This document shows, in pieces, positions 1 through 59,520 of a stretch of DNA of 59,520 nucleotides. The stretch is from assembly GCA_000934665.2 (NCBI GenBank), contig JYFJ02002309.1, forward strand, positions 1 through 59,520, in the 5' to 3' direction. Origin of the DNA: Catajapyx aquilonaris (Eukaryota). The notes below the pieces were generated by a model. That model made no database searches, was not told the DNA's origin, and saw only the letters and a list, made by a program, of their open reading frames with translations. The position numbers were made by a program, and so were the translations under genes. How positions within the stretch are numbered: the stretch's first letter is position 1; the number at the start of each line of letters is the position of its first letter.

Positions 1-1552
1 TGCTGTCAGCTCGACAATAATGTGCCTCGACTCTAGGGAAGTTGTTAATATGATCTCTAACTTTCTGTTTACGAGCTGCAGAAATTTTGTCCCTTGTTGC
101 TTTCCCTCTTCTGTCTGGGGTAGGTGTGCCTGCCAAATTCTTATTCTTGTGCACATTGTATACAGGTTTTTGACTAATTCTCAATGTCGACAGATAAAAA
201 TCCTTGCACACCTGAACTCTGTCGTTTCCAATGAAGAATGAATATGTGAAGGAAAAAATCTTCTAGATGGTCCCTCTTTCGTGGTTCTTTTTTTTTCGGA
301 GCGCTCAGTTGTCTTTAGTAAATAATGATATTTCTCATTTTGACTGAGTCCATAGTAAGCATTTCTAACGGCTTCTCGCTCATCAGGGAACACGTGTGTG
401 GCACATTTATATCTGCACAAAACTTTACAGTCTTTCACTGTTTTTACCCGCTTTTCCTGAACAAGCTTTCCCCGTTTACTGATATATTGCTTCCCAGATT
501 GGTAATTTTCATGTCTTATCTGGGCTTTCGACATGTCCGGGTGGCGCATCCGTCTCCTCGTTCTACGTCGTTGCTTCATAGGTGTTGACGGCTCGGAGTT
601 CTCGCTTTCAGATGTGCTGTATGGCACTAGGCTGAACCTGCTGGGATGCAATAATTATATTACTAATTTTATGGTAGAATTATTACAATTCAGACTATTA
701 GATTGCTATACTCTTACTTGTTCTTAATAGTGCAGTCGTCCACAGGAGGTGTGATAGATGAGCGTGGCTCACTTAAATTGACGCCTTTGTCTTCAAGCAT
801 CACTTTTGGAGGGCTGACATCATCTTGCGATGATGTCGTTGGCCTAACGTGGTTAGGAGAGTTCGGAATGAGTGCTATTATAATAACTTGAAATTAAAGC
901 TTATTGCTTATGATGATACAGAATCTACAACAACAACTTACACGTCCAAATCATCAGAACCCCCGTCATCATCACGTCCTTCCTCAACGTTTGTTGGTAC
1001 TGACGTACTTGGAGTAGTAGCAGAGAAAAGCCTGAAATTATTGCATCAGCCGTAAGGTAATGTAGGGTCTCGTGCTTCTGCAACAATAATAGGCCTAGGC
1101 CTACGGAAAACGCATGCTTACTTACCGTCTCCGGCATGGTGGAGGCCGAGCGTCACCCTCTGAGGGTGATGAATCCATCTCGTCTGAACTAGGTTGGTAT
1201 TCAGAACCAGAATCAGTCAAGTCATCACTAGAAACAGCAGCTGTCTCTGACTCTGTGGCAGCCGACATTTTTCTCCTACGGGCTAGGCCCAGGCGAGATC
1301 GTAGACGCGCTGTAATTGGCTTACGCGTAAGAGAGCAAGCTTGTCATTGGTGCCAAGATAGGACCTTGTCATTCTGACTTTATTTGGGGATGTGCAGTTA
1401 GAACTCCGGCCTTTTGATAATTTCATATTCAGTAGTGAGAAAATAGCTACCACTTCATTATCACTGAAAGATTATGTCACATAGAACCCCTGTATACCAA
1501 TAAGTCTATTTACGAAAATGTCAGATAGAACCTTGTCTTTCTGAGCCCGCGT
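1..1552 (-). mobile_element. 5' part of a Sola1-like DNA transposon; frameshifted transposase N-terminus (ORF 181-651, continues beyond window start)
   Basis: GKQYISKRGKLV..KDCKVLCRYKC..EREAVRNAYYGLSQNEKYHYL, continuing after a frameshift as VQVCKDFYLSTLRISQK, is the typical N-terminus of Sola1/DUF7869-type transposases. Intron-like upstream segments and a repeated GACAAGG motif lie near 1360 and 1535. Confidence 0.6.
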
Positions 1553-2728
1553 ATTGTTTTTCCAACAGTCACCAAAAGAAAAGATTTTTATTACCATACA
1601 TGTCTGAACCCGGAACCCATTATCTGAATGTCCTGGTCCCAGTTTTCCGGGAGGATTACCACCACTCTCCCAGCGCCCCGTAGATTTATGGCGACATGAT
1701 GTTGCGGACAACGTACCACTTCAACCCTTGTTGTACCGTGTAGTTGTATGGGTGGGAAGGTCCGTTGATGGTCCTCTTCCTCCCGGTTGAACAGGGTATA
1801 GGTGAAAGTTGGGATAATGCGGTAGGGTGGTCTTTGGATCCAGCCAAGTTGCGAAGCCCTCGGTGAAACCCATCCTCCAGCGGCTACATCTCCGGTAGAG
1901 GCATGATGAACTAGTTCGTCCGGTGTCTCCACACGTCCAGTAGCTGCTGATGTTCCAGTCCATTGTCGAGATCCCGGTGAGACCCATCCTCCAACAGCTT
2001 CATTTCCAATGGAGGCATGATGAACTGGTGTAGGTGGACGAACATCCTCGAGCGTCTGCTCAGTAGCTGATGTTGTATCCATTGTTACCTTCTTACCGAA
2101 TGCGGGCAAAACGATTCCGTCCTTATATAACATCTTGCTTCTTCCTATCATAAATACACATACTGCACCTGTTCTCTTCACTGAAGCGAATCCAACAGGT
2201 GACACATTTGTAACATGCTACTCTGAAAAAAATATATTGGATCGATAGAGTTAGAATTCCTAAATCACAATACCAGAGTTTATTCAGAATCAGAATAATC
2301 AGATGTAGATTCCCAGAGTCCCAAATCACAATTACAATACAAAATAATACGAAAACAGTGTGTGCAGAATTTCTTCTCAAGTTTTGAAGTACTTGTACAT
2401 GAACGACTGCAAGGGAGAGTGTAAAGGAAATCAAAAGTTTTATATGCGAGAAGATGGGGGAGGTATAATATAATTTGATAATTTTCACTCTCAGGCATCA
2501 TAATTATACGTTTTAAGTCGGTTATGAAGATGACACGATAAACAGACTTCAACTGAAGTATTGATGATAACAGGGAGCTGAAAATAATAAGAAAAAAACA
2601 AAGGTTCCGATCACATTTCTTTTAATTAGAAATGAGTTTTACAGCAAGAGAGCTTGTTTAGCTGAATCCTCGATTGATTTTAGCGCTTTCAGCATTTGCG
2701 GTAAGGAACGCAAGGTAAACCAACCCCC
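1552..2728 (-). repeat. ~1.18-kb near-identical duplicate of 13477-14650 (Maverick-like accessory arm: PC4 3' end, Cys/acidic-tail ORF, HHAS-repeat ORF)
   Basis: Direct base-by-base similarity. ORFs 1591-2205/2280-2552 match 13512-14036/14206-14523. The ORF has two internal repeats, VHHAS(I/T)G(N/D)xAxGGWVSP. Confidence 0.9.
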
Positions 2729-3239
2729 AGTGGTGTAAGGGCGGTGGGTTCCAGGCCACTTTGACAGGTCGGGTACTGAGCCATTGTGATTGATTGACAG
2801 GTCATTGTTTTAAGGTGATTGAATGACAGGTGAGTGACAGGCGATTGTCTTTATTTCGGTACAAGGTTGGTGACCCAAATATTGGTGCATTTTTTACACA
2901 GAGAGGCCAGCTCATCCCCAAATATGCATGCCATTATGACACCTCAAGGATTGTTGCCCTGTTCTCTTGCATCCCAAGGCTGGTGAAGGAGGTCGCATTT
3001 ACATGCACTCGAGGTTCCAGAGGTTTTGTTTGTGTCCTCCCCCCTCATTCACCCACACACAATAGGCGAGGTAGATACTTTTTAGGGCGGGAGAGGGAGG
3101 AGGCGGGCAATGGAGGGAGCAAGCTATGGAAGGCATCGGCCATCCGTCACATGCATTGTTGATATGCGTAGGTGGACCGTATACACATGCCATTGTCACC
3201 ATTGTTGTCACCACGAGAAAAACAATAGGATCGGTTGAG

Positions 3240-3909
3240 TAGAGAGCAGGGGAGTAAGGCGGTGGGTCTGGTTGAAAGGGGGGAGCAATGGGGAGTGGTT
3301 GATGTCTCACAAAACATTTTTTCAAGGTGTTGTTCGCAAGATTTCTAAATAAATCACGGTAGGCAATCATATCAAGAGAAAGCCCCTGGGCACTTCGAAG
3401 CTGATGAATCATGTGGAAAACACGTGATCCTCTATACCAGCCATCTTGAGTCAAACGAGACATGAGTGGCACCTGTTCACAAAGGTCAACGGAGGCACCA
3501 GCCAATTCACAAAGCTCTCGTTCCAGGCGAAACAGCCGAGGGGAAGAAATCTTTTTTGCTATACTCAATCATCTAAAAGGAACGATTTGATTAGCATCGG
3601 AAAATGTTTCGTGATGATGCCGCTTACCATTCCAGGTTGAATGTCTGGCTCTTCCGGCTCCTGAGTGGATTCGAGCCACGAAATTCCACTCTCAATTTCC
3701 AAACATGTCTTTTTTTGCACTCTACAAGTGCTTGCAAAGTATGGATAAGCAAAATAGTTGTATGTGTGCGCCGTTCCAGGGGGAATTAATTCAGGCGATG
3801 ATAAAATTTCATGTCGATTTTGCCACACGCCGAGCGTTTTTTCGGTTTTATATAATTTGAAACACTTATGAGGCTCTACACCAACATAAACAGTTACCTG
3901 CACAGCCAT
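3240..3909 (-). CDS. Orphan 'GVEPH/YRDLF' gene, copy 1 (element-associated, unknown function)
   Basis: MAVQVTVYVGVEPHKCFKL..GVWQNRHEIL followed by ..GWY..QLRSAQGLSLDMIAYRDLFRNLANNTLKKCF. Homologous copies lie at 6720-6872, 15821-15861 and 17503-18121. Confidence 0.6.
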
Positions 3910-3953
3910 CCCTCCAAAACTACTGAAAACTATAGTGTGCGGAGTAAGATATA

Positions 3954-5100
3954 TCAGGATAAAAAAAGGGTTGGAAACAAAAATTTACTGTCCGTGCCGG
4001 GGTGAAAAAAGTACAAGGTCATGGATGGATTATAAGTCAAATGTGATGCAAGACTCGCAAACAAATGCCCTTCGAAGGGATTTTCATTAAATAAATTTAC
4101 GTCTTTTAATGGGTCATTATATTTACATAAATAATCGTTTGTTTTTCTCAAAGTAACTCAAAAACCGGTGCACGCATCAAATAAAAAAAATAATAAGGCA
4201 ACGAACGTTCATGGAAATAATGGAAGAAATTCGCAACCATTGAATAGAGCATCAGTGACCCAATCTGTTTCACTGCTCTCATCCTCGGAGGACCAAGATT
4301 CCTCGTCAGACAATCTCCTTCCCCATCCTAATATAACTTCCCAATTAAAGGTGGGAAACTCACCTCCGAAATAATAACGGTTCACATTGAACAAGTTGGG
4401 CAACTCATCCCCCGAAAAACCTTCCACAACGTCCATAGCGGTATTTAAAAATAATTTTTTTAAATTCGGATCCATCGAAATGGTCCATGACCAAGTCGAT
4501 GGGTACCGGTGGCCAATCTATTTCGCTATGTTCAATGCTATCGTCAGAGGTAGAAGATTCCTCGTCAGACCATCTCATTATCAGTCTTGTTATATACACC
4601 CAATTTAAGTATGGAAACCTACCTTCGAAACAATATCGATTCACATTAAACAAGTTTGGCAATTTATCCCCGAAAAAGCGCTCGACAACATCCATAGTGG
4701 AATCTAAATAAAAAATGTTTTTTTAGGAAAGCACAAAAACCAAGGCAAAAAATACTTACATGAGTCCAAATAGAGGCTTCTAATTAAATAAATTCCTAAA
4801 TTCGCACCCATCGAAATGAATCTCAATGAAGTCGATGGGAACCAGAGGCCAATCTATCTCACTAAGTTCAATGCTGTCGTCATCGGAAAAAGTTTTCTCG
4901 TCAGAGTCATGACGTCCAAATGTTTTGCCGAATATAACCTCCCAATTAAAGTTTGGATATTCCCCATTAAAATAAAACCGATTCAAATTGAACAAGTAGG
5001 GTAATTCATCCCCGAAAAAAGCTCGACAACGTCCATAGTGGAATCTTAAAAAAATGGTTTTAGGGAAGCACAAAAACCAAGGCAAAAATACTTACATGAA
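3954..5100 (-). repeat. Tandemly triplicated 'NLF' orphan gene units (FxGDELPNLFN...FDGCEF)
   Basis: ORFs 4209-4475, 4405-4695 and 4780-5085 share MDVVExFxGD(E/K)LPNLFNVNRY..FPxxNW..IDWPxVPID..FDG(C/S)EF. The same 5' intron (cat|gtaagt...ag|ATTCCACTATG) recurs at ~4710, ~5050 and ~8530. Confidence 0.7.
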
Positions 5101-5270
5101 TGTGAGAAGCAGAGCTGAAGACGGCAAACTCTAGAGGGCGAATGGGCTTAAATAGCAAACGGTAAAGAAAAGAGTAGGGCTAAAACAATGTCCGGTGCTC
5201 TGTCTAGGGTTGGTAACAGGATGAGCTTGACAAGGTCAAGGTTAGGCCGTTACCACCCTAGGTATACTAC

Positions 5271-5564
5271 TTATTTCTTACCTTTGGAGGTGTTGGTGTG
5301 GCGCAGTGTGGCTTCTATCAGGCACCTTCCAATGTTATAATTTGGCACAAAACCGGCGGTAAATGGAATGCCAGATATGTGATCCCGCTTATGTAAATTT
5401 GCGTGCAAAATCTCATTATTCCAGTGTCCAGTAGGGGAACGGAAGATCCAGTGGTTTGTCTCTGCAGGGTATGTTCCTATCGTCAGGGTAGCAGCTTCCT
5501 TCGGAAATAGGACTCCATCTGCATTCTGGTAACAATGGCTGGCAATGATTACACCCGGTTCCAT
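5271..5564 (-). pseudogene. Maverick-type DEDD/DnaQ-like protein, 3'-truncated copy
   Basis: MEPGVIIASHCYQNADGVLFPKEAATL..NHWIFRSP..SGIPFTAGFVPNY fits the insect Polinton exonuclease-like family pattern (..F.PKE.A...H.LF..GI.W/F..G..PY). Homologs at 10872, 32130/35068 and 41700. Confidence 0.55.
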
Positions 5565-5745
5565 GCTGGGAGACTGTTGACCGAAAACACCCCTTCCATA
5601 GATATATGTTTGCGATTTGTGCGCACGCACTCATAAATGCTTTCTACCCGGAAAGGTTGCAGGATAGAATAATGGAACAAGTCCCTATCGAAGTCGATTT
5701 ATTGCAAACAACTGCTCTTCTGCTACTCACAATGGGGGCCGTTAA

Positions 5746-6468
5746 TCAATATTTTTGTTCACCCGGAACACGTGAAATTATAGGTAGTGGGGCCTGTATA
5801 GGGATCTTATACTCACGCTTTTTCTCTTTTTTACTCATGCTCCTGATCTTAAATTGGAGCCCAGACAGTTCCAACCACTATTCTTCGGCCTGGGACATTT
5901 CACACAGAAACTAATTGGTAGTCCTATACATGGAGCGTCGGCCCACATAAACTTGTGGGCGTGAGAGAGCATAACACAATGTTGCAGAGAGCCTGTATTT
6001 GAGGGTTGAGTTTTTCCCCATCCATGGTATTTTAAGGCCTGCTTATTTGTTTCCAACACATAGGCCCCTTCGTGTCCGATATCATATGCTCCAATGTATA
6101 AATGCGTAGGAAAATCTTCTGAAAATATAAAGTGTAAGCATCGCATACATTACAAAGCATGAGGCACTTACTTTGCACCAAATAATTTACTATTTCTCGA
6201 TGTTCATCTGCAGAGTCGATCATCGCCAAATGAGAATTCATGTTTGCACATATCTCCGAGGCTTGGAACCAGTTGGCAACATGTGTTGCAGACGTGTAAT
6301 AGCATCCCGATCCAATGCTCGTAAATGGAGATCTACACTCTTGCGCTGGAAAAAAAATGTTGAACCCCTCACCAACACAAATTGTTCGTACTTACATTTC
6401 ACGGTTTGAAGCAAGAGAAGAGCAGTTGTAAAGAGTAGCAACATTTTCGTATTGTTGGTGAACTTCAT
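5746..6468 (-). pseudogene. Secreted C-type lectin domain gene, copy 1 (spliced, frameshifted)
   Basis: Signal peptide MLLLFTTALLLLQTVKC, then C..MNSHLAMIDSADEH, LYIGAYDIGHEGAYV, WGKTQPSN..HCV..WADAPC. GT-AG intron at ~6120-6171. Confidence 0.8.
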
Positions 6469-7029
6469 TCTCGCCTTCTCCTTTATGTGCTCAGTTCACG
6501 CTTGCTTGCCCATAATCCCGGATGATTTTACGCCCACCCAAATGCAAATATGCTGCCTCGTGCAGCTGTTTTAGGATCCTATTATGCATTTGTAATACAA
6601 GGTTTTTTCCTGGCACTTGTGTCAGTAGTTGTCCCCTCCACCTGTGCCAATTTCTCTGCAATACATTGTTTGTCCTGACACAGGCATTGCTGTGCCAATT
6701 TGCATATGCGCCAATTGACCTGTAAGTGTGCGTAGTCCCAGGGGGAATTAATCCGGGCTCTGCTAGAATTTCGTGTCGATTTCTCTAAACGCCGATTGAT
6801 TTTTCGGTCTTGAATAATTTGGAACAAGTGTGAGGTTCTACACCCAAATACACGGTTACTTGCAGAGCCATGTCTCCAAACTAGGTGAAACTATGGCATG
6901 TGAAGGAAGATATATCAAAATGGGGTTGGAACTAATGAAACTACGAGGAGGAAAAAATTTCACTGACCATGACGGCGCGAGACGGAAATAGTGTGAAAAA
7001 GAGGATCTATACGCCTGATTGAAAATCGC

Positions 7030-8112
7030 AACCACTGGTAGTCGAACAATACTTCGGATTGAAGTTTCCGGCCTTTTGTTCCAGACTAACTGTCATCAGC
7101 GACTATCCTAAGCAAGTGAAACCAGACACAGGGGTGTCCAATTTACTTGTTTCGCGCCTGACTTACGCCTGACAACGTCCTACTAACAACTTTGTCACCT
7201 ACCAAAGGGACAAATGATTAGCACTGAGACACCTTAGTTCGGATTCCGTTCTCCCTCTGTACTCTCAGACCATGTGGGCCCCATTTGACCTCCACCATGT
7301 TATAAGGCTAACTGCAAACCAGTTAAGGTTTAGGGCGTAAACCGCTAGTCTTATTCAGGTAGGACCTGAGCAGGTTCCTACCCGTGCGAACCTTCGAATC
7401 TACCCACGATGGTGAGAGCTCCTTGGGAGAACAACCAAAACGGACACAGGGTTTCAGACTGTCACAGTTTATTATCGGGTAATCACATGCATACCAGTTG
7501 CAGGGTTACTCTGGTGTAGACATCTCACCCATAGCCTTCTTGTTCTGGCGTCTCGTCTGGAGATGACCCTCCTGGCTGTGGATGAAGCGCGATGATAGTC
7601 GCCTCTGGGGTTGGTTAGGACCCTGGTCGTCAGAGTCTGGCTTCTCTCGTCTTCAAACTTAGGATTACTAACAACTCTCGTACTGAGAGCCACGCTCAGA
7701 AGGAAAGCCCCCGTTCATAGCAATTCATCCGTATTTATGGATTCGAGGCCGACAGTTAACGACGTTAGAATCCTGGGGCAATCACCCTTCAGGATTCACA
7801 TGACTTTACGTACAAGTACAGGACGTGTGGTTTAGGAAAGAGTGTTTCACCATACTCAGGGTTCATACGGTACACTGACTAATTAGGGAAACCAGAATGA
7901 TGATGTCATCATTCTTATTGGGCTTCAGTGCGGTTATGACTAAAAGGTCTTAAATCCGCACTGCGTTGAAATGAGTGACTCGGCCCAGGAAGTGGTGGAG
8001 CTTATGCTACCACAAGTTCCCCAAAAATAGTGTAAACACAGTGACCTTTCAGCTTGACGTTGAAACAACGTAAAATGCCGAAAATACCATGAATTTAGCC
8101 ATATTCGTAACA
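7030..8112 (-). mobile_element. 5' LTR (~7298-8112) plus PBS and leader of a Gypsy-like retrotransposon, truncated
   Basis: On the minus strand TGTTAC...ATAACA is immediately followed by PBS-like TGGTGGAGG (7297-7289). Internal AATAAA at ~7470. It is preceded by ATAT, the target seen for other LTRs here, and it interrupts an NLF-GVEPH cassette. Confidence 0.55.
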
Positions 8113-8546
8113 ATATGCCCAATGTGGTGCAATGTCCTCAAATTAAAAAAAAAAAGCAAATAATGTCCCTCAACGGGATTTTCATTAAATAGATTAACCA
8201 GATCATCCTCACGCAAGACGCTAAATTCACATAAATAATCATCCTCCTCTTGACAATCGTTATCGATATAGAAGTATCTCCACAAACCAGAGCACGCATC
8301 TATGTCTAAATAATGATATGGCAGAGGCCTCTCATTAAACAAATTTCTAAATTCGCAACCATCGAATTGGGCCTCGATGACGTCGGAGGGAATCCGTCGC
8401 CAATCAATTCCGTCATTTTCAACTCGGTCGTCGTACCAAGTTTCCAACCTCCATCCTGACATAGGTTCATGATCAAATAAGTTTGGAAATTCGTCACCGA
8501 AAAAGCGCTCAACAGGGTCATAGTGGAATCTAAAAAAAAAAAGCAC
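8113..8546 (-). CDS. 'NLF' orphan gene copy, cut by an LTR
   Basis: VERFFGDEFPNLFD..IDWRRIPSDVIEAQFDGCEFRNLFNERPLP..GLWRY..LVNLFNENPVEGHY. Promoter and 5' intron are similar to 5040-5190. Confidence 0.65.
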
Positions 8547-9518
8547 AAAAACCCAAGCAAAAAATACTTACATGCCTGTGAGAAGCAGAGCTGAAGAGGG
8601 CAAACTCTAGAGGGTGAATGAGAATAAATAGCAAACGGCAAAGAAAAGAGTGGAGGAAAGAACAATATCCCGGATAGCTTCCAAAAAAATTTACAATAAG
8701 CGCAAGTGCATGTGCTAAGACAAACAATGTATATCGCGTACGTCAATGGTATAGGCCTCGCGGGGTGACACTTGGAGACAAAGGAAAACGTTGCATTGGG
8801 TGCACTTTGTACGTGAAAAAAATTGCATCCTTTTTTCTTGCATCTTGGCACATTACTCCACGCTCAAACTTCACCACCTCTGGAAAGTGCTTGCCCAGAA
8901 GAAATTCCCTTTGATTTGTAGAAAATGCTATTGTTTGATAGAGTTCGTCGTCAAAGTATTTGCTGAAATATGTGTAGGCTTCTCCGATGTTTTGAGCAAA
9001 CCCCACAACAACATCTTGAGGCCCAGCAAACACCGCTGGGTTAAAGCTGATGGCATATGACACATTTTCAATGAAATTAATCACATATGACTGACGAATA
9101 ATCTTACGGACCTTTGTGCTGCTCTCCCTCAATATCCGAATCATCACCGTCAATAGAGCCAGGATAGCATCGGGATCCAAAGTTCCTCCCATAACCTGGA
9201 TAAACAAGATTGGCAAATCACGCGAGCATGATTCGATGACTCTTTCTCATTTGACAACTAGTCCTCTCTGTGCCATCAGAAGTTGGATAACAATGCACTG
9301 ACCTCACTCGGGCACGCTCGACAGAGAGCACGCCTGTGCCTGGAAATTGCTGCCAGCATTTTTAAACAACAACAATAACTTGTGTTCTGGCCAGGTTGCC
9401 CCCTTCCTTTATTTCGCGACAATAACTTTGTTCAGTTTAAATGATGCATTCCTTGGCTTATGATGAGCCCGCTTTGACGGGAATATTACCACTTAATAAT
9501 ACGAAAACCTCTGACAAA

Positions 9519-10175
9519 GGCGCTGTGTTGCACAACTCCAGTGCAAGGATGAGTGGGACATTATACGTGAGCATCATTTAGCTCCCTACTCATCCTCGCA
9601 GCGTGCAACTCCAGCATCATCTTCATCTTGGCTTGGTGGAGCTCGAGGGCCATCCTCCTCTTAGCTTCTACCAGACGCATCTTTGCCTCATGCAGCTCCA
9701 GCTCTCGGTTTTGCGGGTTTTCTGTAATCAGATATTGTTTATGCTCTTGACTTAATTACATCGACATACGTCGACATACGTTGCCATGCACTATATCATT
9801 TTCCCCTATTTCATTCATTTTGAAATTAAGTGATGTAGAACATGATTCATGCATTCATTGCATATGGTTATATAAATATCATGGAACATCATTGAGTAAT
9901 ATGGCTCTATAATTATGGTGGTTGAGAAACTATATAAATTCAATTATGTCATTCACGTGAGTTAGAATGTAATAGTTTCTTTTCACAATAGGCATTTGAG
10001 AAATTGAAAATTGATTACCTTCGCGAGTAGATGTAGATGGGTGTGTAAATCGGTGCACCCGTAGTTCATTCGCTGTTAGGAAGAATTGGGTGCACCCATC
10101 CCAAAGATAGACCGGTGTAAACACCGATCGTTCGGCTCTTGGTTGAACAGTATTGCTCATCCCGCGCTCGGGAGG
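9519..10175 (-). repeat. C2H2 zinc-finger exon plus downstream exon, diverged duplicate of 19787-20352
   Basis: YL(C/W)DGCTQFFxTANELRVHRFTH followed by a GT intron in both copies; obvious nucleotide similarity. Confidence 0.75.
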
Positions 10176-10280
10176 AGGCTCAGCCGCCCCCTCCAGGTTG
10201 TCTTCCATCAGCATAGGCCGCAATAACTGAGGCCCCTCCAGGCCGTCTGTCCTCTCGCCCTCCAGGTCGCTCGGGTCCAG

Positions 10281-10560
10281 CTACTTCTCCCTCGGAATGA
10301 AATGAGAGTCATAACGGGTCCAATTATGGAAAAATACAGGCACCTTATCGTCCAATTGATATGCCACATTACATTTCTGATGAGCCACGCCCCTGTCTTC
10401 GCCGGTAACATGACAATGATCTTTGACTATGACGTCATCAGGTAGGAATGGCTCCTCACAAATGTGGCAGGTCGAATTGGCCACTGTGTCATATGCCGGT
10501 CTTTTTCTAAAGGCTTGTGCTTGCCTTTTATTATAAAACACTTCTATATGATTTCTAATA
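10281..10560 (-). pseudogene. pPolB fragment (endonuclease VII zinc domain to exonuclease II motif)
   Basis: [45 protein letters not shown] matches 39530-39710. Confidence 0.85.
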
Positions 10561-10871
10561 CACTGTGATACTTATGTCTCTGGTCGCTCCTGTTAACTAT
10601 GGTTTCCGGTCAGGAAGGTTCTTCCATCCGGCCATCTTGTAATGACCTCGACGTCCTCGGCTCTCCTAGGATCGCCTCCTCAAGTCTTCTTGCTTCGGTC
10701 CCTCTCGTGTTGTCTCTCTTCAAACTCCGGCCTCAAAAAACTCTCCCTTCAACTGTGTCTTCTTCCCTATATCTGAGAGTGACCGACCACAACCTAAGGG
10801 CGTGTCTCTTCCCGGGGCTCTCTGACTTGGCGTTAAAAGCCACGAAGTGGAGTACCCATTCCCTTATTTTC

Positions 10872-11087
10872 TTAACCAGCAGCAAAAGGGATCCCACTTA
10901 TGGTATTGCGCATGTCTACATTATGTCGGTATATTTCTGGAGGCCATTGAGTTTTATCCGATTCGAATAAAAAGTGATTGAAGTTAACCATTGCCTGATT
11001 AACTGACACTGTTGTAATTTCCTTCGGATAAATATGGCCAAGTCCATCTTGATAGCAGTGAGAGTCGACAAGTACTCCAGCCAACAC
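10872..11087 (-). pseudogene. Maverick-type DEDD-like protein, truncated copy
   Basis: GVLVDSHCYQDGLGHIYPKEITT..NHFLF..SGIPFAAG. Confidence 0.55.
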
Positions 11088-11449
11088 CTCGAATGTGAAT
11101 GAATGCTTCAGAGTAATACTCGATTAAAGTGAGCGTTACCCGCTACCGTTAGAATGTCCATGAAGTAATAGACCATTAAGTGAGCGTTCGTTAAGTGAAA
11201 TTAATTACCAGTGAGGTCATGAAGTGACCGTTGCAAGAGCCGAAAAGTGACCGTTACATGTGACCATTAATTACTGTTAAGTGATAACAATGAAGCGACC
11301 GTTAAGTGAAATAATTAATGTTAAGTGGTAACAATTAAGCGCGCGTTAAGTGAGACCTGTGAGATCAATGACCGATTCCAGGAAAATAATAGTCGACAAT
11401 ATTTTTTATTCTGGCTTTATTAAACCAAGGAATGATGACATTTGCTTCA

Positions 11450-12154
11450 ATATGTCAATGTCTGATGGCATGTCTGTCTTGTTATTTACTACTTCAATTA
11501 TGTGTGACAAGTAATGTACTATGGCATCTACATAGATCTTGGGGGTAGCATCTTCATTCTCCACAGGTAAAGCTAGTCGAGTAATTCGTTGGTTCTTGGC
11601 TATGAAGTTTTTTCCTCTTCTTGAGGTGCAGGTTTTCTCGTTCCTTCAAATATGAGTGTCACTACATCGTCATCAAACACTGGCATTTGCAATTTGATAA
11701 TGCGCTTATTTCGAGCATGAAATGTTTCATCATCATCACCTGTCAAACACTTTTTATGGACATACTCTTTCGAAACAGCATCCCAATCTGTTTCTGCCAT
11801 TCGCAAACCAGTTAAAACTTGATTCTTCACTTGAAATGCTCCACCATGTAACATAATGCTATTGGCTTCCCAGAATTGTAAATTGACTGCATCGGAATGT
11901 TTCTCAGGTGCGAAAAGGTTGCGTATTCGTCTGCCTCGCACATTAATGGGGCCACTAGTGGGAATAGAAACCACCTGACTTCCATCCATCGTTGCATGGC
12001 CATATTCCTCCAGATACGATCTGGTTACGACATCAGCATCGACAGGTGCACCCACATTCCTTAATCGCTCACCATTAAAATCGAACTCATCCCTGGGACG
12101 CTTGCCTGTACCCGTCCTATGTATTTTTCCAGCGGGTGTTCCGAATCTATCCAT
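11450..12154 (-). pseudogene. YadA-stalk/Hep_Hag-like repeat protein (putative Maverick fiber), frameshifted near 11640
   Basis: MDRFG start and five xxR(I/L)xx(V/L)xxP....D(A/V)xxxx(Y/F) repeats: GERLRNVGAPVDADVVTRSYL, GRRIRNLFAPEKHSDAVNLQF, NQVLTGLRMAETDWDAVSKEYV, NKRIIKLQMPVFDDDVVT, NQRITRLALPVENEDATPKIYV. It lies directly downstream of the protease. Confidence 0.65.
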
Positions 12155-13320
12155 ATTGACTTAATATATCCTCGTAAGAACGACCCTGACTCAAGTCGGA
12201 CAAGATCACTATGCACAGGTGACCACAGGAAGGGAGAGGGTCAACTGGACTTTGCGGTTGATTCGTATTGTAATAAATATTCCTGCACAGGTATCGATTT
12301 AACTCGAGAGGAGGGGTCGGATTTCCGATAGAATCGAAATATATTATCAGATTGTAGTTAATTTCAACCACAAAAAGGGGGTACTTAGCTCAGTAGCTTT
12401 AAATGTACCAAAAACCCAGTCGAGATCAACCAGAACGAAGCAGGTGGTAAAATCAGTGCATAGACAACTTCACATTCGGTATAAGCTTGTTTATTTAGGC
12501 GGTCATGTTTACAGAACAGACTCTAAGTGTAAACCCTAAAACTCCCATGGAAAAGTAGACACCTAGGCAAGTCAAGCACGTTACTTTGACCAGATGGAAA
12601 CAGCACTAATACTCACACCAAGTTGGGTTGGACATCCCGACACGTCCAGGACTGATGCTGGGTCGTCTTCGTTGGCTCTCGTTCCCCTCAGGACTCGACC
12701 CTTATGCCCTCGAAAAATAGGCTTTTATAGTGTCTCACCGCGTCATTCTGCTTATCGCGTCCCTTCGGAGAAGCCAGTGCCGTCAAATAAGGGTCACCTT
12801 GATTAGGCGTTTAATTCATAAGAAAAAGACTATTTTCAACTTGTGTCGCAATAGATATGGGCCTTGTACACGGGCGTTTCCACATAACTCGTGACGTCTG
12901 TGTGTAGGCGTACCGGACCTTTTTAGTCACGATCTTCTACTAATTGCAACTGCGTACTTGATGTCGAAATGGGAAATCCACTCTTGAAGGTCATCACTGA
13001 CGTTCATCGAAATTCCCCAATGAGTCACAATAAATCCCCTCTTTAAGCTGCATTGTTGCAGGGAGACCATACGCCCTCAGTTCGGGTATACACCGTGTTA
13101 TAGCCAAATATCTAACAATATTGCTGAACCATCATTCAATCGCTGGTAGCAGGTCCAGTGAGTGCCAGGACCAGACTCTTGAGTCCAGAATAATTACACC
13201 ACATTCCTATTTACGTGGACTGGAAGGCAATTTATCCTTCATAAATACACCACGGAATCGTTTTATTTTCAACCACTTAACCAGGTCAATAATATCCAAG
13301 TTCGTGAGTGGTTTTATATT
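12147..13320 (-). pseudogene. Adenain-like (Maverick PRO) cysteine protease split by a solo LTR
   Basis: PLTNLDII..LKIKRFRGVFMKDKLP..*ECGVIILDS / GPGTHWTCYQRLNDGSA|IYFDSIGNPTPPLE..Q..CGHLC. His/Asp/Cys triad motifs are present, and removing the LTR plus one ATAT restores the frame. Confidence 0.8.
12345..13117 (-). mobile_element. Solo LTR (773 bp) with ATAT target-site duplication
   Basis: ATAT at 12341-12344 and 13118-13121. Minus-strand termini TGTTAGAT...ATCTGATA, internal AATAAA, and precise interruption of the protease. Confidence 0.7.
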
Positions 13321-13470
13321 TTTGGATACGGTTTCAATTTCAAACCTCGTCCTTTTTTTTCCTCCTCCCCTGCCCTCTTTTCAATTGGGCAATAATTTGA
13401 TTTTGGTTCTGTATAGCTTCTAATCGCTGTCGATTGGCTTTCGCAGAAACAGCTGGTTAAACATAAGACA
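13315..13470 (-). pseudogene. Possible C-terminus of Maverick PZ-like protein
   Basis: AKANRQRLEAIQNQNQIIAQL..G.G..KG.GLKLK, a basic Gly-rich tail immediately upstream of PRO, the usual position in insect Polintons. Confidence 0.3.
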
Positions 13471-14560
13471 CTACACTATTGTTTCTCCAACAGTCACCAA
13501 AAGAAACGATTTTAATTACCATACATATGTCTGAACCCGGAACCCATTATCTGAATGTCCTGGTCCCAGTTTTCCGGGAGGATTACCACCACTCTCCCAG
13601 CGCCCCGCAGATTTATGGCGACATGATGTTGCGGACAACGTACCACATCAACCCTTGTTGTACCGTGTAGTTGTATGGGTGGGAAGGTCCGTTGGTGGTC
13701 CTCTTCCTCCCGGTTGAACAGGGTATAGGTGAAAGTTGGGATAATGCGGTAGGGTGGTCTTTGGATCCAGCCAAGTTGCGAAGCCCTCGGTGAAACCCAT
13801 CCTCCAGCGGCTACATCTCCGGTAGAGGCATGATGAACTAGTTCGTCAGGTGTCTCCACACGTCCAGTAGCTGCTGATGTTCCAGTCCATTGTCGAGATC
13901 CCGGTGAGACCCATCCTCCAACAGCTTCATTTCCAGTGGAGGCATGATGAACTGGTGTAGGTAGACGAACATCTTCGAGCGTCTGCTCAGTAGCTGATGT
14001 TGTATCCATTGTTACCTTTTCACCGAATGCGGGCAAAACGATTCCGTCCTTATATAACCTCTAGCTTCTTCCTATCATAAATACACATACTGCACCTGTT
14101 CACTTCACTGAAGCGAATCCAACAGGTGACACATTTGTAACATGCTACTCTGAAAAAAAATATGGGATCGATAGATTTAGAATTCCTAAATCACAATACC
14201 AGAGTTTATTCAGAATCAGAATAATCAGATGTAGATTCCCGAAGTCCCAAATCACAATTACAATACAAAATAATACGAAAACAGTGTGTGCAGAATTTCT
14301 TCTCATGTTTTGAAGTACTTATACATGAACGACTGCAAGGGAGAGTGTAAAGGAAATCAAAAGTTTTATATGCGAGAAGATGGGGGAGGTATAATATAAT
14401 TTGATAATTTTCACTCTCAGGCATCATAATTATACGTTTTAAGTCGGTTATGAAGATGACACGATAAACAGACTTCAACTGAAGTATTGATGATAACAGG
14501 GAGCTGAAAATAAGAAAAAACAAAGGTTCCGATCACATTTCTTTTAATTAGAAATGAGTT

Positions 14561-15013
14561 TTACAGCAAGAGAGCTTGTTTAGCTGAATCCTCGATTGAT
14601 TTTAGCGCTTTCAACATTTGCGGTAAGGAACGCAAGGTAAACCAACCCCCCTTTTTCGGATTGTTGGGAAATCCATCAGGATACTCGTGAAAGTGAACGA
14701 TTGGTGTGGTCTTAAACATTTTGATAAGAGAGGATCCAATCGTTGTTGTACTTGATGACAGGTAAATTTTCCACAGCAGCAATCATGGTGTTAACTTCAT
14801 CAATCTTCATCTCACATGCAGTTAAGTCTGAAAAGCATTGTGTTAAAATAATGTCACAAAAAATGGTATCCAGTACTCACCAATAATCTTGGGCTTCTGT
14901 GCTTCATCCGGGTTCAATTGGTTCTTGGCCTTAACCTTCAACCCTTCCACACCGAATAACTTATTCCCAGATGTAGGGTGGGCAAAATCAAAAGATTGGA
15001 AGTTTGATACCAT
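14561..15013 (-). pseudogene. PC4/Sub1-like ssDNA-binding protein gene (2 exons, frameshift)
   Basis: TATA at ~15105, ATG at 15013, gtgagt..ttttcag intron, then LPVIKYNNDW..KMFKTTPIVHFHEYP..KKGGWFTLRSLPQMLKAL. Confidence 0.55.
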
Positions 15014-15548
15014 CTTAGGAGTTGTGTTCGACAGGCTCTGGGAGAACTGAGTTGTGCTCTACTGGCTGGTTGGAATAATCCAGTGCTCCTAATGTGTCCT
15101 TCTTATATCTACTAGCGCATACCGTGTTCCACAGGAAGTATTGTACAGATGGGAGAGTTACGGATTTAACGGATATTATCAGGAAGTGACATCCAGATGG
15201 GAGAGTAACGAACTTATTTGCAGATGGTAGAGTAACGAACTTATCAACAGGTGGGAAACTTCATATGACCAACGGACAGAACTTAAAAGAAGTGTAGAGT
15301 GAGGAATCAACTCATTCTGGTTGTAAAATGTTGTAATGACTATAATGGAAATGTTTCTTCTATAGGAACTTGTTTCCGGTCCCACGTCTCTTGCACATTT
15401 ATTTCCATATACAACTTCCTTTGTGGTTGGCCTATCGCTCATTCTTAAGCGTCGTCGAAGGGTGTAGCTATCATAAGCTATTACTTATTTCTTTTTCTAT
15501 ATTTCTAAGGGTCCTATACCCAGTTTTACCTATTTCGGTAACAATTTA

Positions 15549-15820
15549 CATGCTCTCCTTGGTCTGGTGCTGGTCGAAGTTAGACTGATCCAACGGCACC
15601 GTTAGCTGGGTATGGTCCTGTACACGTTCCTGTATGTCTATGTCAATCCGCTCATTCCCCTTGTCCCCGGCGAAGAGGGTGCTCACTTCACTCCCGAAGA
15701 ATCCTCGCTCTATGAACTCACTTACATAGTCCATCTTCCGGAACATCCCGTTCTCTGTCTTGGCTACCGGCCGCACCTTCCCTCCCTCCACCTTTTCCAT
15801 TACGACCATTTGTTCACGTA
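15549..15820 (-). other. Endogenous fragment of a toti-like (IMNV/Artivirus-like) dsRNA virus RNA-dependent RNA polymerase
   Basis: Stop-free MEKVEGGKVRPVAKTENGMFRKMDYVSEFIE..STLF..TVPLDQSNFDQHQTKE, i.e. RdRp motif F (K.E..K.R) and motif A (LDQSxFD) with the spacing I recognise from arthropod toti-like viruses. Confidence 0.7.
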
Positions 15821-15940
15821 TGAGGTTCGACCCCAATAAACAGAACCACCTGTACTGGCATGGCTCGAGTGAAACGACGGGAGGTGCGGAGTGCCATATA
15901 TCGGAGGAGGAAAAAAAAGGAGGGAGGTTACAAACGCGAA

Positions 15941-16300
15941 TTAGCTCCCTAGCATCCTGTGCTCCATGCAAAAGGCAACACGTCGCGCAAGATGCCAATC
16001 GACCGGCTCGGGGTCTATCAGAACATGGATCCAGTAGGACGCGCCCGGATCATCCGGCTCCACGAATTCCAGATAATAGTCCGCCAGGGGAGCCTCGTCG
16101 AATAAATTTACCAAAGCCTCCCCCATCCATCCGTCGCCGTCCTCCCAAAAGTCGTCGATACAGTAATACCGCCACGGACCGCCTCCCGGGCCCCAATCCA
16201 AGTAAAGATTTGGGAGAGGCCTCTCGTTAAATAAATTTACAAGCTCGCAGCCGTCATATTCCGCCTCGACAACGTCGCTAACAATGCGACACCATCCAAC
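15941..16300 (-). pseudogene. 'NLF' orphan gene copy (GC-rich variant)
   Basis: YDGCELVNLFNERPLPNLY / GPWRYY..WMGEALVNLFDEAPL; closest to 18268-18609. Confidence 0.6.
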
Positions 16301-17502
16301 CCCGCCTTCCCCCTCCTCCTCATCTCACACCTCACAATTGTACACCTCCAGCAAGTAGCCCAATTAGGAACTTGTTTCCGGTCCTACGTCTCTTGTACAT
16401 TCATTTCCATATACAACTTCCTTTGTGGTTGGCCTATCGCTCATTCTTAAGCGTCGTCGAAGGGTGTAGCTATCATAAGCTATTACTTATTTCTTTTTCT
16501 ATATTTCTAAGGGTCATATACCCAGTTTTACCTATTTCGGTAACAATTTAAGTCTCACTCCTTACTTCTCATGTAATCGAGCCTAATCCAAAATTCCATA
16601 GTTCAAATATAGCGATTCAGGCACATCTGAAAACATCCCACTCCGATTACAGGAGGGGACAGACAAATCAATTGGAATCAGGACCCCTTCAAGAGGCACC
16701 TCTGCTGGTCTTGGACTAATCGGCTGTTGTTCCGTCAGAGCCCTCTGCTGGATTTCCCGCAGCCCGTCTATTTTGTGGATCAATTCCGTAACTACCTTAA
16801 ATATATGATTTAGCACTTGGGCAATCGCCAATAATTTGCTCCCGACTTCGGTCATGGCCAAGGTAATCTCATGTAGACTGACCACCACTCTATTCACCTA
16901 CCTGTTAGCGTAAAACGGCGTCCCTGGCTCCTGAGATCTTCCTCCATTTTGTCTCAACTCATTCGGAATCTATGAACGCAGGTTTCCGCAAAATCCTACT
17001 CAATCATCAGACCATCGATCTTCGAATCGTACCAGACCATTACGGACGTACGGCCCTACGCATCTCGGGTTGTTCCTGTAGCCACTCTTCGACAAGAGCT
17101 CTAGTCTCCTCTTCTGCTGTTGCAGGAAAGTTGGACATATCTGCCGTATCTGCTGTTGACATTGCACTGAGAGTCTGGTCTCTAAATTGTGTCACCTGTC
17201 CCTCAAGAATACCTAACGTATTGGTCATGTATAGCAGAATGTCTGCTATAACCCTCATATTGTCACTGAGGATGTCGACTATGTCACGCAGGTGCCTCGT
17301 TTCCTGCCTCAGGTCCGATATCGACTGCCTCACGAAATGGGAATAGCCGTCCAGGATTCCTACTTGTTTTTTCACACAGTGGGGTCGCACCTAAATTTTG
17401 TGAAGTTTGGATTATTACAAGCTTACCCGTCACGTCAATGATATAGTCAGTACTGGTTAAACTTCGCTGTTCTTTCTGGATGTCATGTCATTATTATTAG
17501 TG

Positions 17503-18609
17503 TTATTGCGAAGAGGGGAGGGCTATCGGAACGTGCTGCAGGAAACATTTTTTCAGAGAATTATTCGTCAGCCCTTTGAACAAATCGCGATACGCGACCA
17601 TTTCCGCAGACAGGCCGGAGGCGGCGCGGAGTTGCCGTACCAGCGACACCAACCGCGGGGCGGCATACCAGCCCTCCGGCGTCATCCGGAGCAAGGCGGG
17701 GTCCTGCTCTGGCAAATCTTCGGAGGCGCTCTCCCGCTGGCAGAGTTCCGTGTCCATGTGGTATACCGCCCGGCAAAGAACCATTTTCTCGTAGCCGATC
17801 ATCTGAAAAGAAATGTTTTAGTATCTGGGGCGAGACTCTGGGCGGGGCGATACTCACAATTCCAGGCACAATGGGGCCGCGAGAGAGCCATGAGACGCCG
17901 CTAAAAATATCCAAGGAGGCCTTTTTTTGCACCCTACACGTGCATGCGAAGGAGGGGTACGCGCATTAGCTGTAGGTGTGAGCCAAGCCAGCTGGCGCGA
18001 GTCCCGGGTCAGTCAACACCTCGTGACGATTTTTCCAGACCCCCATCACCTTTTCGCTCTGACGCAATTTAAAACAATTATGAGGCTCTACCCCAAGATA
18101 CAGAACGACTTGTACGGACATGGCTCGAGTAAAACGGCGGCGGTGCAGAGTTGGCATTATATATAGAGAAAAAGGGAGGAGACGACCACGGCTGGAAATA
18201 GTCAACGCGGCAACCCCCCAGGAAAAATGATAATGCTCCAATGAATGGGGGGAAGGGGGTTGTGTCTTTAGCCCCTCCAACCCTGCCTCCACCCAGTGAA
18301 ATAATACCAATTAATCGGGCCGGGCTCGATGGGAACGCGTTCCCAGCAGGGCGGGAAATCCTTCCGCTCGTATAATTGTAAGTAATGGACCTCCAGCGGC
18401 GTTTCATCGAATAAATTGACCAAAGCCTCGCCCACCCAGTCGTCGTCATCCCCGTTAAAATCCAGATCGATGTCGTTATAACGCCAAAAACCGTGGGCCG
18501 AATAATCCAGGTACAAATTTGGCAAGGGACGCTCGTTAAATAAATTTACAAACTCGCCACCGTCAAATTCTGCTTCAACTACGTCAGAGGGAACGCGGCC
18601 CCATGTCAC
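17503..18609 (-). CDS. NLF gene (18268-18609) followed by GVEPH/YRDLF gene (17503-18121)
   Basis: FDGGEFVNLFNERPLPNLY; MSVQVVLYLGVEPHNCFKL; GWYAAPRLVSLVRQLRAASGLSAEMVAYRDLF. Same gene order as 3240-5100. Confidence 0.65.
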
Positions 18610-18934
18610 CCGGACGGCGCCCTCCCCCTCCTCCTCCCAATAGGGGTCAAGGTCAATAACTTCTAGCTACCATCCGGACTCTGGCTCTTTGTCGTAGAGG
18701 TTGGCCAACTCGTCGCCGAAAAGCCGATCAATCGCGTTGGCTCCTGGAAAAAGGCGCGAGCCGGTAACGACGCAGTGCAGCCGAACGCGGCGATGTATTG
18801 CTGGCAGGGCATTATAAAGCACTCGTTACGGAGGCAAACCTCCAGGTGCACAATGTCACAATGGGAGCTAAACGAGGCAAGGTGCCAAGAAACGGGGCGA
18901 AAAAAGAGGAGACTGGCAGCTACTTATCGCCCGA

Positions 18935-19180
18935 TTTATTATTGCCGTTTTCAACGCCTCCTGAGTCCCCTTGAACGCGCGTATCATGTGCGGAATTTTT
19001 TTATAGTGAAACCACCCCCCGCACCTCCCCCACCCAGCAAAATCTCCGCCCACAAACTGACGCACGTGTATGTATGGGGTGTTATTGTACAATTTTGCGA
19101 CGCTATACCAATCATTGTCGTATATCTCAATGGCCGGAATCTTCCGCCCTATGTTGCCCCTGCTGCAATGTTCCACCGTG
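18935..19180 (-). pseudogene. PC4-like domain fragment
   Basis: IPAIEIYDNDWYSVAKLYNNTPYIHVRQF..GRCGGWFHYKKIPHMIRAF, a clear homolog of 37285-37510. Confidence 0.6.
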
Positions 19181-20980
19181 TGGCCCCCATGTTGCCCTGC
19201 CTCCTGGTATCGCCATGCATGACCGGGGTCCCCTGCCCTCGCCTCATCCGATGTCCCTGCCGCGCTCCATGTCGCCCGTGTTGCGGTATGTTATGTCTTC
19301 ATGCCCATGTCGCTCGGTTAGCATCCTTCATGTCTCCATGCCGCAAGTTGCCCGGTAGTGCCATGTCGCCCGGTTAGCACCATGCATGACCAGGTCATTG
19401 CCATGTCGCCATGTCCCCGCCTCACCCTGGTCCATGTGACATAACCATCCCGGCCCTAGTCGGCCTCTTCATTCGCCTCATAACGTGGCTTATTGTTGGC
19501 AGTTCATGCTTTGCTCTCCTGCAAACACTTGAAAATGTGTTGCCGGGGTAGCAGAGTAATAACCTGCCTCCGACCACTCCTATATTTCTTGTCGGTTTTG
19601 GGCCGTCCTGACCCAACGTCCCGCTCCTTGGAAGCCGTGTATTGCACCTCCGCATATAAGGTGGCGGCGCTGGAGGAAGCCCCGTCGCGTGAAGCGTGCC
19701 AAAAGGCGGCGAAATCTTGGTCCTGTTGGTGGGCGGAGCCTTTGCCACCTTGTAGCCAAGTGTTTATTGCCTGGACAAATAAAACGCGCGCTGTGTTGCA
19801 CAACTCCGGATGAGTGGGACATTATACGTGAGCATCATTTGGCTCCCTACTCATCCTCGCAGCGTGCAACTCCTCCATCATCTTCATCTTGGCTTGGTGG
19901 TGCTCGAGGGCCATCCTCCTCTTATCTTCTACCAGCCGCATCTTTGCCTCGTGCAGCTCCCGCTTGCGGGTTTTCTGTAATCAGATATATGCTCTTGACT
20001 TATATTGCCATGCACTATATCGTTTTTCCCTATTTCATTCATATGAAATTAGGTGATGTAGAACTGCATTCATTGCATACGGTTATATAAATATCAGGAA
20101 ACATCATTTAGTAATTACGGTGGTTAAGAAACAATGTCATTCATGCGAGTTAGAATGTAATAACTTTCTTTTCACAATAGACATTTGGCTTACCTTCGCG
20201 AGTAGATGCGGATGTAGATGGGTGTGTAAATCGGTGCACCCGCAGTTCATTCGCTGTTGGGAAGAATTGGGTGCACCCATCGCAAAGATAGACCGGGGTA
20301 AACACCGATCGTTCGGCTCCTGATGGTTGAACAGTGTTGCTCATCCCGCGCCCCGCTCCCTGCATTACTATCCCACCTAGCGATGGCAAGCAAAGAACTT
20401 TTCGTTGTGAGATTGTCCCGTTCTCATTGACACTAAATATTTTAGCTATATATTGCTGGCGACTTACGATTGTGGAGTGCTGGCACAGTTAGGCTGTCGA
20501 TGTCGGTCGTGGATTGTGATCGATGTCGGTCGTGGATTGTGATTCTGAGCCCAATCGGGCCGTGCTTTTATACCCGTTTCACGTCTGGGTTTTGTGGAAA
20601 AAACAAGTTACAAATCGTCCCCTTGGAAATGAATTATGGTACCTCAATTTTACAACTTTTCCAGGAGAGCAATTGGAAAATATTGCAGATCTTAATTATA
20701 GCTTTTGGCAACAAGGATAGTAGATATTGTTCGTTTTTTTGACGGATTTGCATGACAGGCACAGCTATAAAGACTACCAGCTCAGTGGTACCTGAAATGA
20801 AGTCTTATTGATACAATAATTAATTGATTTATACACTTACCTTAGTTCACCGGCACCACATCTGTGTTGTTACTTACACTGTTGGAGTACTTACACTGCG
20901 TAGTACAGTACAAAGGACAGGAGGGTTGGAATGAATGAATAAATAATCTTTTTCATCAATTGATATTTATTGCACTAGCG

Positions 20981-21629
20981 TTAGTCATCGCTGTCATCGG
21001 TTGTTTCATCCCTTGCATGGCTTACTTTAAGATTCTCAGAAAAGCTGTGGTATGAAGTGGGAATCGTTCGTGACCTGCAAAGTCTGAGAAGGTCCTCTTT
21101 CTTCGCTTTGCTAATGGTTAGTGGGCCTGAATCATTTAACTTAGTCAGTTCAACTTCAGCTACGTTGTTACAGGAAGTCCTCTGTCGAGATCCTACTTTG
21201 CTGTAAACACACAATCGTTTGAAATCAGCTTGGTCTAACTCTTCTTTATAAAAAACCATTCCTGGTTCCTCCTTTCTAACCTGAATCCATTTGATCCGAA
21301 GCCATGGCACAGTACTATGGTCTGTCGCTGTAGTCTTATTACGCATAACAGTAGCGCTGAATTTCTTAAAATCTATGAAATCGGATAAGTCCATTTCCTT
21401 CACGTCATACATTGGGGAAGTACTCCTAGCAGTTCTGGCAACGTGATACCACCCTTGTGGTGAGTATATCGGTACAGATTTTCCTCTTTCCTCAATGGCT
21501 GAGTGGACACTATCACACTCCATCTCTGAATGGCCTGACTCCATAAATTTCTGGTTTATCACTTTGATAGGTAAGCATGTAACGGCCCGCAGGAACATGG
21601 CTGTATTGATGGAATTGCGATTTTGTACC
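20981..21629 (-). pseudogene. Sola1-like transposase C-terminal catalytic part
   Basis: QNRN...KFMESGHSEMECDSVHSAIE..IYSPQGW..V.EM..DF.DFK..W.RIKWI..ISKAKKEDLL.LC..IP..YH.F. Confidence 0.75.
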
Positions 21630-22214
21630 TGATGACAGGTAAATTTTCCACAGCAGCAATCATGGTGTTAACTTCATCAATCTTCATCTCACATGCAGTT
21701 AAGTCTGAAAAGCATTGTGTTAAAATAATGTCACAAAAAATGGTATCCAGTACTCACCAATAATCTTGGGCTTCTTTGCTTCATCCGGGTTCAATTGGTT
21801 CTTGGCCTTAACCTTCAACCCTTCCACACCGAATAACTTATTCCCAGATGTAGGGTGGGCAAAATCAAAAGATTGGAAGTTTGATACCATCTTAGGAGTT
21901 GTGTTCGACAGGCTCTGGGAGAACTGAGTTGTGCTCGACTGGCTGGTTGGAATAATCCAGTGCTCCTAATGTGTCCTTCTTATATCTACTAGCCCAAACC
22001 GTTTTCCACAGGAAGTATTGTACAGATGGGAGAGTAACGGATTTAACGGATATTATCAGGAAGTAACATCCAGATGGGAGAGTAACAAAATTATTTGCAG
22101 ATGGTAGAGTAACGAACTTATCAACAGGTGGGAAACTTCATATGACCAACGGACAGAACTTAAAAGAAGTGTAGACTGTAGAGTGAGGAATCAACTCATT
22201 CTGGTTGTAAAATG
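21630..22214 (-). repeat. Duplicate of 14753-15331 (PC4-like gene promoter plus exon 1), fused to the Sola fragment
   Basis: Near-identical sequence, including three CAGATGG(G/T)AGAGT(A/T)AC repeats. Confidence 0.9.
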
Positions 22215-22356
22215 TATCTGTGCCAGTTTGTGGTCATAATTCGAGGACAGAATACGCCTTTCAATTACATCTCTACGATGCTCACATTTGTCGTATATGT
22301 GGGGAAAAAAACAAATATAGTGTACAGGGCCCAGCATAAAGGCGCTACGGGGCCAT

Positions 22357-22600
22357 ATGGGATGGAAGGACTGTCCAGAGGTCGTGGAACAGTTCTGTCC
22401 GAGATTTTGGAGACGGAGGGCACTGTCCCTCTCCTCCTTCACAAAACTGAAGGAGCTTAGTCTCACGGACTCCACCGGGGTGTCGTATGTCATATTGAGG
22501 AACATTGGAGATCACCTACATTCCCTGAAAACTTTAATTCTTAAAAGATGCCAAAACATAACAGACGGTGGCCTGCCTTCACGACATCAGTTGACGACAA
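22357..22600 (+). pseudogene. Leucine-rich repeat (F-box/LRR, AMN1-type) fragment
   Basis: FTKLKELSLTDSTGVSYVILRNIGDHLHSLKTLILKRCQNITDGGL fits LxxLxLxxCxxITDxGL. Confidence 0.5.
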
Positions 22601-23454
22601 TACGAGAAGACCCATGGTCTTGGTTGCATAATAATTGATATTCAAACCGTAAGGTTAACGATTTTCATTGTACAAGCCTGACTTCATAATGACTGGGAAT
22701 TAACCTAAGATTAGACCGTACCCCAAATAACAATAAAACATATCGAACGTCCTCCTAAGTTGGGTTTTACTGAATGAGTTATTGGCAATATCGGCTTATC
22801 ATGTAGTCATACTGAATGGTCATATGCATATATTAAAGGCAATAAAAAATGTACATATATGCGTGATATGTCAGTCCTGGGTTACTTGACAGGAACTGAA
22901 TCATTGACACCTTCATACTTTGCTCGGTCCAACGTGGACTTAACCTGAGTTGGAGTTCAGTTTGGAATCGTGCTGAAGTGGCAGGGTTGGAGGATTTCAT
23001 CCGTGCATCAGCGGGGTCATCTGTGAGGCCTGTTGGGGTCTATAAAGACGGTTCCACTCGTCTGTTGTGCTTGTGTCCCCCTCTTAATGGCACGTTCTCA
23101 GGCTTCACCCTTCCACGGCGTTGCTCATTCAGCAACCCTGGAATGGCTGCACAGTCCAAAGACTAAGGCGTGGTCGCCTTTGTTCACCCTCATAGTGTTT
23201 CTGCAACCACTCTTAAGGCTATGATTAATGTTGTGGAGATTTGACACGATGGTGGTCGTGCTGCATGACTATATGCTGGCAGAAAATCTGCTGACAGGGT
23301 GACGCCTTGCATCCAATTTAAGTCCCAGGGGCACGGTTTCAACCACCATAGTGACCTGTCGTGTCAAACTTCCAAGCAGCTGGTTATACATGTACATTGG
23401 AGATTAAACATTTGGACAAAGGGACATTACATACACTGAGGCCAAGCGGGCGTA

Positions 23455-24365
23455 TTATTGCTTTTTATATGGTGAATACTTTTGGGGTGGTTTTCTGTCC
23501 CGTCCACTTCGTCGTGGTTCGGCACGACAGTCTACTGGGTCAGCTACAGCTGGACGCCTTTTGGGAGGCACAGGAGGAATGTCCTTTTCGGGACTGGATC
23601 GAGGCGACGGGGTTTCCGGAGCCGATTCTGGTACTGGCTCATCTGATTCAAATGCCTCAAATGGTGGTGGACCTGTATGTCCTCTTATGGAGGGGAGAAT
23701 TATGGATTCGTCCGGGTCAAACCTAATGTCCGAACGGACAGTCCGTTTACTCTCTGCTCGAGTGACTCTTTTCGGACGTGATTCCTTGGAATCTGGGATA
23801 TTTGCACTTTCATCTGGCACCGGAGCCTGGTCCCAGACAGGTTCTGGGAACACTTGTCTCTCAACGTGCTTTTTCAGACGATTCACGTTGACTACCTGTG
23901 TGGCTTTGCTCCCCGTAAGTGGACGAATCTCCATGACAACCGGGCCTAATAATCTCACGATACGGTACGGCCCTGTCCACAGTCTACTGAGCTTCTTGAC
24001 TCTATTCTTTTTCAATTGTGGGACAAAAAGCCAGACAACGTCGCCTACTTTGAATCCACGGTCTCTTGCCTTTCTGTCATAGTACTTCTTGTTTTGATTC
24101 TGCCCTGCCTCCAAGTGCTCTTTGGTTCTTTGGAATATTTCTGGCACTTTCTCAGCTATTGTTTGCTTGTAATCATCATATGCTCGATAATTGGGCCCTG
24201 TGGGCTCAAGATTTGCTGCCAATGGCAGATCCATATCCCTGGCTAGCAATAGGTAGTGGGGGGTCTCTTTTGTAGGCGAATGGACGGCACTACGTATCGA
24301 CATAAGTACAAGGGGCAACAAAACATCCCAATCAGATTGTTCCTTTGACACCTGCATGGACAAAA
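23455..24365 (-). pseudogene. Ty3/Gypsy integrase C-terminal half (GPY/F module)
   Basis: DWDVLLPLVLMSIRSAVHSPTKETP..KKYYDRKAR..FKVGDVVWL..KKLSRLWTGPYRIV..VNVNRLKK..PRRSGRDRKPP. Confidence 0.9.
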
Positions 24366-24429
24366 TTCTGGAACAATGATACACAAATGTTAGAACAATG
24401 ATTTATTTAGACATAATTGAGGCAATGAT

Positions 24430-24580
24430 AGGTAAGGAAGGAAGCGGGTGTCGCCTATAATTATGGTAACGACTCCGGAATTATCCTGCGATGACCATGG
24501 GAAACCACAGAAAACAATGATCAGGGTCGCCGGCCTTCGGGATTCGAACCCAGGACCTCCTATCCACTACTGCTTCGGTT
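24430..24580 (-). mobile_element. tRNA-derived SINE fragment
   Basis: B-box GGTTCGAATCC on the minus strand, followed by the TTTTCTGTGGTTTCCC core typical of insect SINEs; no complete cloverleaf. Confidence 0.55.
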
Positions 24581-24596
24581 GATTTATTTACATGGT

Positions 24597-27086
24597 TCAC
24601 ACATTTTTATAATGTCCAATAGCTCGGGTCATCTTCCCATCAAGTAGAATATGGCGCTTGTCATCAAACGCATTTAGAGCAATTTTCTTAGAAGTTACAG
24701 TATGTACATTGTGATCCGTACTCCTAATGGCAGTCATTGAGCAATATTCCGTGGTTTGTTGCTCAAGAACTTTTTTATATACATCATGCGTCAGATGTGA
24801 GCGACTCTTTTTCCCAACTCCTTTTGCGGTGGCCTTGTGGGTCATGTCCACCATCTCCAAAGAATAACATTTTGCTCGCAATCCGACAAAAGACTTAATT
24901 ATTTCTCCACTCATTTCATCCTTAAATTTACCAGGGACTTTCTTATTGGTTACATCATGGAGGCGGTGGGTGGGGGGAAATTCTGACAGACCAAAGAGAT
25001 GTTTGTGTTTTAACATATCCTCATAGACATCACTTCCAGTCACATGAATCAAAAGGCTGTCGGTATCGGTGAAACACAATTCGCACTTCTCACCGTACAA
25101 AGGAAGCAAGTGATTATAAAAAATTTATACATAACCCTCTTGGCCGCCTCCAGAATGCAAAATCCAATTGCAATGGGTTGGTTCAGCACCACATTAATCT
25201 TCTGCTTACTCACCTGAACCAAATCCTCAGCCAAAATTTTCATATTTTTAAAACTAGGTTTCTTCATCACTTTTTTGGCACGCTTCCCACTCGTAATTAA
25301 CTCCAAATTAACATATTTCCGGACTGATTGTAACATTTTCCCATAAATTGAATTGTTGGCTAATTTGAATAGACTTTTTTCAAAGTCATTAGTGGCAGCC
25401 TTCCTCAAACTTGAATTCAGGTCAATATATTTTTTAACACAGGTGCTTGCTCAAATTGAAGAATTCTGTGGACTTTAGAAAGTTGCAGACCATGTTGAAC
25501 ATACATCTGCAAGTTTCTATAGTCCACAACATAGTTTTCTTTATCAAGTAAATTCAGAATCAATTTCTCATTAAATTTGGCATGCGGAAGTGATCTCTGA
25601 AAGTCTGATAGATGCTCATCCTTCACACACATTTTCTCGGGGGCCATTGGGAAATGAGAATGTCATGCAGTTCTCTGGGATATTTCAAGTCAACTTCCAA
25701 AATATATCCAATAGGACTATCATGCGGTGTTGCCATCACCTCATAAATTTTTTTAGGTGAAACCCATTGATATCCTACGGGCATGGATAGTGCCATTACA
25801 AATCCATATAAATTGTTCGCATCGAGATATAATAAAAAGGACTCGGGTCTGGATGGATCATACAAATCACCCATGTACCGATTATTGGCTTCAGCATACC
25901 GCTTGGCCACCATGGCAACACCGCCTCTCAAGCGTCTTTCAATGAAAATATGAGCCTCTACATCTGTCAGAAGACCCAATTTCACCCCAGTCTTTTTTAA
26001 ACAAGCATCCAGACTCAAACCAGGAAGAGAAATATAATGGCAAGGGTCCAAATCGTAATTCAGCTTACTAACACCTCTGAATTGTTGAAATATGTCACCC
26101 AACAATAGAACGTCTCTTTTCAGATAATGGTCGTGAAACTGACCTAAATTCTGACATTGAGTCACCTGCCAGACCTTTTTGGCAAAAGAATAATCCTCAT
26201 CAGTAATTCCCTGACTGGTTAGAGAGGGGAAAAAACCTTTCTTGGGGGGCAGGCACGTTTCCTCAAATTTTGCAAAGGAATCCGTATATTCATAACAATA
26301 TATTCCTTTTTGCCTAGTACAGTCCAATACAGCCGGATCAGTTATGACCTGGCTAGTGACAGGTAGGTTCAAGCCACTTGCAACTAAATTTTTGACTAGA
26401 GTGTTCAAACTAGTACTTAGAAAATTGAATGAATCTAGAAAAACAATATTATTTAGAGTTAAGCAAGTGATTTGCTCGCTGTTTCTAGCTATTAAATGGA
26501 TCTTATCTCCTTTCCTACCTGCCAAAGCCTTCACAATGAAATGTGAGTCATCTCACCCACATCTGAACCTTGGAAAATGGTTTGCATGTCACTATTAAAA
26601 TATGCCTCTACTTCACTCTCAATTCCTGCCATGGTGGTTGTCAGGTAGACTCGGGTCCTGATGGCCGGAAAATCACGAAACTGTAGATGCCACAATGCAG
26701 GTAGATCCAGATGATCAAATACTTCCTCCACAGTATTGAAGTATGATAGGTCGCCAGACACATACTGACGACAGATGTTGTTGAAGGCAGCATTTTTTAT
26801 GGAATTTATCCTGTAAAAACATTTGTATTAGTCACCATGCTTTCACAACAATTAGGATTACTTACAGTTGTTGGAGCTGGGTGATGTATCATACGGTGTT
26901 CCGCCAATGTCTGTGCATCTCTCATAAATCCATTGCAGATATTGCATCGATGATCTGTACTTATATGCCTGAATAACCTTTGCTCTGACCTAAAAATAAT
27001 ATGTATCAATACATATCAATATGATGTTATCTTATTACTCACTGGGAGCGGAAATCGCAGGTGTTGCAGCGGTGGGTTGACATCAT
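24597..27086 (-). pseudogene. Protein-primed family B DNA polymerase (Maverick pPolB) with spliced N-terminal C2H2 fingers; internally deleted and frameshifted
   Basis: FLDSFNFL, YLDANNLYG (motif A), KLANNSIYGK (B), FTDTDSL (C), GKFKDE, FVGLRAKCYS, FDDKR. Fingers CNTC/CNICNGF..H..H carry GT-AG introns. The EndoVII region is deleted near 26560. Confidence 0.92.
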
Positions 27087-27289
27087 TGAATGATAGCTTT
27101 TTCCACACTCTCTGCTATATAAGAATGTGGTCCCAGGTGAATGGCCCCTCAGTGAGCACTTCAACTGACACTAATCTAACGGTTTTTCAATTGACGTGTT
27201 ATCCTAATAAGTGAGAAAACTGTTGAGACTGGTCAGAGAAAACCGTTGGTGTTAATTAGCATGTATAGCCTTGAGATGCATAGAATGCC

Positions 27290-27665
27290 TTAAACATCAT
27301 AAGTGAAATAATATCTCATTATTCTATTAACCTCGCAGTCGTGAATAAAAAACCAGTCATCAAAGAATTCCAAATTGTTGACAAAATAATATCTTACTGA
27401 ATATGGATATGCTAGTAACTCTAATGTTATTGCTAAATTCATTTCTTCATAGTGTGCTGTACATCTATTATGAAAATAAAACCAATCAATTGCATACTGA
27501 TCTAGTCTACAATTATACACCTCCCAAATTCGTAGGTGCCAGTTTCGAAGTGGTGTGGTGTCAAATAAATTGATGAGTTCATCACCAACGAACCCATCCA
27601 CAACATCAACAAGGGGGTTGAATAGATTTGCCAATTCATGTCCATTAAACTCCTCTATTACATCT
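27290..27665 (-). CDS. Divergent 'NLF' family gene upstream of pPolB
   Basis: FNGHELANLFNPLVDVVDGFVGDELINLFDTTPL. Confidence 0.5.
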
Positions 27666-28935
27666 ACATTAAAATAAATATTAATTAATTTTATACATAT
27701 GACATTTCAACACTACTTATCTTAATTGTTAGGTCAGCCTTATATTCAACCCTATGTCACCACTTGTCTTAATTACTTGAGACTCACACACACTCTTCTT
27801 ATTTACACTGTTAATTAATCCCTTTTTTTGGTTTTAAATTTTTTATTACCTTCCAATACATCAAGCTGCTGAAGGGCTCTCTTGGATATTCTCAACTCCA
27901 AACTGATAGAGAAGTCCATAATCAATTATGTGTTACTCATAATGAAAGACAGTATTACCTTCACTAAGCAGATCCTATGATCACCTGATATTAGTCTGCT
28001 CACATCAGAATTTATTGTTCTCAGAACAATCCTCTCTTGGAGCTCATGCTCCAAGTGTGAGAGCTCCTCTAAATCTCTAAAAATTTCACTCCATTCATAT
28101 CTCCTGATATGAGCAATTTGATCTAATAACCATTCTGGGTCAGCATTATCCATGAGGGCCCACATATGTTCCACTCTACTCATAGATCTCTGCGATAGAT
28201 GTTTGAGTGATACATAATGTGAAATTAAGGTTTAACATACAACTTACATTCTCCTCAGCTGCTTGTGTGTCTCCCTGCCTTCTATCTCCACGACCTGTCA
28301 TCTGAGGGGTCTTAAGCAAGAGTTGCCTAACCCACGTGAACCTTGTTTCAATATATTTGCATTTGAAAGTTTGTCAGGTTGTCTTACTGCTGTGCTACTA
28401 CTGACTGTCGCCAAACTCGATGGGTGGATGCAATGAAATTTAGTGAAGCAATAGCAGCAGAAAAGGAGACAAAAACGTTACACAATCCGATAGGAGAGCA
28501 CTTGACACAATGACATGTAGCTCTTTAGGCTACTCTGGCTAAATTATAATGTGAGCCTATGTGTCATAGGCTACTCTGGCTCACAAACCTTTAGATACAG
28601 ATTGACGATTGTAGGCTACTATTAATAACCTTCAAAGTGAGCCTCTCTTATTATTTACTTTACCGTGTAGTAGGTAGAAATTCATAGAATAATTGTGCGC
28701 AACTTTTATTACCTTTTGAGCAAGTTTTCATCCGTATACACAATATCATGAATAATACCCATAAAAGAAAAGGTAAGTAGTTAATCAATGACTTGTTGAA
28801 ATTTTCAACATGTGACAGCAAAGTAGTAGCCATATTGTTGTCCTAAACTGTTATTTTCCACTGTTCATGGCCAATATTGATCCTGGACCCTGTCTTCATC
28901 TTATAATGTGACGCATCGAGCAAGTTCAACACACT

Positions 28936-29250
28936 TCACTGATCCACTTCCTTTTCTTGCTCTCCAATAGAACTGCCAACACTACACTCGTCACCATCAA
29001 GCTGGGCAGAATCCCCTTTCAAATCCCAGTAAAACTGGTGATGTACTGGCGGCACAAACTTCAGTAGATCCTGCAGGTCTTTCAGTTTAGCACTTTGCAC
29101 TCGCCTACCCTCAGGGTAGAGTTTCTCAAGTGTGTCTGGTGTGCGTACTCTCTTTCGAGTGAAATCCACTCTGTAGAATGCAACGTCTTCGTTGGTGGTG
29201 TACTTGTACAGCATAATATTGGGCTCTGAACTGCTGAACCTAATCCTACC
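28936..29250 (-). pseudogene. Sola1-like transposase extreme C-terminus
   Basis: IRFSSSEPNIMLYKY..LEKLYPEGRRVQSAKLKDLQDLLKFVPPVHHQFY, homologous to the tail of 20981-21598. Confidence 0.6.
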
Positions 29251-30134
29251 TGTGGTATCCAACGTGTCTTTTTGTGCGATTGAGGTGGCCGCCAGAGGCT
29301 CTAATAAGTCTTCTGGTCCCTGGGTGTTGGTTTCTGTCGACAAACTTTCTTTCTTGATTCCCTGACCCGTCTTCATTTTTCGTGGTCTATCGGGGTCTTG
29401 TAATGCCTTAAACTCTGTTGTTAGCCTCTTTAAACGCCTACTTGCCCGTAGGGGTTTATTCTCTACCACTGCGTCAGAGTCTGATTCGATTTACCTCTCA
29501 CTGTCGGACTTATTGGACTCCTCCGACTCGTCCGATATCTCTAGTATTGTTCGATTCAAAACTTTCTGGGGTTCCACTGAATATCTAATGACTGATTCCT
29601 CTGGATCCATTCACTCGATCTTCATCCTTTGGATTGTGCTCTGATCATTCACGCCAGGCTGATTTTTCGACTGCCCTTAGCCTCCACCATATCAGATTAT
29701 TGCCAAATTCGACAACAAATTAGGGTAACGTAGCACATGTCAAGCTGTACTGAAATCTTGCAGTCGAGTCAGCCCGAGGCGGGAATAAGATCAGATACAA
29801 GACACAATCCTTTATCCCATCAAGTTTATTAACACAAACATTGGTACAACGAACAAGTCAGGTGAAACGAGTGATACAGGATAAACCACTTAATACTTAC
29901 ACCACCCCATGGTGTGATCTGTTGCACAAGCGATGACCAGTCAAGGCGAATAGGACACTGTTGCTCTTCTCACTCTCTCTCCCGTCTCTCGATCATCTTT
30001 TTTCAGCGCTCGTGCCATATTTATACCCCATAACATCCCGGAAGTTTAGTCAGTGCGTCAGCTATTTTTGTGGCTCATCCTTGAGTCCTCAAAATTACTG
30101 CTAAAACGTCGGTTTTACATCACATGATTTGACA
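29250..30134 (-). mobile_element. 5' LTR, PBS and start of gag of an LTR retrotransposon (truncated)
   Basis: LTR end ...AATCTGATA followed by PBS TGGTGGAGG (29689). TATAAAT and AATAAA inside the LTR; ATG at ~29610 opens a low-complexity gag-like N-terminus. The upstream LTR boundary is uncertain. Confidence 0.45.
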
Positions 30135-30709
30135 GGAACCTTGATAACTTTCCTGGTGAGGCGGCTGAGCATGATGTAATAACACCATTTTTACTCAGCA
30201 ACAAGGCCACAATTTTGGGGTCTGGGCTAAGGCCACCCAGTGTTTTGGGTGTGGCGGAAATCCTCTTCAGTATCAAGATTATTCCGCGAAGGTTGCCAAA
30301 CGGGTTATGATGATCTCATAATGAGATCATCCCCTATTCTGGGCACTTCCAAGTTATTTTCAGGTTGCTGATGTAAGGTACCTGAAATTCCCTTTTTATT
30401 TTTCATGCTTATCCCGACAGTATACATATGGCTGACATCTTGGATCGGAGTCGTCTTCCACCTTGCACATCATTATTTCTTTTTTTCTCCCTTCACTACG
30501 ATGACCATGAACTTACAGATCGTGTTACGGGTGCAACACTCGTTCGTTCCCGAATTAATATTGGTTGCAATCTCAACCGAAGTTATCACACATTGCTTTT
30601 TCTCCCAGACAACAAAAAAAACAATAAAAAATAAAATTGATAACGAATAATAAAAAAGGTTATATTTTTATTTCGGGGCCATGTGGCGTACAAGGAGGAT
30701 ACACGCCAA

Positions 30710-31460
30710 TTATGGCAGATCGTGGATGACCTTCACATCGTAATCAAACTCGGAAATATTCTGCGCGAGGATGTCTAGCGCGATGCGGACGTTTTGGTCA
30801 AGATTGCGGAAGGTCAGCAAGACTGGAAAATCTTGTGTAATAGTCAGAGTGGCGACAATCGGGAGCGGGGTGGCGGACCTGGAAAAAAGTGAAGCGTCAT
30901 TCGCTGTCGACCGAGGAGGCGAGGCCCGAATCGCTTGCCAAAAAAAATGACGGGGGGCACACGCAAGGCAGAGTGCCAAGGACGGCGCAGCATTTCGTGC
31001 AAATAAGTACTCCGTAAAGAACGGAACCGTGCGGTTTTCGCTGCAGACGCGACGGGCAACCTCATCTGAAACCCTCGCGAACAAAAGCGACAGCGGTCCG
31101 CCTCTTTTCGGAACGATGCAAATTTTGTAGGTTGCGGAAAGACCCCCCTGTAAGCAGGCCCGCCAAATTGAGGAAAACCCGCGAATTACGGCGAAGAGGT
31201 AGGCCTCATTTTGCCTGTAAAAAATACGAAATAAATTAGAAGCTATTTATTTTATTTGTGAATACAAAACGAAACCGGTGCAATGAAACCATTAATCGTC
31301 GGAGCTATCGGACATGTCTGACACAACCCCCGAGGTACGATCGCTTTCCGTCTCGCCGGGGCAGGCGACATCCCAGCACACGCAGCGCATGTTGGCACGC
31401 GGCCACGCAAGATCGCCGCAAATAGAACAGGTGATAATTCCTCAGGCAACGTTGCCAAAC
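30710..31460 (-). CDS. Orphan 'IRG..IWRAC' gene (spliced), Maverick left arm
   Basis: AYLFAVIRGFSSIWRACLQ..YKICIVPKRGGPLSLLFARV is homologous to NYILTIIRGLKTIWRACFQ..YTILVVPEYNGIMTLKFTEV at 36479-36691. Confidence 0.5.
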
Positions 31461-31924
31461 GGAACGAGTAATTTAGTTAATTTTGACACGGTTTGAACCG
31501 CCAGCTCCTGGGGCACGTCGTGGAATGGGTTGGGTTTTAAAAAGGAAAAGCGACAAAATAAAACTGTTCGACAATCCCACTTCCTAGGGCCTAAAACCTC
31601 AGCTCCGGCCTCGCTTCTGCATCGGGTTCGACTTTCGGGGGCTTAGTCCTCCCTGCCGGCCAGATCGGGAGGTGTACAGTTCGGGCAGAGTTGCCCAAAT
31701 ACGCTCATCACATGGGCCGCACCTCCATGAGTCGCAAAGGGGGAGGCCCATTTTGTTGCGAATAATAAATAGTTCTCCGGAAAAATCATTTTATTGAAAG
31801 CAGAATACTTCACACCTGTTCTTCTTCGTTGAAGTCAGCGCCTGCGGCACGCATGTGCCAATAGGTGCTAAACCGCCCCTCGCACGGACCTCAGCAGGCC
31901 TGTTTGCATTAACATGTTGGAGCC

Positions 31925-32125
31925 AATGTGGCCAATCTGAGCTTTCCCATCTCCATCAATGATGTGGCCATATTCGAACGGCAAAATTCCATCTCCGTCA
32001 ATTTATTCGGTTATGAAGACAAAGATATATTTCCCCTACGCATCGCCGAGACCGTCCTGTTACAACACGTCGATCTGCTACTGTTAGAGGAAAATGGGGC
32101 GAAACATTTCTGCGCAATTGCGTAA
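31925..32125 (+). pseudogene. pPolB N-terminal fragment
   Basis: NLSFPISINDVAIFERQNSISVNLFGYE..IFPLR..HVDLLL.E..HFC matches 38905-39100; fused by deletion to the tail of the DEDD-like gene. Confidence 0.85.
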
Positions 32126-32487
32126 CACGGGCATCCCCACTCTTCCACGTTGAACACGGGCCGGTGCAAATATCTGGCCAGCATGTCGCACTCTCCGTAG
32201 CCTGCAGTTGCAAAATAAATCAACGTTTTTTTTGCGCACAAGCGTAATCGCAATGTTTCTTACCTTTGGCGTAGAGCTTTGGGCGTAGAGGCTCGGGTAA
32301 TTCCTCGTCGCCCTTGTCAAACACTTTGGAATGCGCTGATACGGCACGACTCCCGCCCTAAACGGAATTTCGGATATGAAATCACGCGTGTACAGATTGG
32401 CGTATAAAATGTCTCTGGGCCAATGGCCCGCGGGCGTGCGAAACATTCAATGATTGGTCTCGGGATATGCATACCACCGATAGGGTG

Positions 32488-34987
32488 TGTCGGACCTAGG
32501 CAGGTACGGGTCCGAATATTAGTTGGATAGGGGTATGTGGCATGGCTGTACGTGAAATCACACAAGGCTGGTGGTTAAATTCATAACTCAATTTAATGTA
32601 CTCCGACTAACATACTGGTACCTCTGAATATTATAACAGTCAAACAATGTACAACTTCCTCCCTATGGAGGGATCCCTTTCAAAATCACATACTTCGCGA
32701 TTGAAAATTCTTACCTGTTGGAATGCTCAAGCTCTGTCTGCCGGGCTGTCAAGATGTGAAGTCTAGTTAAAATAATTCCGGCGCTGCTTTTATAGTGCCC
32801 GGTTTGGGGTGGGGTTTGCACCACGTGAGTGTCCTTTTCGGGGTTTTTACCAGTAATATCGACGTAATCCTAACATCCCGAAATGAACTTGTTGTATTAA
32901 TAAGGTGGGCTGCTCGTACTGTCCTCCGCTCTCGGACTCTAATGGCCTTTTGAATGGCTTTTCGGCGCCAGGATGTCTACTGCTTCATAGATTCCGGTGC
33001 CTTATACTCTTTGCTCTGGCATTGTACTGATATTCCCAATCATGTTATTTAAATGAGTTTACGGGGCATAATTATAGCAAACTACTTATTACGAACTTGA
33101 TTATGATAATTATATGAGTTGTTATGCCATGCTTGGCATGACAAATATCCACCCACAACGGAAAAGAATTTTCAATCGCTTTCTTGCAAGTGTTAGCATC
33201 ATAGCACTCATTACACTTAATACAGGTATTGCATTCAAATGCACTCTTTTTCTGGTTGCTACTTATCATTGTAACACAATACTTTTAAACACTTAGCGGT
33301 CTATAATTTATACGGATGCACATATAATTTCTCCACATCGGTCAGTTATACATGTCACTTGAACGATTACGTAAACCCTTTGAACATTGAATACATCGAT
33401 ATTGTGGTAACCTATTTACACATAAAAGAGAGATGATCAGTTCATTATTTAACATGCCGAAATTACTGGTTAATATTCCTATACAACTGGCGATAACTGT
33501 TCACTGCACATCACTGCATCGTAAACAGGCGCACTTGATATATAACTAAATTGCACTAGCACTGAAACATGCACTGGTTGTCTTCTTCAGCAGTTGGGCT
33601 GTATGCGAATGTCATTGGCACATCTCCCCGGACAGCTGGTTAACACACAATAGTCATAGAATTCTTGAAATTCACGGTAAGATGAGAAGCGGCATGTGGC
33701 GTGTTTTCTTATGTGACGGTCCTGCGGTGTCCATCCTAGGCCGTCTGTGCGGTAATGCTCTTTCAGTGCCTCCCACACCACGATAGGATTGTTCACTGCT
33801 CCTGCCGGATGTTGGTCGCTGATATACTTAAGTTCGGGCGACTCCCAGTGTGGACCGGTCCCTATCTTAAGTGTCGGTGTGCGAGTCAGCCACCGTCGTA
33901 CTACATAACCACACAACACCACAACCACACAACACACCGTCAAAATAAGTATGATAGCCATCTTATAGGTTGGTGTGTCTAGCTTAGGTAACACTGCCTT
34001 GGCTACCAAACCTATAATGAATCTACAAGCTTGTGGGCAGCGACGAATTTTCTTCGTTTTGTTTACATATTGTAGGGTGGTACTGACATATTAATGGATG
34101 ATTCCCATCTCAGTGTTTCGTATATACTCCAGGGTGGCATACTCATATATCATCCTAATTAATGTAATAGACACTACGCACCTTAGGCAGATCCCCTATG
34201 GGCTCTAATATACACGTACACATAACAGACACTACCATCAACCTAAACAATCACAACCACCACTTCCAACACTCAAAATTTTTTTAATTACATTTAGCGT
34301 TAATCATCATTATCCTGCAGGCTGCGCCAATTGTCGGACCTAGGCAGGTACGGGTCCGAATATTAGTTGGATAGGTGTATGTGGCATGGCTGTATGTGAA
34401 ATCACACAAGGCTGGTGGTTAAATTCATAACTCAATTTAATGTACTCCGACTAACATACTGGTACCTCTGAATATTATAACAGTCAAACAATGTACAACT
34501 TCCTCCCTATGGAGGGATCCCTTTCAAAATCACATACTTTGCGATTGAAAATTCTTACCTGTTGGAATGCTCAAGCTCTGTCTGCCGGGCTGTCAAGATG
34601 TGAAGTCTAGTTAAAATAATTCCGGCGCTGCTTTTATAGTGCCCGGTTTGGGGTGGGGTTTGCACCACGTGAGTGTCATTTTCGGGGTTTTTACCAGTAA
34701 TATCGACGTAATCCTAACATCCCGAAATGAACTTGTTGTGTTAATAAGGTGGGCTGCTCGTACTGTCCTCCGCTCTCGGACTCTAATGGCCTTTTGAATG
34801 GCTTTTCGGCGCCAGGATGTCTACTGCTTCATAGATTCCGGTGCCTTATACTCTTTGCTCTGGCATTGTACTGATATTCCCAATCATGTTATTTAAATGA
34901 GTTTACGGGGCATAATTATAGCAAACTACTTATTACGAACTTGATTATGATAATTATATGAGTTGTTATGCCATGCTTGGCATGACA
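32488..34987 (-). mobile_element. Complete 2.5-kb non-autonomous LTR element (656-bp LTRs, GGTG TSD)
   Basis: LTRs 32488-33143 and 34332-34987 (TG..CA, about 5 mismatches). GGTG on both sides, PBS TGGCGCAGCCTGCAGGAT (tRNA-Ser-like), no gag/pol. Confidence 0.92.
33587..33961 (-). CDS. Small single-pass membrane/signal-anchor protein inside the LTR element
   Basis: The first in-frame ATG gives MAIILILTVCCVVVVLCGYVVRRWLTR... (~124 aa), in sense orientation to the element; it is the longest internal ORF. Confidence 0.45.
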   Translation of the reverse strand: MAIILILTVCCVVVVLCGYVVRRWLTRTPTLKIGTGPHWESPELKYISDQHPAGAVNNPIVVWEALKEHYRTDGLGWTPQDRHIRKHATCRFSSYREFQEFYDYCVLTSCPGRCANDIRIQPNC

Positions 34988-35229
34988 GGTGGCCAATTCC
35001 TTGGGAACAAGTTGGCCCGCCGCATTCATGTAACAATGGGCTGCAATCAACAATCCCGAGCGATCCATGCTGTCAGACTGGAACTCCTCGGGCCGGCTCG
35101 GATGCGCGCTGCTGGGGGCAGGGGAGGACTCGCCTCAATCACATAGCAACAAATTGTTGGAGCTAATATTTATTGCGCATATATGGGATCCATAAAGCGA
35201 CAGCTTGTTGCAGCTAATGTGAGGACATT

Positions 35230-35936
35230 TCATTTATATTTGCTGGCCGCCGGGGACGTGCGAAACGATGGACACCGGCGCTGGGATGGGCACTTTGCTG
35301 ACCCGCTGTTTCTCCCTCTTGGACACGCTGGCGATTCTGAATTGAAACCCAGTGAGTTCGATCCACATCTCCTGAGGCCCCTCCATCTCGCAGAGGAAGC
35401 TGAGGGGCCTTCCGATGCACTCTTCATCCGCCCAAAGACACTTGTGGGCGTGGGAGAGGACGATGCAGTGTTGCGCCTTCCCAGAGTTTGATTGCTGGCG
35501 CAGACTCCACCCGTGATAGGATACTGGGGTTTTGGATGATTCCCAGACGTAGATCGCTTCGTGTCCCATGTCGTATCCTCCAATATACGCATCGGCGTCA
35601 TACCCGTCTGAAATAATGATAACACGTTTTAGGCTGGCGACGATCGCGACCGTTTAATACACTCACGCTGACTCAGATGCCTGATTATTTCTCTATGTTC
35701 CTCCCTGAAATCGATCTCGGCCAGCTTGGCACCCATGTTCGCGCATATTTCCCTCGCCTGAAACCAATTGGCCGTGTGGGTGGCCGATATGTAGTAGCAG
35801 CCTTCGCCGATCCGGATGAACGGCGATCTGCACTCCTATACCAAAAAAGTATCGATTATCCTCATTCGCAAAGCCCTCCAAACTACTCACCGCGTGCGCT
35901 CTGGAGGAAGAGAAGGGCGATAAGTAGCTGCCACAT
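35230..35936 (-). pseudogene. Secreted C-type lectin gene, copy 2 (GC-rich, spliced)
   Basis: MWQLLIALLFLQSARG|gtgag; ICANMGAKLAEID; YVWESSKTPVSYHGW..HCIVLSHAHKCLWADEECIGRPLSFLCE. Confidence 0.8.
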
Positions 35937-36478
35937 TTTTTTCCTCGACTGGTCAAGTCCCCTCTTTTTTTCGCCCATATATGCAGTTTCTTGGCACGGC
36001 CATGGGCATCTTGCCCTCGTTTGAGCATCTGGCGGGGTTTTCCTGCCCTTTCGGCTCCCATTGTGCGACTGGGTTTTGTCGCCGTCGAACTTGTTAAATT
36101 TGCCTTCCAGGTCGAGTCGCTCGTAAGATGCGACTTTTTCCCCCATTTATTAGCCATGGCCCTTCGCGCGGCTGAATCACGTAATGGGCCGTCTGCCTTC
36201 CCCTTTCACCCACGGCCGGAAATTGGTTGCTATCTATCTCGTAATCGCTCGGAGGAGGGAAGAATAATTGTGGCTTTCAAAAAACAGTGCAGACTCGAAG
36301 CAATCTCGCGCCATGCGGGCTTTGGTGATCCATTGCACCTTGGCGTCTTGATTGGCTCCCAGCACGGGTGCCTGGTGGGGCGACGGTGCTGCCATTAGGG
36401 CGGAGGAAATCCGCTTGGTGAACCAGGGGGCGCCACCGACGGAGGCTCGTGATTGCCTGGGGCGGTTCCCGCGCATAT

Positions 36479-37140
36479 TTACCTAGGGACGGTTGCAAAT
36501 TTTTTTGGAACCTCAGTAAACTTTAAGGTCATTATGCCATTATATTCTGGAACAACCAAAATAGTGTAAAAGGGGTTATCGCATGCTCGCCAATCTTTTC
36601 CAAGTTTTTGAAAGCATGCTCGCCATATAGTTTTCAGGCCTCGAATGATTGTAAGTATGTAGTTTTGATTGTGCCTGTAAAAACAATACAATTAGTGTCC
36701 CTATTGTTGCACTTATGCTCATAGAACTATGCATTGGAGGGAGGCTAAATCGATATTTCACTACCACCCTGTATGTCAGACTCTACACCCGATGTGGAAT
36801 CACTATCAGTATCGTAAAAATATTCTGCCCATACACATCTCATGCTAGTAATGGGGTAAGCTAATGCGGAACAATTTGTGCATGTAAGCCTTCCAAATTT
36901 TATGTCACCTCCTATCTCAATTTTTTTTATGCAACTTTGCAAGAGCATGAACAACCAGATCTTGATTCAGCTCAGAAAATGTGAAGCTAGTATTAAGATT
37001 GCCATGTGGAACTATCAGTACAGTGCAGACTATCATTTCCGTTTCACGCCCGTAGTTATCGTATAATGGAATATAACCTCCTGGGACATGAGTCTCTATG
37101 GCGATCCTCCACACACTTTCAAGGTTATTACAAAAATTGA
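36479..37140 (-). CDS. Two orphan Maverick left-arm genes (CxxC/acidic-tail gene and IWRAC gene, latter truncated)
   Basis: ORF pieces 36745-37114 and 36479-36691 lie co-oriented downstream of the PC4-like gene; homology to 30710-31220. Confidence 0.4.
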
Positions 37141-37284
37141 TAAAATATTGTCGTGTATGCCTGAAAGAAAGAAATGTATGTTCACTAATAACTGCATGAA
37201 AGACCTACAAATTGTGACATTACTATGGGCATATATGCAGGAACTATCAAGCAATCTATGCATGCTTACTAGTACATTAAAGGT

Positions 37285-38001
37285 CTAAGCAAATATGTAA
37301 CCTAATGCACACAGCTTAATCTCAGCAATTTGCAAAGCAGCTATCATGGCGGGAATTTTTTTGAAATGAAAAAAACCGCCATATCTACCCATTTGATCGA
37401 AATTTTGGTTAGGAAATTGGCGAATATGAAAATATGGACAATCGTTATATTTTTTAAAAATACCGTACCAATCATTATGATCGATTTGAATTGGATGCAT
37501 TTCTTCCATTACGCCATCATCACTGGGTCCTTTTAAAAAATGTGTAAATACTCGAAATGTCATCAACAACAAAATGTACATACTCTCGGGGGCCAGCTTG
37601 GGTAAGACGATAGCTTTGCGCTTAGTTGCAGCCGGTAAATATTTCCCTAAAATATAATAGGTTTTAATTTGAAGCAAACAAACTGAATAGACTTACGTGT
37701 AGGAGAGGGCTTGTTTTCATCATCCGAATCGTCAAAAAAGCGGGGTTTTGGCTTGCGAGTAATTTTTGGTGCTATAATTTCATCTTCGCATTCCAAGTCT
37801 GTAGGCTTGCGGGTAGACTTGGGCAACTTAATTTCTCCTTCTTCTTCTTCGGAATCTTCGTATTCGATTAATCGGACTTGTTGGACAGATTTGCGGAGCG
37901 TTCCTATCATAAGATATTAATGAAAAAACGAAAACGTTTTAAATGCGTGACTTACCAGATGAAGGTCCTGCCATAGATGGAGCCTGTTTTTTCGGGGGCA
38001 T
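37285..38001 (-). CDS. PC4/Sub1-like ssDNA-binding protein, 4 predicted exons
   Basis: TATAAAAA at 38073-38080; MPPKKQAPS..|gtaagt; acidic/Lys-rich N-terminus; then DWYGIFKKYNDCPYFHIRQF..GRYGGFFHFKKIPAMIAAL, resembling the PC4 pattern V..F.G...IDIREY..G.KG. Confidence 0.6.
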
Positions 38002-38297
38002 GTTGAGAAGGACACAGTTTACACACTTGGGAGGGACTGGGAAAAGTTACATGCACACATAGAGTGCAAGTGTTTTTATACTAATAGGAAACAATGTAGG
38101 GAAAACCCAATGTTTTTTCGCGAAAACATCCAGATGTGACCTCAATTGAGCAAACAATAACTTGGAAAGGCTCTACAGATGTGACCTCATAGTATGACAG
38201 AAATGATTGTTAGGGTGACACAATGAGAACAGATACAACCTTGATGTAATGCGTATAAATTCTAAGGAGAAAAAAGTAGCCCGTAAGAGAGTTAACA
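38002..38297. promoter_or_regulatory. Divergent promoter between PC4-like gene and pPolB
   Basis: Opposing TATA boxes (38073-38080 minus, 38254-38260 plus) and an exact direct repeat CAGATGTGACCTCA at 38131-38144 and 38176-38189. Confidence 0.6.
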
Positions 38298-41200
38298 ATG
38301 AGTAAGGTGCATGGGTGTGATCTATGCGATGCAAGGTTCGTCTCGAGTCACCAATTATTACAACATTTAAACACCAATCACCAATGTAATTTTTGCAATG
38401 CGACCTTTGCAAACCTCGAGGAGTTGAGAGCGCATCGTCAGACTGCACATCCCATACCAAATGTGGTAAGAAATTGGGTTTTAAAAATAATTTCGTGTCA
38501 TTAATTAACATAATTAGCCAGGATTTGTGCTGGTGAAGAAGAAGGTGAGATTGTGGCATATTTTCACACAAACTTTGAAATTATATATCGTCATTCTAAT
38601 AGGGAAGATGTGATCAAGAGGATGGTGGAAAAGATAATACGGCCATTTCAAATTTTGAGAGCAAGGGATCTAATTGGTTTTTAAAGAATTTTGAATATTT
38701 AGATATTGTAGCGGGGAAATATGTCGCTTGGCGAGCAGGGTGTTTTATCCAAATCCCCAAGGAATTGGTGAACAAGAGAGCCTTAATTAATGTACACGCA
38801 CCCGAAGACAAATGTTTTCTGTATAGTGTTGCCGCGGGTTTAATGAGACCTAGTGAGCATGCGAATCGTCCCAGACAATATGAGACGCTCATTGAGAGCT
38901 AGAATGTTTCAAATTTAATTTTTCCCATCTCTATAAAGGATGTTGGTAAATTTGAGAAGAGAAATTCCATCTCTGTAAATATTTTTGGGTATGAAAATCA
39001 TGTAATTTTTCCTTTGAGGGTAACTCAAGTAGACATGCCAGAACATGTAAATCTCCTATTGTTTGAGCAAAATGACTCGCGACATTTTTGCACCATCTCA
39101 GACCTAAGCAGGTTGCTGGCAACAGGTCGAGAATCTGGGAGATATAACTGCCGTTATTGTTTACTTCGCTTTAAGAAGCCTTGCCAGGATCATGAATTGC
39201 ATTGCAAACAGTTTGATTTGCAGAAAACAAGCATGCCAAAAAATCCCATGCTAACTTTTAAAAATGTTCACAAACAGTTGCGAAAAAGTTTTGTGGTATA
39301 TGCAGATTTTGAATGTTTTATTACCGAGTCGAACAAACACGTGCCGCATAGTTATGCATACGTCATAATTAATGCCCGCGGAAGAGTGCACAAGTTTTGT
39401 TTATATCGTGGTCCAAAGGCAGTGAATCGCTTCTTAAAAAGTTTAGAGGCAGATGTAAACAGTCTCGTGCCAAAAATTCAGCAGCATCGGAAAAGGCGGG
39501 CAGGTATAGAGGAGGGGGAGGAGGAGCCTGAAATGTGTCATATTTGTGAGCAAGAATTCCAGTCTAACGATGAAATCGTTGTTGATCACGACCATAATTC
39601 AGGAGTTTTCAGTGGTTATGCACATAAAAAATGCAACTTGTCTTTTCGCCTCGATTCAAAGATTCCAATTTTTTCCACAACTTTGGCAGGTACGACTCGC
39701 ACTTTATAATTAGAGAAATGGCTGGCACGAATGCTAGAATAGAAATAATTACGCGTAATTCGGAACAAGTTATTTGTATGATAGTGAATGAAATGTGTTT
39801 TCTGGATAGTTTCAAGTTTTTATCCACAAGTTTAGAGAAACTAGTTCAAAATCTTGTTTCTGACCAACACGATTTCTCCATTGTTAAACAAGTGGTCAAA
39901 GACACGACCTTGGCGCAATGTTTTTTACGTAAAGGCGTTTTTCCTTATGAATTTGTTAATGATTGGGAGAGTTTGAATGAGATGGCCTTGCCAGGGAGAG
40001 AAGCCTTTTATTCCAAGTTGACTGGGCGTGGCATTACACAGGAAGATTACGATTTTGCACAACATGTGTGGAGAGTGGCAAATGGCAAGGATTTAGGGCA
40101 ATATTCGGATAATTATCTTCAAGCTGATGTCCTTTTACTTTCAGAAATATTTGAGGCATTTAGAAAATTGAGTCTGGCTACATACGGATTAGATCCTGCT
40201 CATTATTTATCTCTCCCAGGCCTGACCTTGGACGCGTGTCTGAAAAAACTAAAATCAGTGTCGAGCTGTTTTCTCATCCGGACCTTTACATTTTCGTTGA
40301 ACAAGGAATTCGCGGAGGGTTATCGATTATAGGACAAAGATTATTCCAGGCGAATAATCCTTATATGGGGAAAAATTATGATGCAACCAAACCTACGTCA
40401 TATGTTGCGTATGTCGATGTGAATAACCTTTATGGCAACTCTCAAACGTTATATCTGCCTGTAGGACATTTTTATTGGGGCGATCCAAAAGATTTTGATG
40501 AATGGATTCGTAATAATGCTGTAGACGTGGCGGATGACTGAGGTGGGGTACATGTTACGAGTTGATTTATACTATCCTGCACACCTGCATAAGACGCATT
40601 CTTGCTATCCCTTGGCGCCAGAAAAATTAATTGTGAAAGACGAATGGTTGTCAGACTTTCAACTTACCATGAGTGGACGCAAAGCACCTTCAAAAATTTC
40701 AAAACTGGTTCCATCTCTGTTTCATAAAAAGAACTATATTGTTGACTATATATGTCTGAAGCTGTACTTGAAGCACGGTTTAAAATTAACTGCCATACAT
40801 AGAGTATTGCAATATAAACAGGCCCCCATTTTAAGAGAGTACATTGAACTTAACAATGGGTTACGAAAGGATGCAAAAAATGAATTTGAAAAAGCGCAAT
40901 TTAAATTATTAAATAATGCACTTTACGGAAAGTGTTTAGAAAACATTAGAAATCGAAGCATTTTCACTCTGATTACCCAGCATAAAAATCTCGCTCGACA
41001 CATGAATGCTCCTTCCCTCCAAAGGGCAATAATTTTAGCCAAAGATTTGGTTTTGGTGCAAAAACGCAAACTTTGTGTGGAATTATGTAAACCTATAATT
41101 ATCGGGTTCACCATTCTCGAATCAAGCAAATAATTAATGTATGAATATCATTATGAATTCATTCGGCCATTATATAAAGATAAATGTGTCCTGCTTATGT

Positions 41201-41673
41201 CTGATACAGACTCCTTCGCGTACGGAATTGAAACACAAGATTTGTACGAGGATATGCAGGCAAACAGCGAGCGCTATGATTTTTCAAACTATCCAAAAAA
41301 CCATAAATTATTCGACGACAGTCGTAAATCTAAACTGGGTTTGATGAAGGATGAAAATGCTGGGCAAATCGCCATATCTTTCGTAGGATTACGACCGAAA
41401 TGTTATAGCATTGAATTGGATGATGGTAGTGAAAAGCGCGCGTCAAAAGGCACTAGTCGCTCTGCCAAGCTCCGTCATGACGTGTATAAGCAAGTTTTAA
41501 ATAATCAGGTTGCAATCTATCGAAATGAGGTGCACATTCGGAGCAAAAAACACGTTGTCTCCACTGAAACCCTGTCCAAGGTCGCTTTACAACCATATGA
41601 TGATAAAAAATATATTCACGACGATGGTATCACCACTACATTTCTGGGTCATGTAGAAAATGCTAAGAAATAA
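38298..41673 (+). pseudogene. Near full-length Maverick pPolB (2x C2H2 fingers, EndoVII, exonuclease, polymerase), disabled
   Basis: CDLC..H..H/CNFC..H..H exon; YADFEC; CHICE..DHDHNSG..AHKKCN; HNFGRYDSHF; YVDVNNLYG; KLLNNALYGK; SDTDS; GLMKDE; YDDKK. Stops at ~38899 and 41131, frameshifts near 39670, 40245 and 40535. Confidence 0.95.
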
Positions 41674-41699
41674 AAAATTTCCTCTATATGTTTATTTTT

Positions 41700-42462
41700 T
41701 TATATGCTTACATCATCCTCTTCCCACCCAACATTTGGCGATTGCAGCGGTGAAGAAACAGCCTCTTCACTCGACGCCTCAGGCACACCAAGGTCAGCAA
41801 GGGGTGTCTCCATGGAAGAGGGGGGAATAGGCTCGATGTACGCGATGGTGAGGAGCCTCACTGACAGGGACTCGGCCCAATTAGCAATCATCGTGACTCT
41901 TGAAATTGCACAATCATGTTGCAGATGGCAGCTCTTGGCATTGGCAGCGAAATAGGTCTTCAGGGTGTTGAAATCGGGGCATTGAAGCGTATCCACGTTG
42001 ACTACCACCCGTCTTAAATATGTCTCCAACATTTCACACTGCACAATCCCTGTAAAAATTTGAAAAATCCTCTAAACTGTCCCGAAGTTTGCACTTTTTT
42101 GTATCATTCTGCCAATAAAAGCGTGCTCACTTTGAGCAAGTGAAAAAATCGTGATTTGACGGCATAAAAAGTGATAAGAGACAGTACCTTTCGAGTAGAC
42201 TGTTGCATGATTCAGAGTGGCTTCAGTCAAACATCTGCCAATGTTGTAATTGGGCACAAATCCGGATGTAAAGAGAATCCCTGAAATGTAGTTTCTCGTT
42301 TGCAAATTTGAACATAAAATGGTGCTGCCCCGCAGGACAACGGAATATCCAATGATTTGTCTCGGCCGGATGAGTTCCTATGGTTAAAGTGGCTTCTTTC
42401 GGAAATAGCACCCCATCTGCATTTACGTAACAATGCGACTCAATGATTACACCTGGTTCCAT
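41700..42462 (-). pseudogene. DEDD-like gene, most complete copy (spliced), convergent with pPolB
   Basis: MEPGVIIESHCY..FPKEA..NHWIFR..VYSKG|intron|..NVDTLQCPDFNTL..C.LQHDCAISRV..W. Confidence 0.65.
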
Positions 42463-42633
42463 GGTGGTAGACTGTTGGCCGAAAACACCCTTTCCTTGAT
42501 ATAGGTTTTTGCGTGTTGTGCGTGCGCACTCACCCGGAAGTCTTGTTGTCAGATAGAATAATGGAACGGTCTCTATTGCAGTCGATTTATTCAATATACA
42601 ATACTCTTCTGCTACTAACAATGGAGCTGTTTA

Positions 42634-43376
42634 TCAATATTTTTGTTCGCCCATAACAAGTGGAATTATGGGCAGTGGGGCTGGTATTGGGATCTTATTA
42701 TCCCTCTTTTTCTCCTTTTTAGATATGCTACGAATCTTAAATTGCAGCCCCGATAGTTCTAACCACAATTCTTCAGGTTGAGACATTTCACAAAGGAAAC
42801 TAATGGGAATACCGATACAGGGTGCGTCGGCCCACATAAACTCGTGTGCGTGTGAGAGCATGACGCAATGTTCCAGTGAACCAGTATTTGAGGGCTGGGT
42901 TTTTCCCCAACCGTGATATTTAAGCGCTTGTTTGTTAGCCTCCCACACATAGGCTCCTTCATGACCAATGTCGTAAGCCCCAATATACAGATGCGTAGGG
43001 AAATCCTCTAAAAATATAAAAAGTATCAGCAATGCATACATTACAATTTTTTTTTTAAACTTACTTTGCACCAAAAAATTCACTATTGCTCTATGTTCAT
43101 CAGCCGTATCGATCATTGCTAAATGGGAGTTCATATTGGCACAAATTTCTGAGGACTGGAACCAATTAGCAACATGGGTAGACGATGAATAATAGCAACC
43201 CGTTCCGATACTCGTAAACGGAGATCTACACTCCTCTTGCGCTAGAAATAATAAAGAAACCTCTCCAACCCCCCATCACTAATAAAAAATCGTTTATACT
43301 TACAGTTTGCGTTTTGCAGCAGGAGAAGAGCAGTTGTAAAGAGTAGCAACATTTTCGTATTGTTGGTGATCTTCAT
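42634..43376 (-). CDS. Secreted C-type lectin gene, copy 3 (spliced, partly damaged)
   Basis: MLLLFTTALLLLQNANC; ICANMNSHLAMID; LYIGAYDIGHEGAYVWE..WGKTQPSNTGSLEHCV..WADAPC..FLCE. Confidence 0.85.
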
Positions 43377-43390
43377 TCTCGTCTTCTCCT

Positions 43391-43978
43391 TTATATGCTC
43401 ATGTGTACATACGGGCTGCTTTCATATGGTTTGACTTGCGCATACCATTTCGGGTTGTAGAACTCGATTGCTGGGATCCCGTCTGTCGAGATCAATTGCT
43501 TCGAGGTGAAGGGACCTCCCAGAGAAATGATACCTGAGAAGACAGTGGACATACAGTTTAACATCGAGGGCTGATTATCAGAATATATACACTTACTCTT
43601 TTTCGGGGTGTGGTGGATCGCTTTTTTAGCTCGCTTCGCCTTCGGCTGCTTGCAATCTACAACCACCACTTCCTCTTCCTCCTCCTCTTCCACCGCCTCA
43701 TTATCGGCTTCATCGTCTTCATGTTCATCATCACTAATAACTATATGAGAACAATATTAAATAAGATTAAAGAAGTCTCTAAAATCTATCTCCTTACTAT
43801 TATTGATTCCGATTCATCCTCTTCTTTATCCTCCAGTATACGCTTTCGACATGTCGCCTTTCCTTCTTGCTTTACGGTTACGGCTACACAACAATGATAA
43901 ATGTTATTAACACTGTATCAGGTTATAGTAATAGTACCTACCGCTCTTACGGCTCTTGCGAAGGTTATTCTTCGGCAT
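43391..43978 (-). pseudogene. Further PC4-like gene (spliced, truncated within the PC4 domain)
   Basis: TATA/Inr at ~44050/44005; MPKNNLRKSRKS|gt; acidic/basic exons; GIPAIEFYNPKWYAQVKPYESSPYVH. Confidence 0.5.
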
Positions 43979-44087
43979 CTTGCTGTGGGTGTGGTGGCTA
44001 ACACTGAAATGAGCCCTTTTCTGCTTCATGTCAGGGACAGCCCATATATAAAACTATTCTTATGGCCCGTATCTTGAAGTACTCTTT

Positions 44088-45411
44088 TCATGTTATACTT
44101 GGATGAGTTTCCAGCAAATGAATAATCCATCCAATTGTACTACACATTGCGAATTTACAGATGCAACAATAGTAGCTATTCACATTCAGATGTGTAGCCA
44201 AATGTGCACGCAAGGATATTAACGGATTTACGTGATACCCGCAATCTATCATGGGGCATCTATCGGCCGTATCAAAACAAGTCCTTGACTTCTGCCGTGG
44301 AATCACTTCTACACCTACCGGAGATGATTTCAATACGTCGATCATTGCAACGGTGTGAGGAGAATGGACATAATTGGAGGATACCCACATTGGCTTCTTT
44401 CCTGGTACTGACACCTTGATGGCCTGTTGGTCTCTTGCCCAAGTCCACCTCGGCCTTGAGACGTAGCTTGTTGGGATGTTCTGGGGTCCTGATATGCTTG
44501 GTCCGTATACCACTGTACTACTGTCGTCTGTTGATGGATAGTTCAACCTTACTTTTACTGCTGTTTCTTCCATCAATGGTCCTAACCCCATTTCCTCCAG
44601 ACTGCTTTTGACCTGGGCTGGATTCATTGTGTATATATGGCTCAAACGAGCGGAACAGTCTTTGAAACTCATGCCACATCGCGGACCGCTCACAGCCTCC
44701 ACAGCATCCATTGGGCTCACCATCACCCTCGTCATCATGCCATTCCGGACCTAAGCCCGTCTTCAAATCATCAAAACCACCATCAATCTTTTTTTGCTCA
44801 AACGCTTCTGAACTGAAAACCTCTCCCTTCTTGTCTTTCCCCTGCGCCGCTTGCTTGTTATCTCTCTTCTTCGTTTCTGAAGGCTTGTTCCGCGTCTCCT
44901 TCTTGTCGTGATTTCCGTCTTCTTTCTTCGGCGTGACTAACACGCTTTTCTTAATGGTGTGCGAGGGGCTGGCGTTGCGCCTGTCGCGCCTTCTTTCTTC
45001 CTCCGGTATGACCTTGAATCCTTCAAAAGAAAAATCAATTTTAACCTCACGGTTAAACTGATCAACGTATTTCTGCGGGACGAAGGCTAGGTATTCAGCC
45101 TCGCTGTTTCCCACTTTTACCCACCGAAGTAAAATCTCATGATCAAACATCTTTGCCCGATGAATCGGACCACAATGTATCCTATTCTCATCGACCATTA
45201 AGTGGATTCCAAGATATGGAATAGCCACTGCAGCTGGTTTGTTCAAACAGAGAGCGAAAGGTATCCTCTCGCTCTTCACATATTTTTTCCTAAACGTTAT
45301 GTCTTCTAACCGTCCGCCAAATCCTTCCAGATATGTGCTGTCACCATAGACACACCCAAACTTGGTAAGGACGAAGAGGTGGAAAGAGTGCTGATCACCC
45401 TGGGACGTCAT
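44088..45411 (-). CDS. Two overlapping orphan ORFs (297 aa; 216 aa with two C2H2-like fingers)
   Basis: Long stop-free frames; CPMIDCGY..LRAHLATH and CCICKF..WIIHLLETH. Confidence 0.45.
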
Positions 45412-45500
45412 CTTTTTTTAATGACTTGTATGGTGCAATTATGCATAAGTTATATGAAAAAGAACAACGCTACCTCACAATGTTAAATTTTACTAGTCAT

Positions 45501-45888
45501 TTAACTACGTATAGGTGGAGACTGAGAGGGTCCAACAGTATATTTACTGTAAATCTCTGCTTATCAACTAAATCGTTATATTGGACTTTTCACATACAGA
45601 AAGTGTAGTTCAGATCATAAAATCACACGTTGAGTCAGCATATTCCGACTGAGAATTTTTAAAAATCAAAAGTTACATCACGTTGGAGCCGCTCAGGCTT
45701 CACCTACGAGATAGAACCAGAGCGGTTCCAGGAGGGATCTGTTCCTTGTCACGATAAAAATTTCATTCATTTTCATCCTTATGATTTTTTTCTGACAAAG
45801 TTATGGAAGGATAGGGGAAAATTCAGTTAAAATGTTAGATACGTTTAAATAGTGGTCGGAGCCTCTCAGGCTCCACCTACGTAGTTAA
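45501..45888. mobile_element. MITE-like element bounded by ~30-bp imperfect inverted repeats ending in TTAA
   Basis: TTAACTACGTATAGGTGGAGACTGAGAGGGTCC versus GGAGCCTCTCAGGCTCCACCTACGTAGTTAA; a third internal copy at 45685-45708. Confidence 0.5.
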
Positions 45889-48800
45889 GGGTTACGACAA
45901 ATAGGACAAACTAAAAAATTTGGGGCGACACTTTGAATAAGCTAATCGGACTTCGTGGTCAGAAATATAGGGCATGGGGTCGCTTCCATATACCAACAGC
46001 GGGGAATCGTTAAACTGCTGTAATTTGACATGAGTTGGAATTATCACAAATTTTTGCAGATGTCTACGGATATTTATCAATGGAACATGGGTTGAGGCAA
46101 GTTCCTAAATTAATTTCCAAACAGACTCGAAATCCGAGAAGTGTCGGCCAACGGTTAGGCCGGTTTAAAATACACTGAATAACTATTAGGAAATAGTGCT
46201 AGACAAATCGCTGTACTTCGCGGGAAATAAATGGGTTTGGGTTCAGATGTACGGCATGTAGCATTACTGATCCTCGCTACACAGGCAAGGGCGGGGGCGT
46301 AGGAGGACTTGCTGTGGCCCTGATGTCACCACCAGCACGATGCGAACCATTGTTTCTGCTCACGGTACCTGATGCCCGTCCTTCCGGGCCACGGAGGATT
46401 GGTTCTAAGCTGTAGAACCCAGCACCATCCACTGAGACATATCGTCCGACCGACACGTAGGCTTCTCGTTTGCACAGCCCGCAGTGAACGCCAACCACTG
46501 AACCACAACAATGGGGACAATAGACACGAAACCGAACAAGTGCTGACATTATCACCATACAATTGCTTTATTACACAGTGTGTAAGTTTACCTTTTCTAC
46601 ATGAGACTGAAAAATACATACACAACGTTTAATTATTTTGCAGTAAATTATACAGTAGTATTACCCGGCTCTTTGGTATTACCAATACAAGTCTGTCTTT
46701 TTTCCTGCCAATTTCTGTAGCATATACACGATTGCGTGTATGACACGTATAGGCTTTGGTGGGGGGCAAATACAAATAAAACCACCGTAATAATTGATTC
46801 ACAGGGATTTTTTTAAAAAAAATCACACCACTTTGCTGACCATCGTCATTCATCTATGATTGGGAGGAATGAAGATGTTTTGGGTGAAGTCGTATCCCGG
46901 ACACCCCGCTTCGCGACACATGGATACAAAGTCGGCGAATTGATGAAATTCCCACCATTCCCCTCGTATGTGGTCCCGCACATGTTCCTCCCAGGCAGTG
47001 GAGAAAAGTTGATGGTTGATCAGCTGTTCGTATAGGGGATCCGAAGAGACAATTGCGTCTGTGCCTTTCGGTTGAATGCCTTGGGCAGCAAAGGGCCGTA
47101 CCGCCGTAACTGCCCAAGTAACACTGAATTGTCGCATGATGATCGCCGAGCTTTCGCCGCGGTGATGCGCGATAACGCCCTAAAAATATGTGCGAGATAA
47201 TCCCAGGATAACATCGTACCGATGTTACTCTGAATATAATTTCCTGATGCCTTCAAGTCACTGCCCAAGAATTATCTATAAAGCAAGAGGGAAAGTATAT
47301 CGCCCAGACATTATGCCAGTGCGGCCATGAATATCTCCTCTCCGTTATCTTAGCTCCATGGCCAGGATATCCCCAGCGCGATCGTTTACAGAGGGACTGG
47401 ACATCTAATTGCTGTTATCCGCGTTCCATCATTGAACTATCGATGCTGAGAAAATTTCACCGGTCCATTTCTGCTCACCTCCCCGTCATTTGTGATCCAA
47501 CACCAATCTATTGCTACGGCGATGTTTCTCTTTGCAGGTGGTTGACGACACCCTGTCATTTGTTCTATATCGCCCCTGAATCTCTCAGGCGATCTGGTCA
47601 CGTGATTGATGTAAATGATGTACGTGCTGACGTCATCAGTTTCCGCCTGATGGTTCATGTAGTGGACCTCGCCGCACCAATCGTACCATCATCCGTGATC
47701 CATTTCCAGCATGTCGTAAGGGCGATATTTTCAGCCAATTTAGTGCGTCTTGCCACACGTTATCTGTGGTCTATCGCTCCCATATCGCCAAGGCGGTCCA
47801 GTTCGGTTGATGTGGAGCTCGAAACCAATGTTATCAGTGATCAATCGCTAAGGTATCATCATTGCTATTAACATGGCCTAAACTACCTTCTCGATAGCCT
47901 GTAATCTTTGCCACATTCCTTTTCCATCGCCAAGGCGAACTTTTCCTGCAGTTATAGATATCGGTACCTAATTAGAAATGCCCTATCTCAAACATATTGC
48001 CAGAGCGAGATTTTCCACACAGTTCCGCCAGTCCCCCAGCACCCTAACCCCGCCAACCCCAGCCACCTCCGCGACCCGCCTTCGCCTGCCCTTAGTTTTG
48101 AATTTGAATCAGCAACGGCCAATCGCCATCCGTGTCTCTCTCAGAGGGGAAAACCCTTGCTGGCTTCCGCCAGATCCCAACGGCCAAGTCCGCACTACGC
48201 CACAATAGCAGTGCCTGCCTAACCTTGCACAACTATGGCGAGCGAGAGCTAACGAAGACCAGACAAAGGCGGTAAATGCCCTAGGAGTGCATTCCAAGGC
48301 AAAAGGTGAGCGTAATAATGATTATTTTAGTCTCTGATGTGTTATTAGCCTATGTTTCACGTTACTGGACAGGATCAACATTCCTCCCTGGGGCAACCAA
48401 CCTTGATGGTTCGCCACTGAATCTGACAAAGAAAGTGAGGTTCCAGCAGTTTACACAAATAACCAGATTACTACATGGTGAGTATACACGTGTAGAATTG
48501 CTTTAAACTGTTGCATAGAAGTAGTCAGTCCTATTTACATGCTAAATACTGTGCTTTCCAGAGTCTTCAAAGATGGTAGTAAAAGTGAAGAATCCAACTG
48601 AAAAGGATGTAGAAACCTACATTAAATCCTGGCTCCTTCACTTCAAAGACAGGATCTCTCACCGCCCACACGGATCATCAAATCAGAACAACGCTACAGG
48701 ACAGGCATCAACAGAATGACATTATTTAGTGCATCATTCAGATAAAAAGGGTTGTGATATTCAGGTCAGTAAAAGGGGATGTGATGCTAAGTGCTGTAAG

Positions 48801-49281
48801 GCGAGGATTCGGAGTTGTGCTCTGCAGCTGGAGTGATTTTTGAGGGGGTGGTGCTCATCATATTTTTTCATTATCCCACAATACATACGTTTCGGGGGGG
48901 GGGGGNGGGGAAGACCAACCCGACAGAGGTAAGGAAATCATCATTACAGTAATTGTTTTGTGTTTGATTATAATTTTTTGTATTTACTTCATTATTTCAC
49001 TTTGTGTACGGTACTCGGTACCGAATATTCTAGCCTTAAAAAGTTGGCCGCTGTATAAGTTGGTAACAGATAATATTTCCTAATTTATAAATTTTGTAAC
49101 TTCTCGATTTCGGTTAAACATTGGAGTCCCCATATTGGAAAGGCATATAACACGCTATGGGAAGTACAAAGTCTTAAAATAAAATGTATGTGATGAGGAT
49201 TTGGGGTTTTGGATGAGGTTGGAGTACTAATACTTGTATTGTCTAACCATTTCTGTTTGTTGATTATTCCAATTAAACTAT

Positions 49282-52200
49282 TGAAGTGGACGGAGGGCGG
49301 ACCGAAGCACCATCCAGCGGAGGAGAGGGGAAATAGAGGACGGTGGGGTGACCTGGCGGGAGCTTGGGGAACCAAGTGGGAGAGTGGTTGTAGAGAACAA
49401 AGAAAATAGAGTGTGGTACGAAGTGCTAGATTGTTTTCATTACTTTCCCTGTCTCCGGGTCCCGGCCGACCAAGAGGACCACTTCATGGTGTCAGGGTGG
49501 GATTGTCGGGACTGCAGGAGCAGGGACAGGGTGAGTTAAATAAGTTGTGGGGGAGGATTACGTACGATGGCATTGAGGTGGATGATGGGGCGAACGGTGA
49601 ACGAAGATGGCGGCGAGGAGGCGTGCCAGGGGTGGTCAAGAGGGCGGCAAGAGCCTGGGGTGACCAAGAGGGCACAAAGCACCAGGGGTGACCAAGAAAG
49701 TGAAAGGTTCCAAGGGTGGTCCAGAGGGCTACAAGGGCCAGGGGTGACCAAGCCAGGCACAGGTCCCCAACTGTCGACGAGGGAGGTGTTACACAAAGGT
49801 AGGACCAGCTCATGGAAGGGACAGTATGACGTCAGGGGCCAGGTCCAGGGTGATGATGGGTATAACGTAGTTCAGCAAGGTGGGTGGCCGGTAGGGGAAG
49901 CCAGCAAACCATGGCTGGAGCCGGAAAGTATTAGTCCGGTACTGGGGAATGAACAGGATTGGCAGGGACTAGAATGGAGTCAGTACCGGAAGCATGAGGA
50001 AGAGGTAGCGAACCGGCATGTGCAGAGGACCGGACGTTGGCCGGAGGGCTGTGGATGGAACGGTGAGTCGCAGCGTTGGGAACGGCTAGACAGGAGGATG
50101 GACCTGATGTTGGCCGAGCAGAGAAGCTTCCAGAAGGAAGTGAGAGGCTCTCTACGGGAACTAGCTGCACTGGTAGGGCGCCCAGAACGGGGAGACGTTG
50201 ACACGCCCATAGGGTCCAACCATCAACGTCATGGAGGTGAACGGCAGGAAGAAGTTGAGTTGCCCATATGGTCCGGCAATCCGACTTCTGGGAGTGAACG
50301 ACGGGACTTCGGATGGAGGATGCCGGAATTGAAGTCGTTTTCCGGAGAAGAGGAGGAGGATGCCCTGGCATGGCTGGAAGGGGTTGAGCAAGTCCTCCAG
50401 CAAGCGCATTTACGACCTATGGGGATTGCGCAGCTCCAACTGAAAGGAGAAGCCCTGATCTGGCAACGGGCCGTGGGCCTCAGATACTCGGAATACCAGC
50501 TCTGGAGGGAGAGGTTCCTCAATCAGTTTTACCTGGGCAGGGGATGGGGGGATCGTCTGGCCAGGCGTAACCAAGGGTCCGGGGAACGACTACGATCTTT
50601 TGTGTTGGACATGTTGCAATTGTGCCAGCGTGCGGACCCCTTCATGCAGGACAGGGACCGTGTAGAACGAGTGGTACAGGCCGCTACCCCTCATTATCGG
50701 TGCCAGCTGCGGAATGCCCGCCCAAGAACGGTAGAGGAATTGCTCCAGGCGGCGGGGGAGATCCAGGCAGCATCCAGGGATGAGGATACCACGGAGGCCT
50801 CACTCAGCGGAGTAAAGATGGATCCGAGAGGAGCTGGTGGCGAGAGGGACGCTTCGCGGTCTGCAGGGGAGCGACGAGTGGGGTCAAGGTCCCGTGGAGC
50901 ACGAGCTGGTGTACAGTGTTTTGGGTGTGAAGAGTTCGGTCACATTCGAGCCGAGTGTCCGAAGGAGCAAGAAGAGAAGAGGACGGCAAGCCCCAGTGAG
51001 ATGCGACGACGGTCTCCGAGCCCGGGTAGGGGGAGGGACATCCCCATTACCACCTTGGGGTCTTCACTGCCCAAGGTGGAAGTCGAGATAGAAGGGCGGC
51101 GGATCCAGGCCGTACTGGACACAGGGGCTGCGCAATGCGCGATAAACGACCTAGCACAGGAGTTGCTATTGTTCGTAGACAGGAAGCCACGACAACGGGT
51201 GGAAGTAGCTAATGGACAACGGGTGACACCGGTGGGAACGGCCCAGTTGCGCGTACAGTGGGAGAACGAGACTTTGCCAGGGAATGCCTTGGTCATCGAG
51301 GGTCTGGCTTTCCCATGTTTACTGGGGGTGGATTGGATGAAACAATGGGGCATCCAGATCTCGTGCTCGGAGGGAGGTGTCACAGCCCGACGGAAGGCTA
51401 CAGGGGAGGGTCTGGCTCACACGCCTGAGGTGAAGACACGGGAAGAGGCGAGCCCGATGGTGATCGCTTACATGACTCCTCTGCGGCCAGGGGAAATCGT
51501 GGAGGCAAGCTCCTATACTGAGGAGCCGGATGGGGATGTCAGGGTGGATTCGTGGTACCGAGAGGTCCAGGAGTGTGATGGAGACGACGGGTCAGGGTCG
51601 TCGAGATGCTGCAGGGGGCAGGGGGGCCGCCGGCAGTCGCAAGCGCCAACAGGGCTGGGTGATGAGAACGACGCCAAAGATGTCACAGCTGAGTACAGGG
51701 GCACAGTGCAGATCATCCCGGGGTGGGACGACTGGTGGGGCCACGAGGAGGTGTGGGCCGGAAAGTATCAGACAGGGGGCGCCGTGAGGGCCTGCCATGA
51801 CGTCATGGGGCTGGAAGAAGGCACGGAGGGTCGTGCCAGGGGAGGCTGCAGTGAGCCAGGGTGCGGCCTGCAGATCCCTGAACCTGCGACGGTCGATCTG
51901 GTTGACGGTGATGACACCTGGGGGCGGGACCAGAGACGTCCAGCTGGGGCAGATCCCATGTGCTGGGAGGCGAAGAGTACTGTGAGGAAGATGATGACGT
52001 CCGGAAGATACCAGGTTGAGAGGGTATCTGTCCAGGGGCGACTGGGCGGTACTGGAAGGCGGGGGTTAGCCGCAGCCGAGGGGTACCGAGCAGAGAAGGC
52101 GACGGCCCGGGGTGCAGCAGGGCGTAGGTCGTGCGGAATAGCTACCGTGGATAGGCTGAAGCAGTTTAGGGGCTTCAACCCACACCGGCAAGGCTGCGAG

Positions 52201-52491
52201 GTTGAAGAGGACCTGCAAACATGGCGCCACTTGCGGGAGAGGAAGCGGGTCCGCTTCAAAGGGGTTTTTGATTAAGGGTGGGGGAATGAAGTGGACGGAG
52301 GGCGGACCGAAGCACCATCCAGCGGAGGAGAGGGGAAATAGAGGACGGTGGGGTGACCTGGCGGGAGCTTGGGGAACCAAGTGGGAGAGTGGTTGTAGAG
52401 AACAAAGAAAATAGAGTGTGGTACGAAGTGCTAGATTGTTTTCATTACTTTCCCTGTCTCCGGGTCCCGGCCGACCAAGAGGACCACTTCA
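49282..52491 (+). mobile_element. Complete 3.2-kb Ty3/Gypsy-type non-autonomous LTR element, identical 205-bp LTRs, CTAT TSD
   Basis: LTRs 49282-49486 and 52287-52491 (TGAAGTGG..CCACTTCA); PBS TGGTGTCAGGGTGGGAT (tRNA-Leu-like); PPT AAGGGTGGGGGAA. Confidence 0.96.
49567..52275 (+). CDS. Gag-protease polyprotein (902 aa) lacking RT/RNase H, with eroded integrase relic
   Basis: Capsid-like FSGEEEEDALAWL..LKGEALIW..QGSGERLRSF; zinc knuckle CFGCEEFGHIRAEC; protease VLDTGA..LLGVDW; tail GRYQV..VDRLKQF. Confidence 0.9.
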   Translation: MALRWMMGRTVNEDGGEEACQGWSRGRQEPGVTKRAQSTRGDQESERFQGWSRGLQGPGVTKPGTGPQLSTREVLHKGRTSSWKGQYDVRGQVQGDDGYNVVQQGGWPVGEASKPWLEPESISPVLGNEQDWQGLEWSQYRKHEEEVANRHVQRTGRWPEGCGWNGESQRWERLDRRMDLMLAEQRSFQKEVRGSLRELAALVGRPERGDVDTPIGSNHQRHGGERQEEVELPIWSGNPTSGSERRDFGWRMPELKSFSGEEEEDALAWLEGVEQVLQQAHLRPMGIAQLQLKGEALIWQRAVGLRYSEYQLWRERFLNQFYLGRGWGDRLARRNQGSGERLRSFVLDMLQLCQRADPFMQDRDRVERVVQAATPHYRCQLRNARPRTVEELLQAAGEIQAASRDEDTTEASLSGVKMDPRGAGGERDASRSAGERRVGSRSRGARAGVQCFGCEEFGHIRAECPKEQEEKRTASPSEMRRRSPSPGRGRDIPITTLGSSLPKVEVEIEGRRIQAVLDTGAAQCAINDLAQELLLFVDRKPRQRVEVANGQRVTPVGTAQLRVQWENETLPGNALVIEGLAFPCLLGVDWMKQWGIQISCSEGGVTARRKATGEGLAHTPEVKTREEASPMVIAYMTPLRPGEIVEASSYTEEPDGDVRVDSWYREVQECDGDDGSGSSRCCRGQGGRRQSQAPTGLGDENDAKDVTAEYRGTVQIIPGWDDWWGHEEVWAGKYQTGGAVRACHDVMGLEEGTEGRARGGCSEPGCGLQIPEPATVDLVDGDDTWGRDQRRPAGADPMCWEAKSTVRKMMTSGRYQVERVSVQGRLGGTGRRGLAAAEGYRAEKATARGAAGRRSCGIATVDRLKQFRGFNPHRQGCEVEEDLQTWRHLRERKRVRFKGVFD

Positions 52492-55400
52492 CTATAGTGA
52501 TGGTTTAGAAGTTTTCAAATATCATCCTTTTGCTTCTGTTGTAATTTATTATTTGAAACACTTTTTGTGCCAAGTATTGTCTAGTAAGTTCACATTAGTT
52601 TGCATATATATCATGGATTGTCAGCTAATAAAATGACATAATCTGCAAATAACTTACAATATTTTTGTGTCCTTTTTATTCGAATCTCAGGATTCCCCTG
52701 TGCCTGTAAGAATTGTGGTATCTCACTCCTAGGTATACATGTTCAAAAGACAATTGTTCCACAATATACTACATTATTATTACTCATCCAGCTGCTATGT
52801 GCATTAATCATCGTTCGAAAGATGATTATAATACATACAGCGGCTGCTAACAAGTGAGTAATAATAATAGTGGCAATCCCCCCAAATATATGTAACTGTT
52901 TGTATATACCAGTCAACGCCATTCCATCGCCCATCTATAGTCAATAATTGGGCAACCATCGGACGATTTCTCCGCAACAACTCTCAGGCTATAACTGGGC
53001 GCTTGTAGTTGAACGATATCTTAGTGACATTTCCCCGAATCCACAAATGAAGCCCAGCCAGTGCCATTCTATCGCCCATCTATGGCCAACTAGGCAACAG
53101 TCTGACGATTTCTAGGCAACAACTCTCAGGTTATAACTGGGCGCTTGTAGTTGAACGATATCCTAGCGAAAATACACCTTAACACTCGGCTCACTCATCT
53201 AGTAGGCAATCAGTGCCGTGGTATCATTCGACTGTCCCCTTGCCGAGAGATCTGTGGCAAGAATATGTCGATATAAGCACGATAACTGTGGAGATAATCG
53301 CCTAATTGCCGCTTGGCAATGTCATGGCTACATAGGAGCATGTTGATGGAGCAACATTCGCCCCCATGTTGGCCGTTCATAAGAAAATTCCCATTTTTGT
53401 ATCGCCTGGACATCTTCCCCGATAGTTCACAGATATCGCCCATCGCCCCAGCGATTTCTGCATGATTCTCGCCCGACAATTCGGTGTTACTTGGGTGCCT
53501 GTCCCAGGTGACCGTCGTCGGCATCAAACCAGCACTCTTCTTCGTCGGCATCCTTCTCCTCCTGGTGGCAGGCCTCCAATTGGGGCTGGTCTTCGTAAAT
53601 CACGGGTTAACCGAGGAGAAACCAGAATATTTGCCTGCACACCTCCAGGAGATCCGCCATGTCTCGTCTACCTCCTCCAAGCCTGGTTTGTAGAGGACGT
53701 GTTAACTCTTAGGGGCACTCCGGAGCAGCTGGGCACGTTGCCGACTGCTGAGGGCGGGCCGGAGAATGAGAGCGCCTAGTGACGGCCGCACCGCTCAGGT
53801 CCCTATACATGCAAGATTATGAATTTCGTATCCTCGGCAGGAGGCTACCCATGGGAAGGCCCCTCCTTCCCACGAAAACATACTACTCCTAACAAGTGAC
53901 TAATCACCATGCACATAACATACTGGTGCTGGCCATACAAGAGTAACACACTCTCTTCCTATATTCCATATACTAGGAAAACCCTCTCTCCACTCGCTCT
54001 TTTCTAGGCACAGGCCATGTTCTTAATGATCCAACAATTATCCACATCATACTCCCTTCCCGCCTGCCTCCCCACCCCCATAGCTAAGCCGGCGTGAACC
54101 TCAGAACTCAGATTGGAAGGGAGGTGGGGGGGATTTTTGGGGGTTCAAGATCACACAACCTTAGGTGAACGTTACAGTAAGTGTTACCAATTAGTAACAA
54201 TGGCAGAAAGGTTACCCGCCTCTGCTCTTTTGTCTGTCATTGTATTTAAATTATGTGACAGAAAACAGTTGCAGTGTTTTACAAAACTCCGGCATGAACA
54301 ACATAAGGTAAGCAAAAATAATGAACTTATTTTTTTGCAGAAAATTGATGGCACTATATACTGGGAATCAAAATACTGTAGGTGTCTGCTTTATGTGCCA
54401 AAGTCAAGTTTTAATCCTCTCGCTAAGACAAATTAATATCTTTTCATAAATACAATTAGCCCCTCTATTGCACTATACATTCGCGTTATCCGTCAACTAG
54501 AATTGGAAATCACATTTGATGGCCTTGTCAACAATATATAGCTGATTCCCCGCCAAACTTTAGGTGTATACAGATGCGAGCTAAACGACAATAAAATACA
54601 CCTGTGCTTGTACTCAATTCTTTAATGGCCTATTTCCACCATCACTATTTATAAGTACAATACAAAACAAAAATTTGATGCAAATCCACAAAAGGGATCA
54701 AATGATTAAGAACGATTATGGATGATTCCTAGAAAATGTTCTAATTCCACAAATGGGAATCCAACGGAAGTCAAGAGAAGGAGAGAACGGACCTCGATGT
54801 GACGGGTAAATTAAGGAAACAGTTTTTAGAGGGGACGTAGGTTAAATAAAACTTACGAGGGCGGTTCAGTAAATATTTAAATGTAGTCGTACATGAATGT
54901 GCACGCAACCCTCACCGTCTCACGTATTTCATTAGACTCCCGCTTGACCCTGTGGTTTGTCGTGATTAGCACGAGTGTGCCGCATAAAATCGTCTCGGAA
55001 CGAAAATAATTGTTCTAACTTGGACCTTGTCCGGACAACAAACATGACTCTAAATTGCGTTTTCTCTCTCTCCCAAACACTTCCATGTTATCCGAAAGTT
55101 CAAGTTAATTTAATGTACTAATGTGGCAAGCGATAAAGCATTGTTAAACAGTGCAATACGGAACTGCAATCGCCTTTGGAATTTACAGGCGACGACTAAA
55201 TTTCTTTCCAAAGTAGGCGAAGAGCGTATTTCGCCGTCTCTTCATTCTTGGGCACATATGCACATCACAACACATACCGGCATGTTAATTCATGGCTGGC
55301 GTGGGGCAGCAGAGGACTGGAGGGGAGGGGGCAAGTACGTACGAGCAAGATGTGTTATAGGGACGATCAGATGCAAAATGTCCAATACGGAATACGGAGG

Positions 55401-55531
55401 AGGGCCCGAGTTCACACCCAAACTGAGAGAGATTCTTTTTCAACTATTTTCCCAGAAAACTGTGCTGGGAATATGGAATTGGCAATATATCGATACCGCA
55501 TTCTACAAGTAAACTATCAATGTATCGATAT

Positions 55532-58500
55532 TGTGAACGTATTGTTTTCGTCCTACCATCTAATATACCCTTTTTTGTTTTGTTTCGTTAAATGGATCCC
55601 TCCATGGATAGGAATCATCCGAAGGACTACTGTACAGAATCATTTCCCACCATGCACTTTACTTGTAGATGACATTACCCATCATGCCTTATTGTGGTAT
55701 ACACCCTTTGTCATGCACCCTACTTTTGAGTCCTTTCCTATCTCATGGTTTTCCGTTCACCGTTCCCATGATGCTCAGGGTCATGGTCGCTATTTAATCA
55801 GGCCACTGCCTTCCCTCGGGGCCAGTCGTCGGGAGAGTACCCCGCGGCTGGTCGCCGTTTACAGTAATTGTTCCCTTTGGTTCTGTTATATTTTGTACTG
55901 CAGTCACTTTTAGAAGTCTTAAATAAACCAGTATTTATACGGTGTGCCCTCGTTGTCTCTGTGCCATCCTGTCACAAAGTGGTGTCAGAAGTGGGATCTC
56001 ACCTGTATTCAGACATTTCTGGTTTGTTGACTGCCGTGTCTTTGTGTTTTGCTTCACAAAGTGGCACTCTCTTGTCCGAGACCGTAGTAGGTCACCCTAC
56101 ATTTTGGGGTTTGGAACCGTTTTCCTTTCACTATTTACCTGGTTCTCATTCCCACTTTGCGAGTATTCCTAACTCGTATCCTTTGCGAGCATTCCCAACT
56201 CGTAATCCTGCGTAATCCCCGGCGAATAGAAAGAAACCTTGCGAGCCCACCAGCTCCTGTTCCCACGGAGACGCAATCCCCCTATTCCCCACATTTGGAT
56301 TCCCAAATCCTAAGTGTCTTATCCCGGCAACGCCTATTCCCAAGTGCAAACGCCGAACCTTTTCCCTCGTAAGCTGACATTGCTTACTTATCCTTCCTAC
56401 GAGTTACCCCCTCCCCCCCTCGTATTCCCTAGCCCGGGTGGATGTTCCTCCCTTAAAAAAAAACGGAACTGTCCACTACCCTACGAAGCTTTCCTGCTCT
56501 TTTCCCCGAGCGACGCAGCTTCCCATTCCTTCCCTTATCCTTGCATCATATACCGGTCCCGTGACTACCTAACCAGAACCAAAGAAGAGGACGTGGATGA
56601 CCACGTACAACCCAAGTAACGAGGAGAGGCTCAGCGGGCGTGCATACCCATTGCATTGCCCGTATGAACTTGAGGCGTTTTTCATCCTGGAAGAAGGAAC
56701 GTCACATTGCAGCGTTGTGTGCGGCCCAGGTGCGTGAAGTAATCCTGCTCCACCAGCAGAGGGACGTCCTATCCAACCTCGGACGACCCGCCCGCATACA
56801 TACAGAAACATGGACTGCCCAAAACCCCGATCAGCTGGAGGTGACGGTGTTATTGACACGTGACTTTTTCTCTACAGTCTTCCTAGGAAGTAACGCCCTA
56901 GACAAGGAGGTGAAGCGAAGCACTGTATGCCCCCGAGAAGTAGTGATACACATACACCTTCCCGGTTTTCCACCACAGTGGGGTGATGTGGAAGAGCCCA
57001 GCAACGTGTGCCCATCACGAACATTGCGCATGAGATGTATAATCCCCCATATTATCATGCACAAGCCGGTATGTGTACTAGAGGCCCGTTGGTGATGCAA
57101 CCCGTTTGTTTTCCGGCCAAACGGCGTAAGTGATGTTCAAACCCCGTTTGACATACGCATCAAATTGGGACTGTGGTTTGTGCTTCTGGGTGCTTATCAG
57201 TACCCTTATAAATGTGTGTGTGTGTTGTCCGACTGAAGTAATCATTCTCCCTTCACAAAGACCGTTGTACTCAGCTAGTGAAGTCCTCTCTCTTACTGAG
57301 GCCTTCCGCAACCCAAGAAGATGTCCTGGAGCGTGCTGTGCCCGGCAAATCAACTGCTGACTGCCGCCACTCTTCCGGTATACGTTTTCGGAAGACGGTG
57401 GATCGGCCTTTTGGCCCCCGGCGGCACCCTGTCAACTGTATCTGCGGACGTCGTGCGCTGCATTCCCACCAATCTCCGGCCCACGGTACATCCCCGTGAC
57501 CAGATACGGCTGGTGTCATCCGACAACCGCGTTGTGTGCCCGGTTGGACATATCACTCTACCCATCATGCTGGGGACCTTGGCTATGACCTTCCCATCTG
57601 GATTCCTGGTAGTACAAGAATCCTCGATGCCGGCGGTTCTTGCTCTGGACTTCATGAGCTGCTGGGGAGGCCAGATGGACGCCACCCGCCAGTTTTTGAC
57701 CGGCATGGGCCCTAGTGACGATGGAGACCCCAACAGACGACGCCCTTTCGCGGTGCCATTCGACGCATTCCAATCCATCCCCCGGAGCGTCCCATCACAG
57801 CCATTGCAGATTGATGATGGACCCGCCAGCCAGGGACAAGCAGTCGCCGCCGTACCGAGCGGACAGGGACATCGACCGGCCACACAATATCCAGGTCCGG
57901 TCATCACCGTGTCGTCCTCTACATCGGACGACAACGAGTCGACGGGGTGAAGCAGGTGAAGTGACAACATGAACCTAAACACCGACGTGATCCGGTGCTC
58001 TTTGTGCCTCGTACCTGAGTGCAGCTACCTTGCCTGTTTTCTCCCGAGGCCCCCTTTTTTTTGTTTTTGTTCAAGTGCGTTTTTCCGTCCCCGGCCAAGA
58101 TGACTTTTGGAACTTTTTCGTTGATATTATTTGACTGCCTTTGTTTGTCGGCCGCGGACCGTGTGTTATTATTTGGACACGCAGGAGAGACACTGTGTAT
58201 GTACACCATGATGCTACCACCGCCTGAGCTGTTGTGATTTTAAGTTGACGTTACGGGAACCATTTTTTGGTGGCAGGAACTGGTCTGTGGGGTGTGTGAA
58301 CGTGTTGTTTTCGTCCTACCACCAAATACACCCTTTTTTGTTTTGTTTTGTTAAATGGATCCCTCCATGGATAGGAATCATCCGAAGGACTACTGTACAG
58401 AAGCATTTCCCACCATGCACTTTACTTGTAGATGACATTACCCATCATGCCTTATTGTGGTATACACCCTTTGTCATGCACCCTACTTTTGAGTCCTTTC

Positions 58501-58814
58501 CTATCTCATGGTTTTCCGTTCACCGTTCCCATGATGCTCAGGGTCGCTATTTAAGCAGGCCACTGCCTTCCCTCGGGGCCAGTCGTCGGGAGAGTATCCC
58601 GCGGCTGGTCGCCGTTTACATCAAGACCTTTGGTGGCCTCCACCCCGCCACCATAGGCATCTCTCCCCTCCATACGTTATCCTGTCCTTCTTTTCTCTCC
58701 AGTAATTGTTCCCTTTGGTTCTGTTATATTTAGTACTGCAGTCACTTTTAGAAGTCTTAAATAAACCAGTATTTATACGGTGTGCCCTCGTTGTCTTTGT
58801 GCCATCCTGTCACA
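55532..58814 (+). mobile_element. Complete non-autonomous Gypsy-type LTR element (3.3 kb), ATAT TSD, decayed gag/protease
   Basis: LTRs 55532-55976 and 58295-58814 (TG..CA; 81-bp and 6-bp indels); PBS TGGTGTCAGAAGTGGGAT (tRNA-Leu). ORF 57321-57950 is retropepsin-like (..PVGHITLPI..FLVV..AVLALDFM) with a lost DTG motif. Confidence 0.9.
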
Positions 58815-59520
58815 ATATCGATACATCGATGGCCCCATCTCTACATTGCACCGCACCTTGCACACCCCTTCCCGTCATCCTGCCCGCGGGCCCCGGCGTT
58901 ACGTATGCCCTAAACCTTTGGCATTTAATGTACCGTGAATTCATTTTGTCCAATTAAATGGTTGCCGTTCGTTGAAACTTTAAAAACTCGAAACTTCATT
59001 GCGTCATCCCCATCTGCTGCTCGTATTGTTGCAAGACATTTGTGTCCCAAATTGCCAAACAAGCGGCTGAGAAGACGCTAGCTAAAATATTTCAAAGTGA
59101 CGTCAAACTGGCCGAGCAGTTTTTGTTTTGTTTTTTCACACCCTCATTTCTTCTCCGCGAAGTATGTCAGGGTCATACGCATATTGGTTTACTGTAAACA
59201 CTTTGACATTTAAGCATAGAGTTACTACAGAATCAGACAAACACTACCGGCATCGTTTCCGCTTAATGTTACCAGTGTGTGGGTGTGTGTAACTTCACAA
59301 CACGTGTTGGCCGAACCCAGTATTAAACTTCGAACCTATCATGGTCAACCGATTCCCCCCTTTCCCCCCCCCCTTCTCTCTTCCCTCCCTCCCTCTGGCC
59401 ATGCTAATACAGATAGATAAAAGGGAATTGCAGGTGTAATTAGCCAAAGAGGCCTTACCACCTGTGGGCAACAAACCAACAATGTCCGGCTCCCAGATCC
59501 ATAGAGTCTGGGGCCGGGGC

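Follow-up and report, generated by a model that had tools for sequence, protein, structure and literature searches.

A heap of genes and gene remnants that mostly read one way could mark a small-RNA defence locus; equally, it could result from a small number of multi-gene elements arrayed head to tail. Positions 1–30134 of the window (the whole 59,520-nt stretch of DNA analysed here) pose this question, having been described in an earlier note as a ~30-kb, almost entirely minus-strand patchwork of transposon and virus fragments. The minus-strand excess of coding remnants is genuine: 20 of 23 orientable pieces lie on the minus strand (16.9 kb versus 2.7 kb on the plus strand, or 86 % of oriented bases; Table 1), GC skew is negative in 12 of the 15 2-kb bins of 1–30 kb, and ORFs of at least 80 aa number 59 on the minus and 35 on the plus strand (7587 versus 3990 aa). 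Pfam matched nine of the 125 stop-to-stop ORFs of at least 70 aa starting in 1–30134 on both strands, eight of them on the minus strand; the ninth is the weakly matching leucine-rich-repeat (LRR) ORF, already set apart in that note as an exception, whilst the apparently plus-strand P1 pair had been missed as one. Nor does the bias end at 30134, since it runs on to ~38 kb (15 minus versus 6 plus ORFs in 30135–38000); beyond that (38001–59520) there are 41 minus and 32 plus ORFs, a ratio not significantly different from that of 1–30134 (Fisher p 0.43).

Table 1. Features of the window, with positions, strand and supporting evidence (., no strand assigned).
Positions	Strand	Feature	Evidence or remark
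2–540	-	Sola-like DDE transposase-family protein, N-terminal third (aa ~82–306)	tblastn
1552–2728	+	Repeat P1 copy a, probable 5′ LTR	97.5 % identity to 13477–14650
3002–5193	-	Cassette 1	Three NLF repeat units, GVEPH/RVQKK ORF, GWY..AYRDLF ORF
5280–6493	-	ORF X and C-type lectin gene	76.5 % nt identity to 42213–43401
6494–8670	-	Cassette 2	GVEPH part 6494–6931 with in-frame stop; NLF units 8052–8670
8746–9246	-	Open 167-aa frame	ORF list
9520–10220	-	zf-block copy a, C2H2-like finger	~80 % nt identity to 19788–20351
10284–10571	-	Endonuclease VII domain and pPolB exonuclease start	Pfam Endonuclease_7 1.8e-7
10875–11078	-	ORF X-like piece	blastp to 5352–5555 (43 %) and 42325–42453
11603–12160	-	Fibre-like ORF	Pfam Phage_T7_tail 5.8e-6, 26.5 bits (cut-off 25.2)
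~12210–13310	-	Possible adenain-like cysteine protease remnant, frameshifted	Motifs in read-through translation
13477–14650	+	Repeat P1 copy b	No PBS after copy b; no target-site duplication
14746–15331	.	Repeat P2 copy a	97.1 % identity to 21623–22215
15363–16550	-	Cassette 3	NLF 15992–16324; GVEPH remnant 15817–15879 with stop
16586–17390	-	Two open frames, coiled-coil look by eye	ORF list
17506–18740	-	Cassette 4	NLF, GVEPH (in-frame stop), RVQKK, GWY..AYRDLF
18871–19290	-	ORF Y	Paralogous to 37288–37692 and 43394–43756
~19200–19550	.	High-copy repeat	Bin 19009–19675 depth 660–1708 versus baseline 21–37
19788–20404	-	zf-block copy b	Pfam zf-C2H2 20153–20488 (weak); likeness to copy a
21017–21661	-	Sola-like C-terminal third (aa ~437–692)	Best relative 3e-59, 53 % identity
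21623–22215	.	Repeat P2 copy b	Partner of 14746–15331
22321–22635	+	About two FBXL-type leucine-rich repeats	Pfam weak; PDB FBXL2 7.5e-7
23458–24402	-	Gypsy/Ty3-type integrase, C-terminal part, 5′-truncated	Pfam Integrase_p58_C 2.5e-9, SH3_Tf2-1
24600–26994	-	Polinton-type pPolB copy alpha and upstream zinc-finger piece	Pfam; split into several frames
27293–27706	-	Cassette 5	NLF units only
28939–29490	-	Third Sola-like copy, C-terminal end	tblastn P0006 aa 611–692, 35 %, 2.8e-6
31925–37692	-, but pPolB piece +	Third Maverick-like copy, outside 1–30134	Paralogy, repeat search
31925–32122	+	pPolB N-terminal piece of this copy	
32267–32446 and 34985–35080		ORF X of this copy	Interrupted by LTR element
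32488–34987		LTR element inside ORF X	LTRs 99.2 %, target-site duplication GGTG
35240–35835		Lectin of this copy	
37288–37692		ORF Y of this copy	
38280–45417	both, converging	Best-preserved Maverick-like copy, outside 1–30134	Pfam, paralogy
38280–41670	+	Zinc finger, Endonuclease VII and pPolB of best-preserved copy	
41703–45417	-	ORF X, lectin, ORF Y and two further ORFs of best-preserved copy	

The significance of the bias depends on the grouping chosen: the binomial p is 0.0005 for single pieces, 0.057 when these are merged into blocks (11/14 on minus) and 0.34 when they are merged into elements (7/10 on minus). The pieces are not independent, since the repeats are all direct and two collinear units recur. 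In a sensitive self-blastn run 30 of 33 HSPs were direct, in agreement with the local duplicates reported before, and so were all 19 listed HSPs of at least 80 bp; the three inverted HSPs are two palindromes and the match of pPolB copy alpha to the pPolB at 38–41 kb. The inverted piece formerly placed at 18660–18935 was not confirmed: the sole inverted match there is an exact run of 19 nt, next to a weak one of 42 nt.

The window polymerase is of Polinton type: it shares 44–55 % identity with pPolB from a viral contig, L001, whose other genes include an rve integrase and an A32-like ATPase. Both minus-strand pPolB pieces of the earlier note were recovered by Pfam: that at 10284–10571, cut off downstream, shares 51–81 % aa identity with plus-strand 39533–39717 and 55 % with L001, whilst copy alpha (DNA_pol_B_2 at 25052–25450 and 25626–26552) shares 42–50 % with plus-strand 38337–41664 and 49 % with L001. 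A lectin gene and a fibre-like ORF are likewise present on the minus strand, the former with Lectin_C matches at 5838–6149 and 6035–6391 (weak) and a partner ORF (42637–43275) matching at 3e-11, the latter with a Phage_T7_tail match in which no single stretch exceeds the threshold and with no PDB relative found. Of the claimed protease there remain His, Asp and Cys motifs, which we take to be protease motifs; Pfam did not match it. The paralogy of ORF Y at 18871–19290 extends by blastp to 42 % over 77 aa and 50 % over 26 aa, and the zf-block copies have diverged near neutrally (dN/dS 0.74, dS 0.32).

In both better-preserved copies (31.9–37.7 and 38.3–45.4 kb) pPolB opposes lectin, ORF X and ORF Y; in L001, a canonical Polinton contig, it opposes integrase and ATPase. 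The order ORF Y, lectin, ORF X is read on the minus strand at 43756→42177 and 37692→32267, and recurs partially as lectin with ORF X at 6493→5280 and as ORF Y at 19290→18871, so that the four occurrences of this arm in the window, whole or partial, all lie on the minus strand.

A six-frame search of the whole window bore out the NLF/GVEPH cassettes, returning 10 NLF-type and 4 GVEPH motif matches, all on the minus strand and all below 30 kb. In cassette 1 the GVEPH/RVQKK ORF (3568–3984) is intact across 139 aa, next to the GWY..AYRDLF ORF at 3002–3568; the GVEPH and NLF parts of cassette 2 stand ~1.1 kb apart, and cassette 3 is flanked by direct 186-bp P3 copies (15363–15548 and 16365–16550, 97.8 %). 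Collinear minus/minus protein matches (GWY, RVQKK, GVEPH, NLF, zf-block) tie 3302–10220 to 17533–20404, which form two units (~10.2→3.0 kb and 20.4→17.5 kb) of a zf-block then an NLF/GVEPH/GWY cassette. The window holds no intact copy from which the native gene order of the NLF-type element could be read. Nearby cassettes are more similar (1 and 2, 74 % aa in GVEPH and 80 % nt; 3 and 4, 58–62 % aa) than cassettes of different units (50–59 % aa). The four comparisons yielding a value gave dN/dS of 0.18–0.31 (0.20–0.31 for cassette 1 versus 4) with dS at or near saturation; for GWY of cassettes 1 and 4 and NLF of cassettes 2 and 4, dS was not computable. The cassettes are genuine protein-coding genes without relatives outside this genome: neither the protein collections searched nor the viral contigs gave a match.

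Five co-directional cassettes, with neighbours most alike, purifying selection between copies, one frame kept open over 139 aa and no counterpart in the viral contigs, could suggest a tandem minus-strand family of host genes, most of them pseudogenes today, that set the common direction and among which Maverick-like and transposon pieces were inserted. We consider this reading improbable: absence from every protein collection searched is unusual for host genes, the GVEPH part is interrupted by in-frame stops in three cases out of four, and the cassettes occupy accessory-gene places of Maverick-like arms, adjoining ORF Y (18.7 kb), surrounding the lectin (5–8.7 kb) and lying upstream of pPolB (27.3 kb).

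The classic transposon pieces, with three Sola-like fragments and one Gypsy fragment on the minus strand and two P1 LTR copies on the plus strand, do not by themselves show a clear strand bias. The Gypsy integrase was confirmed by Pfam. The fragments formerly called Sola1 do match one animal protein family of ~650–700 aa (tblastn P0001, P0006, P0016), but no tool returned that name, their relatives carrying DUF7869 only; the first continues past the left window edge, the second is 5′-truncated at the P2b junction, and the matched part of the third is 29017–29244 (aa ~611–692). The 1.2-kb P1 pair looks like a plus-strand LTR, an orientation derived from one PBS-like motif, TGGTGTAAG, on the plus strand at 2731, just after copy a; this motif is also found immediately behind the 5′ LTRs at 49487 and 55980. 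The plus strand of P1 contains no AATAAA, and copy b, for which depth was measured, stands at ~2–5x baseline k-mer depth. The three minus-strand LTRs proposed earlier were not confirmed: none of the ~97 % repeat pairs has a target-site duplication, TG..CA ends are likewise missing from pairs 2 and 3, and the P1 motif lies on the plus strand. The proposed SINE, for which neither a tRNA-like gene nor an Rfam match was found, is possibly the high-copy stretch at ~19.2–19.55 kb.

The abrupt joins are real in short-read contigs. Contigs from four DNA runs of one sample, which may be the source of the window assembly, bridge 3315–6444, 6432–7252, 7802–8800, 15519–16235, 16521–18201, 18172–19214 and 22186–23000 with no differences; an eighth stretch, 20213–21653, is bridged without difference in X1 only (X2–X4, 1–8 other letters and 2–14 gaps). 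No joints were reported in the contigs of these runs. Most of 3–23 kb lies at single-copy k-mer depth, which points to old, diverged remnants. Contig loose ends occur at 8730 and 9233–9236, near the 167-aa frame, beside which bin 9004–9670 reaches 129–187x depth; this frame has no usable match in Pfam, PDB or Atlas, and the two frames at 16586–17390 have none in Pfam.

The plus-strand LRR piece is either a stray fragment or an exon. As an exon it would accord with the region lying in an intron of a plus-strand host gene, or in the read-through zone downstream of such a gene, and having been purged of sense insertions and left with antisense ones. We regard this as very improbable: each stretch matching FBXL2 is weak and below significance, no longer relative was found, and no other plus-strand host-gene domain is present among the 125 ORFs scanned.

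Our preferred reading, held with about even confidence, is of a nest of Maverick-like elements that has decayed and whose strand bias is mainly structural. Several partial elements of Polinton/Maverick type (the protein-primed polymerase lineage) would have decayed together, mixed with Sola-like DNA transposon fragments, one Gypsy element and low-copy LTRs, and the minus excess would stem chiefly from a handful of multi-gene blocks, belonging to one element family and arranged in direct order, rather than from many independent insertions. The divergence of the cassettes under purifying selection before decay suggests that the units derive from different lineages of that family. Given pieces whose identity, strands, direct arrangement and single-copy state are as described, we infer for their head-to-tail origin that the units most likely became neighbours through integration beside a resident copy or recombination with it; the region would afterwards have undergone deletions, small tandem duplications and a small number of transposon insertions. 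As a unit the region most likely does nothing.

Several observations argue against such a nest. Simple head-to-tail copies of the better-preserved architecture would be expected to carry pPolB on the plus strand, yet the pieces at 10284–10571 and 24600–26994 share the strand of lectin, ORF X and ORF Y. The four non-Maverick coding fragments also lie on the minus strand, and the plus orientation of P1 hangs on a single motif. Divergence of the units under selection implies, moreover, separate arrivals rather than duplicates of dead DNA, which restores some independence to the pieces.

The flipped pPolB, which leaves every recognisable gene antisense to the plus strand, would suit the uni-strand piRNA cluster proposed earlier. 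A long plus-strand precursor, beginning left of the window or within it, would give rise to piRNAs antisense to Maverick-type, Sola-like and Gypsy genes, and antisense-lying pieces would be retained. The share of minus-strand pieces and bases, the concurring GC skew and ORF content, the reach of the bias to ~38 kb and the real junctions are consistent with this proposal, as are fragments that are old, single-copy and archive-like, on which small RNAs could map uniquely. We nonetheless think it rather unlikely. P1, the youngest multi-copy repeat in the region, is apparently sense, and the young LTR elements lie outside 1–30134, two of the three on the plus strand; poly(A) signals are not depleted on the plus strand (AATAAA 24 versus 24, ATTAAA 20 versus 6), a weak point; and the statistics suffer from non-independent pieces. 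Pfam found no RNA-virus or other non-retroviral EVE in the ORFs of 1–30134. The RNA-virus fragment of the earlier note was not recovered among the 125 ORFs or 115 minus-strand ORFs of 40–69 aa, and four G[DS]D motifs below 31 kb, read by eye, lack an RdRp-like context. A graveyard could at the same time be a piRNA source.

Clusters of this kind are known, among them flam-like loci (accessible part of PMC10643416) and mosquito core clusters, the latter enriched for antisense nrEVEs according to the accessible part of bioRxiv 10.1101/2022.08.22.504762. Flamenco-type clusters are rich in Gypsy/LTR elements, whereas 1–30134 is not. As far as the accessible part of PMC10643416 describes them, flam-like clusters owe their strand bias to Gypsy elements, of which there is a single fragment here, and span 227–1085 kb, compared with a visible biased span of ~38 kb, open at its left edge, in this window.

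Coding remnants in the first 30 kb of this repeat-rich, animal-type window (59.5 kb, one N) lie predominantly on the minus strand: 20 of the 23 oriented pieces in 1-30134 are on it, and by the part coordinates minus-strand pieces cover 16.9 kb and plus-strand pieces 2.7 kb, with 10.6 kb given no strand (86 % of oriented bases on minus). This bias is real; its significance is wholly set by what is taken as one independent event, with binomial p values of 0.0005 when pieces are counted (20/23), 0.057 for blocks (11/14) and 0.34 for elements (7/10). The pieces are not independent, given their direct repeats and collinear units. Chance, together with any reading outside the four considered here, has in our judgement a small probability.

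ORFs of at least 80 aa number 59 on minus and 35 on plus in 1-30134 (binomial p 0.017), 15 and 6 in 30135-38000 (p 0.078), and 41 and 32 in 38001-59520 (p 0.35), the first and last of these intervals not differing significantly (Fisher p 0.43). Of the 15 2-kb bins that make up the first 30 kb, 12 have a negative GC skew; summed along the sequence, the skew goes on falling until ~36 kb. Together, ORF counts and GC skew therefore place the end of the biased domain near 38 kb rather than at 30134; the minus-strand bias described in the earlier note stands, whilst its right-hand limit does not, and on the left the domain runs as far as the window extends. Neither CpG o/e nor the asymmetry of poly(A) signals tells the competing readings apart; the plus strand is not depleted in these signals. 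We regard it as very improbable that a plus-strand gene has an intron or its read-through zone here.

Pfam analysis of the 125 stop-to-stop ORFs of at least 70 aa that start in 1-30134 (both strands) gave matches for nine, eight of which are on minus (see the table of features); a longer relative of the lone plus-strand match, a leucine-rich-repeat piece, was sought and none was found. The lectin, fibre-like, Gypsy integrase and protein-primed family-B polymerase (pPolB) pieces that had been reported on the minus strand were all recovered there, the fibre-like one (Phage_T7_tail) being barely over the cut-off and the lectin weak. ORF 20984-21667 matches unnamed animal proteins of ~650-700 aa (best E 3e-59, 53 % identity), and tblastn resolved three minus-strand fragments of this one protein family. 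These are the pieces previously called Sola1, a name that stays provisional, as their relatives bear DUF7869 only. At 12210-13310 (minus), His/Asp/Cys-type motifs are visible by eye, which we take to be a protease remnant and a candidate for an adenain-like cysteine protease; Pfam gave no match on the read-through translation of 12201-13500 (minus), so that the protease assigned to ~12.2-13.3 kb is seen at the level of motifs and not of a domain match. ORF 8746-9246 gave only weak matches to kinesin light chain in the PDB (E 0.13 or worse) and sub-threshold helical-repeat matches in the Atlas.

Coding features of the window, with strand and basis of assignment
Feature	Position	Strand	Basis
Sola-like fragment, aa ~82-306, runs off window	2-540	minus	tblastn
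Orphan cassette	3002-5193	minus	
Lectin_C, two weak matches	5838-6391	minus	Pfam
Orphan cassette	6494-8670	minus	
Endonuclease_7	10284-10571	minus	Pfam
Phage_T7_tail	11603-12160	minus	Pfam, barely over cut-off
Orphan cassette	15817-16324	minus	
Orphan cassette	17506-18740	minus	
zf-C2H2, weak	20153-20488	minus	Pfam
Sola-like fragment, aa ~437-692	21017-21661	minus	tblastn
Leucine-rich-repeat ORF	22321-22635	plus	Pfam
Gypsy-type integrase C-terminus	23458-24402	minus	Pfam
DNA_pol_B_2, two matches	25052-26552	minus	Pfam
Orphan cassette	27293-27706	minus	
Sola-like fragment, aa ~611-692	29017-29244	minus	tblastn
Zinc finger + Endonuclease VII + pPolB gene	38280-41670	plus	
DNA_pol_B_2	39628-41130	plus	
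ORF X	42177-42630	minus	
C-type lectin	42637-43275	minus	3e-11
ORF Y	43394-43756	minus	

Three further pieces of the earlier description did not turn up. No RNA-virus family was matched among the 125 ORFs of at least 70 aa or 115 minus-strand ORFs of 40-69 aa (Pfam; the 153 plus-strand ORFs of 40-69 aa lay outside the scan), and the four G[DS]D motifs lack on our reading a polymerase context. Nor was a SINE detected: the whole window contains 0 tRNA genes and 0 Rfam families, with no Rfam match at the gathering score in the window or at E<=1 in 18600-20200. For the supposed inverted piece at 18660-18935, inverted similarity is limited to an exact stretch of 19 nt and a weak one of 42 nt beside it. 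The bin at 19009-19675 has a contig k-mer depth of 660-1708 against a baseline of 21-37, its high-copy part, placed from contig differences at ~19.2-19.55 kb, being GC-rich with reiterated CATGTCGCC-like words; this repeat may be what was taken for a SINE.

The best-preserved virus-like copy lies outside the region, at 38.3-45.4 kb, where a plus-strand gene encoding a zinc finger, Endonuclease VII and pPolB converges on a minus-strand arm of ORF X, a C-type lectin, ORF Y (ORFs X and Y being the genes that flank the lectin) and two further ORFs. The copy at 31.9-37.7 kb is laid out in this way too, but has lost an internal segment. Its ORF X holds an LTR element (32488-34987; 2.5 kb, LTRs 99.2 % identical, target-site duplication GGTG), judged to be on minus by a PBS-like TGGCGC and without recognisable genes. 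The pPolB of the window is 44-55 % identical to that of a Maverick/Polinton contig, L001 (IMG/VR IMGVR_UViG_638275880_000022), in which a zinc finger, EndoVII and pPolB gene (1712-5106) opposes genes for an A32-like ATPase and an rve integrase; L001 additionally carries a PLA2-like gene. In both 38280-41670 and L001 the polymerase gene has at its N-terminus a zinc finger and an Endonuclease VII domain, ahead of pPolB. L001 resembles the 38-45 kb copy in this gene and in its convergence on other genes, and differs in being without the lectin, ORF X, ORF Y and the NLF/GVEPH/GWY cassettes; every copy in the window is broken.

Of the window's 269 ORFs of at least 70 aa, 254 were scanned with Pfam and gave no rve integrase, the other 15 lying within the 49.9-52.3 kb LTR element, and tblastx of the rve-bearing L001 against the window gave matches confined to the pPolB region. 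There was no Pfam match to an A32/FtsK packaging ATPase or to a jelly-roll capsid (for capsids a weak test, as Pfam covers them poorly), the L001 ATPase had no tblastx match in the window, and of three inverted HSPs in the window none flanks a copy as long terminal inverted repeats would. Because integrase, ATPase and terminal inverted repeats were not detected in the window, we name the copies Maverick-like rather than Mavericks.

The first 30 kb hold five minus-strand cassettes of orphan ORFs named by their motifs, in the order NLF-repeat units, GVEPH/RVQKK ORF and GWY..AYRDLF ORF. Six-frame translation of the whole window gave ten NLF and four GVEPH motifs, all on minus, as had been reported, with none on plus, and all below 30 kb. 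The dN/dS values (0.18-0.31 in the four comparisons giving a value, dS near or at saturation; two others returned no dS) indicate that the cassettes are real protein-coding genes under purifying selection between copies, and one GVEPH frame remains open (139 aa). A tandem host gene family amid TE debris would also consist of selected genes; we think this improbable. For the NLF ORF (8052-8567), a search of 5.8 billion clustered proteins gave no credible relative (none of 94-301 aa), the Atlas no usable match and IMG/VR viral contigs nothing. The GVEPH ORF (3568-3984) likewise has nothing in IMG/VR viral contigs; its four matches among 1.84 billion representatives (E 3e-5 to 1e-4) are all repetitive Ig/fn3, proline-rich or zinc-finger proteins, and were taken as spurious. 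The cassettes are probably hitherto undescribed accessory cargo of a Maverick-like lineage.

Repeats within the window are overwhelmingly direct, with 19 of 19 HSPs of at least 80 bp, and 30 of 33 in a more sensitive run of the window against itself, in this orientation. At the protein level 3302-10220 is collinear with 17533-20404 (GWY, RVQKK, GVEPH, NLF and a finger-bearing block, at 9520-10220 and 19788-20404), and neighbouring cassettes resemble each other more than those of different units do. The finger-bearing block is nearly neutral (dN/dS 0.74, dS 0.32); the idea that the two units are neutral local duplicates is weakened by the cassette dN/dS values. Lectin and ORF X recur at 6493->5280, where they are 76.5 % identical in nucleotides to the 42-kb copy; a further ORF Y lies at 19290->18871.

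Three pairs of ~97 % repeats, P1 (1552-2728 and 13477-14650), P2 (14746-15331 and 21623-22215) and P3 (15363-15548 and 16365-16550), are without target-site duplications, P2 and P3 also lacking TG..CA ends. The PBS-like TGGTGTAAG stands two bases beyond the first P1 copy on the plus strand; it also stands immediately behind the 5' LTRs of the two plus-strand LTR elements at 49.3 and 55.5 kb, and occurs only four times in the entire window, both strands included. P1 is thus, on its sequence features, probably a plus-strand LTR, and the earlier list of exceptions is incomplete in omitting it. The two P1 copies were also considered as the LTR pair of one 13-kb element and rejected, since a target-site duplication is lacking, as are a PPT ahead of the second copy and a PBS behind it. 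At 29904-30134 (minus) there is a possible short LTR, with TG at 30134, CA near 29912 and the PBS-like TGGTGTAAG at 29904, which may account for the limit previously set at 30134.

Outside the region, the plus-strand LTR element at 49282-52491 is very young (205-bp LTRs 100 % identical, target-site duplication CTAT, 60 % GC, PBS-like TGGTGTCAGGG). Its one open 911-aa frame contains a gag-type aspartyl protease, and the absence of RT and integrase makes it non-autonomous. A small plus-strand LTR element at 55532-58815 (LTRs ~95.8-98 % identical) has the PBS-like motif of the 49-kb element, and an 8-bp palindrome, TATCGATA, adjoins both its ends.

Runs sharing sequence with 13001-23000 comprised four DNA runs (X1-X4, one sample, possibly the assembly's own) and one near-empty run under the same species label; the four hold 78-86 % of the sampled words of this interval. 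Their contigs match the window with 0 differences at 3315-6444, 6432-7252, 7802-8800, 15519-16235, 16521-18201, 18172-19214 (which crosses the supposed inverted piece) and 22186-23000, and report no joints; contig 20213-21653 is free of differences in X1, whereas X2-X4 show 1-8 other letters and 2-14 gaps. A second haplotype-like version of 20733-21142 (substitutions, small indels) occurs in X3, X4 and partly X2, X1 being as the window; since all four runs share one sample, allelic variation or a close paralogue is the probable source. Between 3 and 23 kb, k-mer depth (k=31) mostly stays at the baseline for single-copy sequence (~21-37), with multi-copy exceptions at 9004-9670, 13006-15006 and 19009-19675 (by far the strongest) and zero cover at 11672-12338 in X1-X3. 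From contigs and depth it follows that the patchwork is no obvious assembly chimera and that most pieces are old and unique; within the stretches listed, the abrupt junctions noted before are bridged by short-read contigs of one sample.

We favour, at about an even balance of belief, the reading of 1-30134 as a decayed nest of co-oriented Maverick-like elements, with a mainly structural bias. Much of the bias can be structural because a Maverick-like arm carries several genes in one direction, because four such arms, all in direct order, are spread over the window, and because the cassettes multiply locally. Two observations stand against it: the pPolB pieces at 10.3 and 24.6-27.0 kb share the strand of genes that face pPolB from the other strand in each of the two better-preserved copies (in L001, too, pPolB opposes integrase and ATPase), and the non-Maverick coding fragments, four in number, all lie on minus as well. 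The reading of the earlier note, a putative uni-strand piRNA cluster, we consider rather unlikely. A flamenco-type cluster is disfavoured by the single Gypsy fragment, by youngest repeats on the plus strand (P1) or outside the region and, as weak evidence, by undepleted plus-strand poly(A) signals; a mosquito-type cluster is disfavoured by the lack of any RNA-virus EVE among the ORFs scanned. Its boldest form appears unlikelier still: a putative piRNA source in a non-model animal that would archive Polinton/Maverick-type DNA-virus genes gene by gene in antisense, pPolB flipped from its native opposing orientation, as an RNA-guided memory directed at virus-like DNA elements and not at retroviruses or RNA viruses.

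Were the piRNA reading true, the region would be a flamenco-like archive made mostly of Maverick/Polinton genes, and antisense 'genomic memory' would take in DNA virus-like elements besides retroelements and RNA-virus EVEs. Should the structural reading hold, the region is an ordinary transposon and viral graveyard, and co-orientation overstates the evidence where fragments come from few multi-gene elements in direct order. Under any reading, the NLF/GVEPH/GWY cassettes form an accessory set of protein-coding genes under selection, with relatives absent from very large collections, and merit attention as candidates for new Maverick cargo.

According to van Lopik et al. (2023, PMC10643416), flam-like clusters span 227-1085 kb, are LTR-enriched, have a strand bias driven only by Gypsy and, like Drosophila flamenco, are validated by one-strand piRNAs. 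The region shares with them its TE-fragment richness, coding remnants mostly on one strand and old, degraded pieces; it differs in a visible bias of ~38 kb, in content that is mainly Polinton-type and orphan genes, and in showing no LTR/Gypsy enrichment (one Gypsy integrase fragment in 125 ORFs, Pfam). Core piRNA clusters of mosquitoes are described (bioRxiv 10.1101/2022.08.22.504762; PMC5497376) as enriched in antisense non-retroviral EVEs. The likeness to these lies in virus-derived fragments in one orientation amid transposon debris; theirs are of RNA-virus origin with piRNA production shown, whereas those here are of DNA (pPolB/Polinton) type and recognised from sequence. Heterochromatic 'graveyards' of nested or tandem transposons are marked by truncated pieces that meet abruptly, by direct duplications at short range and by old single-copy fragments. 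The window has all of these, although its co-orientation (86 % of oriented bases) is above what a random nest would lead one to expect.

Follow-up and report, generated by a model that had tools for sequence, protein, structure and literature searches.

The window (the whole stretch of 59,520 nt that was analysed) raises a simple question: is the short stop-free stretch that follows a broken gene at 15.5–15.8 kb a remnant of an RNA virus polymerase preserved in chromosomal DNA and, if so, from which virus did it come and how did it get there? The preliminary description of this DNA had read it as a fragment of a non-retroviral, toti-like dsRNA virus RdRp lying in genomic DNA. This core reading was supported by a phmmer search, by the presence of the RdRP_4 family in the homologues, by a profile built from relatives and by a unitig running from the viral into the host sequence. 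The fragment is very probably an endogenous viral element (EVE), i.e. a DNA copy of a part of the RdRp of a toti-like dsRNA virus that became fixed in an animal genome, in a region rich in repeats. The features needed for the argument are listed below; R stands for a 186-nt repeat present in two copies, and the GVEPH family is a group of related gene copies named after the residues GVEPH.

14746–15331, unstranded: truncated repeat copy, 97% identical to 21623–22215, with homology ending at 15331 (R copy A begins after a further 31 nt)
15332–15362: 31 nt with no assigned content, between the truncated repeat copy and R copy A
15363–15548, unstranded: R copy A, 186 nt, adjoining the motif-A end of the RdRp fragment
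15546–15548, minus strand: TAA closing the RdRp frame, identical with the first three bases (in minus-strand sense) of R copy A
15549–15818, minus strand: RdRp piece as delimited by the junction, between R copy A and the truncated gene copy
15549–15821, minus strand: toti-like RdRp fragment in whole codons, 91 codons from motif F to motif A without stop or frameshift, motifs B and C absent
15819–16364, minus strand: truncated GVEPH-family paralogue, with an NLF-repeat ORF at 15941–16324 followed by the exon ending in GVEPH, cut right after GVEPH
16365–16550, unstranded: R copy B, 186 nt, lying immediately upstream of the truncated GVEPH-family gene copy
17503–18825, minus strand: fuller paralogue serving as the reference for the unbroken gene, with an NLF-repeat ORF, a GVEPH exon that extends beyond GVEPH, and an HTH-like ORF

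In translation, the RdRp frame was open over 167 codons (15546–16049, minus strand), the RdRp part being the final 91 codons from 15821 to 15549, which encode the peptide LIREQMVVMEKVEGGKVRPVAKTENGMFRKMDYVSEFIERGFFGSEVSTLFAGDKGNERIDIDIQERVQDHTQLTVPLDQSNFDQHQTKESM and are followed by TAA. The length of the piece is thus approximately 270–273 nt (15549–15818 by the junction, to 15821 by codons). The stop-free stretch of about 90 codons with the blocks EKVEGGKVRPV, RKMDYVSEFIE, TLF and PLDQSNFDQHQ, as pointed out in the preliminary description, was recovered completely within these last 91 codons of the minus strand. According to the base composition of the window, a random frame would stay open over 91 codons with a probability of about 0.006 and over 167 codons with a probability of about 1e-4.

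A direct Pfam scan of the fragment, either as the 98-aa or as the 167-aa translation, produced no family at E ≤ 10, so that routine annotation would overlook such a piece; most of the fragment is situated on the N-terminal side of the region that is modelled best in PF02123. The PDB sequence search with the fragment gave no matches, and a search for longer homologous proteins also returned none, the latter being weak evidence; phmmer did find relatives. The RdRp assignment rests on such homologues. The phmmer search with the 98-aa translation against 1,835,955,588 representative proteins resulted in 105 matches at E ≤ 1e-3, 51 of them at E ≤ 1e-10 and the best at 1.3e-52. The typical full-length matches were 750–800 aa long and aligned at residues ~250–340. 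All 20 of the 105 matches that were scanned contained RdRP_4 (PF02123) above the cut-off (35–92 bits against a cut-off of 22), and in two of the matches, P0074 and P0054, the PF02123 match itself spanned the stretch homologous to the fragment. A profile built from 19 full-length relatives and run unfiltered over six frames gave a single hit in the window, with 128.7 bits and an E-value of 6e-41, aligning profile positions 246–366 to 15462–15824 on the minus strand, with residue identities ending at the TAA. An extension of the RdRp homology into R, suggested by tblastn alignments to 15474–15540, was rejected, since the profile alignment was without identities beyond this codon. Formally, the direct Pfam scan corresponds to a lack of an RdRp profile hit, an outcome which had been named beforehand as counting against an RdRp, but it was overturned by the homologue-based evidence from phmmer and the 19-relative profile.

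The two signatures on which the preliminary description had relied, motif F (the basic hairpin, K-x-E-x-x-K-x-R) and motif A (a strand with D-x-x-x-x-D), are both present in the fragment with their conserved K, E, K, R, P, D and D: all seven columns invariant in the 19 relatives (K258, E260, K263, R265, P324, D326 and D331 of the homologue P0005) were retained in the window peptide. When the 19-relative profile was aligned to the foot-and-mouth-disease virus 3D polymerase, its D..sFD block paired with D240–D245, which form motif A of that enzyme, with the SG..T..N and GDD blocks located downstream, indicating that the window piece ends five residues after motif A. Motifs B (SG..T..N) and C (GDD) are missing: the homology stops five residues past motif A, at the R boundary, and no further RdRp piece was found in the window. 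With both motifs absent, the fragment cannot encode an active polymerase. It corresponds to positions 246–340 of the 789-position RdRp profile, i.e. to ~11% (about one ninth) of RdRps of ~790 aa, at residues ~250–340.

The fragment is part of an 816-nt chimeric block. Read on the minus strand, this block opens with the 5' portion of a GVEPH-family gene copy and continues with the RdRp piece; the two R copies bracket it. The truncated gene copy was colinear with 18079–18666 of the fuller paralogue at 70–84% nucleotide identity. The homology to the paralogue ended at 15819, while the RdRp homology started at 15818–15824 and ended at 15549, which fixes the junction between the two to ~3 nt. Three paralogues (at 18.0, 3.8 and 6.8 kb) continue for at least 40 codons beyond GVEPH, while the copy at 15.8 kb reads GVEPH-T-stop, indicating that the break right after GVEPH is real; the earlier statement to this effect was thus borne out, the paralogue homology terminating directly past GVEPH. 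The GVEPH and the RdRp reading frames are different, so the two parts are joined out of frame and the GVEPH frame closes at once.

The two R copies differ at four of 186 positions (182/186, 97.8% identity) and are spaced by 1002 nt from start to start. Neither nhmmer nor short-word blastn revealed a third or a diverged copy in the window. The search for the identity of R gave no Rfam family, no tRNA, no IMG/VR match by exact pattern and no similarity to 26 viral contigs. An interpretation of the R-block-R structure as an LTR retrotransposon was considered and rejected: R reads TAGG...ATTTA and is without TG..CA ends, primer-binding site, polypurine tract or short target duplication. The sequence beside R is RdRp-like or gene-family-like right up to the boundary, which leaves neither a primer-binding site nor a polypurine tract. 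The outer flanks of the R copies do not repeat, and no poly(A) was found at either end of the 816-nt block. With no LTR hallmarks in R and no poly(A), neither a classical LTR nor a LINE route of insertion is visible.

The gene to which the fragment is joined belongs to a family occupying 3.3–5.1, 6.7–8.6, 15.8–16.4, 17.5–18.8 and 27.5–27.7 kb of the window, all on the minus strand; besides the truncated copy and the stretch at 18079–18666, tblastn pointed to 8.1–8.4, 4.8, 27.5, 3.8 and 6.8 kb, also all on the minus strand. The fuller copies contain, in minus-strand order, an acidic ORF with repeated 'NLF(D/N)E.P' motifs, the GVEPH exon and an HTH-like ORF. A tyrosine-recombinase-like or HTH-like region in this family was dropped as a candidate, its sole support being a sub-threshold HTH_31 match with an E-value of 0.059. 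Pfam offered no family for the gene, two homologue searches were empty, the Atlas gave no hit that could be used, and two IMG/VR scans showed no relative; as to the empty Pfam scans, Pfam may lack Maverick capsid models.

The preliminary description had called this flanking gene a Maverick gene. In a rival explanation, the RdRp piece would be the cargo of a Maverick/Polinton-like or another large DNA element, captured in one of its genes and moved or amplified along with it. Such an origin would fit the presence of DNA_pol_B_2 and Endonuclease_7 fragments in the window, at 38.9–41.7 kb on the plus strand and at 24.6–26.6 and 10.3–10.6 kb on the minus strand, as well as the multiplication of the GVEPH family to at least four copies, all on the minus strand. 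However, only one copy of the family carries the RdRp piece, no terminal inverted repeats of at least 80 nt were found in the window, the family has no detectable relative among the IMG/VR contigs, and the polymerase B pieces are all truncated and separate from the GVEPH gene, the nearest (24.6–26.6 and 10.3–10.6 kb) being kilobases off. The cargo explanation is therefore unlikely. The Maverick label for the gene is a possibility that found no support here: the gene had no family or homologue, there were no terminal inverted repeats of at least 80 nt, and the truncated polymerase B pieces lie kilobases away.

The source of the fragment was traced through its homologues. Over the 90 columns of the fragment, the best database match, P0004, shared 62% identity with it and P0005 shared 59%. 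The Atlas neighbours of P0005 are RdRP_4 clusters consisting to 98–100% of Viruses, most commonly of Duplornaviricota. Relatives are encoded on 26 IMG/VR contigs, of which the complete-looking ones are 6.5–8.0 kb long and carry an ORF1 of 1366–1715 aa and an overlapping RdRp ORF. The structure of P0005 was predicted with the 19-relative alignment (pLDDT 92) and then searched against BFVD. The closest named entries were the RdRps of Shuangao toti-like virus (A0A1L3KF31; 41% identity, TM 0.96) and Dumyat virus (A0A411D3C2_2; 37% identity), both viruses falling within a TM range of 0.95–0.97, followed by a sharp drop to piscine myocarditis virus (18% identity to P0005) and two IMNV entries (13–14%). 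On the grounds of these comparisons, the source is very probably a toti-like dsRNA virus of the Pfam RdRP_4 type, from the clade to which Shuangao toti-like virus and Dumyat virus belong. The RdRps of these two viruses have fold and sequence family in common with the homologues of the fragment; they are complete polymerases of exogenous viruses, in contrast to the ~11% of such a protein left in the window. A best match of just 62% over the most conserved 90 residues indicates that the donor virus itself is absent from the libraries searched. No closer relative was found in the JGI metagenomes by exact 8-residue words, and a quick tree on the 90 columns, poorly resolved as a whole, placed the fragment on a branch of 0.62 in no well-supported clade.

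The fragment had originally been compared with IMNV/Artivirus-like viruses of arthropods. The proposed genus Artivirus, as presented in PMC8229945, includes IMNV and the Armigeres, Omono River and Drosophila totiviruses, while Leptopilina boulardi toti-like virus and its relatives are listed separately. They are toti-like dsRNA viruses of arthropods whose ORF1 is extended (PMC8229945). In favor of a virus specifically of this type, the fragment is an arthropod-associated toti-like RdRp, and related contigs have an ORF1 of 1366–1715 aa, a trait also given there for the proposed genus. Yet, compared with the 41% and 37% shared by P0005 with the Shuangao and Dumyat virus RdRps, its 13–14% identity to the two IMNV entries places the latter at a much greater distance, these identities being measured on P0005 and not directly on the fragment. 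A specific origin from an IMNV/Artivirus-type virus is accordingly very unlikely and the earlier label was imprecise.

Other pieces of the same virus were searched for in the window by several approaches, all of which pointed only to 15.5–15.8 kb: tblastn with 15 RdRps, where weak matches at 4.4–4.5 kb (E 0.6–0.9) were not reproduced; tblastn with all ORFs of at least 120 aa from the 26 IMG/VR loci, including the long ORF1s; and the unfiltered six-frame profile scan. Pfam scans of 168 further window ORFs revealed no other RNA-virus family; they covered 113 of the 124 ORFs of 75–109 aa (the 11 omitted being antisense ORFs in the gag region at 50–52.4 kb), 45 of the 91 ORFs of at least 110 aa and 10 additional ones. 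The fragment had also been described as co-oriented with other fragments. This was only partly confirmed: no other fragment of the virus is present in the window, while most of the long ORFs at 1–34 kb are indeed also on the minus strand.

The physical continuity of the viral and the host sequence was followed in Logan contigs of three runs from one sample, compared over 14900–16900. In all three DNA-labelled runs, both junctions of the RdRp piece were crossed by a 717-nt unitig (15519–16235) with a depth of 26–33, similar to that of the flanking unitigs; the 717 nt consisted of 270 nt of RdRp, 417 nt of the GVEPH family and a 30-nt overlap with R. The claim that the fragment is integrated in DNA was thereby supported in three runs of one sample, although the runs are labelled 'DNA?' and the sample is perhaps the source of the assembly, so that the read support is not an independent confirmation. 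The unitig common to both R copies had a depth of 59–67, about twice that of the flanking unitigs, which suggests that R exists only as these two copies, bearing in mind the warning of the tool that depths are not copy numbers. A paralogue contig of lower depth matched 16211–16365 with 15 differences and diverged exactly at 16365, indicating that the gene-family sequence reaches right up to R copy B. A loose contig end fell at 15331, where the truncated repeat copy stops. A small run from a second sample with the same species label (X5) gave no cover and is not evidence either way.

These data also bear on the suspicion that reads of an exogenous toti-like virus, present as cDNA, were misjoined to host repeats during assembly or stem from contamination. 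The region is repeat-rich, the runs are merely labelled 'DNA?', and all four came from one sample and one study; nevertheless, the 717-nt de Bruijn unitig, obtained independently, joined the RdRp and GVEPH-family sequences in each of three runs at flank-like depth, and only 273 nt of virus with sharp junctions and no other viral ORF piece were found, which makes an assembly chimera or contamination extremely improbable.

As to the present function, the locus is probably non-coding, judging from the missing catalytic motifs, the closed GVEPH frame and the position of the upstream 76 codons in a GC-rich sequence with all frames open. Expression of a functional domesticated chimeric protein, either from the 167-codon frame at 16049–15549, the openness of which (p about 1e-4 by base composition) is the point in its favor, or from an ATG-started tail of 87–88 codons, has next to no likelihood, as the GC-rich stretch with the upstream 76 codons is open in all three frames in the 18 kb paralogue as well, these codons show no protein-level conservation among the copies, GVEPH is in a different frame and stops at once, and the piece is without the catalytic motifs.

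The fragment testifies that this lineage was once infected by a toti-like dsRNA virus. Such toti-like EVEs are well documented in insects, and the locus is thus a small addition to a known kind. Toti-Chryso-like elements were described in ants (PMC6540820). In bumble bees, EVEs related to Dumyat virus were reported from 38 of 41 Bombus species, located in transposon clusters, and integration is stated there to be often aided by host retroelements (PMC12922265). In common with the window fragment, they derive from the RdRp of the same toti-like lineage and reside in an invertebrate genome among clusters of DNA, LINE and LTR elements; in contrast to it, they occupy sites that are orthologous among those 38 species and were verified by PCR (PMC12922265), while here a single piece of 273 nt was found in one sample. 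Compared to the bumble bee EVEs, the specific chimeric junction with a gene copy and the 186-nt flanking duplication are features of the window locus. For the black soldier fly, ten Totiviridae hits were reported, including an element of 3750 nt with a circulating relative (PMC9231314). This element, TotiEVE T1, is likewise a genomic toti-like EVE, the virus being defined by a domain of the RdRP_4 type; its closest hits include Leptopilina boulardi toti-like virus as well as Dumyat virus (PMC9231314). It differs from the window fragment, which keeps only the part from motif F to motif A, in its length of 3750 nt, in the presence of both capsid and RdRp parts and in having a circulating relative, HiTV1, and a short transcript (PMC9231314). 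Overall, the window locus is a genuine but ordinary small, non-functional viral fossil, which is unusual solely in its cleanly resolved chimeric architecture.

It is this architecture that bears on the way of entry. In insects, the reverse transcriptase of retrotransposons makes chimeric viral DNA, and EVEs occur in piRNA clusters. Similarly to such DNA, the viral piece in the window is sharply joined to a non-viral sequence in a repeat-rich and largely co-oriented region; it differs in that its partner is not a recognisable retrotransposon and R is without LTR features. The viral RNA would have been copied into DNA by a cellular reverse transcriptase, and the polymerase would have switched template between the viral RNA and a GVEPH-family transcript or copy, giving the 816-nt chimera. 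The chimera might then have reached the chromosome through a staggered break, the repair of which would have duplicated 186 nt, or by integration of a 1002-nt circle as a longer-than-unit copy. At a distance of 34 kb, a canonical LTR element has two identical LTRs, which indicates that a reverse transcriptase was recently active in this genome. By the four differences between the R copies (2.2%), the event and the nearby repeat copies with 97% identity are of comparable relative age. The locus is today most likely non-coding and may at most serve as a source of small RNA.

The latter suggestion relates to the strand bias at 1–34 kb: 18 of the 24 ORFs of at least 140 aa are on the minus strand, and all six on the plus strand overlap minus-strand ORFs. 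This bias makes it possible that the region is a putative single-orientation transposon graveyard acting as a small-RNA source. A more specific version can be entertained only as a long shot: the 1188-nt R-block-R structure would go back to a 1002-nt circle of chimeric viral DNA, formed by reverse transcription with template switching between a host transcript and a toti-like virus RNA and integrated as a longer-than-unit copy in a largely single-orientation transposon graveyard working as a piRNA cluster. If true, the locus would preserve, in fossil form, the circular viral DNA stage of insect-type antiviral immunity and would be a heritable memory of the virus. Whichever way the viral EVE was inserted, the useful part of the locus is its sharp junctions, with a broken paralogue on one side and a 186-nt duplication, seemingly found only here, on the other: an empty site or an orthologue would reveal how a non-retroviral RNA became chromosomal DNA.

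Several other features of the window and of the library matches were recorded. The LTR element at 49282–52491 is a canonical short retroelement whose 205-nt LTRs are 100% identical and bounded by TG..CA; it has a TGG primer site as well as a purine tract, and its target duplication is CTAT. It contains a single open frame of 911 aa with gag-type aspartyl-protease domains and neither reverse transcriptase nor integrase, and thus looks like a very recent, non-autonomous insertion. A direct repeat pair at 32488–33143 and 34332–34987 (656 nt, 99.2% identity, 1844 nt from start to start) may be another young LTR-type pair. The region 1–34000 is a mosaic of truncated repeats, with 1552–2728 equivalent to 13477–14650 (97.5%), 14746–15331 to 21623–22215 (97%) and 9520–10167 similar to 19788–20351 (80%). 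Fragments of a protein-primed type polymerase B (PF03175) were located at 38903–41670 on the plus strand, at 24600–26585 and 10287–10571 on the minus strand and at 31925–32173, all frameshifted or truncated, with an Endonuclease VII-like zinc module (PF02945) at the N-terminus; they are possible Maverick/Polinton remnants, with no terminal inverted repeats found.

A 186-aa frame at 11603–12160 on the minus strand matched the N-terminal domain of the phage T7 tail fibre (PF03906) with 26.5 bits against a cut-off of 25.2, which is odd for an animal-like genome; no single stretch of it passed alone. ORFs with a C-type lectin domain (PF00059) were present on the minus strand at 42637–43275 and 5838–6149, within a duplicated segment of 1.2 kb (5304–6493 and 42213–43401, 76% identity). 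Among the library proteins, the top-scoring phmmer relative, P0002, was a single frame of 1180 aa in which RdRp residues ~238–732 occur head to tail about 2.4 times, with a period of 471 aa. It represents either a polymerase segment that lacks its N-terminus and is multimerised in tandem, or an assembly artefact of a circular or defective molecule. P0004, which is closest to the window fragment (62%), is a predicted protein of 704 aa with a THAP domain joined to a C-terminally truncated RdRP_4 polymerase and probably represents a gene prediction spanning another endogenous element of toti-like origin, in a different genome.

Follow-up and report, generated by a model that had tools for sequence, protein, structure and literature searches.

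The window analyzed here is a 59,520-nt stretch of the Catajapyx aquilonaris genome (contig JYFJ02002309.1), the middle of which holds two adjacent units built from the same genes. Unit A (30.7–35.9 kb) comprises an orphan gene designated IWRAC (minus strand), a pPolB gene (plus), a gene labeled "DEDD-like" (minus), and a C-type lectin gene (minus); unit B (36.5–43.4 kb) has the same block order and strands. All four homologous blocks are identical in order and orientation (self-tblastn; pairwise alignment for IWRAC), and DNA identity between the units is merely 65–72%, which indicates that they are well diverged. The proposal in the initial annotation of two adjacent, diverged cores sharing one architecture is therefore borne out.

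The lectin/DEDD-like pair recurs in copy D (5274..6493, minus strand), consisting of a lectin and the first 97 codons of a DEDD-like gene; its homology to unit B ends at 5304 and 6493, and corresponds to 42213–43401 at 76.5% identity over 1218 nt (whole-window self-blastn). The recurrence claimed earlier at 5271–6468 is thus real, with its limits now placed at 5304–6493. A truncated second PC4-like gene (43394..43756, minus strand), reduced to an acidic/basic N-terminus and the initial ~29 aa of the domain, lies directly against the lectin B start; the upstream region of lectin B is lost. Because of this piece, the order IWRAC–PC4–pPolB–DEDD–lectin continues into a third, broken unit, and the boundaries of the units are consequently ambiguous.

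Contigs paralogous to parts of unit A are present elsewhere in the same sample, and contig depth summed across unit B reaches no more than ~1.5–2× that of a single contig, which indicates that the family is not abundant at identities of at least 80%. Coding density in the window is low, and scanning it for Rfam families and tRNAs returned nothing. The 386 ORFs scanned with Pfam exclude 14 small ones inside an LTR retrotransposon at 49983–51982.

Polymerase copies

The unit B polymerase is a pseudogene (38298..41673, plus strand), delimited by Pfam, three-frame reading, and tblastn of four full-length homologues. It matches PF03175 (E 1.4e-12 and 7.7e-7) and includes C2H2 fingers (38280–38501), an N-terminal region, an EndoVII-like Zn motif, and exonuclease and polymerase domains, colinear with aa ~200–1254 of four full-length database proteins of 1220–1277 aa. 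The polymerase is of the Maverick/Polinton pPolB type. The reading frame shifts in the order 2>1>3>1 within conserved motifs, with three frameshifts (~39670–39690, ~40245, and ~40485–40540), and there are two in-frame stops (38900 and 41131). A contig from a second sample is identical across 39523–41636, and the frameshifts are present there too. The description of the lineage as "intron-rich" does not hold for the pPolB body, in which the breaks are frameshifts. Small GT..AG introns of 50–67 nt do occur in the lectin and PC4-like genes.

Unit A retains a pPolB relic of ~83 codons (31847..32173, plus strand), equivalent to aa ~288–371 of the full-length homologues, with the remainder deleted, so that the polymerase cannot be said to be kept in both cores, as had been claimed. 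The N-terminal piece at 31925–32173 shares 52–59% aa identity with 38903–39160 of unit B (E 1.6e-25, self-tblastn), and the differences between the two fall 23/11/36 at first, second, and third codon positions (of 66 each). Copy C (24600..26994, minus strand) covers aa ~570–1254 only, with three frame changes and a C2H2 piece at 26857–26994; accessory genes are absent around it. Beside copy C, Pfam identified a 5′-truncated integrase C-terminal/SH3 piece (23458–24402), which could equally derive from an LTR retrotransposon. A further EndoVII-like piece of pPolB (10203–10571, minus strand; Pfam, tblastn) is debris.

Database searches with pPolB returned 262 relatives; the best 120 of these share 39–49% identity in the exonuclease domain, and the named organisms among them are insects and one coral. 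In a tree of 122 exonuclease domains, with the database side represented by those best 120 of 262 matches, copies B and C are closest to each other (support 0.993), a pairing that fits a separate, unsampled pPolB lineage. No loci related to pPolB were found in viral contigs. Placement of the two ATGs defines a divergent intergenic region between the PC4-like gene (minus) and pPolB (plus) at 37911..38297, a putative promoter region common to both genes.

Accessory genes

Lectin B (42634..43376, minus strand) is an open gene of 207 codons in three exons (43376–43304, 43241–43065, and 43007–42637) separated by introns of 62 and 57 nt (GTAAGT..YAG), which are supported by the alignment of copies B and D. 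Its translation begins with a signal-peptide-like segment, followed by a CTLD and a Lys-rich tail. The Pfam Lectin_C match (3e-11; 44.5 bits vs. a cut-off of 22.6) spans profile positions 3–106 of 107, and a PDB search gave 44 CTLD sequences at E ≤ 0.001, headed by mosquito mosGCTL-1 (9e-14). The label of secreted C-type lectin is upheld by this true CTLD, with secretion predicted from the N-terminus. Canonical CTLD Ca2+/sugar motifs are EPN or QPD, plus WND; the translation of lectin B reads QPS and WAD at the corresponding positions, and the canonical motif is apparently absent.

Lectin A (35240..35935, minus strand; self-tblastn) has a signal-peptide-like exon 1 and a weak Lectin_C match (0.0044), and shares 50–60% aa identity with lectin B (35240–35835 vs. 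42640–43233; E 3e-61, self-tblastn). The position and phase of intron 2 are conserved, and the exon 1/2 junction is out of frame with canonical splice sites. Lectin D has a 1-nt deletion close to the end of the CTLD. Copies B and D have only 25 nt in common ahead of the lectin ATG, and the 5′ flanks of lectins A, B, and D are unlike one another. A word-index search of public proteomes found no homologues of the lectin.

The DEDD-like gene is disrupted in all three copies. Copy A (32014..35068, minus strand; exon pieces 34988–35068, 32276–32470, and ~32097–32220) is broken by an in-frame stop at a W codon position (~32447) and by a small LTR element (32488..34987) with 656-bp LTRs (99.2% identical), TG..CA ends, and a 4-bp target duplication (GGTG); a paralogous contig lacks this insertion and joins 32473 directly to 34988. 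Copy B (41700..42462, minus strand) is convergent with pPolB, their stops lying ~30 nt apart, and is broken near 42330 by the loss of 8 nt that copies D and A retain. An N-terminal piece at 10947–11081 (minus strand; self-tblastn) is debris. The "DEDD-like" label itself found no support in Pfam, PDB profiles, a scan of 1.84 billion proteins, or AlphaFold. Neither a DEDD (DnaQ-like) 3′–5′ exonuclease profile nor any other Pfam family matched at E ≤ 10, the sole PDB profile match was a designed Kelch repeat protein (0.0016), and an AlphaFold model from a 5-row alignment was unusable (pLDDT 41). Exhaustive phmmer with copy B gave only three matches, all to BspA-type LRR_5 proteins (E 9e-7 to 3e-4); membership of LRR_5 was rejected as a short-motif resemblance (26–37 residues, hhalign probability ~30%). 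In the ESM Atlas, copy D matched unnamed arthropod clusters (0.90–0.91) and a Maelstrom cluster (0.87, 154 shared features), the latter a lead only. A metagenome locus considered as a relative has just a 16-residue motif in common with the window, and is therefore regarded as a chance match.

PC4-like copy B (37285..37910, minus strand) is open over 173 codons, in exons 37910–37697, 37646–37584, and 37529–37288, with GT..AG introns of 50 and 54 nt read from the sequence. It has an acidic/basic N-terminus and a ~70-aa C-terminal domain, an arrangement that we take, by eye only, to resemble PC4. Paralogous segments lie at 18928–19185 (38–44% identity), within a solo paralogue designated copy E (18871..19290, minus strand; self-tblastn), and at 43394–43480. 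The earlier label of "PC4-like SSB" gained nothing from Pfam, PDB profiles, the 1.84-billion-protein scan, or AlphaFold: no Pfam family matched at E ≤ 0.1 (at E ≤ 10, only the unrelated DUF6942, 0.21), a profile of three copies matched merely a racemase in the PDB (E 0.32), and the single-sequence AlphaFold model was unusable (pLDDT 34). The ESM Atlas offered no usable match, a word-index search of public protein sets found no homologues of the domain, and the alignment found no related loci among viral contigs.

IWRAC copy A (30713..31476, minus strand) has two conserved blocks, the first with one in-frame stop; copy B (36482..36966, minus strand; self-tblastn) has two blocks in different frames. 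Pairwise alignment of 30713–31441 with 36494–36894 gave identities of 36% and 41% (joint E 1e-15), and relaxing the Pfam threshold to E ≤ 10 gave copy A no family match. Searches of public proteomes returned no homologues of the three orphans (PC4-like, IWRAC, and DEDD-like).

Divergence, decay, and origin of the units

There is no working element in the window. Present function is precluded by the three frameshifts and two stops of pPolB B, the reduction of pPolB A to a relic, and the breakage of all three DEDD-like copies; open frames remain only in lectin B and PC4-like B. The majority of genes are disrupted in the majority of copies, as expected of dead insertions and not of maintained host genes. 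Differences between copies nevertheless lie mostly at third codon positions: 6/2/25 (of 58) and 6/1/38 (of ~75) for lectins B and D, 52/34/81 (of 135) for lectins A and B, and 4/3/18 over the first 41 codons of DEDD-like B and D. Across the 11 copy pairs tested, Nei–Gojobori pS was 0.58–1.03 vs. pN of 0.10–0.43. The third-position excess, which extends to the pPolB relic, indicates that the copies, pPolB included, diverged while coding.

Of the Maverick hallmarks, only pPolB was identified with confidence. For TIRs, the whole-window self-blastn gave no inverted match of at least 80 nt, and none of the nine short inverted pairs within 29500–45500 forms an arm pair at the unit ends. The rve integrase core was not detected by Pfam in 386 ORFs, and a complete integrase is absent. 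Capsid, ATPase, and protease had no Pfam match in the same 386 ORFs, a scan that decayed or spliced genes and unmodelled capsids could escape, and neither an adenain protease nor other morphogenetic genes were seen anywhere in the window. The notion of a distinct family with a stable gene set is thus upheld in part: the pPolB pair stands apart and the accessory genes are colinear, but all units are defective, and none yielded TIRs, a capsid, ATPase, or protease gene, or an intact integrase, so that no family can be defined from the window.

On balance, and at slightly better than even odds, we favor reading the window as the debris of at least three long-diverged, defective copies of one host-specific Maverick lineage that had these genes beside its polymerase. 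In the living ancestors, pPolB would have lain between two groups of lineage-specific genes. The first, past a ~390-bp divergent intergenic region, was the PC4-like gene for a small acidic/basic protein and then IWRAC; the second, convergent on the pPolB stop, was the "DEDD-like" orphan and the secreted single-CTLD lectin. pPolB would replicate the element via protein priming, and the PC4-like protein may be a nucleic-acid-binding helper in replication or transcription. The lectin, once secreted, might bind host glycans for attachment or blunt lectin-based immunity, roles also ascribed to the lectins of other viruses associated with insects.

A bolder proposition, which we advance tentatively and would rate somewhat below an even chance, is that a secreted C-type lectin and three orphans with spliceosomal introns are stable neighbors of the polymerase in a Maverick/adintovirus-like lineage that is associated with arthropods and as yet undescribed, with the lectin under purifying selection across lineages that show saturated synonymous divergence. 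If so, the virus would encode a lectin that serves entry or interferes with the lectin immunity of its host.

Several observations count against a Maverick lineage. The copies are all confined to a single 60-kb window; units A and B and the third fragment share one orientation and recur periodically, a pattern equally expected if a host block had been duplicated in tandem long ago; TIRs, capsid, ATPase, protease, and a complete integrase were not found, pPolB C has no accessory neighbors, and depth is low; and introns are present in the accessory genes, in contrast to the intact vertebrate Mavericks, reported as intronless in the cited sections of PMC8097293. It is conceivable, if unlikely, that a cluster of host genes including the lectin received a pPolB insertion and was then tandemly duplicated and locally dispersed, its genes never having been mobile-element cargo. 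The local, directly oriented, and periodic copies would suit such a history, as would the failure to find TIRs or morphogenetic genes, the low depth outside the locus, the host-like small spliceosomal introns, and the cellular mosquito lectins that are the closest solved relatives of the lectin. However, a dead polymerase in host DNA should differ evenly across codon positions, not 23/11/36 as between relic A and copy B; the breakage of most genes in most copies is a misfit with host paralogues under selection; the three lectins have unrelated flanks on the promoter side; and public proteomes yielded no homologues of the three orphans, nor, by word search, of the lectin. Another arthropod endogenous virus or provirus (polydnavirus-like or a larger DNA virus), with a captured Maverick polymerase and the lectin as virulence-type cargo, is very improbable: low coding density, units in direct order, and the secreted, intron-bearing C-type lectin families and the Maverick-derived genes without terminal repeats beside or within proviral loci described for bracoviruses in the cited parts of PMC2646287 would agree with it, but PTP, ankyrin, cystatin, other polydnavirus-type families, and large-virus core genes had no match in 386 ORFs, and pPolB is a full-length Maverick-type gene including the usual N-terminal regions.

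The view is gaining ground that Mavericks/Polintons are viruses and transport host-like cargo as well. If the favored Maverick-lineage reading is true, a lectin and private genes kept beside the polymerase through long divergence would constitute a new accessory-gene class, and would give a handle on how Mavericks cope with arthropod immunity. The narrower lesson is that the copies are dead, the polymerase "introns" are frameshifts, and, of the four labels for gene function, two were guesswork.

Comparison with known systems

The pPolB of the window resembles that of insect and cnidarian Mavericks in its colinear arrangement of N-terminal C2H2 fingers, a PF02945-like zinc motif, and PF03175; it differs in being broken, in sharing only 39–49% identity with the best 120 of 262 relatives, and in that copies B and C group with each other in the tree. 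Its neighbors also differ from the integrase, ATPase, protease, and capsid genes usual in Mavericks. The lectin shares a single secreted CTLD with mosquito GCTLs (PDB 9t9z, mosGCTL-1, 9e-14; 9ta9, mosGCTL-20, 1.1e-11), and is set apart by QPS/WAD, a Lys-rich C-terminal tail, and a pPolB neighbor.

Adintoviruses and Mavericks are, in the portions cited, likewise pPolB-bearing virus-like elements with extra cellular-like genes (PMC8502044; 10.1101/2022.07.12.499685). The accessory genes named in those portions are membrane-active (venom-like) and gasdermin-like, with a galactose-binding "lectin" fold in protist viruses (PMC8502044), and include no C-type lectin; in the window, for its part, no virion module was found. 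The passages on such elements and lectins that we drew upon describe no C-type lectin within a Maverick, Polinton, or adintovirus. Bracoviruses offer a parallel, in that an insect locus of viral derivation has secreted lectins with introns, and Maverick genes lacking terminal repeats nearby; according to the cited sections, the lectins and Maverick remnants occupy separate loci there (PMC2646287), and no other bracovirus family was found in the window.

Most copies of vertebrate Mavericks are described in the cited sections as degraded and without TIRs, with stops and frameshifts called "introns" by gene finders (PMC8097293), and pPolB in the window is degraded in like manner. Intact vertebrate Mavericks have, on the same account, eight conserved intronless ORFs in two modules (PMC8097293), whereas the window holds a polymerase and four small, unrelated genes, with true small introns in two or more of them.

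Repeated gene order around a Maverick-type polymerase

Two adjacent, diverged units, A (30.7-35.9 kb) and B (36.5-43.4 kb), share blocks of the orphan gene IWRAC, the start of a protein-primed family B DNA polymerase (pPolB), the orphan DEDD-like gene and a C-type lectin, in identical order and on identical strands (self-tblastn). The A/B matches have E-values of 1e-15 (IWRAC block, joint), 1.6e-25 (pPolB start) and 3e-61 (lectin), and the likeness of A to B at the DNA level is only 65-72%. The lectin and DEDD-like pair recurs in copy D (5274-6493, minus strand), where 5304-6493 matches 42213-43401 at 76.5% over 1218 nt (self-blastn of the window); the recurring architecture proposed in the initial annotation is therefore borne out in outline. 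A second, truncated copy of the third orphan gene (PC4-like; 43394-43756) lies directly against the start of lectin B, so that the gene order (IWRAC, PC4-like, pPolB, DEDD-like, lectin) extends into a third, broken unit and the unit borders are ambiguous. Further debris comprises a pPolB piece with a DEDD-like piece (10203-11081), a solitary PC4-like copy (18871-19290) and pPolB copy C (24600-26994, minus strand), and matches of 120 database pPolBs are confined to four intervals of the window. Just to the right of the units, 44091-45417 (minus strand) holds two long ORFs of 220 and 299 aa that overlap and have no family; at its end, one of them carries a weak C2H2-like motif (E 0.043).

The window is eukaryotic DNA rich in repeats. 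Pfam was searched with 386 stop-to-stop ORFs (143 of at least 90 aa, 150 of 58-89 aa within 1-35134, and 93 of 58-89 aa within 34922-59519), excluding 14 small ORFs in an LTR retrotransposon (49983-51982); the small ORF at 38280-38501, which encodes C2H2 fingers, was scanned separately. The matches that bear on these units were pPolB (PF03175; 39628-41130, plus strand, and 25052-26552, minus strand), an Endonuclease_7-like zinc motif (38903-39706 and 10284-10571) and Lectin_C (42637-43275 at 3e-11, with weak matches at 5838-6391 and 35632-35835). Protease, ATPase, retrovirus-like integrase core, PC4 and exonuclease families had no match among the 386 ORFs. An integrase C-terminal/SH3 piece (23458-24402, minus strand; PF22938 at 2.5e-9) begins ~200 nt past the stop of pPolB C, a space too small for a catalytic core, and is either Maverick or LTR-retrotransposon debris.

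The exonuclease ORF of pPolB B has 262 database relatives; the best 120 of these share 39-49% identity with it, and those that are named come from insects (ants, fireflies, wasps) and one coral. In a FastTree phylogeny of these 120 with B and C, a set biased to B by its selection and with deeper nodes lacking support, B and C are sisters (support 0.993), 1.38 substitutions per site apart. Copies outside the window were sought in Logan contigs of the same organism at a likeness of at least 80%. Over unit B the contig depths add up to only ~1.5-2 times that of a single contig, and the paralogous contigs comprise one of pPolB (87% identical), one of the IWRAC A region, and one connecting 32473 to 34988 with many differences, which represents a DEDD-like A paralogue without the LTR insertion. 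Relatives are therefore present elsewhere in the genome, but few.

Disrupted polymerases, small introns and inserted repeats

The region 38636-41658 is colinear with aa ~200 to ~1254 of four full-length pPolB homologues (1220-1277 aa), with no intron-sized gaps in the alignment. Frame changes at ~39670-39690, ~40245 and ~40485-40540 interrupt conserved motifs, and in-frame stops lie at 38900 and 41131 (three-frame reading). A contig of 2114 nt, obtained in a different study from a different sample, is identical over 39523-41636, so these breaks are not errors of the present assembly. The frame of copy C likewise shifts three times, and the N-terminal half of this copy is missing; pPolB A retains only aa ~288-371, its deletion extending into the 3' portion of DEDD-like A. 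The supposed polymerase introns are thus frameshifts, and of the intron-rich lineage first proposed, the small introns of the lectin and PC4-like genes stand.

In the B/D alignment, lectin B has two introns, recognised by GTAAGT..YAG ends, indels, lower identity and the restoration of one frame; its exons (43376-43304, 43241-43065 and 43007-42637) give 207 codons, and lectin A has intron 2 at the same position and phase. PC4-like B consists of three in-frame exons (173 codons), separated by two introns (50 and 54 nt) with GT..AG ends. IWRAC and DEDD-like each retain two conserved blocks in different frames. Open frames are those of lectin B and PC4-like B. DEDD-like is broken in all three copies, by an 8-nt deletion (B), by a stop codon in frame together with an LTR element of 2.5 kb (A), or by stopping short after 97 codons (D); lectin D has a 1-nt deletion close to the end of its C-type lectin domain (CTLD), and in lectin A exons 1 and 2 do not join in frame at canonical splice sites. 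Only the 25 nt before the lectin ATG are alike in B and D, and the B flank there is the truncated PC4-like piece, so that lectin B has probably lost its promoter.

The element in DEDD-like A (32488-34987) has 656-bp LTRs (99.2% identical), TG..CA ends and a GGTG target duplication; it is young and without recognisable coding domain. An LTR retrotransposon at 49282-52491 (205-bp LTRs, 100% identical) has a single 911-aa ORF (49540-52272) that matches only retroviral-type aspartyl protease families; no reverse transcriptase, RNase H or integrase was seen in this ORF with Pfam, and the element may therefore be a recent non-autonomous gag-protease element. Summed contig depth of ~20900 at 45486-46000 and ~1400 at 31602-32135 (background ~50) marks high-copy short repeats, and the repeat at 31.6-31.9 kb occupies the expected place of the pPolB A 5' part. 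Direct repeats of 96-98% identity (1552-2728 and 13477-14650; 14746-15331 and 21623-22215; 55532-55977 and 58295-58815) contain ORFs with no Pfam family. In a 186-aa ORF (11603-12160, minus strand), 30 residues match the N-terminal domain of the phage T7 tail fibre (E 5.8e-6), with no single stretch significant alone; this is probably coiled-coil or low-complexity sequence.

Proteins encoded beside the polymerase

Lectin B is a CTLD protein with 44 CTLD matches among solved structures, the nearest being mosquito GCTL-1 (9e-14) and GCTL-20 (1.1e-11). The protein begins with a hydrophobic exon and ends in a tail rich in Lys, and it reads QPS and WAD at the positions of the canonical sugar-site motifs. 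In the PC4-like protein an acidic/basic N-terminus precedes a domain of ~70 aa that is kept in three copies. Its likeness to PC4 is seen only by eye, and the label of single-stranded DNA-binding protein found no support: apart from an unrelated DUF (0.21), Pfam gave no match at E<=10, a PDB profile search, the word index and the Atlas gave nothing relevant, and the AlphaFold model has pLDDT 34. The exonuclease label of DEDD-like fared no better, with no such signal in Pfam, the Atlas or a scan of 1.84 billion representatives and an AlphaFold model of pLDDT 41. That scan returned three matches, all BspA-type LRR_5 repeat proteins that match over a motif of 26-37 residues (E 9e-7 to 3e-4; hhalign ~30%), and the Atlas a Maelstrom cluster at 0.87, under the level that counts. 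IWRAC had no match in any Pfam search.

Divergence and origin of the copies

Differences between B and D by codon position (1/2/3) are 6/2/25 in lectin exon 2 (58 sites per position), 6/1/38 in the CTLD part of exon 3 (~75) and 4/3/18 in the first 41 codons of DEDD-like (41); those between A and B are 52/34/81 in lectin exon 3 (135), 21/16/34 in exon 2 (62) and 23/11/36 in the pPolB relic (66). Across 11 pairs, pS is 0.58-1.03 versus pN of 0.10-0.43 (Nei-Gojobori proportions, from protein-guided alignments that bias pN downward). This third-position excess, with pS above pN, indicates that lectin, DEDD-like and pPolB were all still coding when the copies separated, and that the disruptions came later. 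Insertions from distinct active lineages fit this pattern better than the copying of a dead block within the genome. The pattern is also compatible with the less favoured alternative of an old tandem duplication under subsequent selection.

The B-D spacer between lectin and DEDD-like (42463-42635) differs by 24%, the introns by ~27% and lectin exon 1 (43304-43376) by only 10%, all less than the 43-51% by which lectin exons 2-3 differ at third codon positions; the cause may be constraint on compact sequence with a regulatory role, or a mosaic or gene-conversion history.

The initial annotation envisaged a distinct, possibly undescribed virus-like family with a stable gene set, a reading that is partly right. 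The copies are defunct fragments that lack ends and virion genes. The polymerase belongs to a poorly sampled lineage, and on balance we favour, with modest confidence, Maverick-derived DNA of that lineage in which the lectin and three orphan genes were probably carried beside pPolB. In the literature open to full-text search, no paper was found that places a C-type lectin within a Maverick, Polinton or adintovirus, and it is relative to that search that the link between lectin and Maverick would be new.
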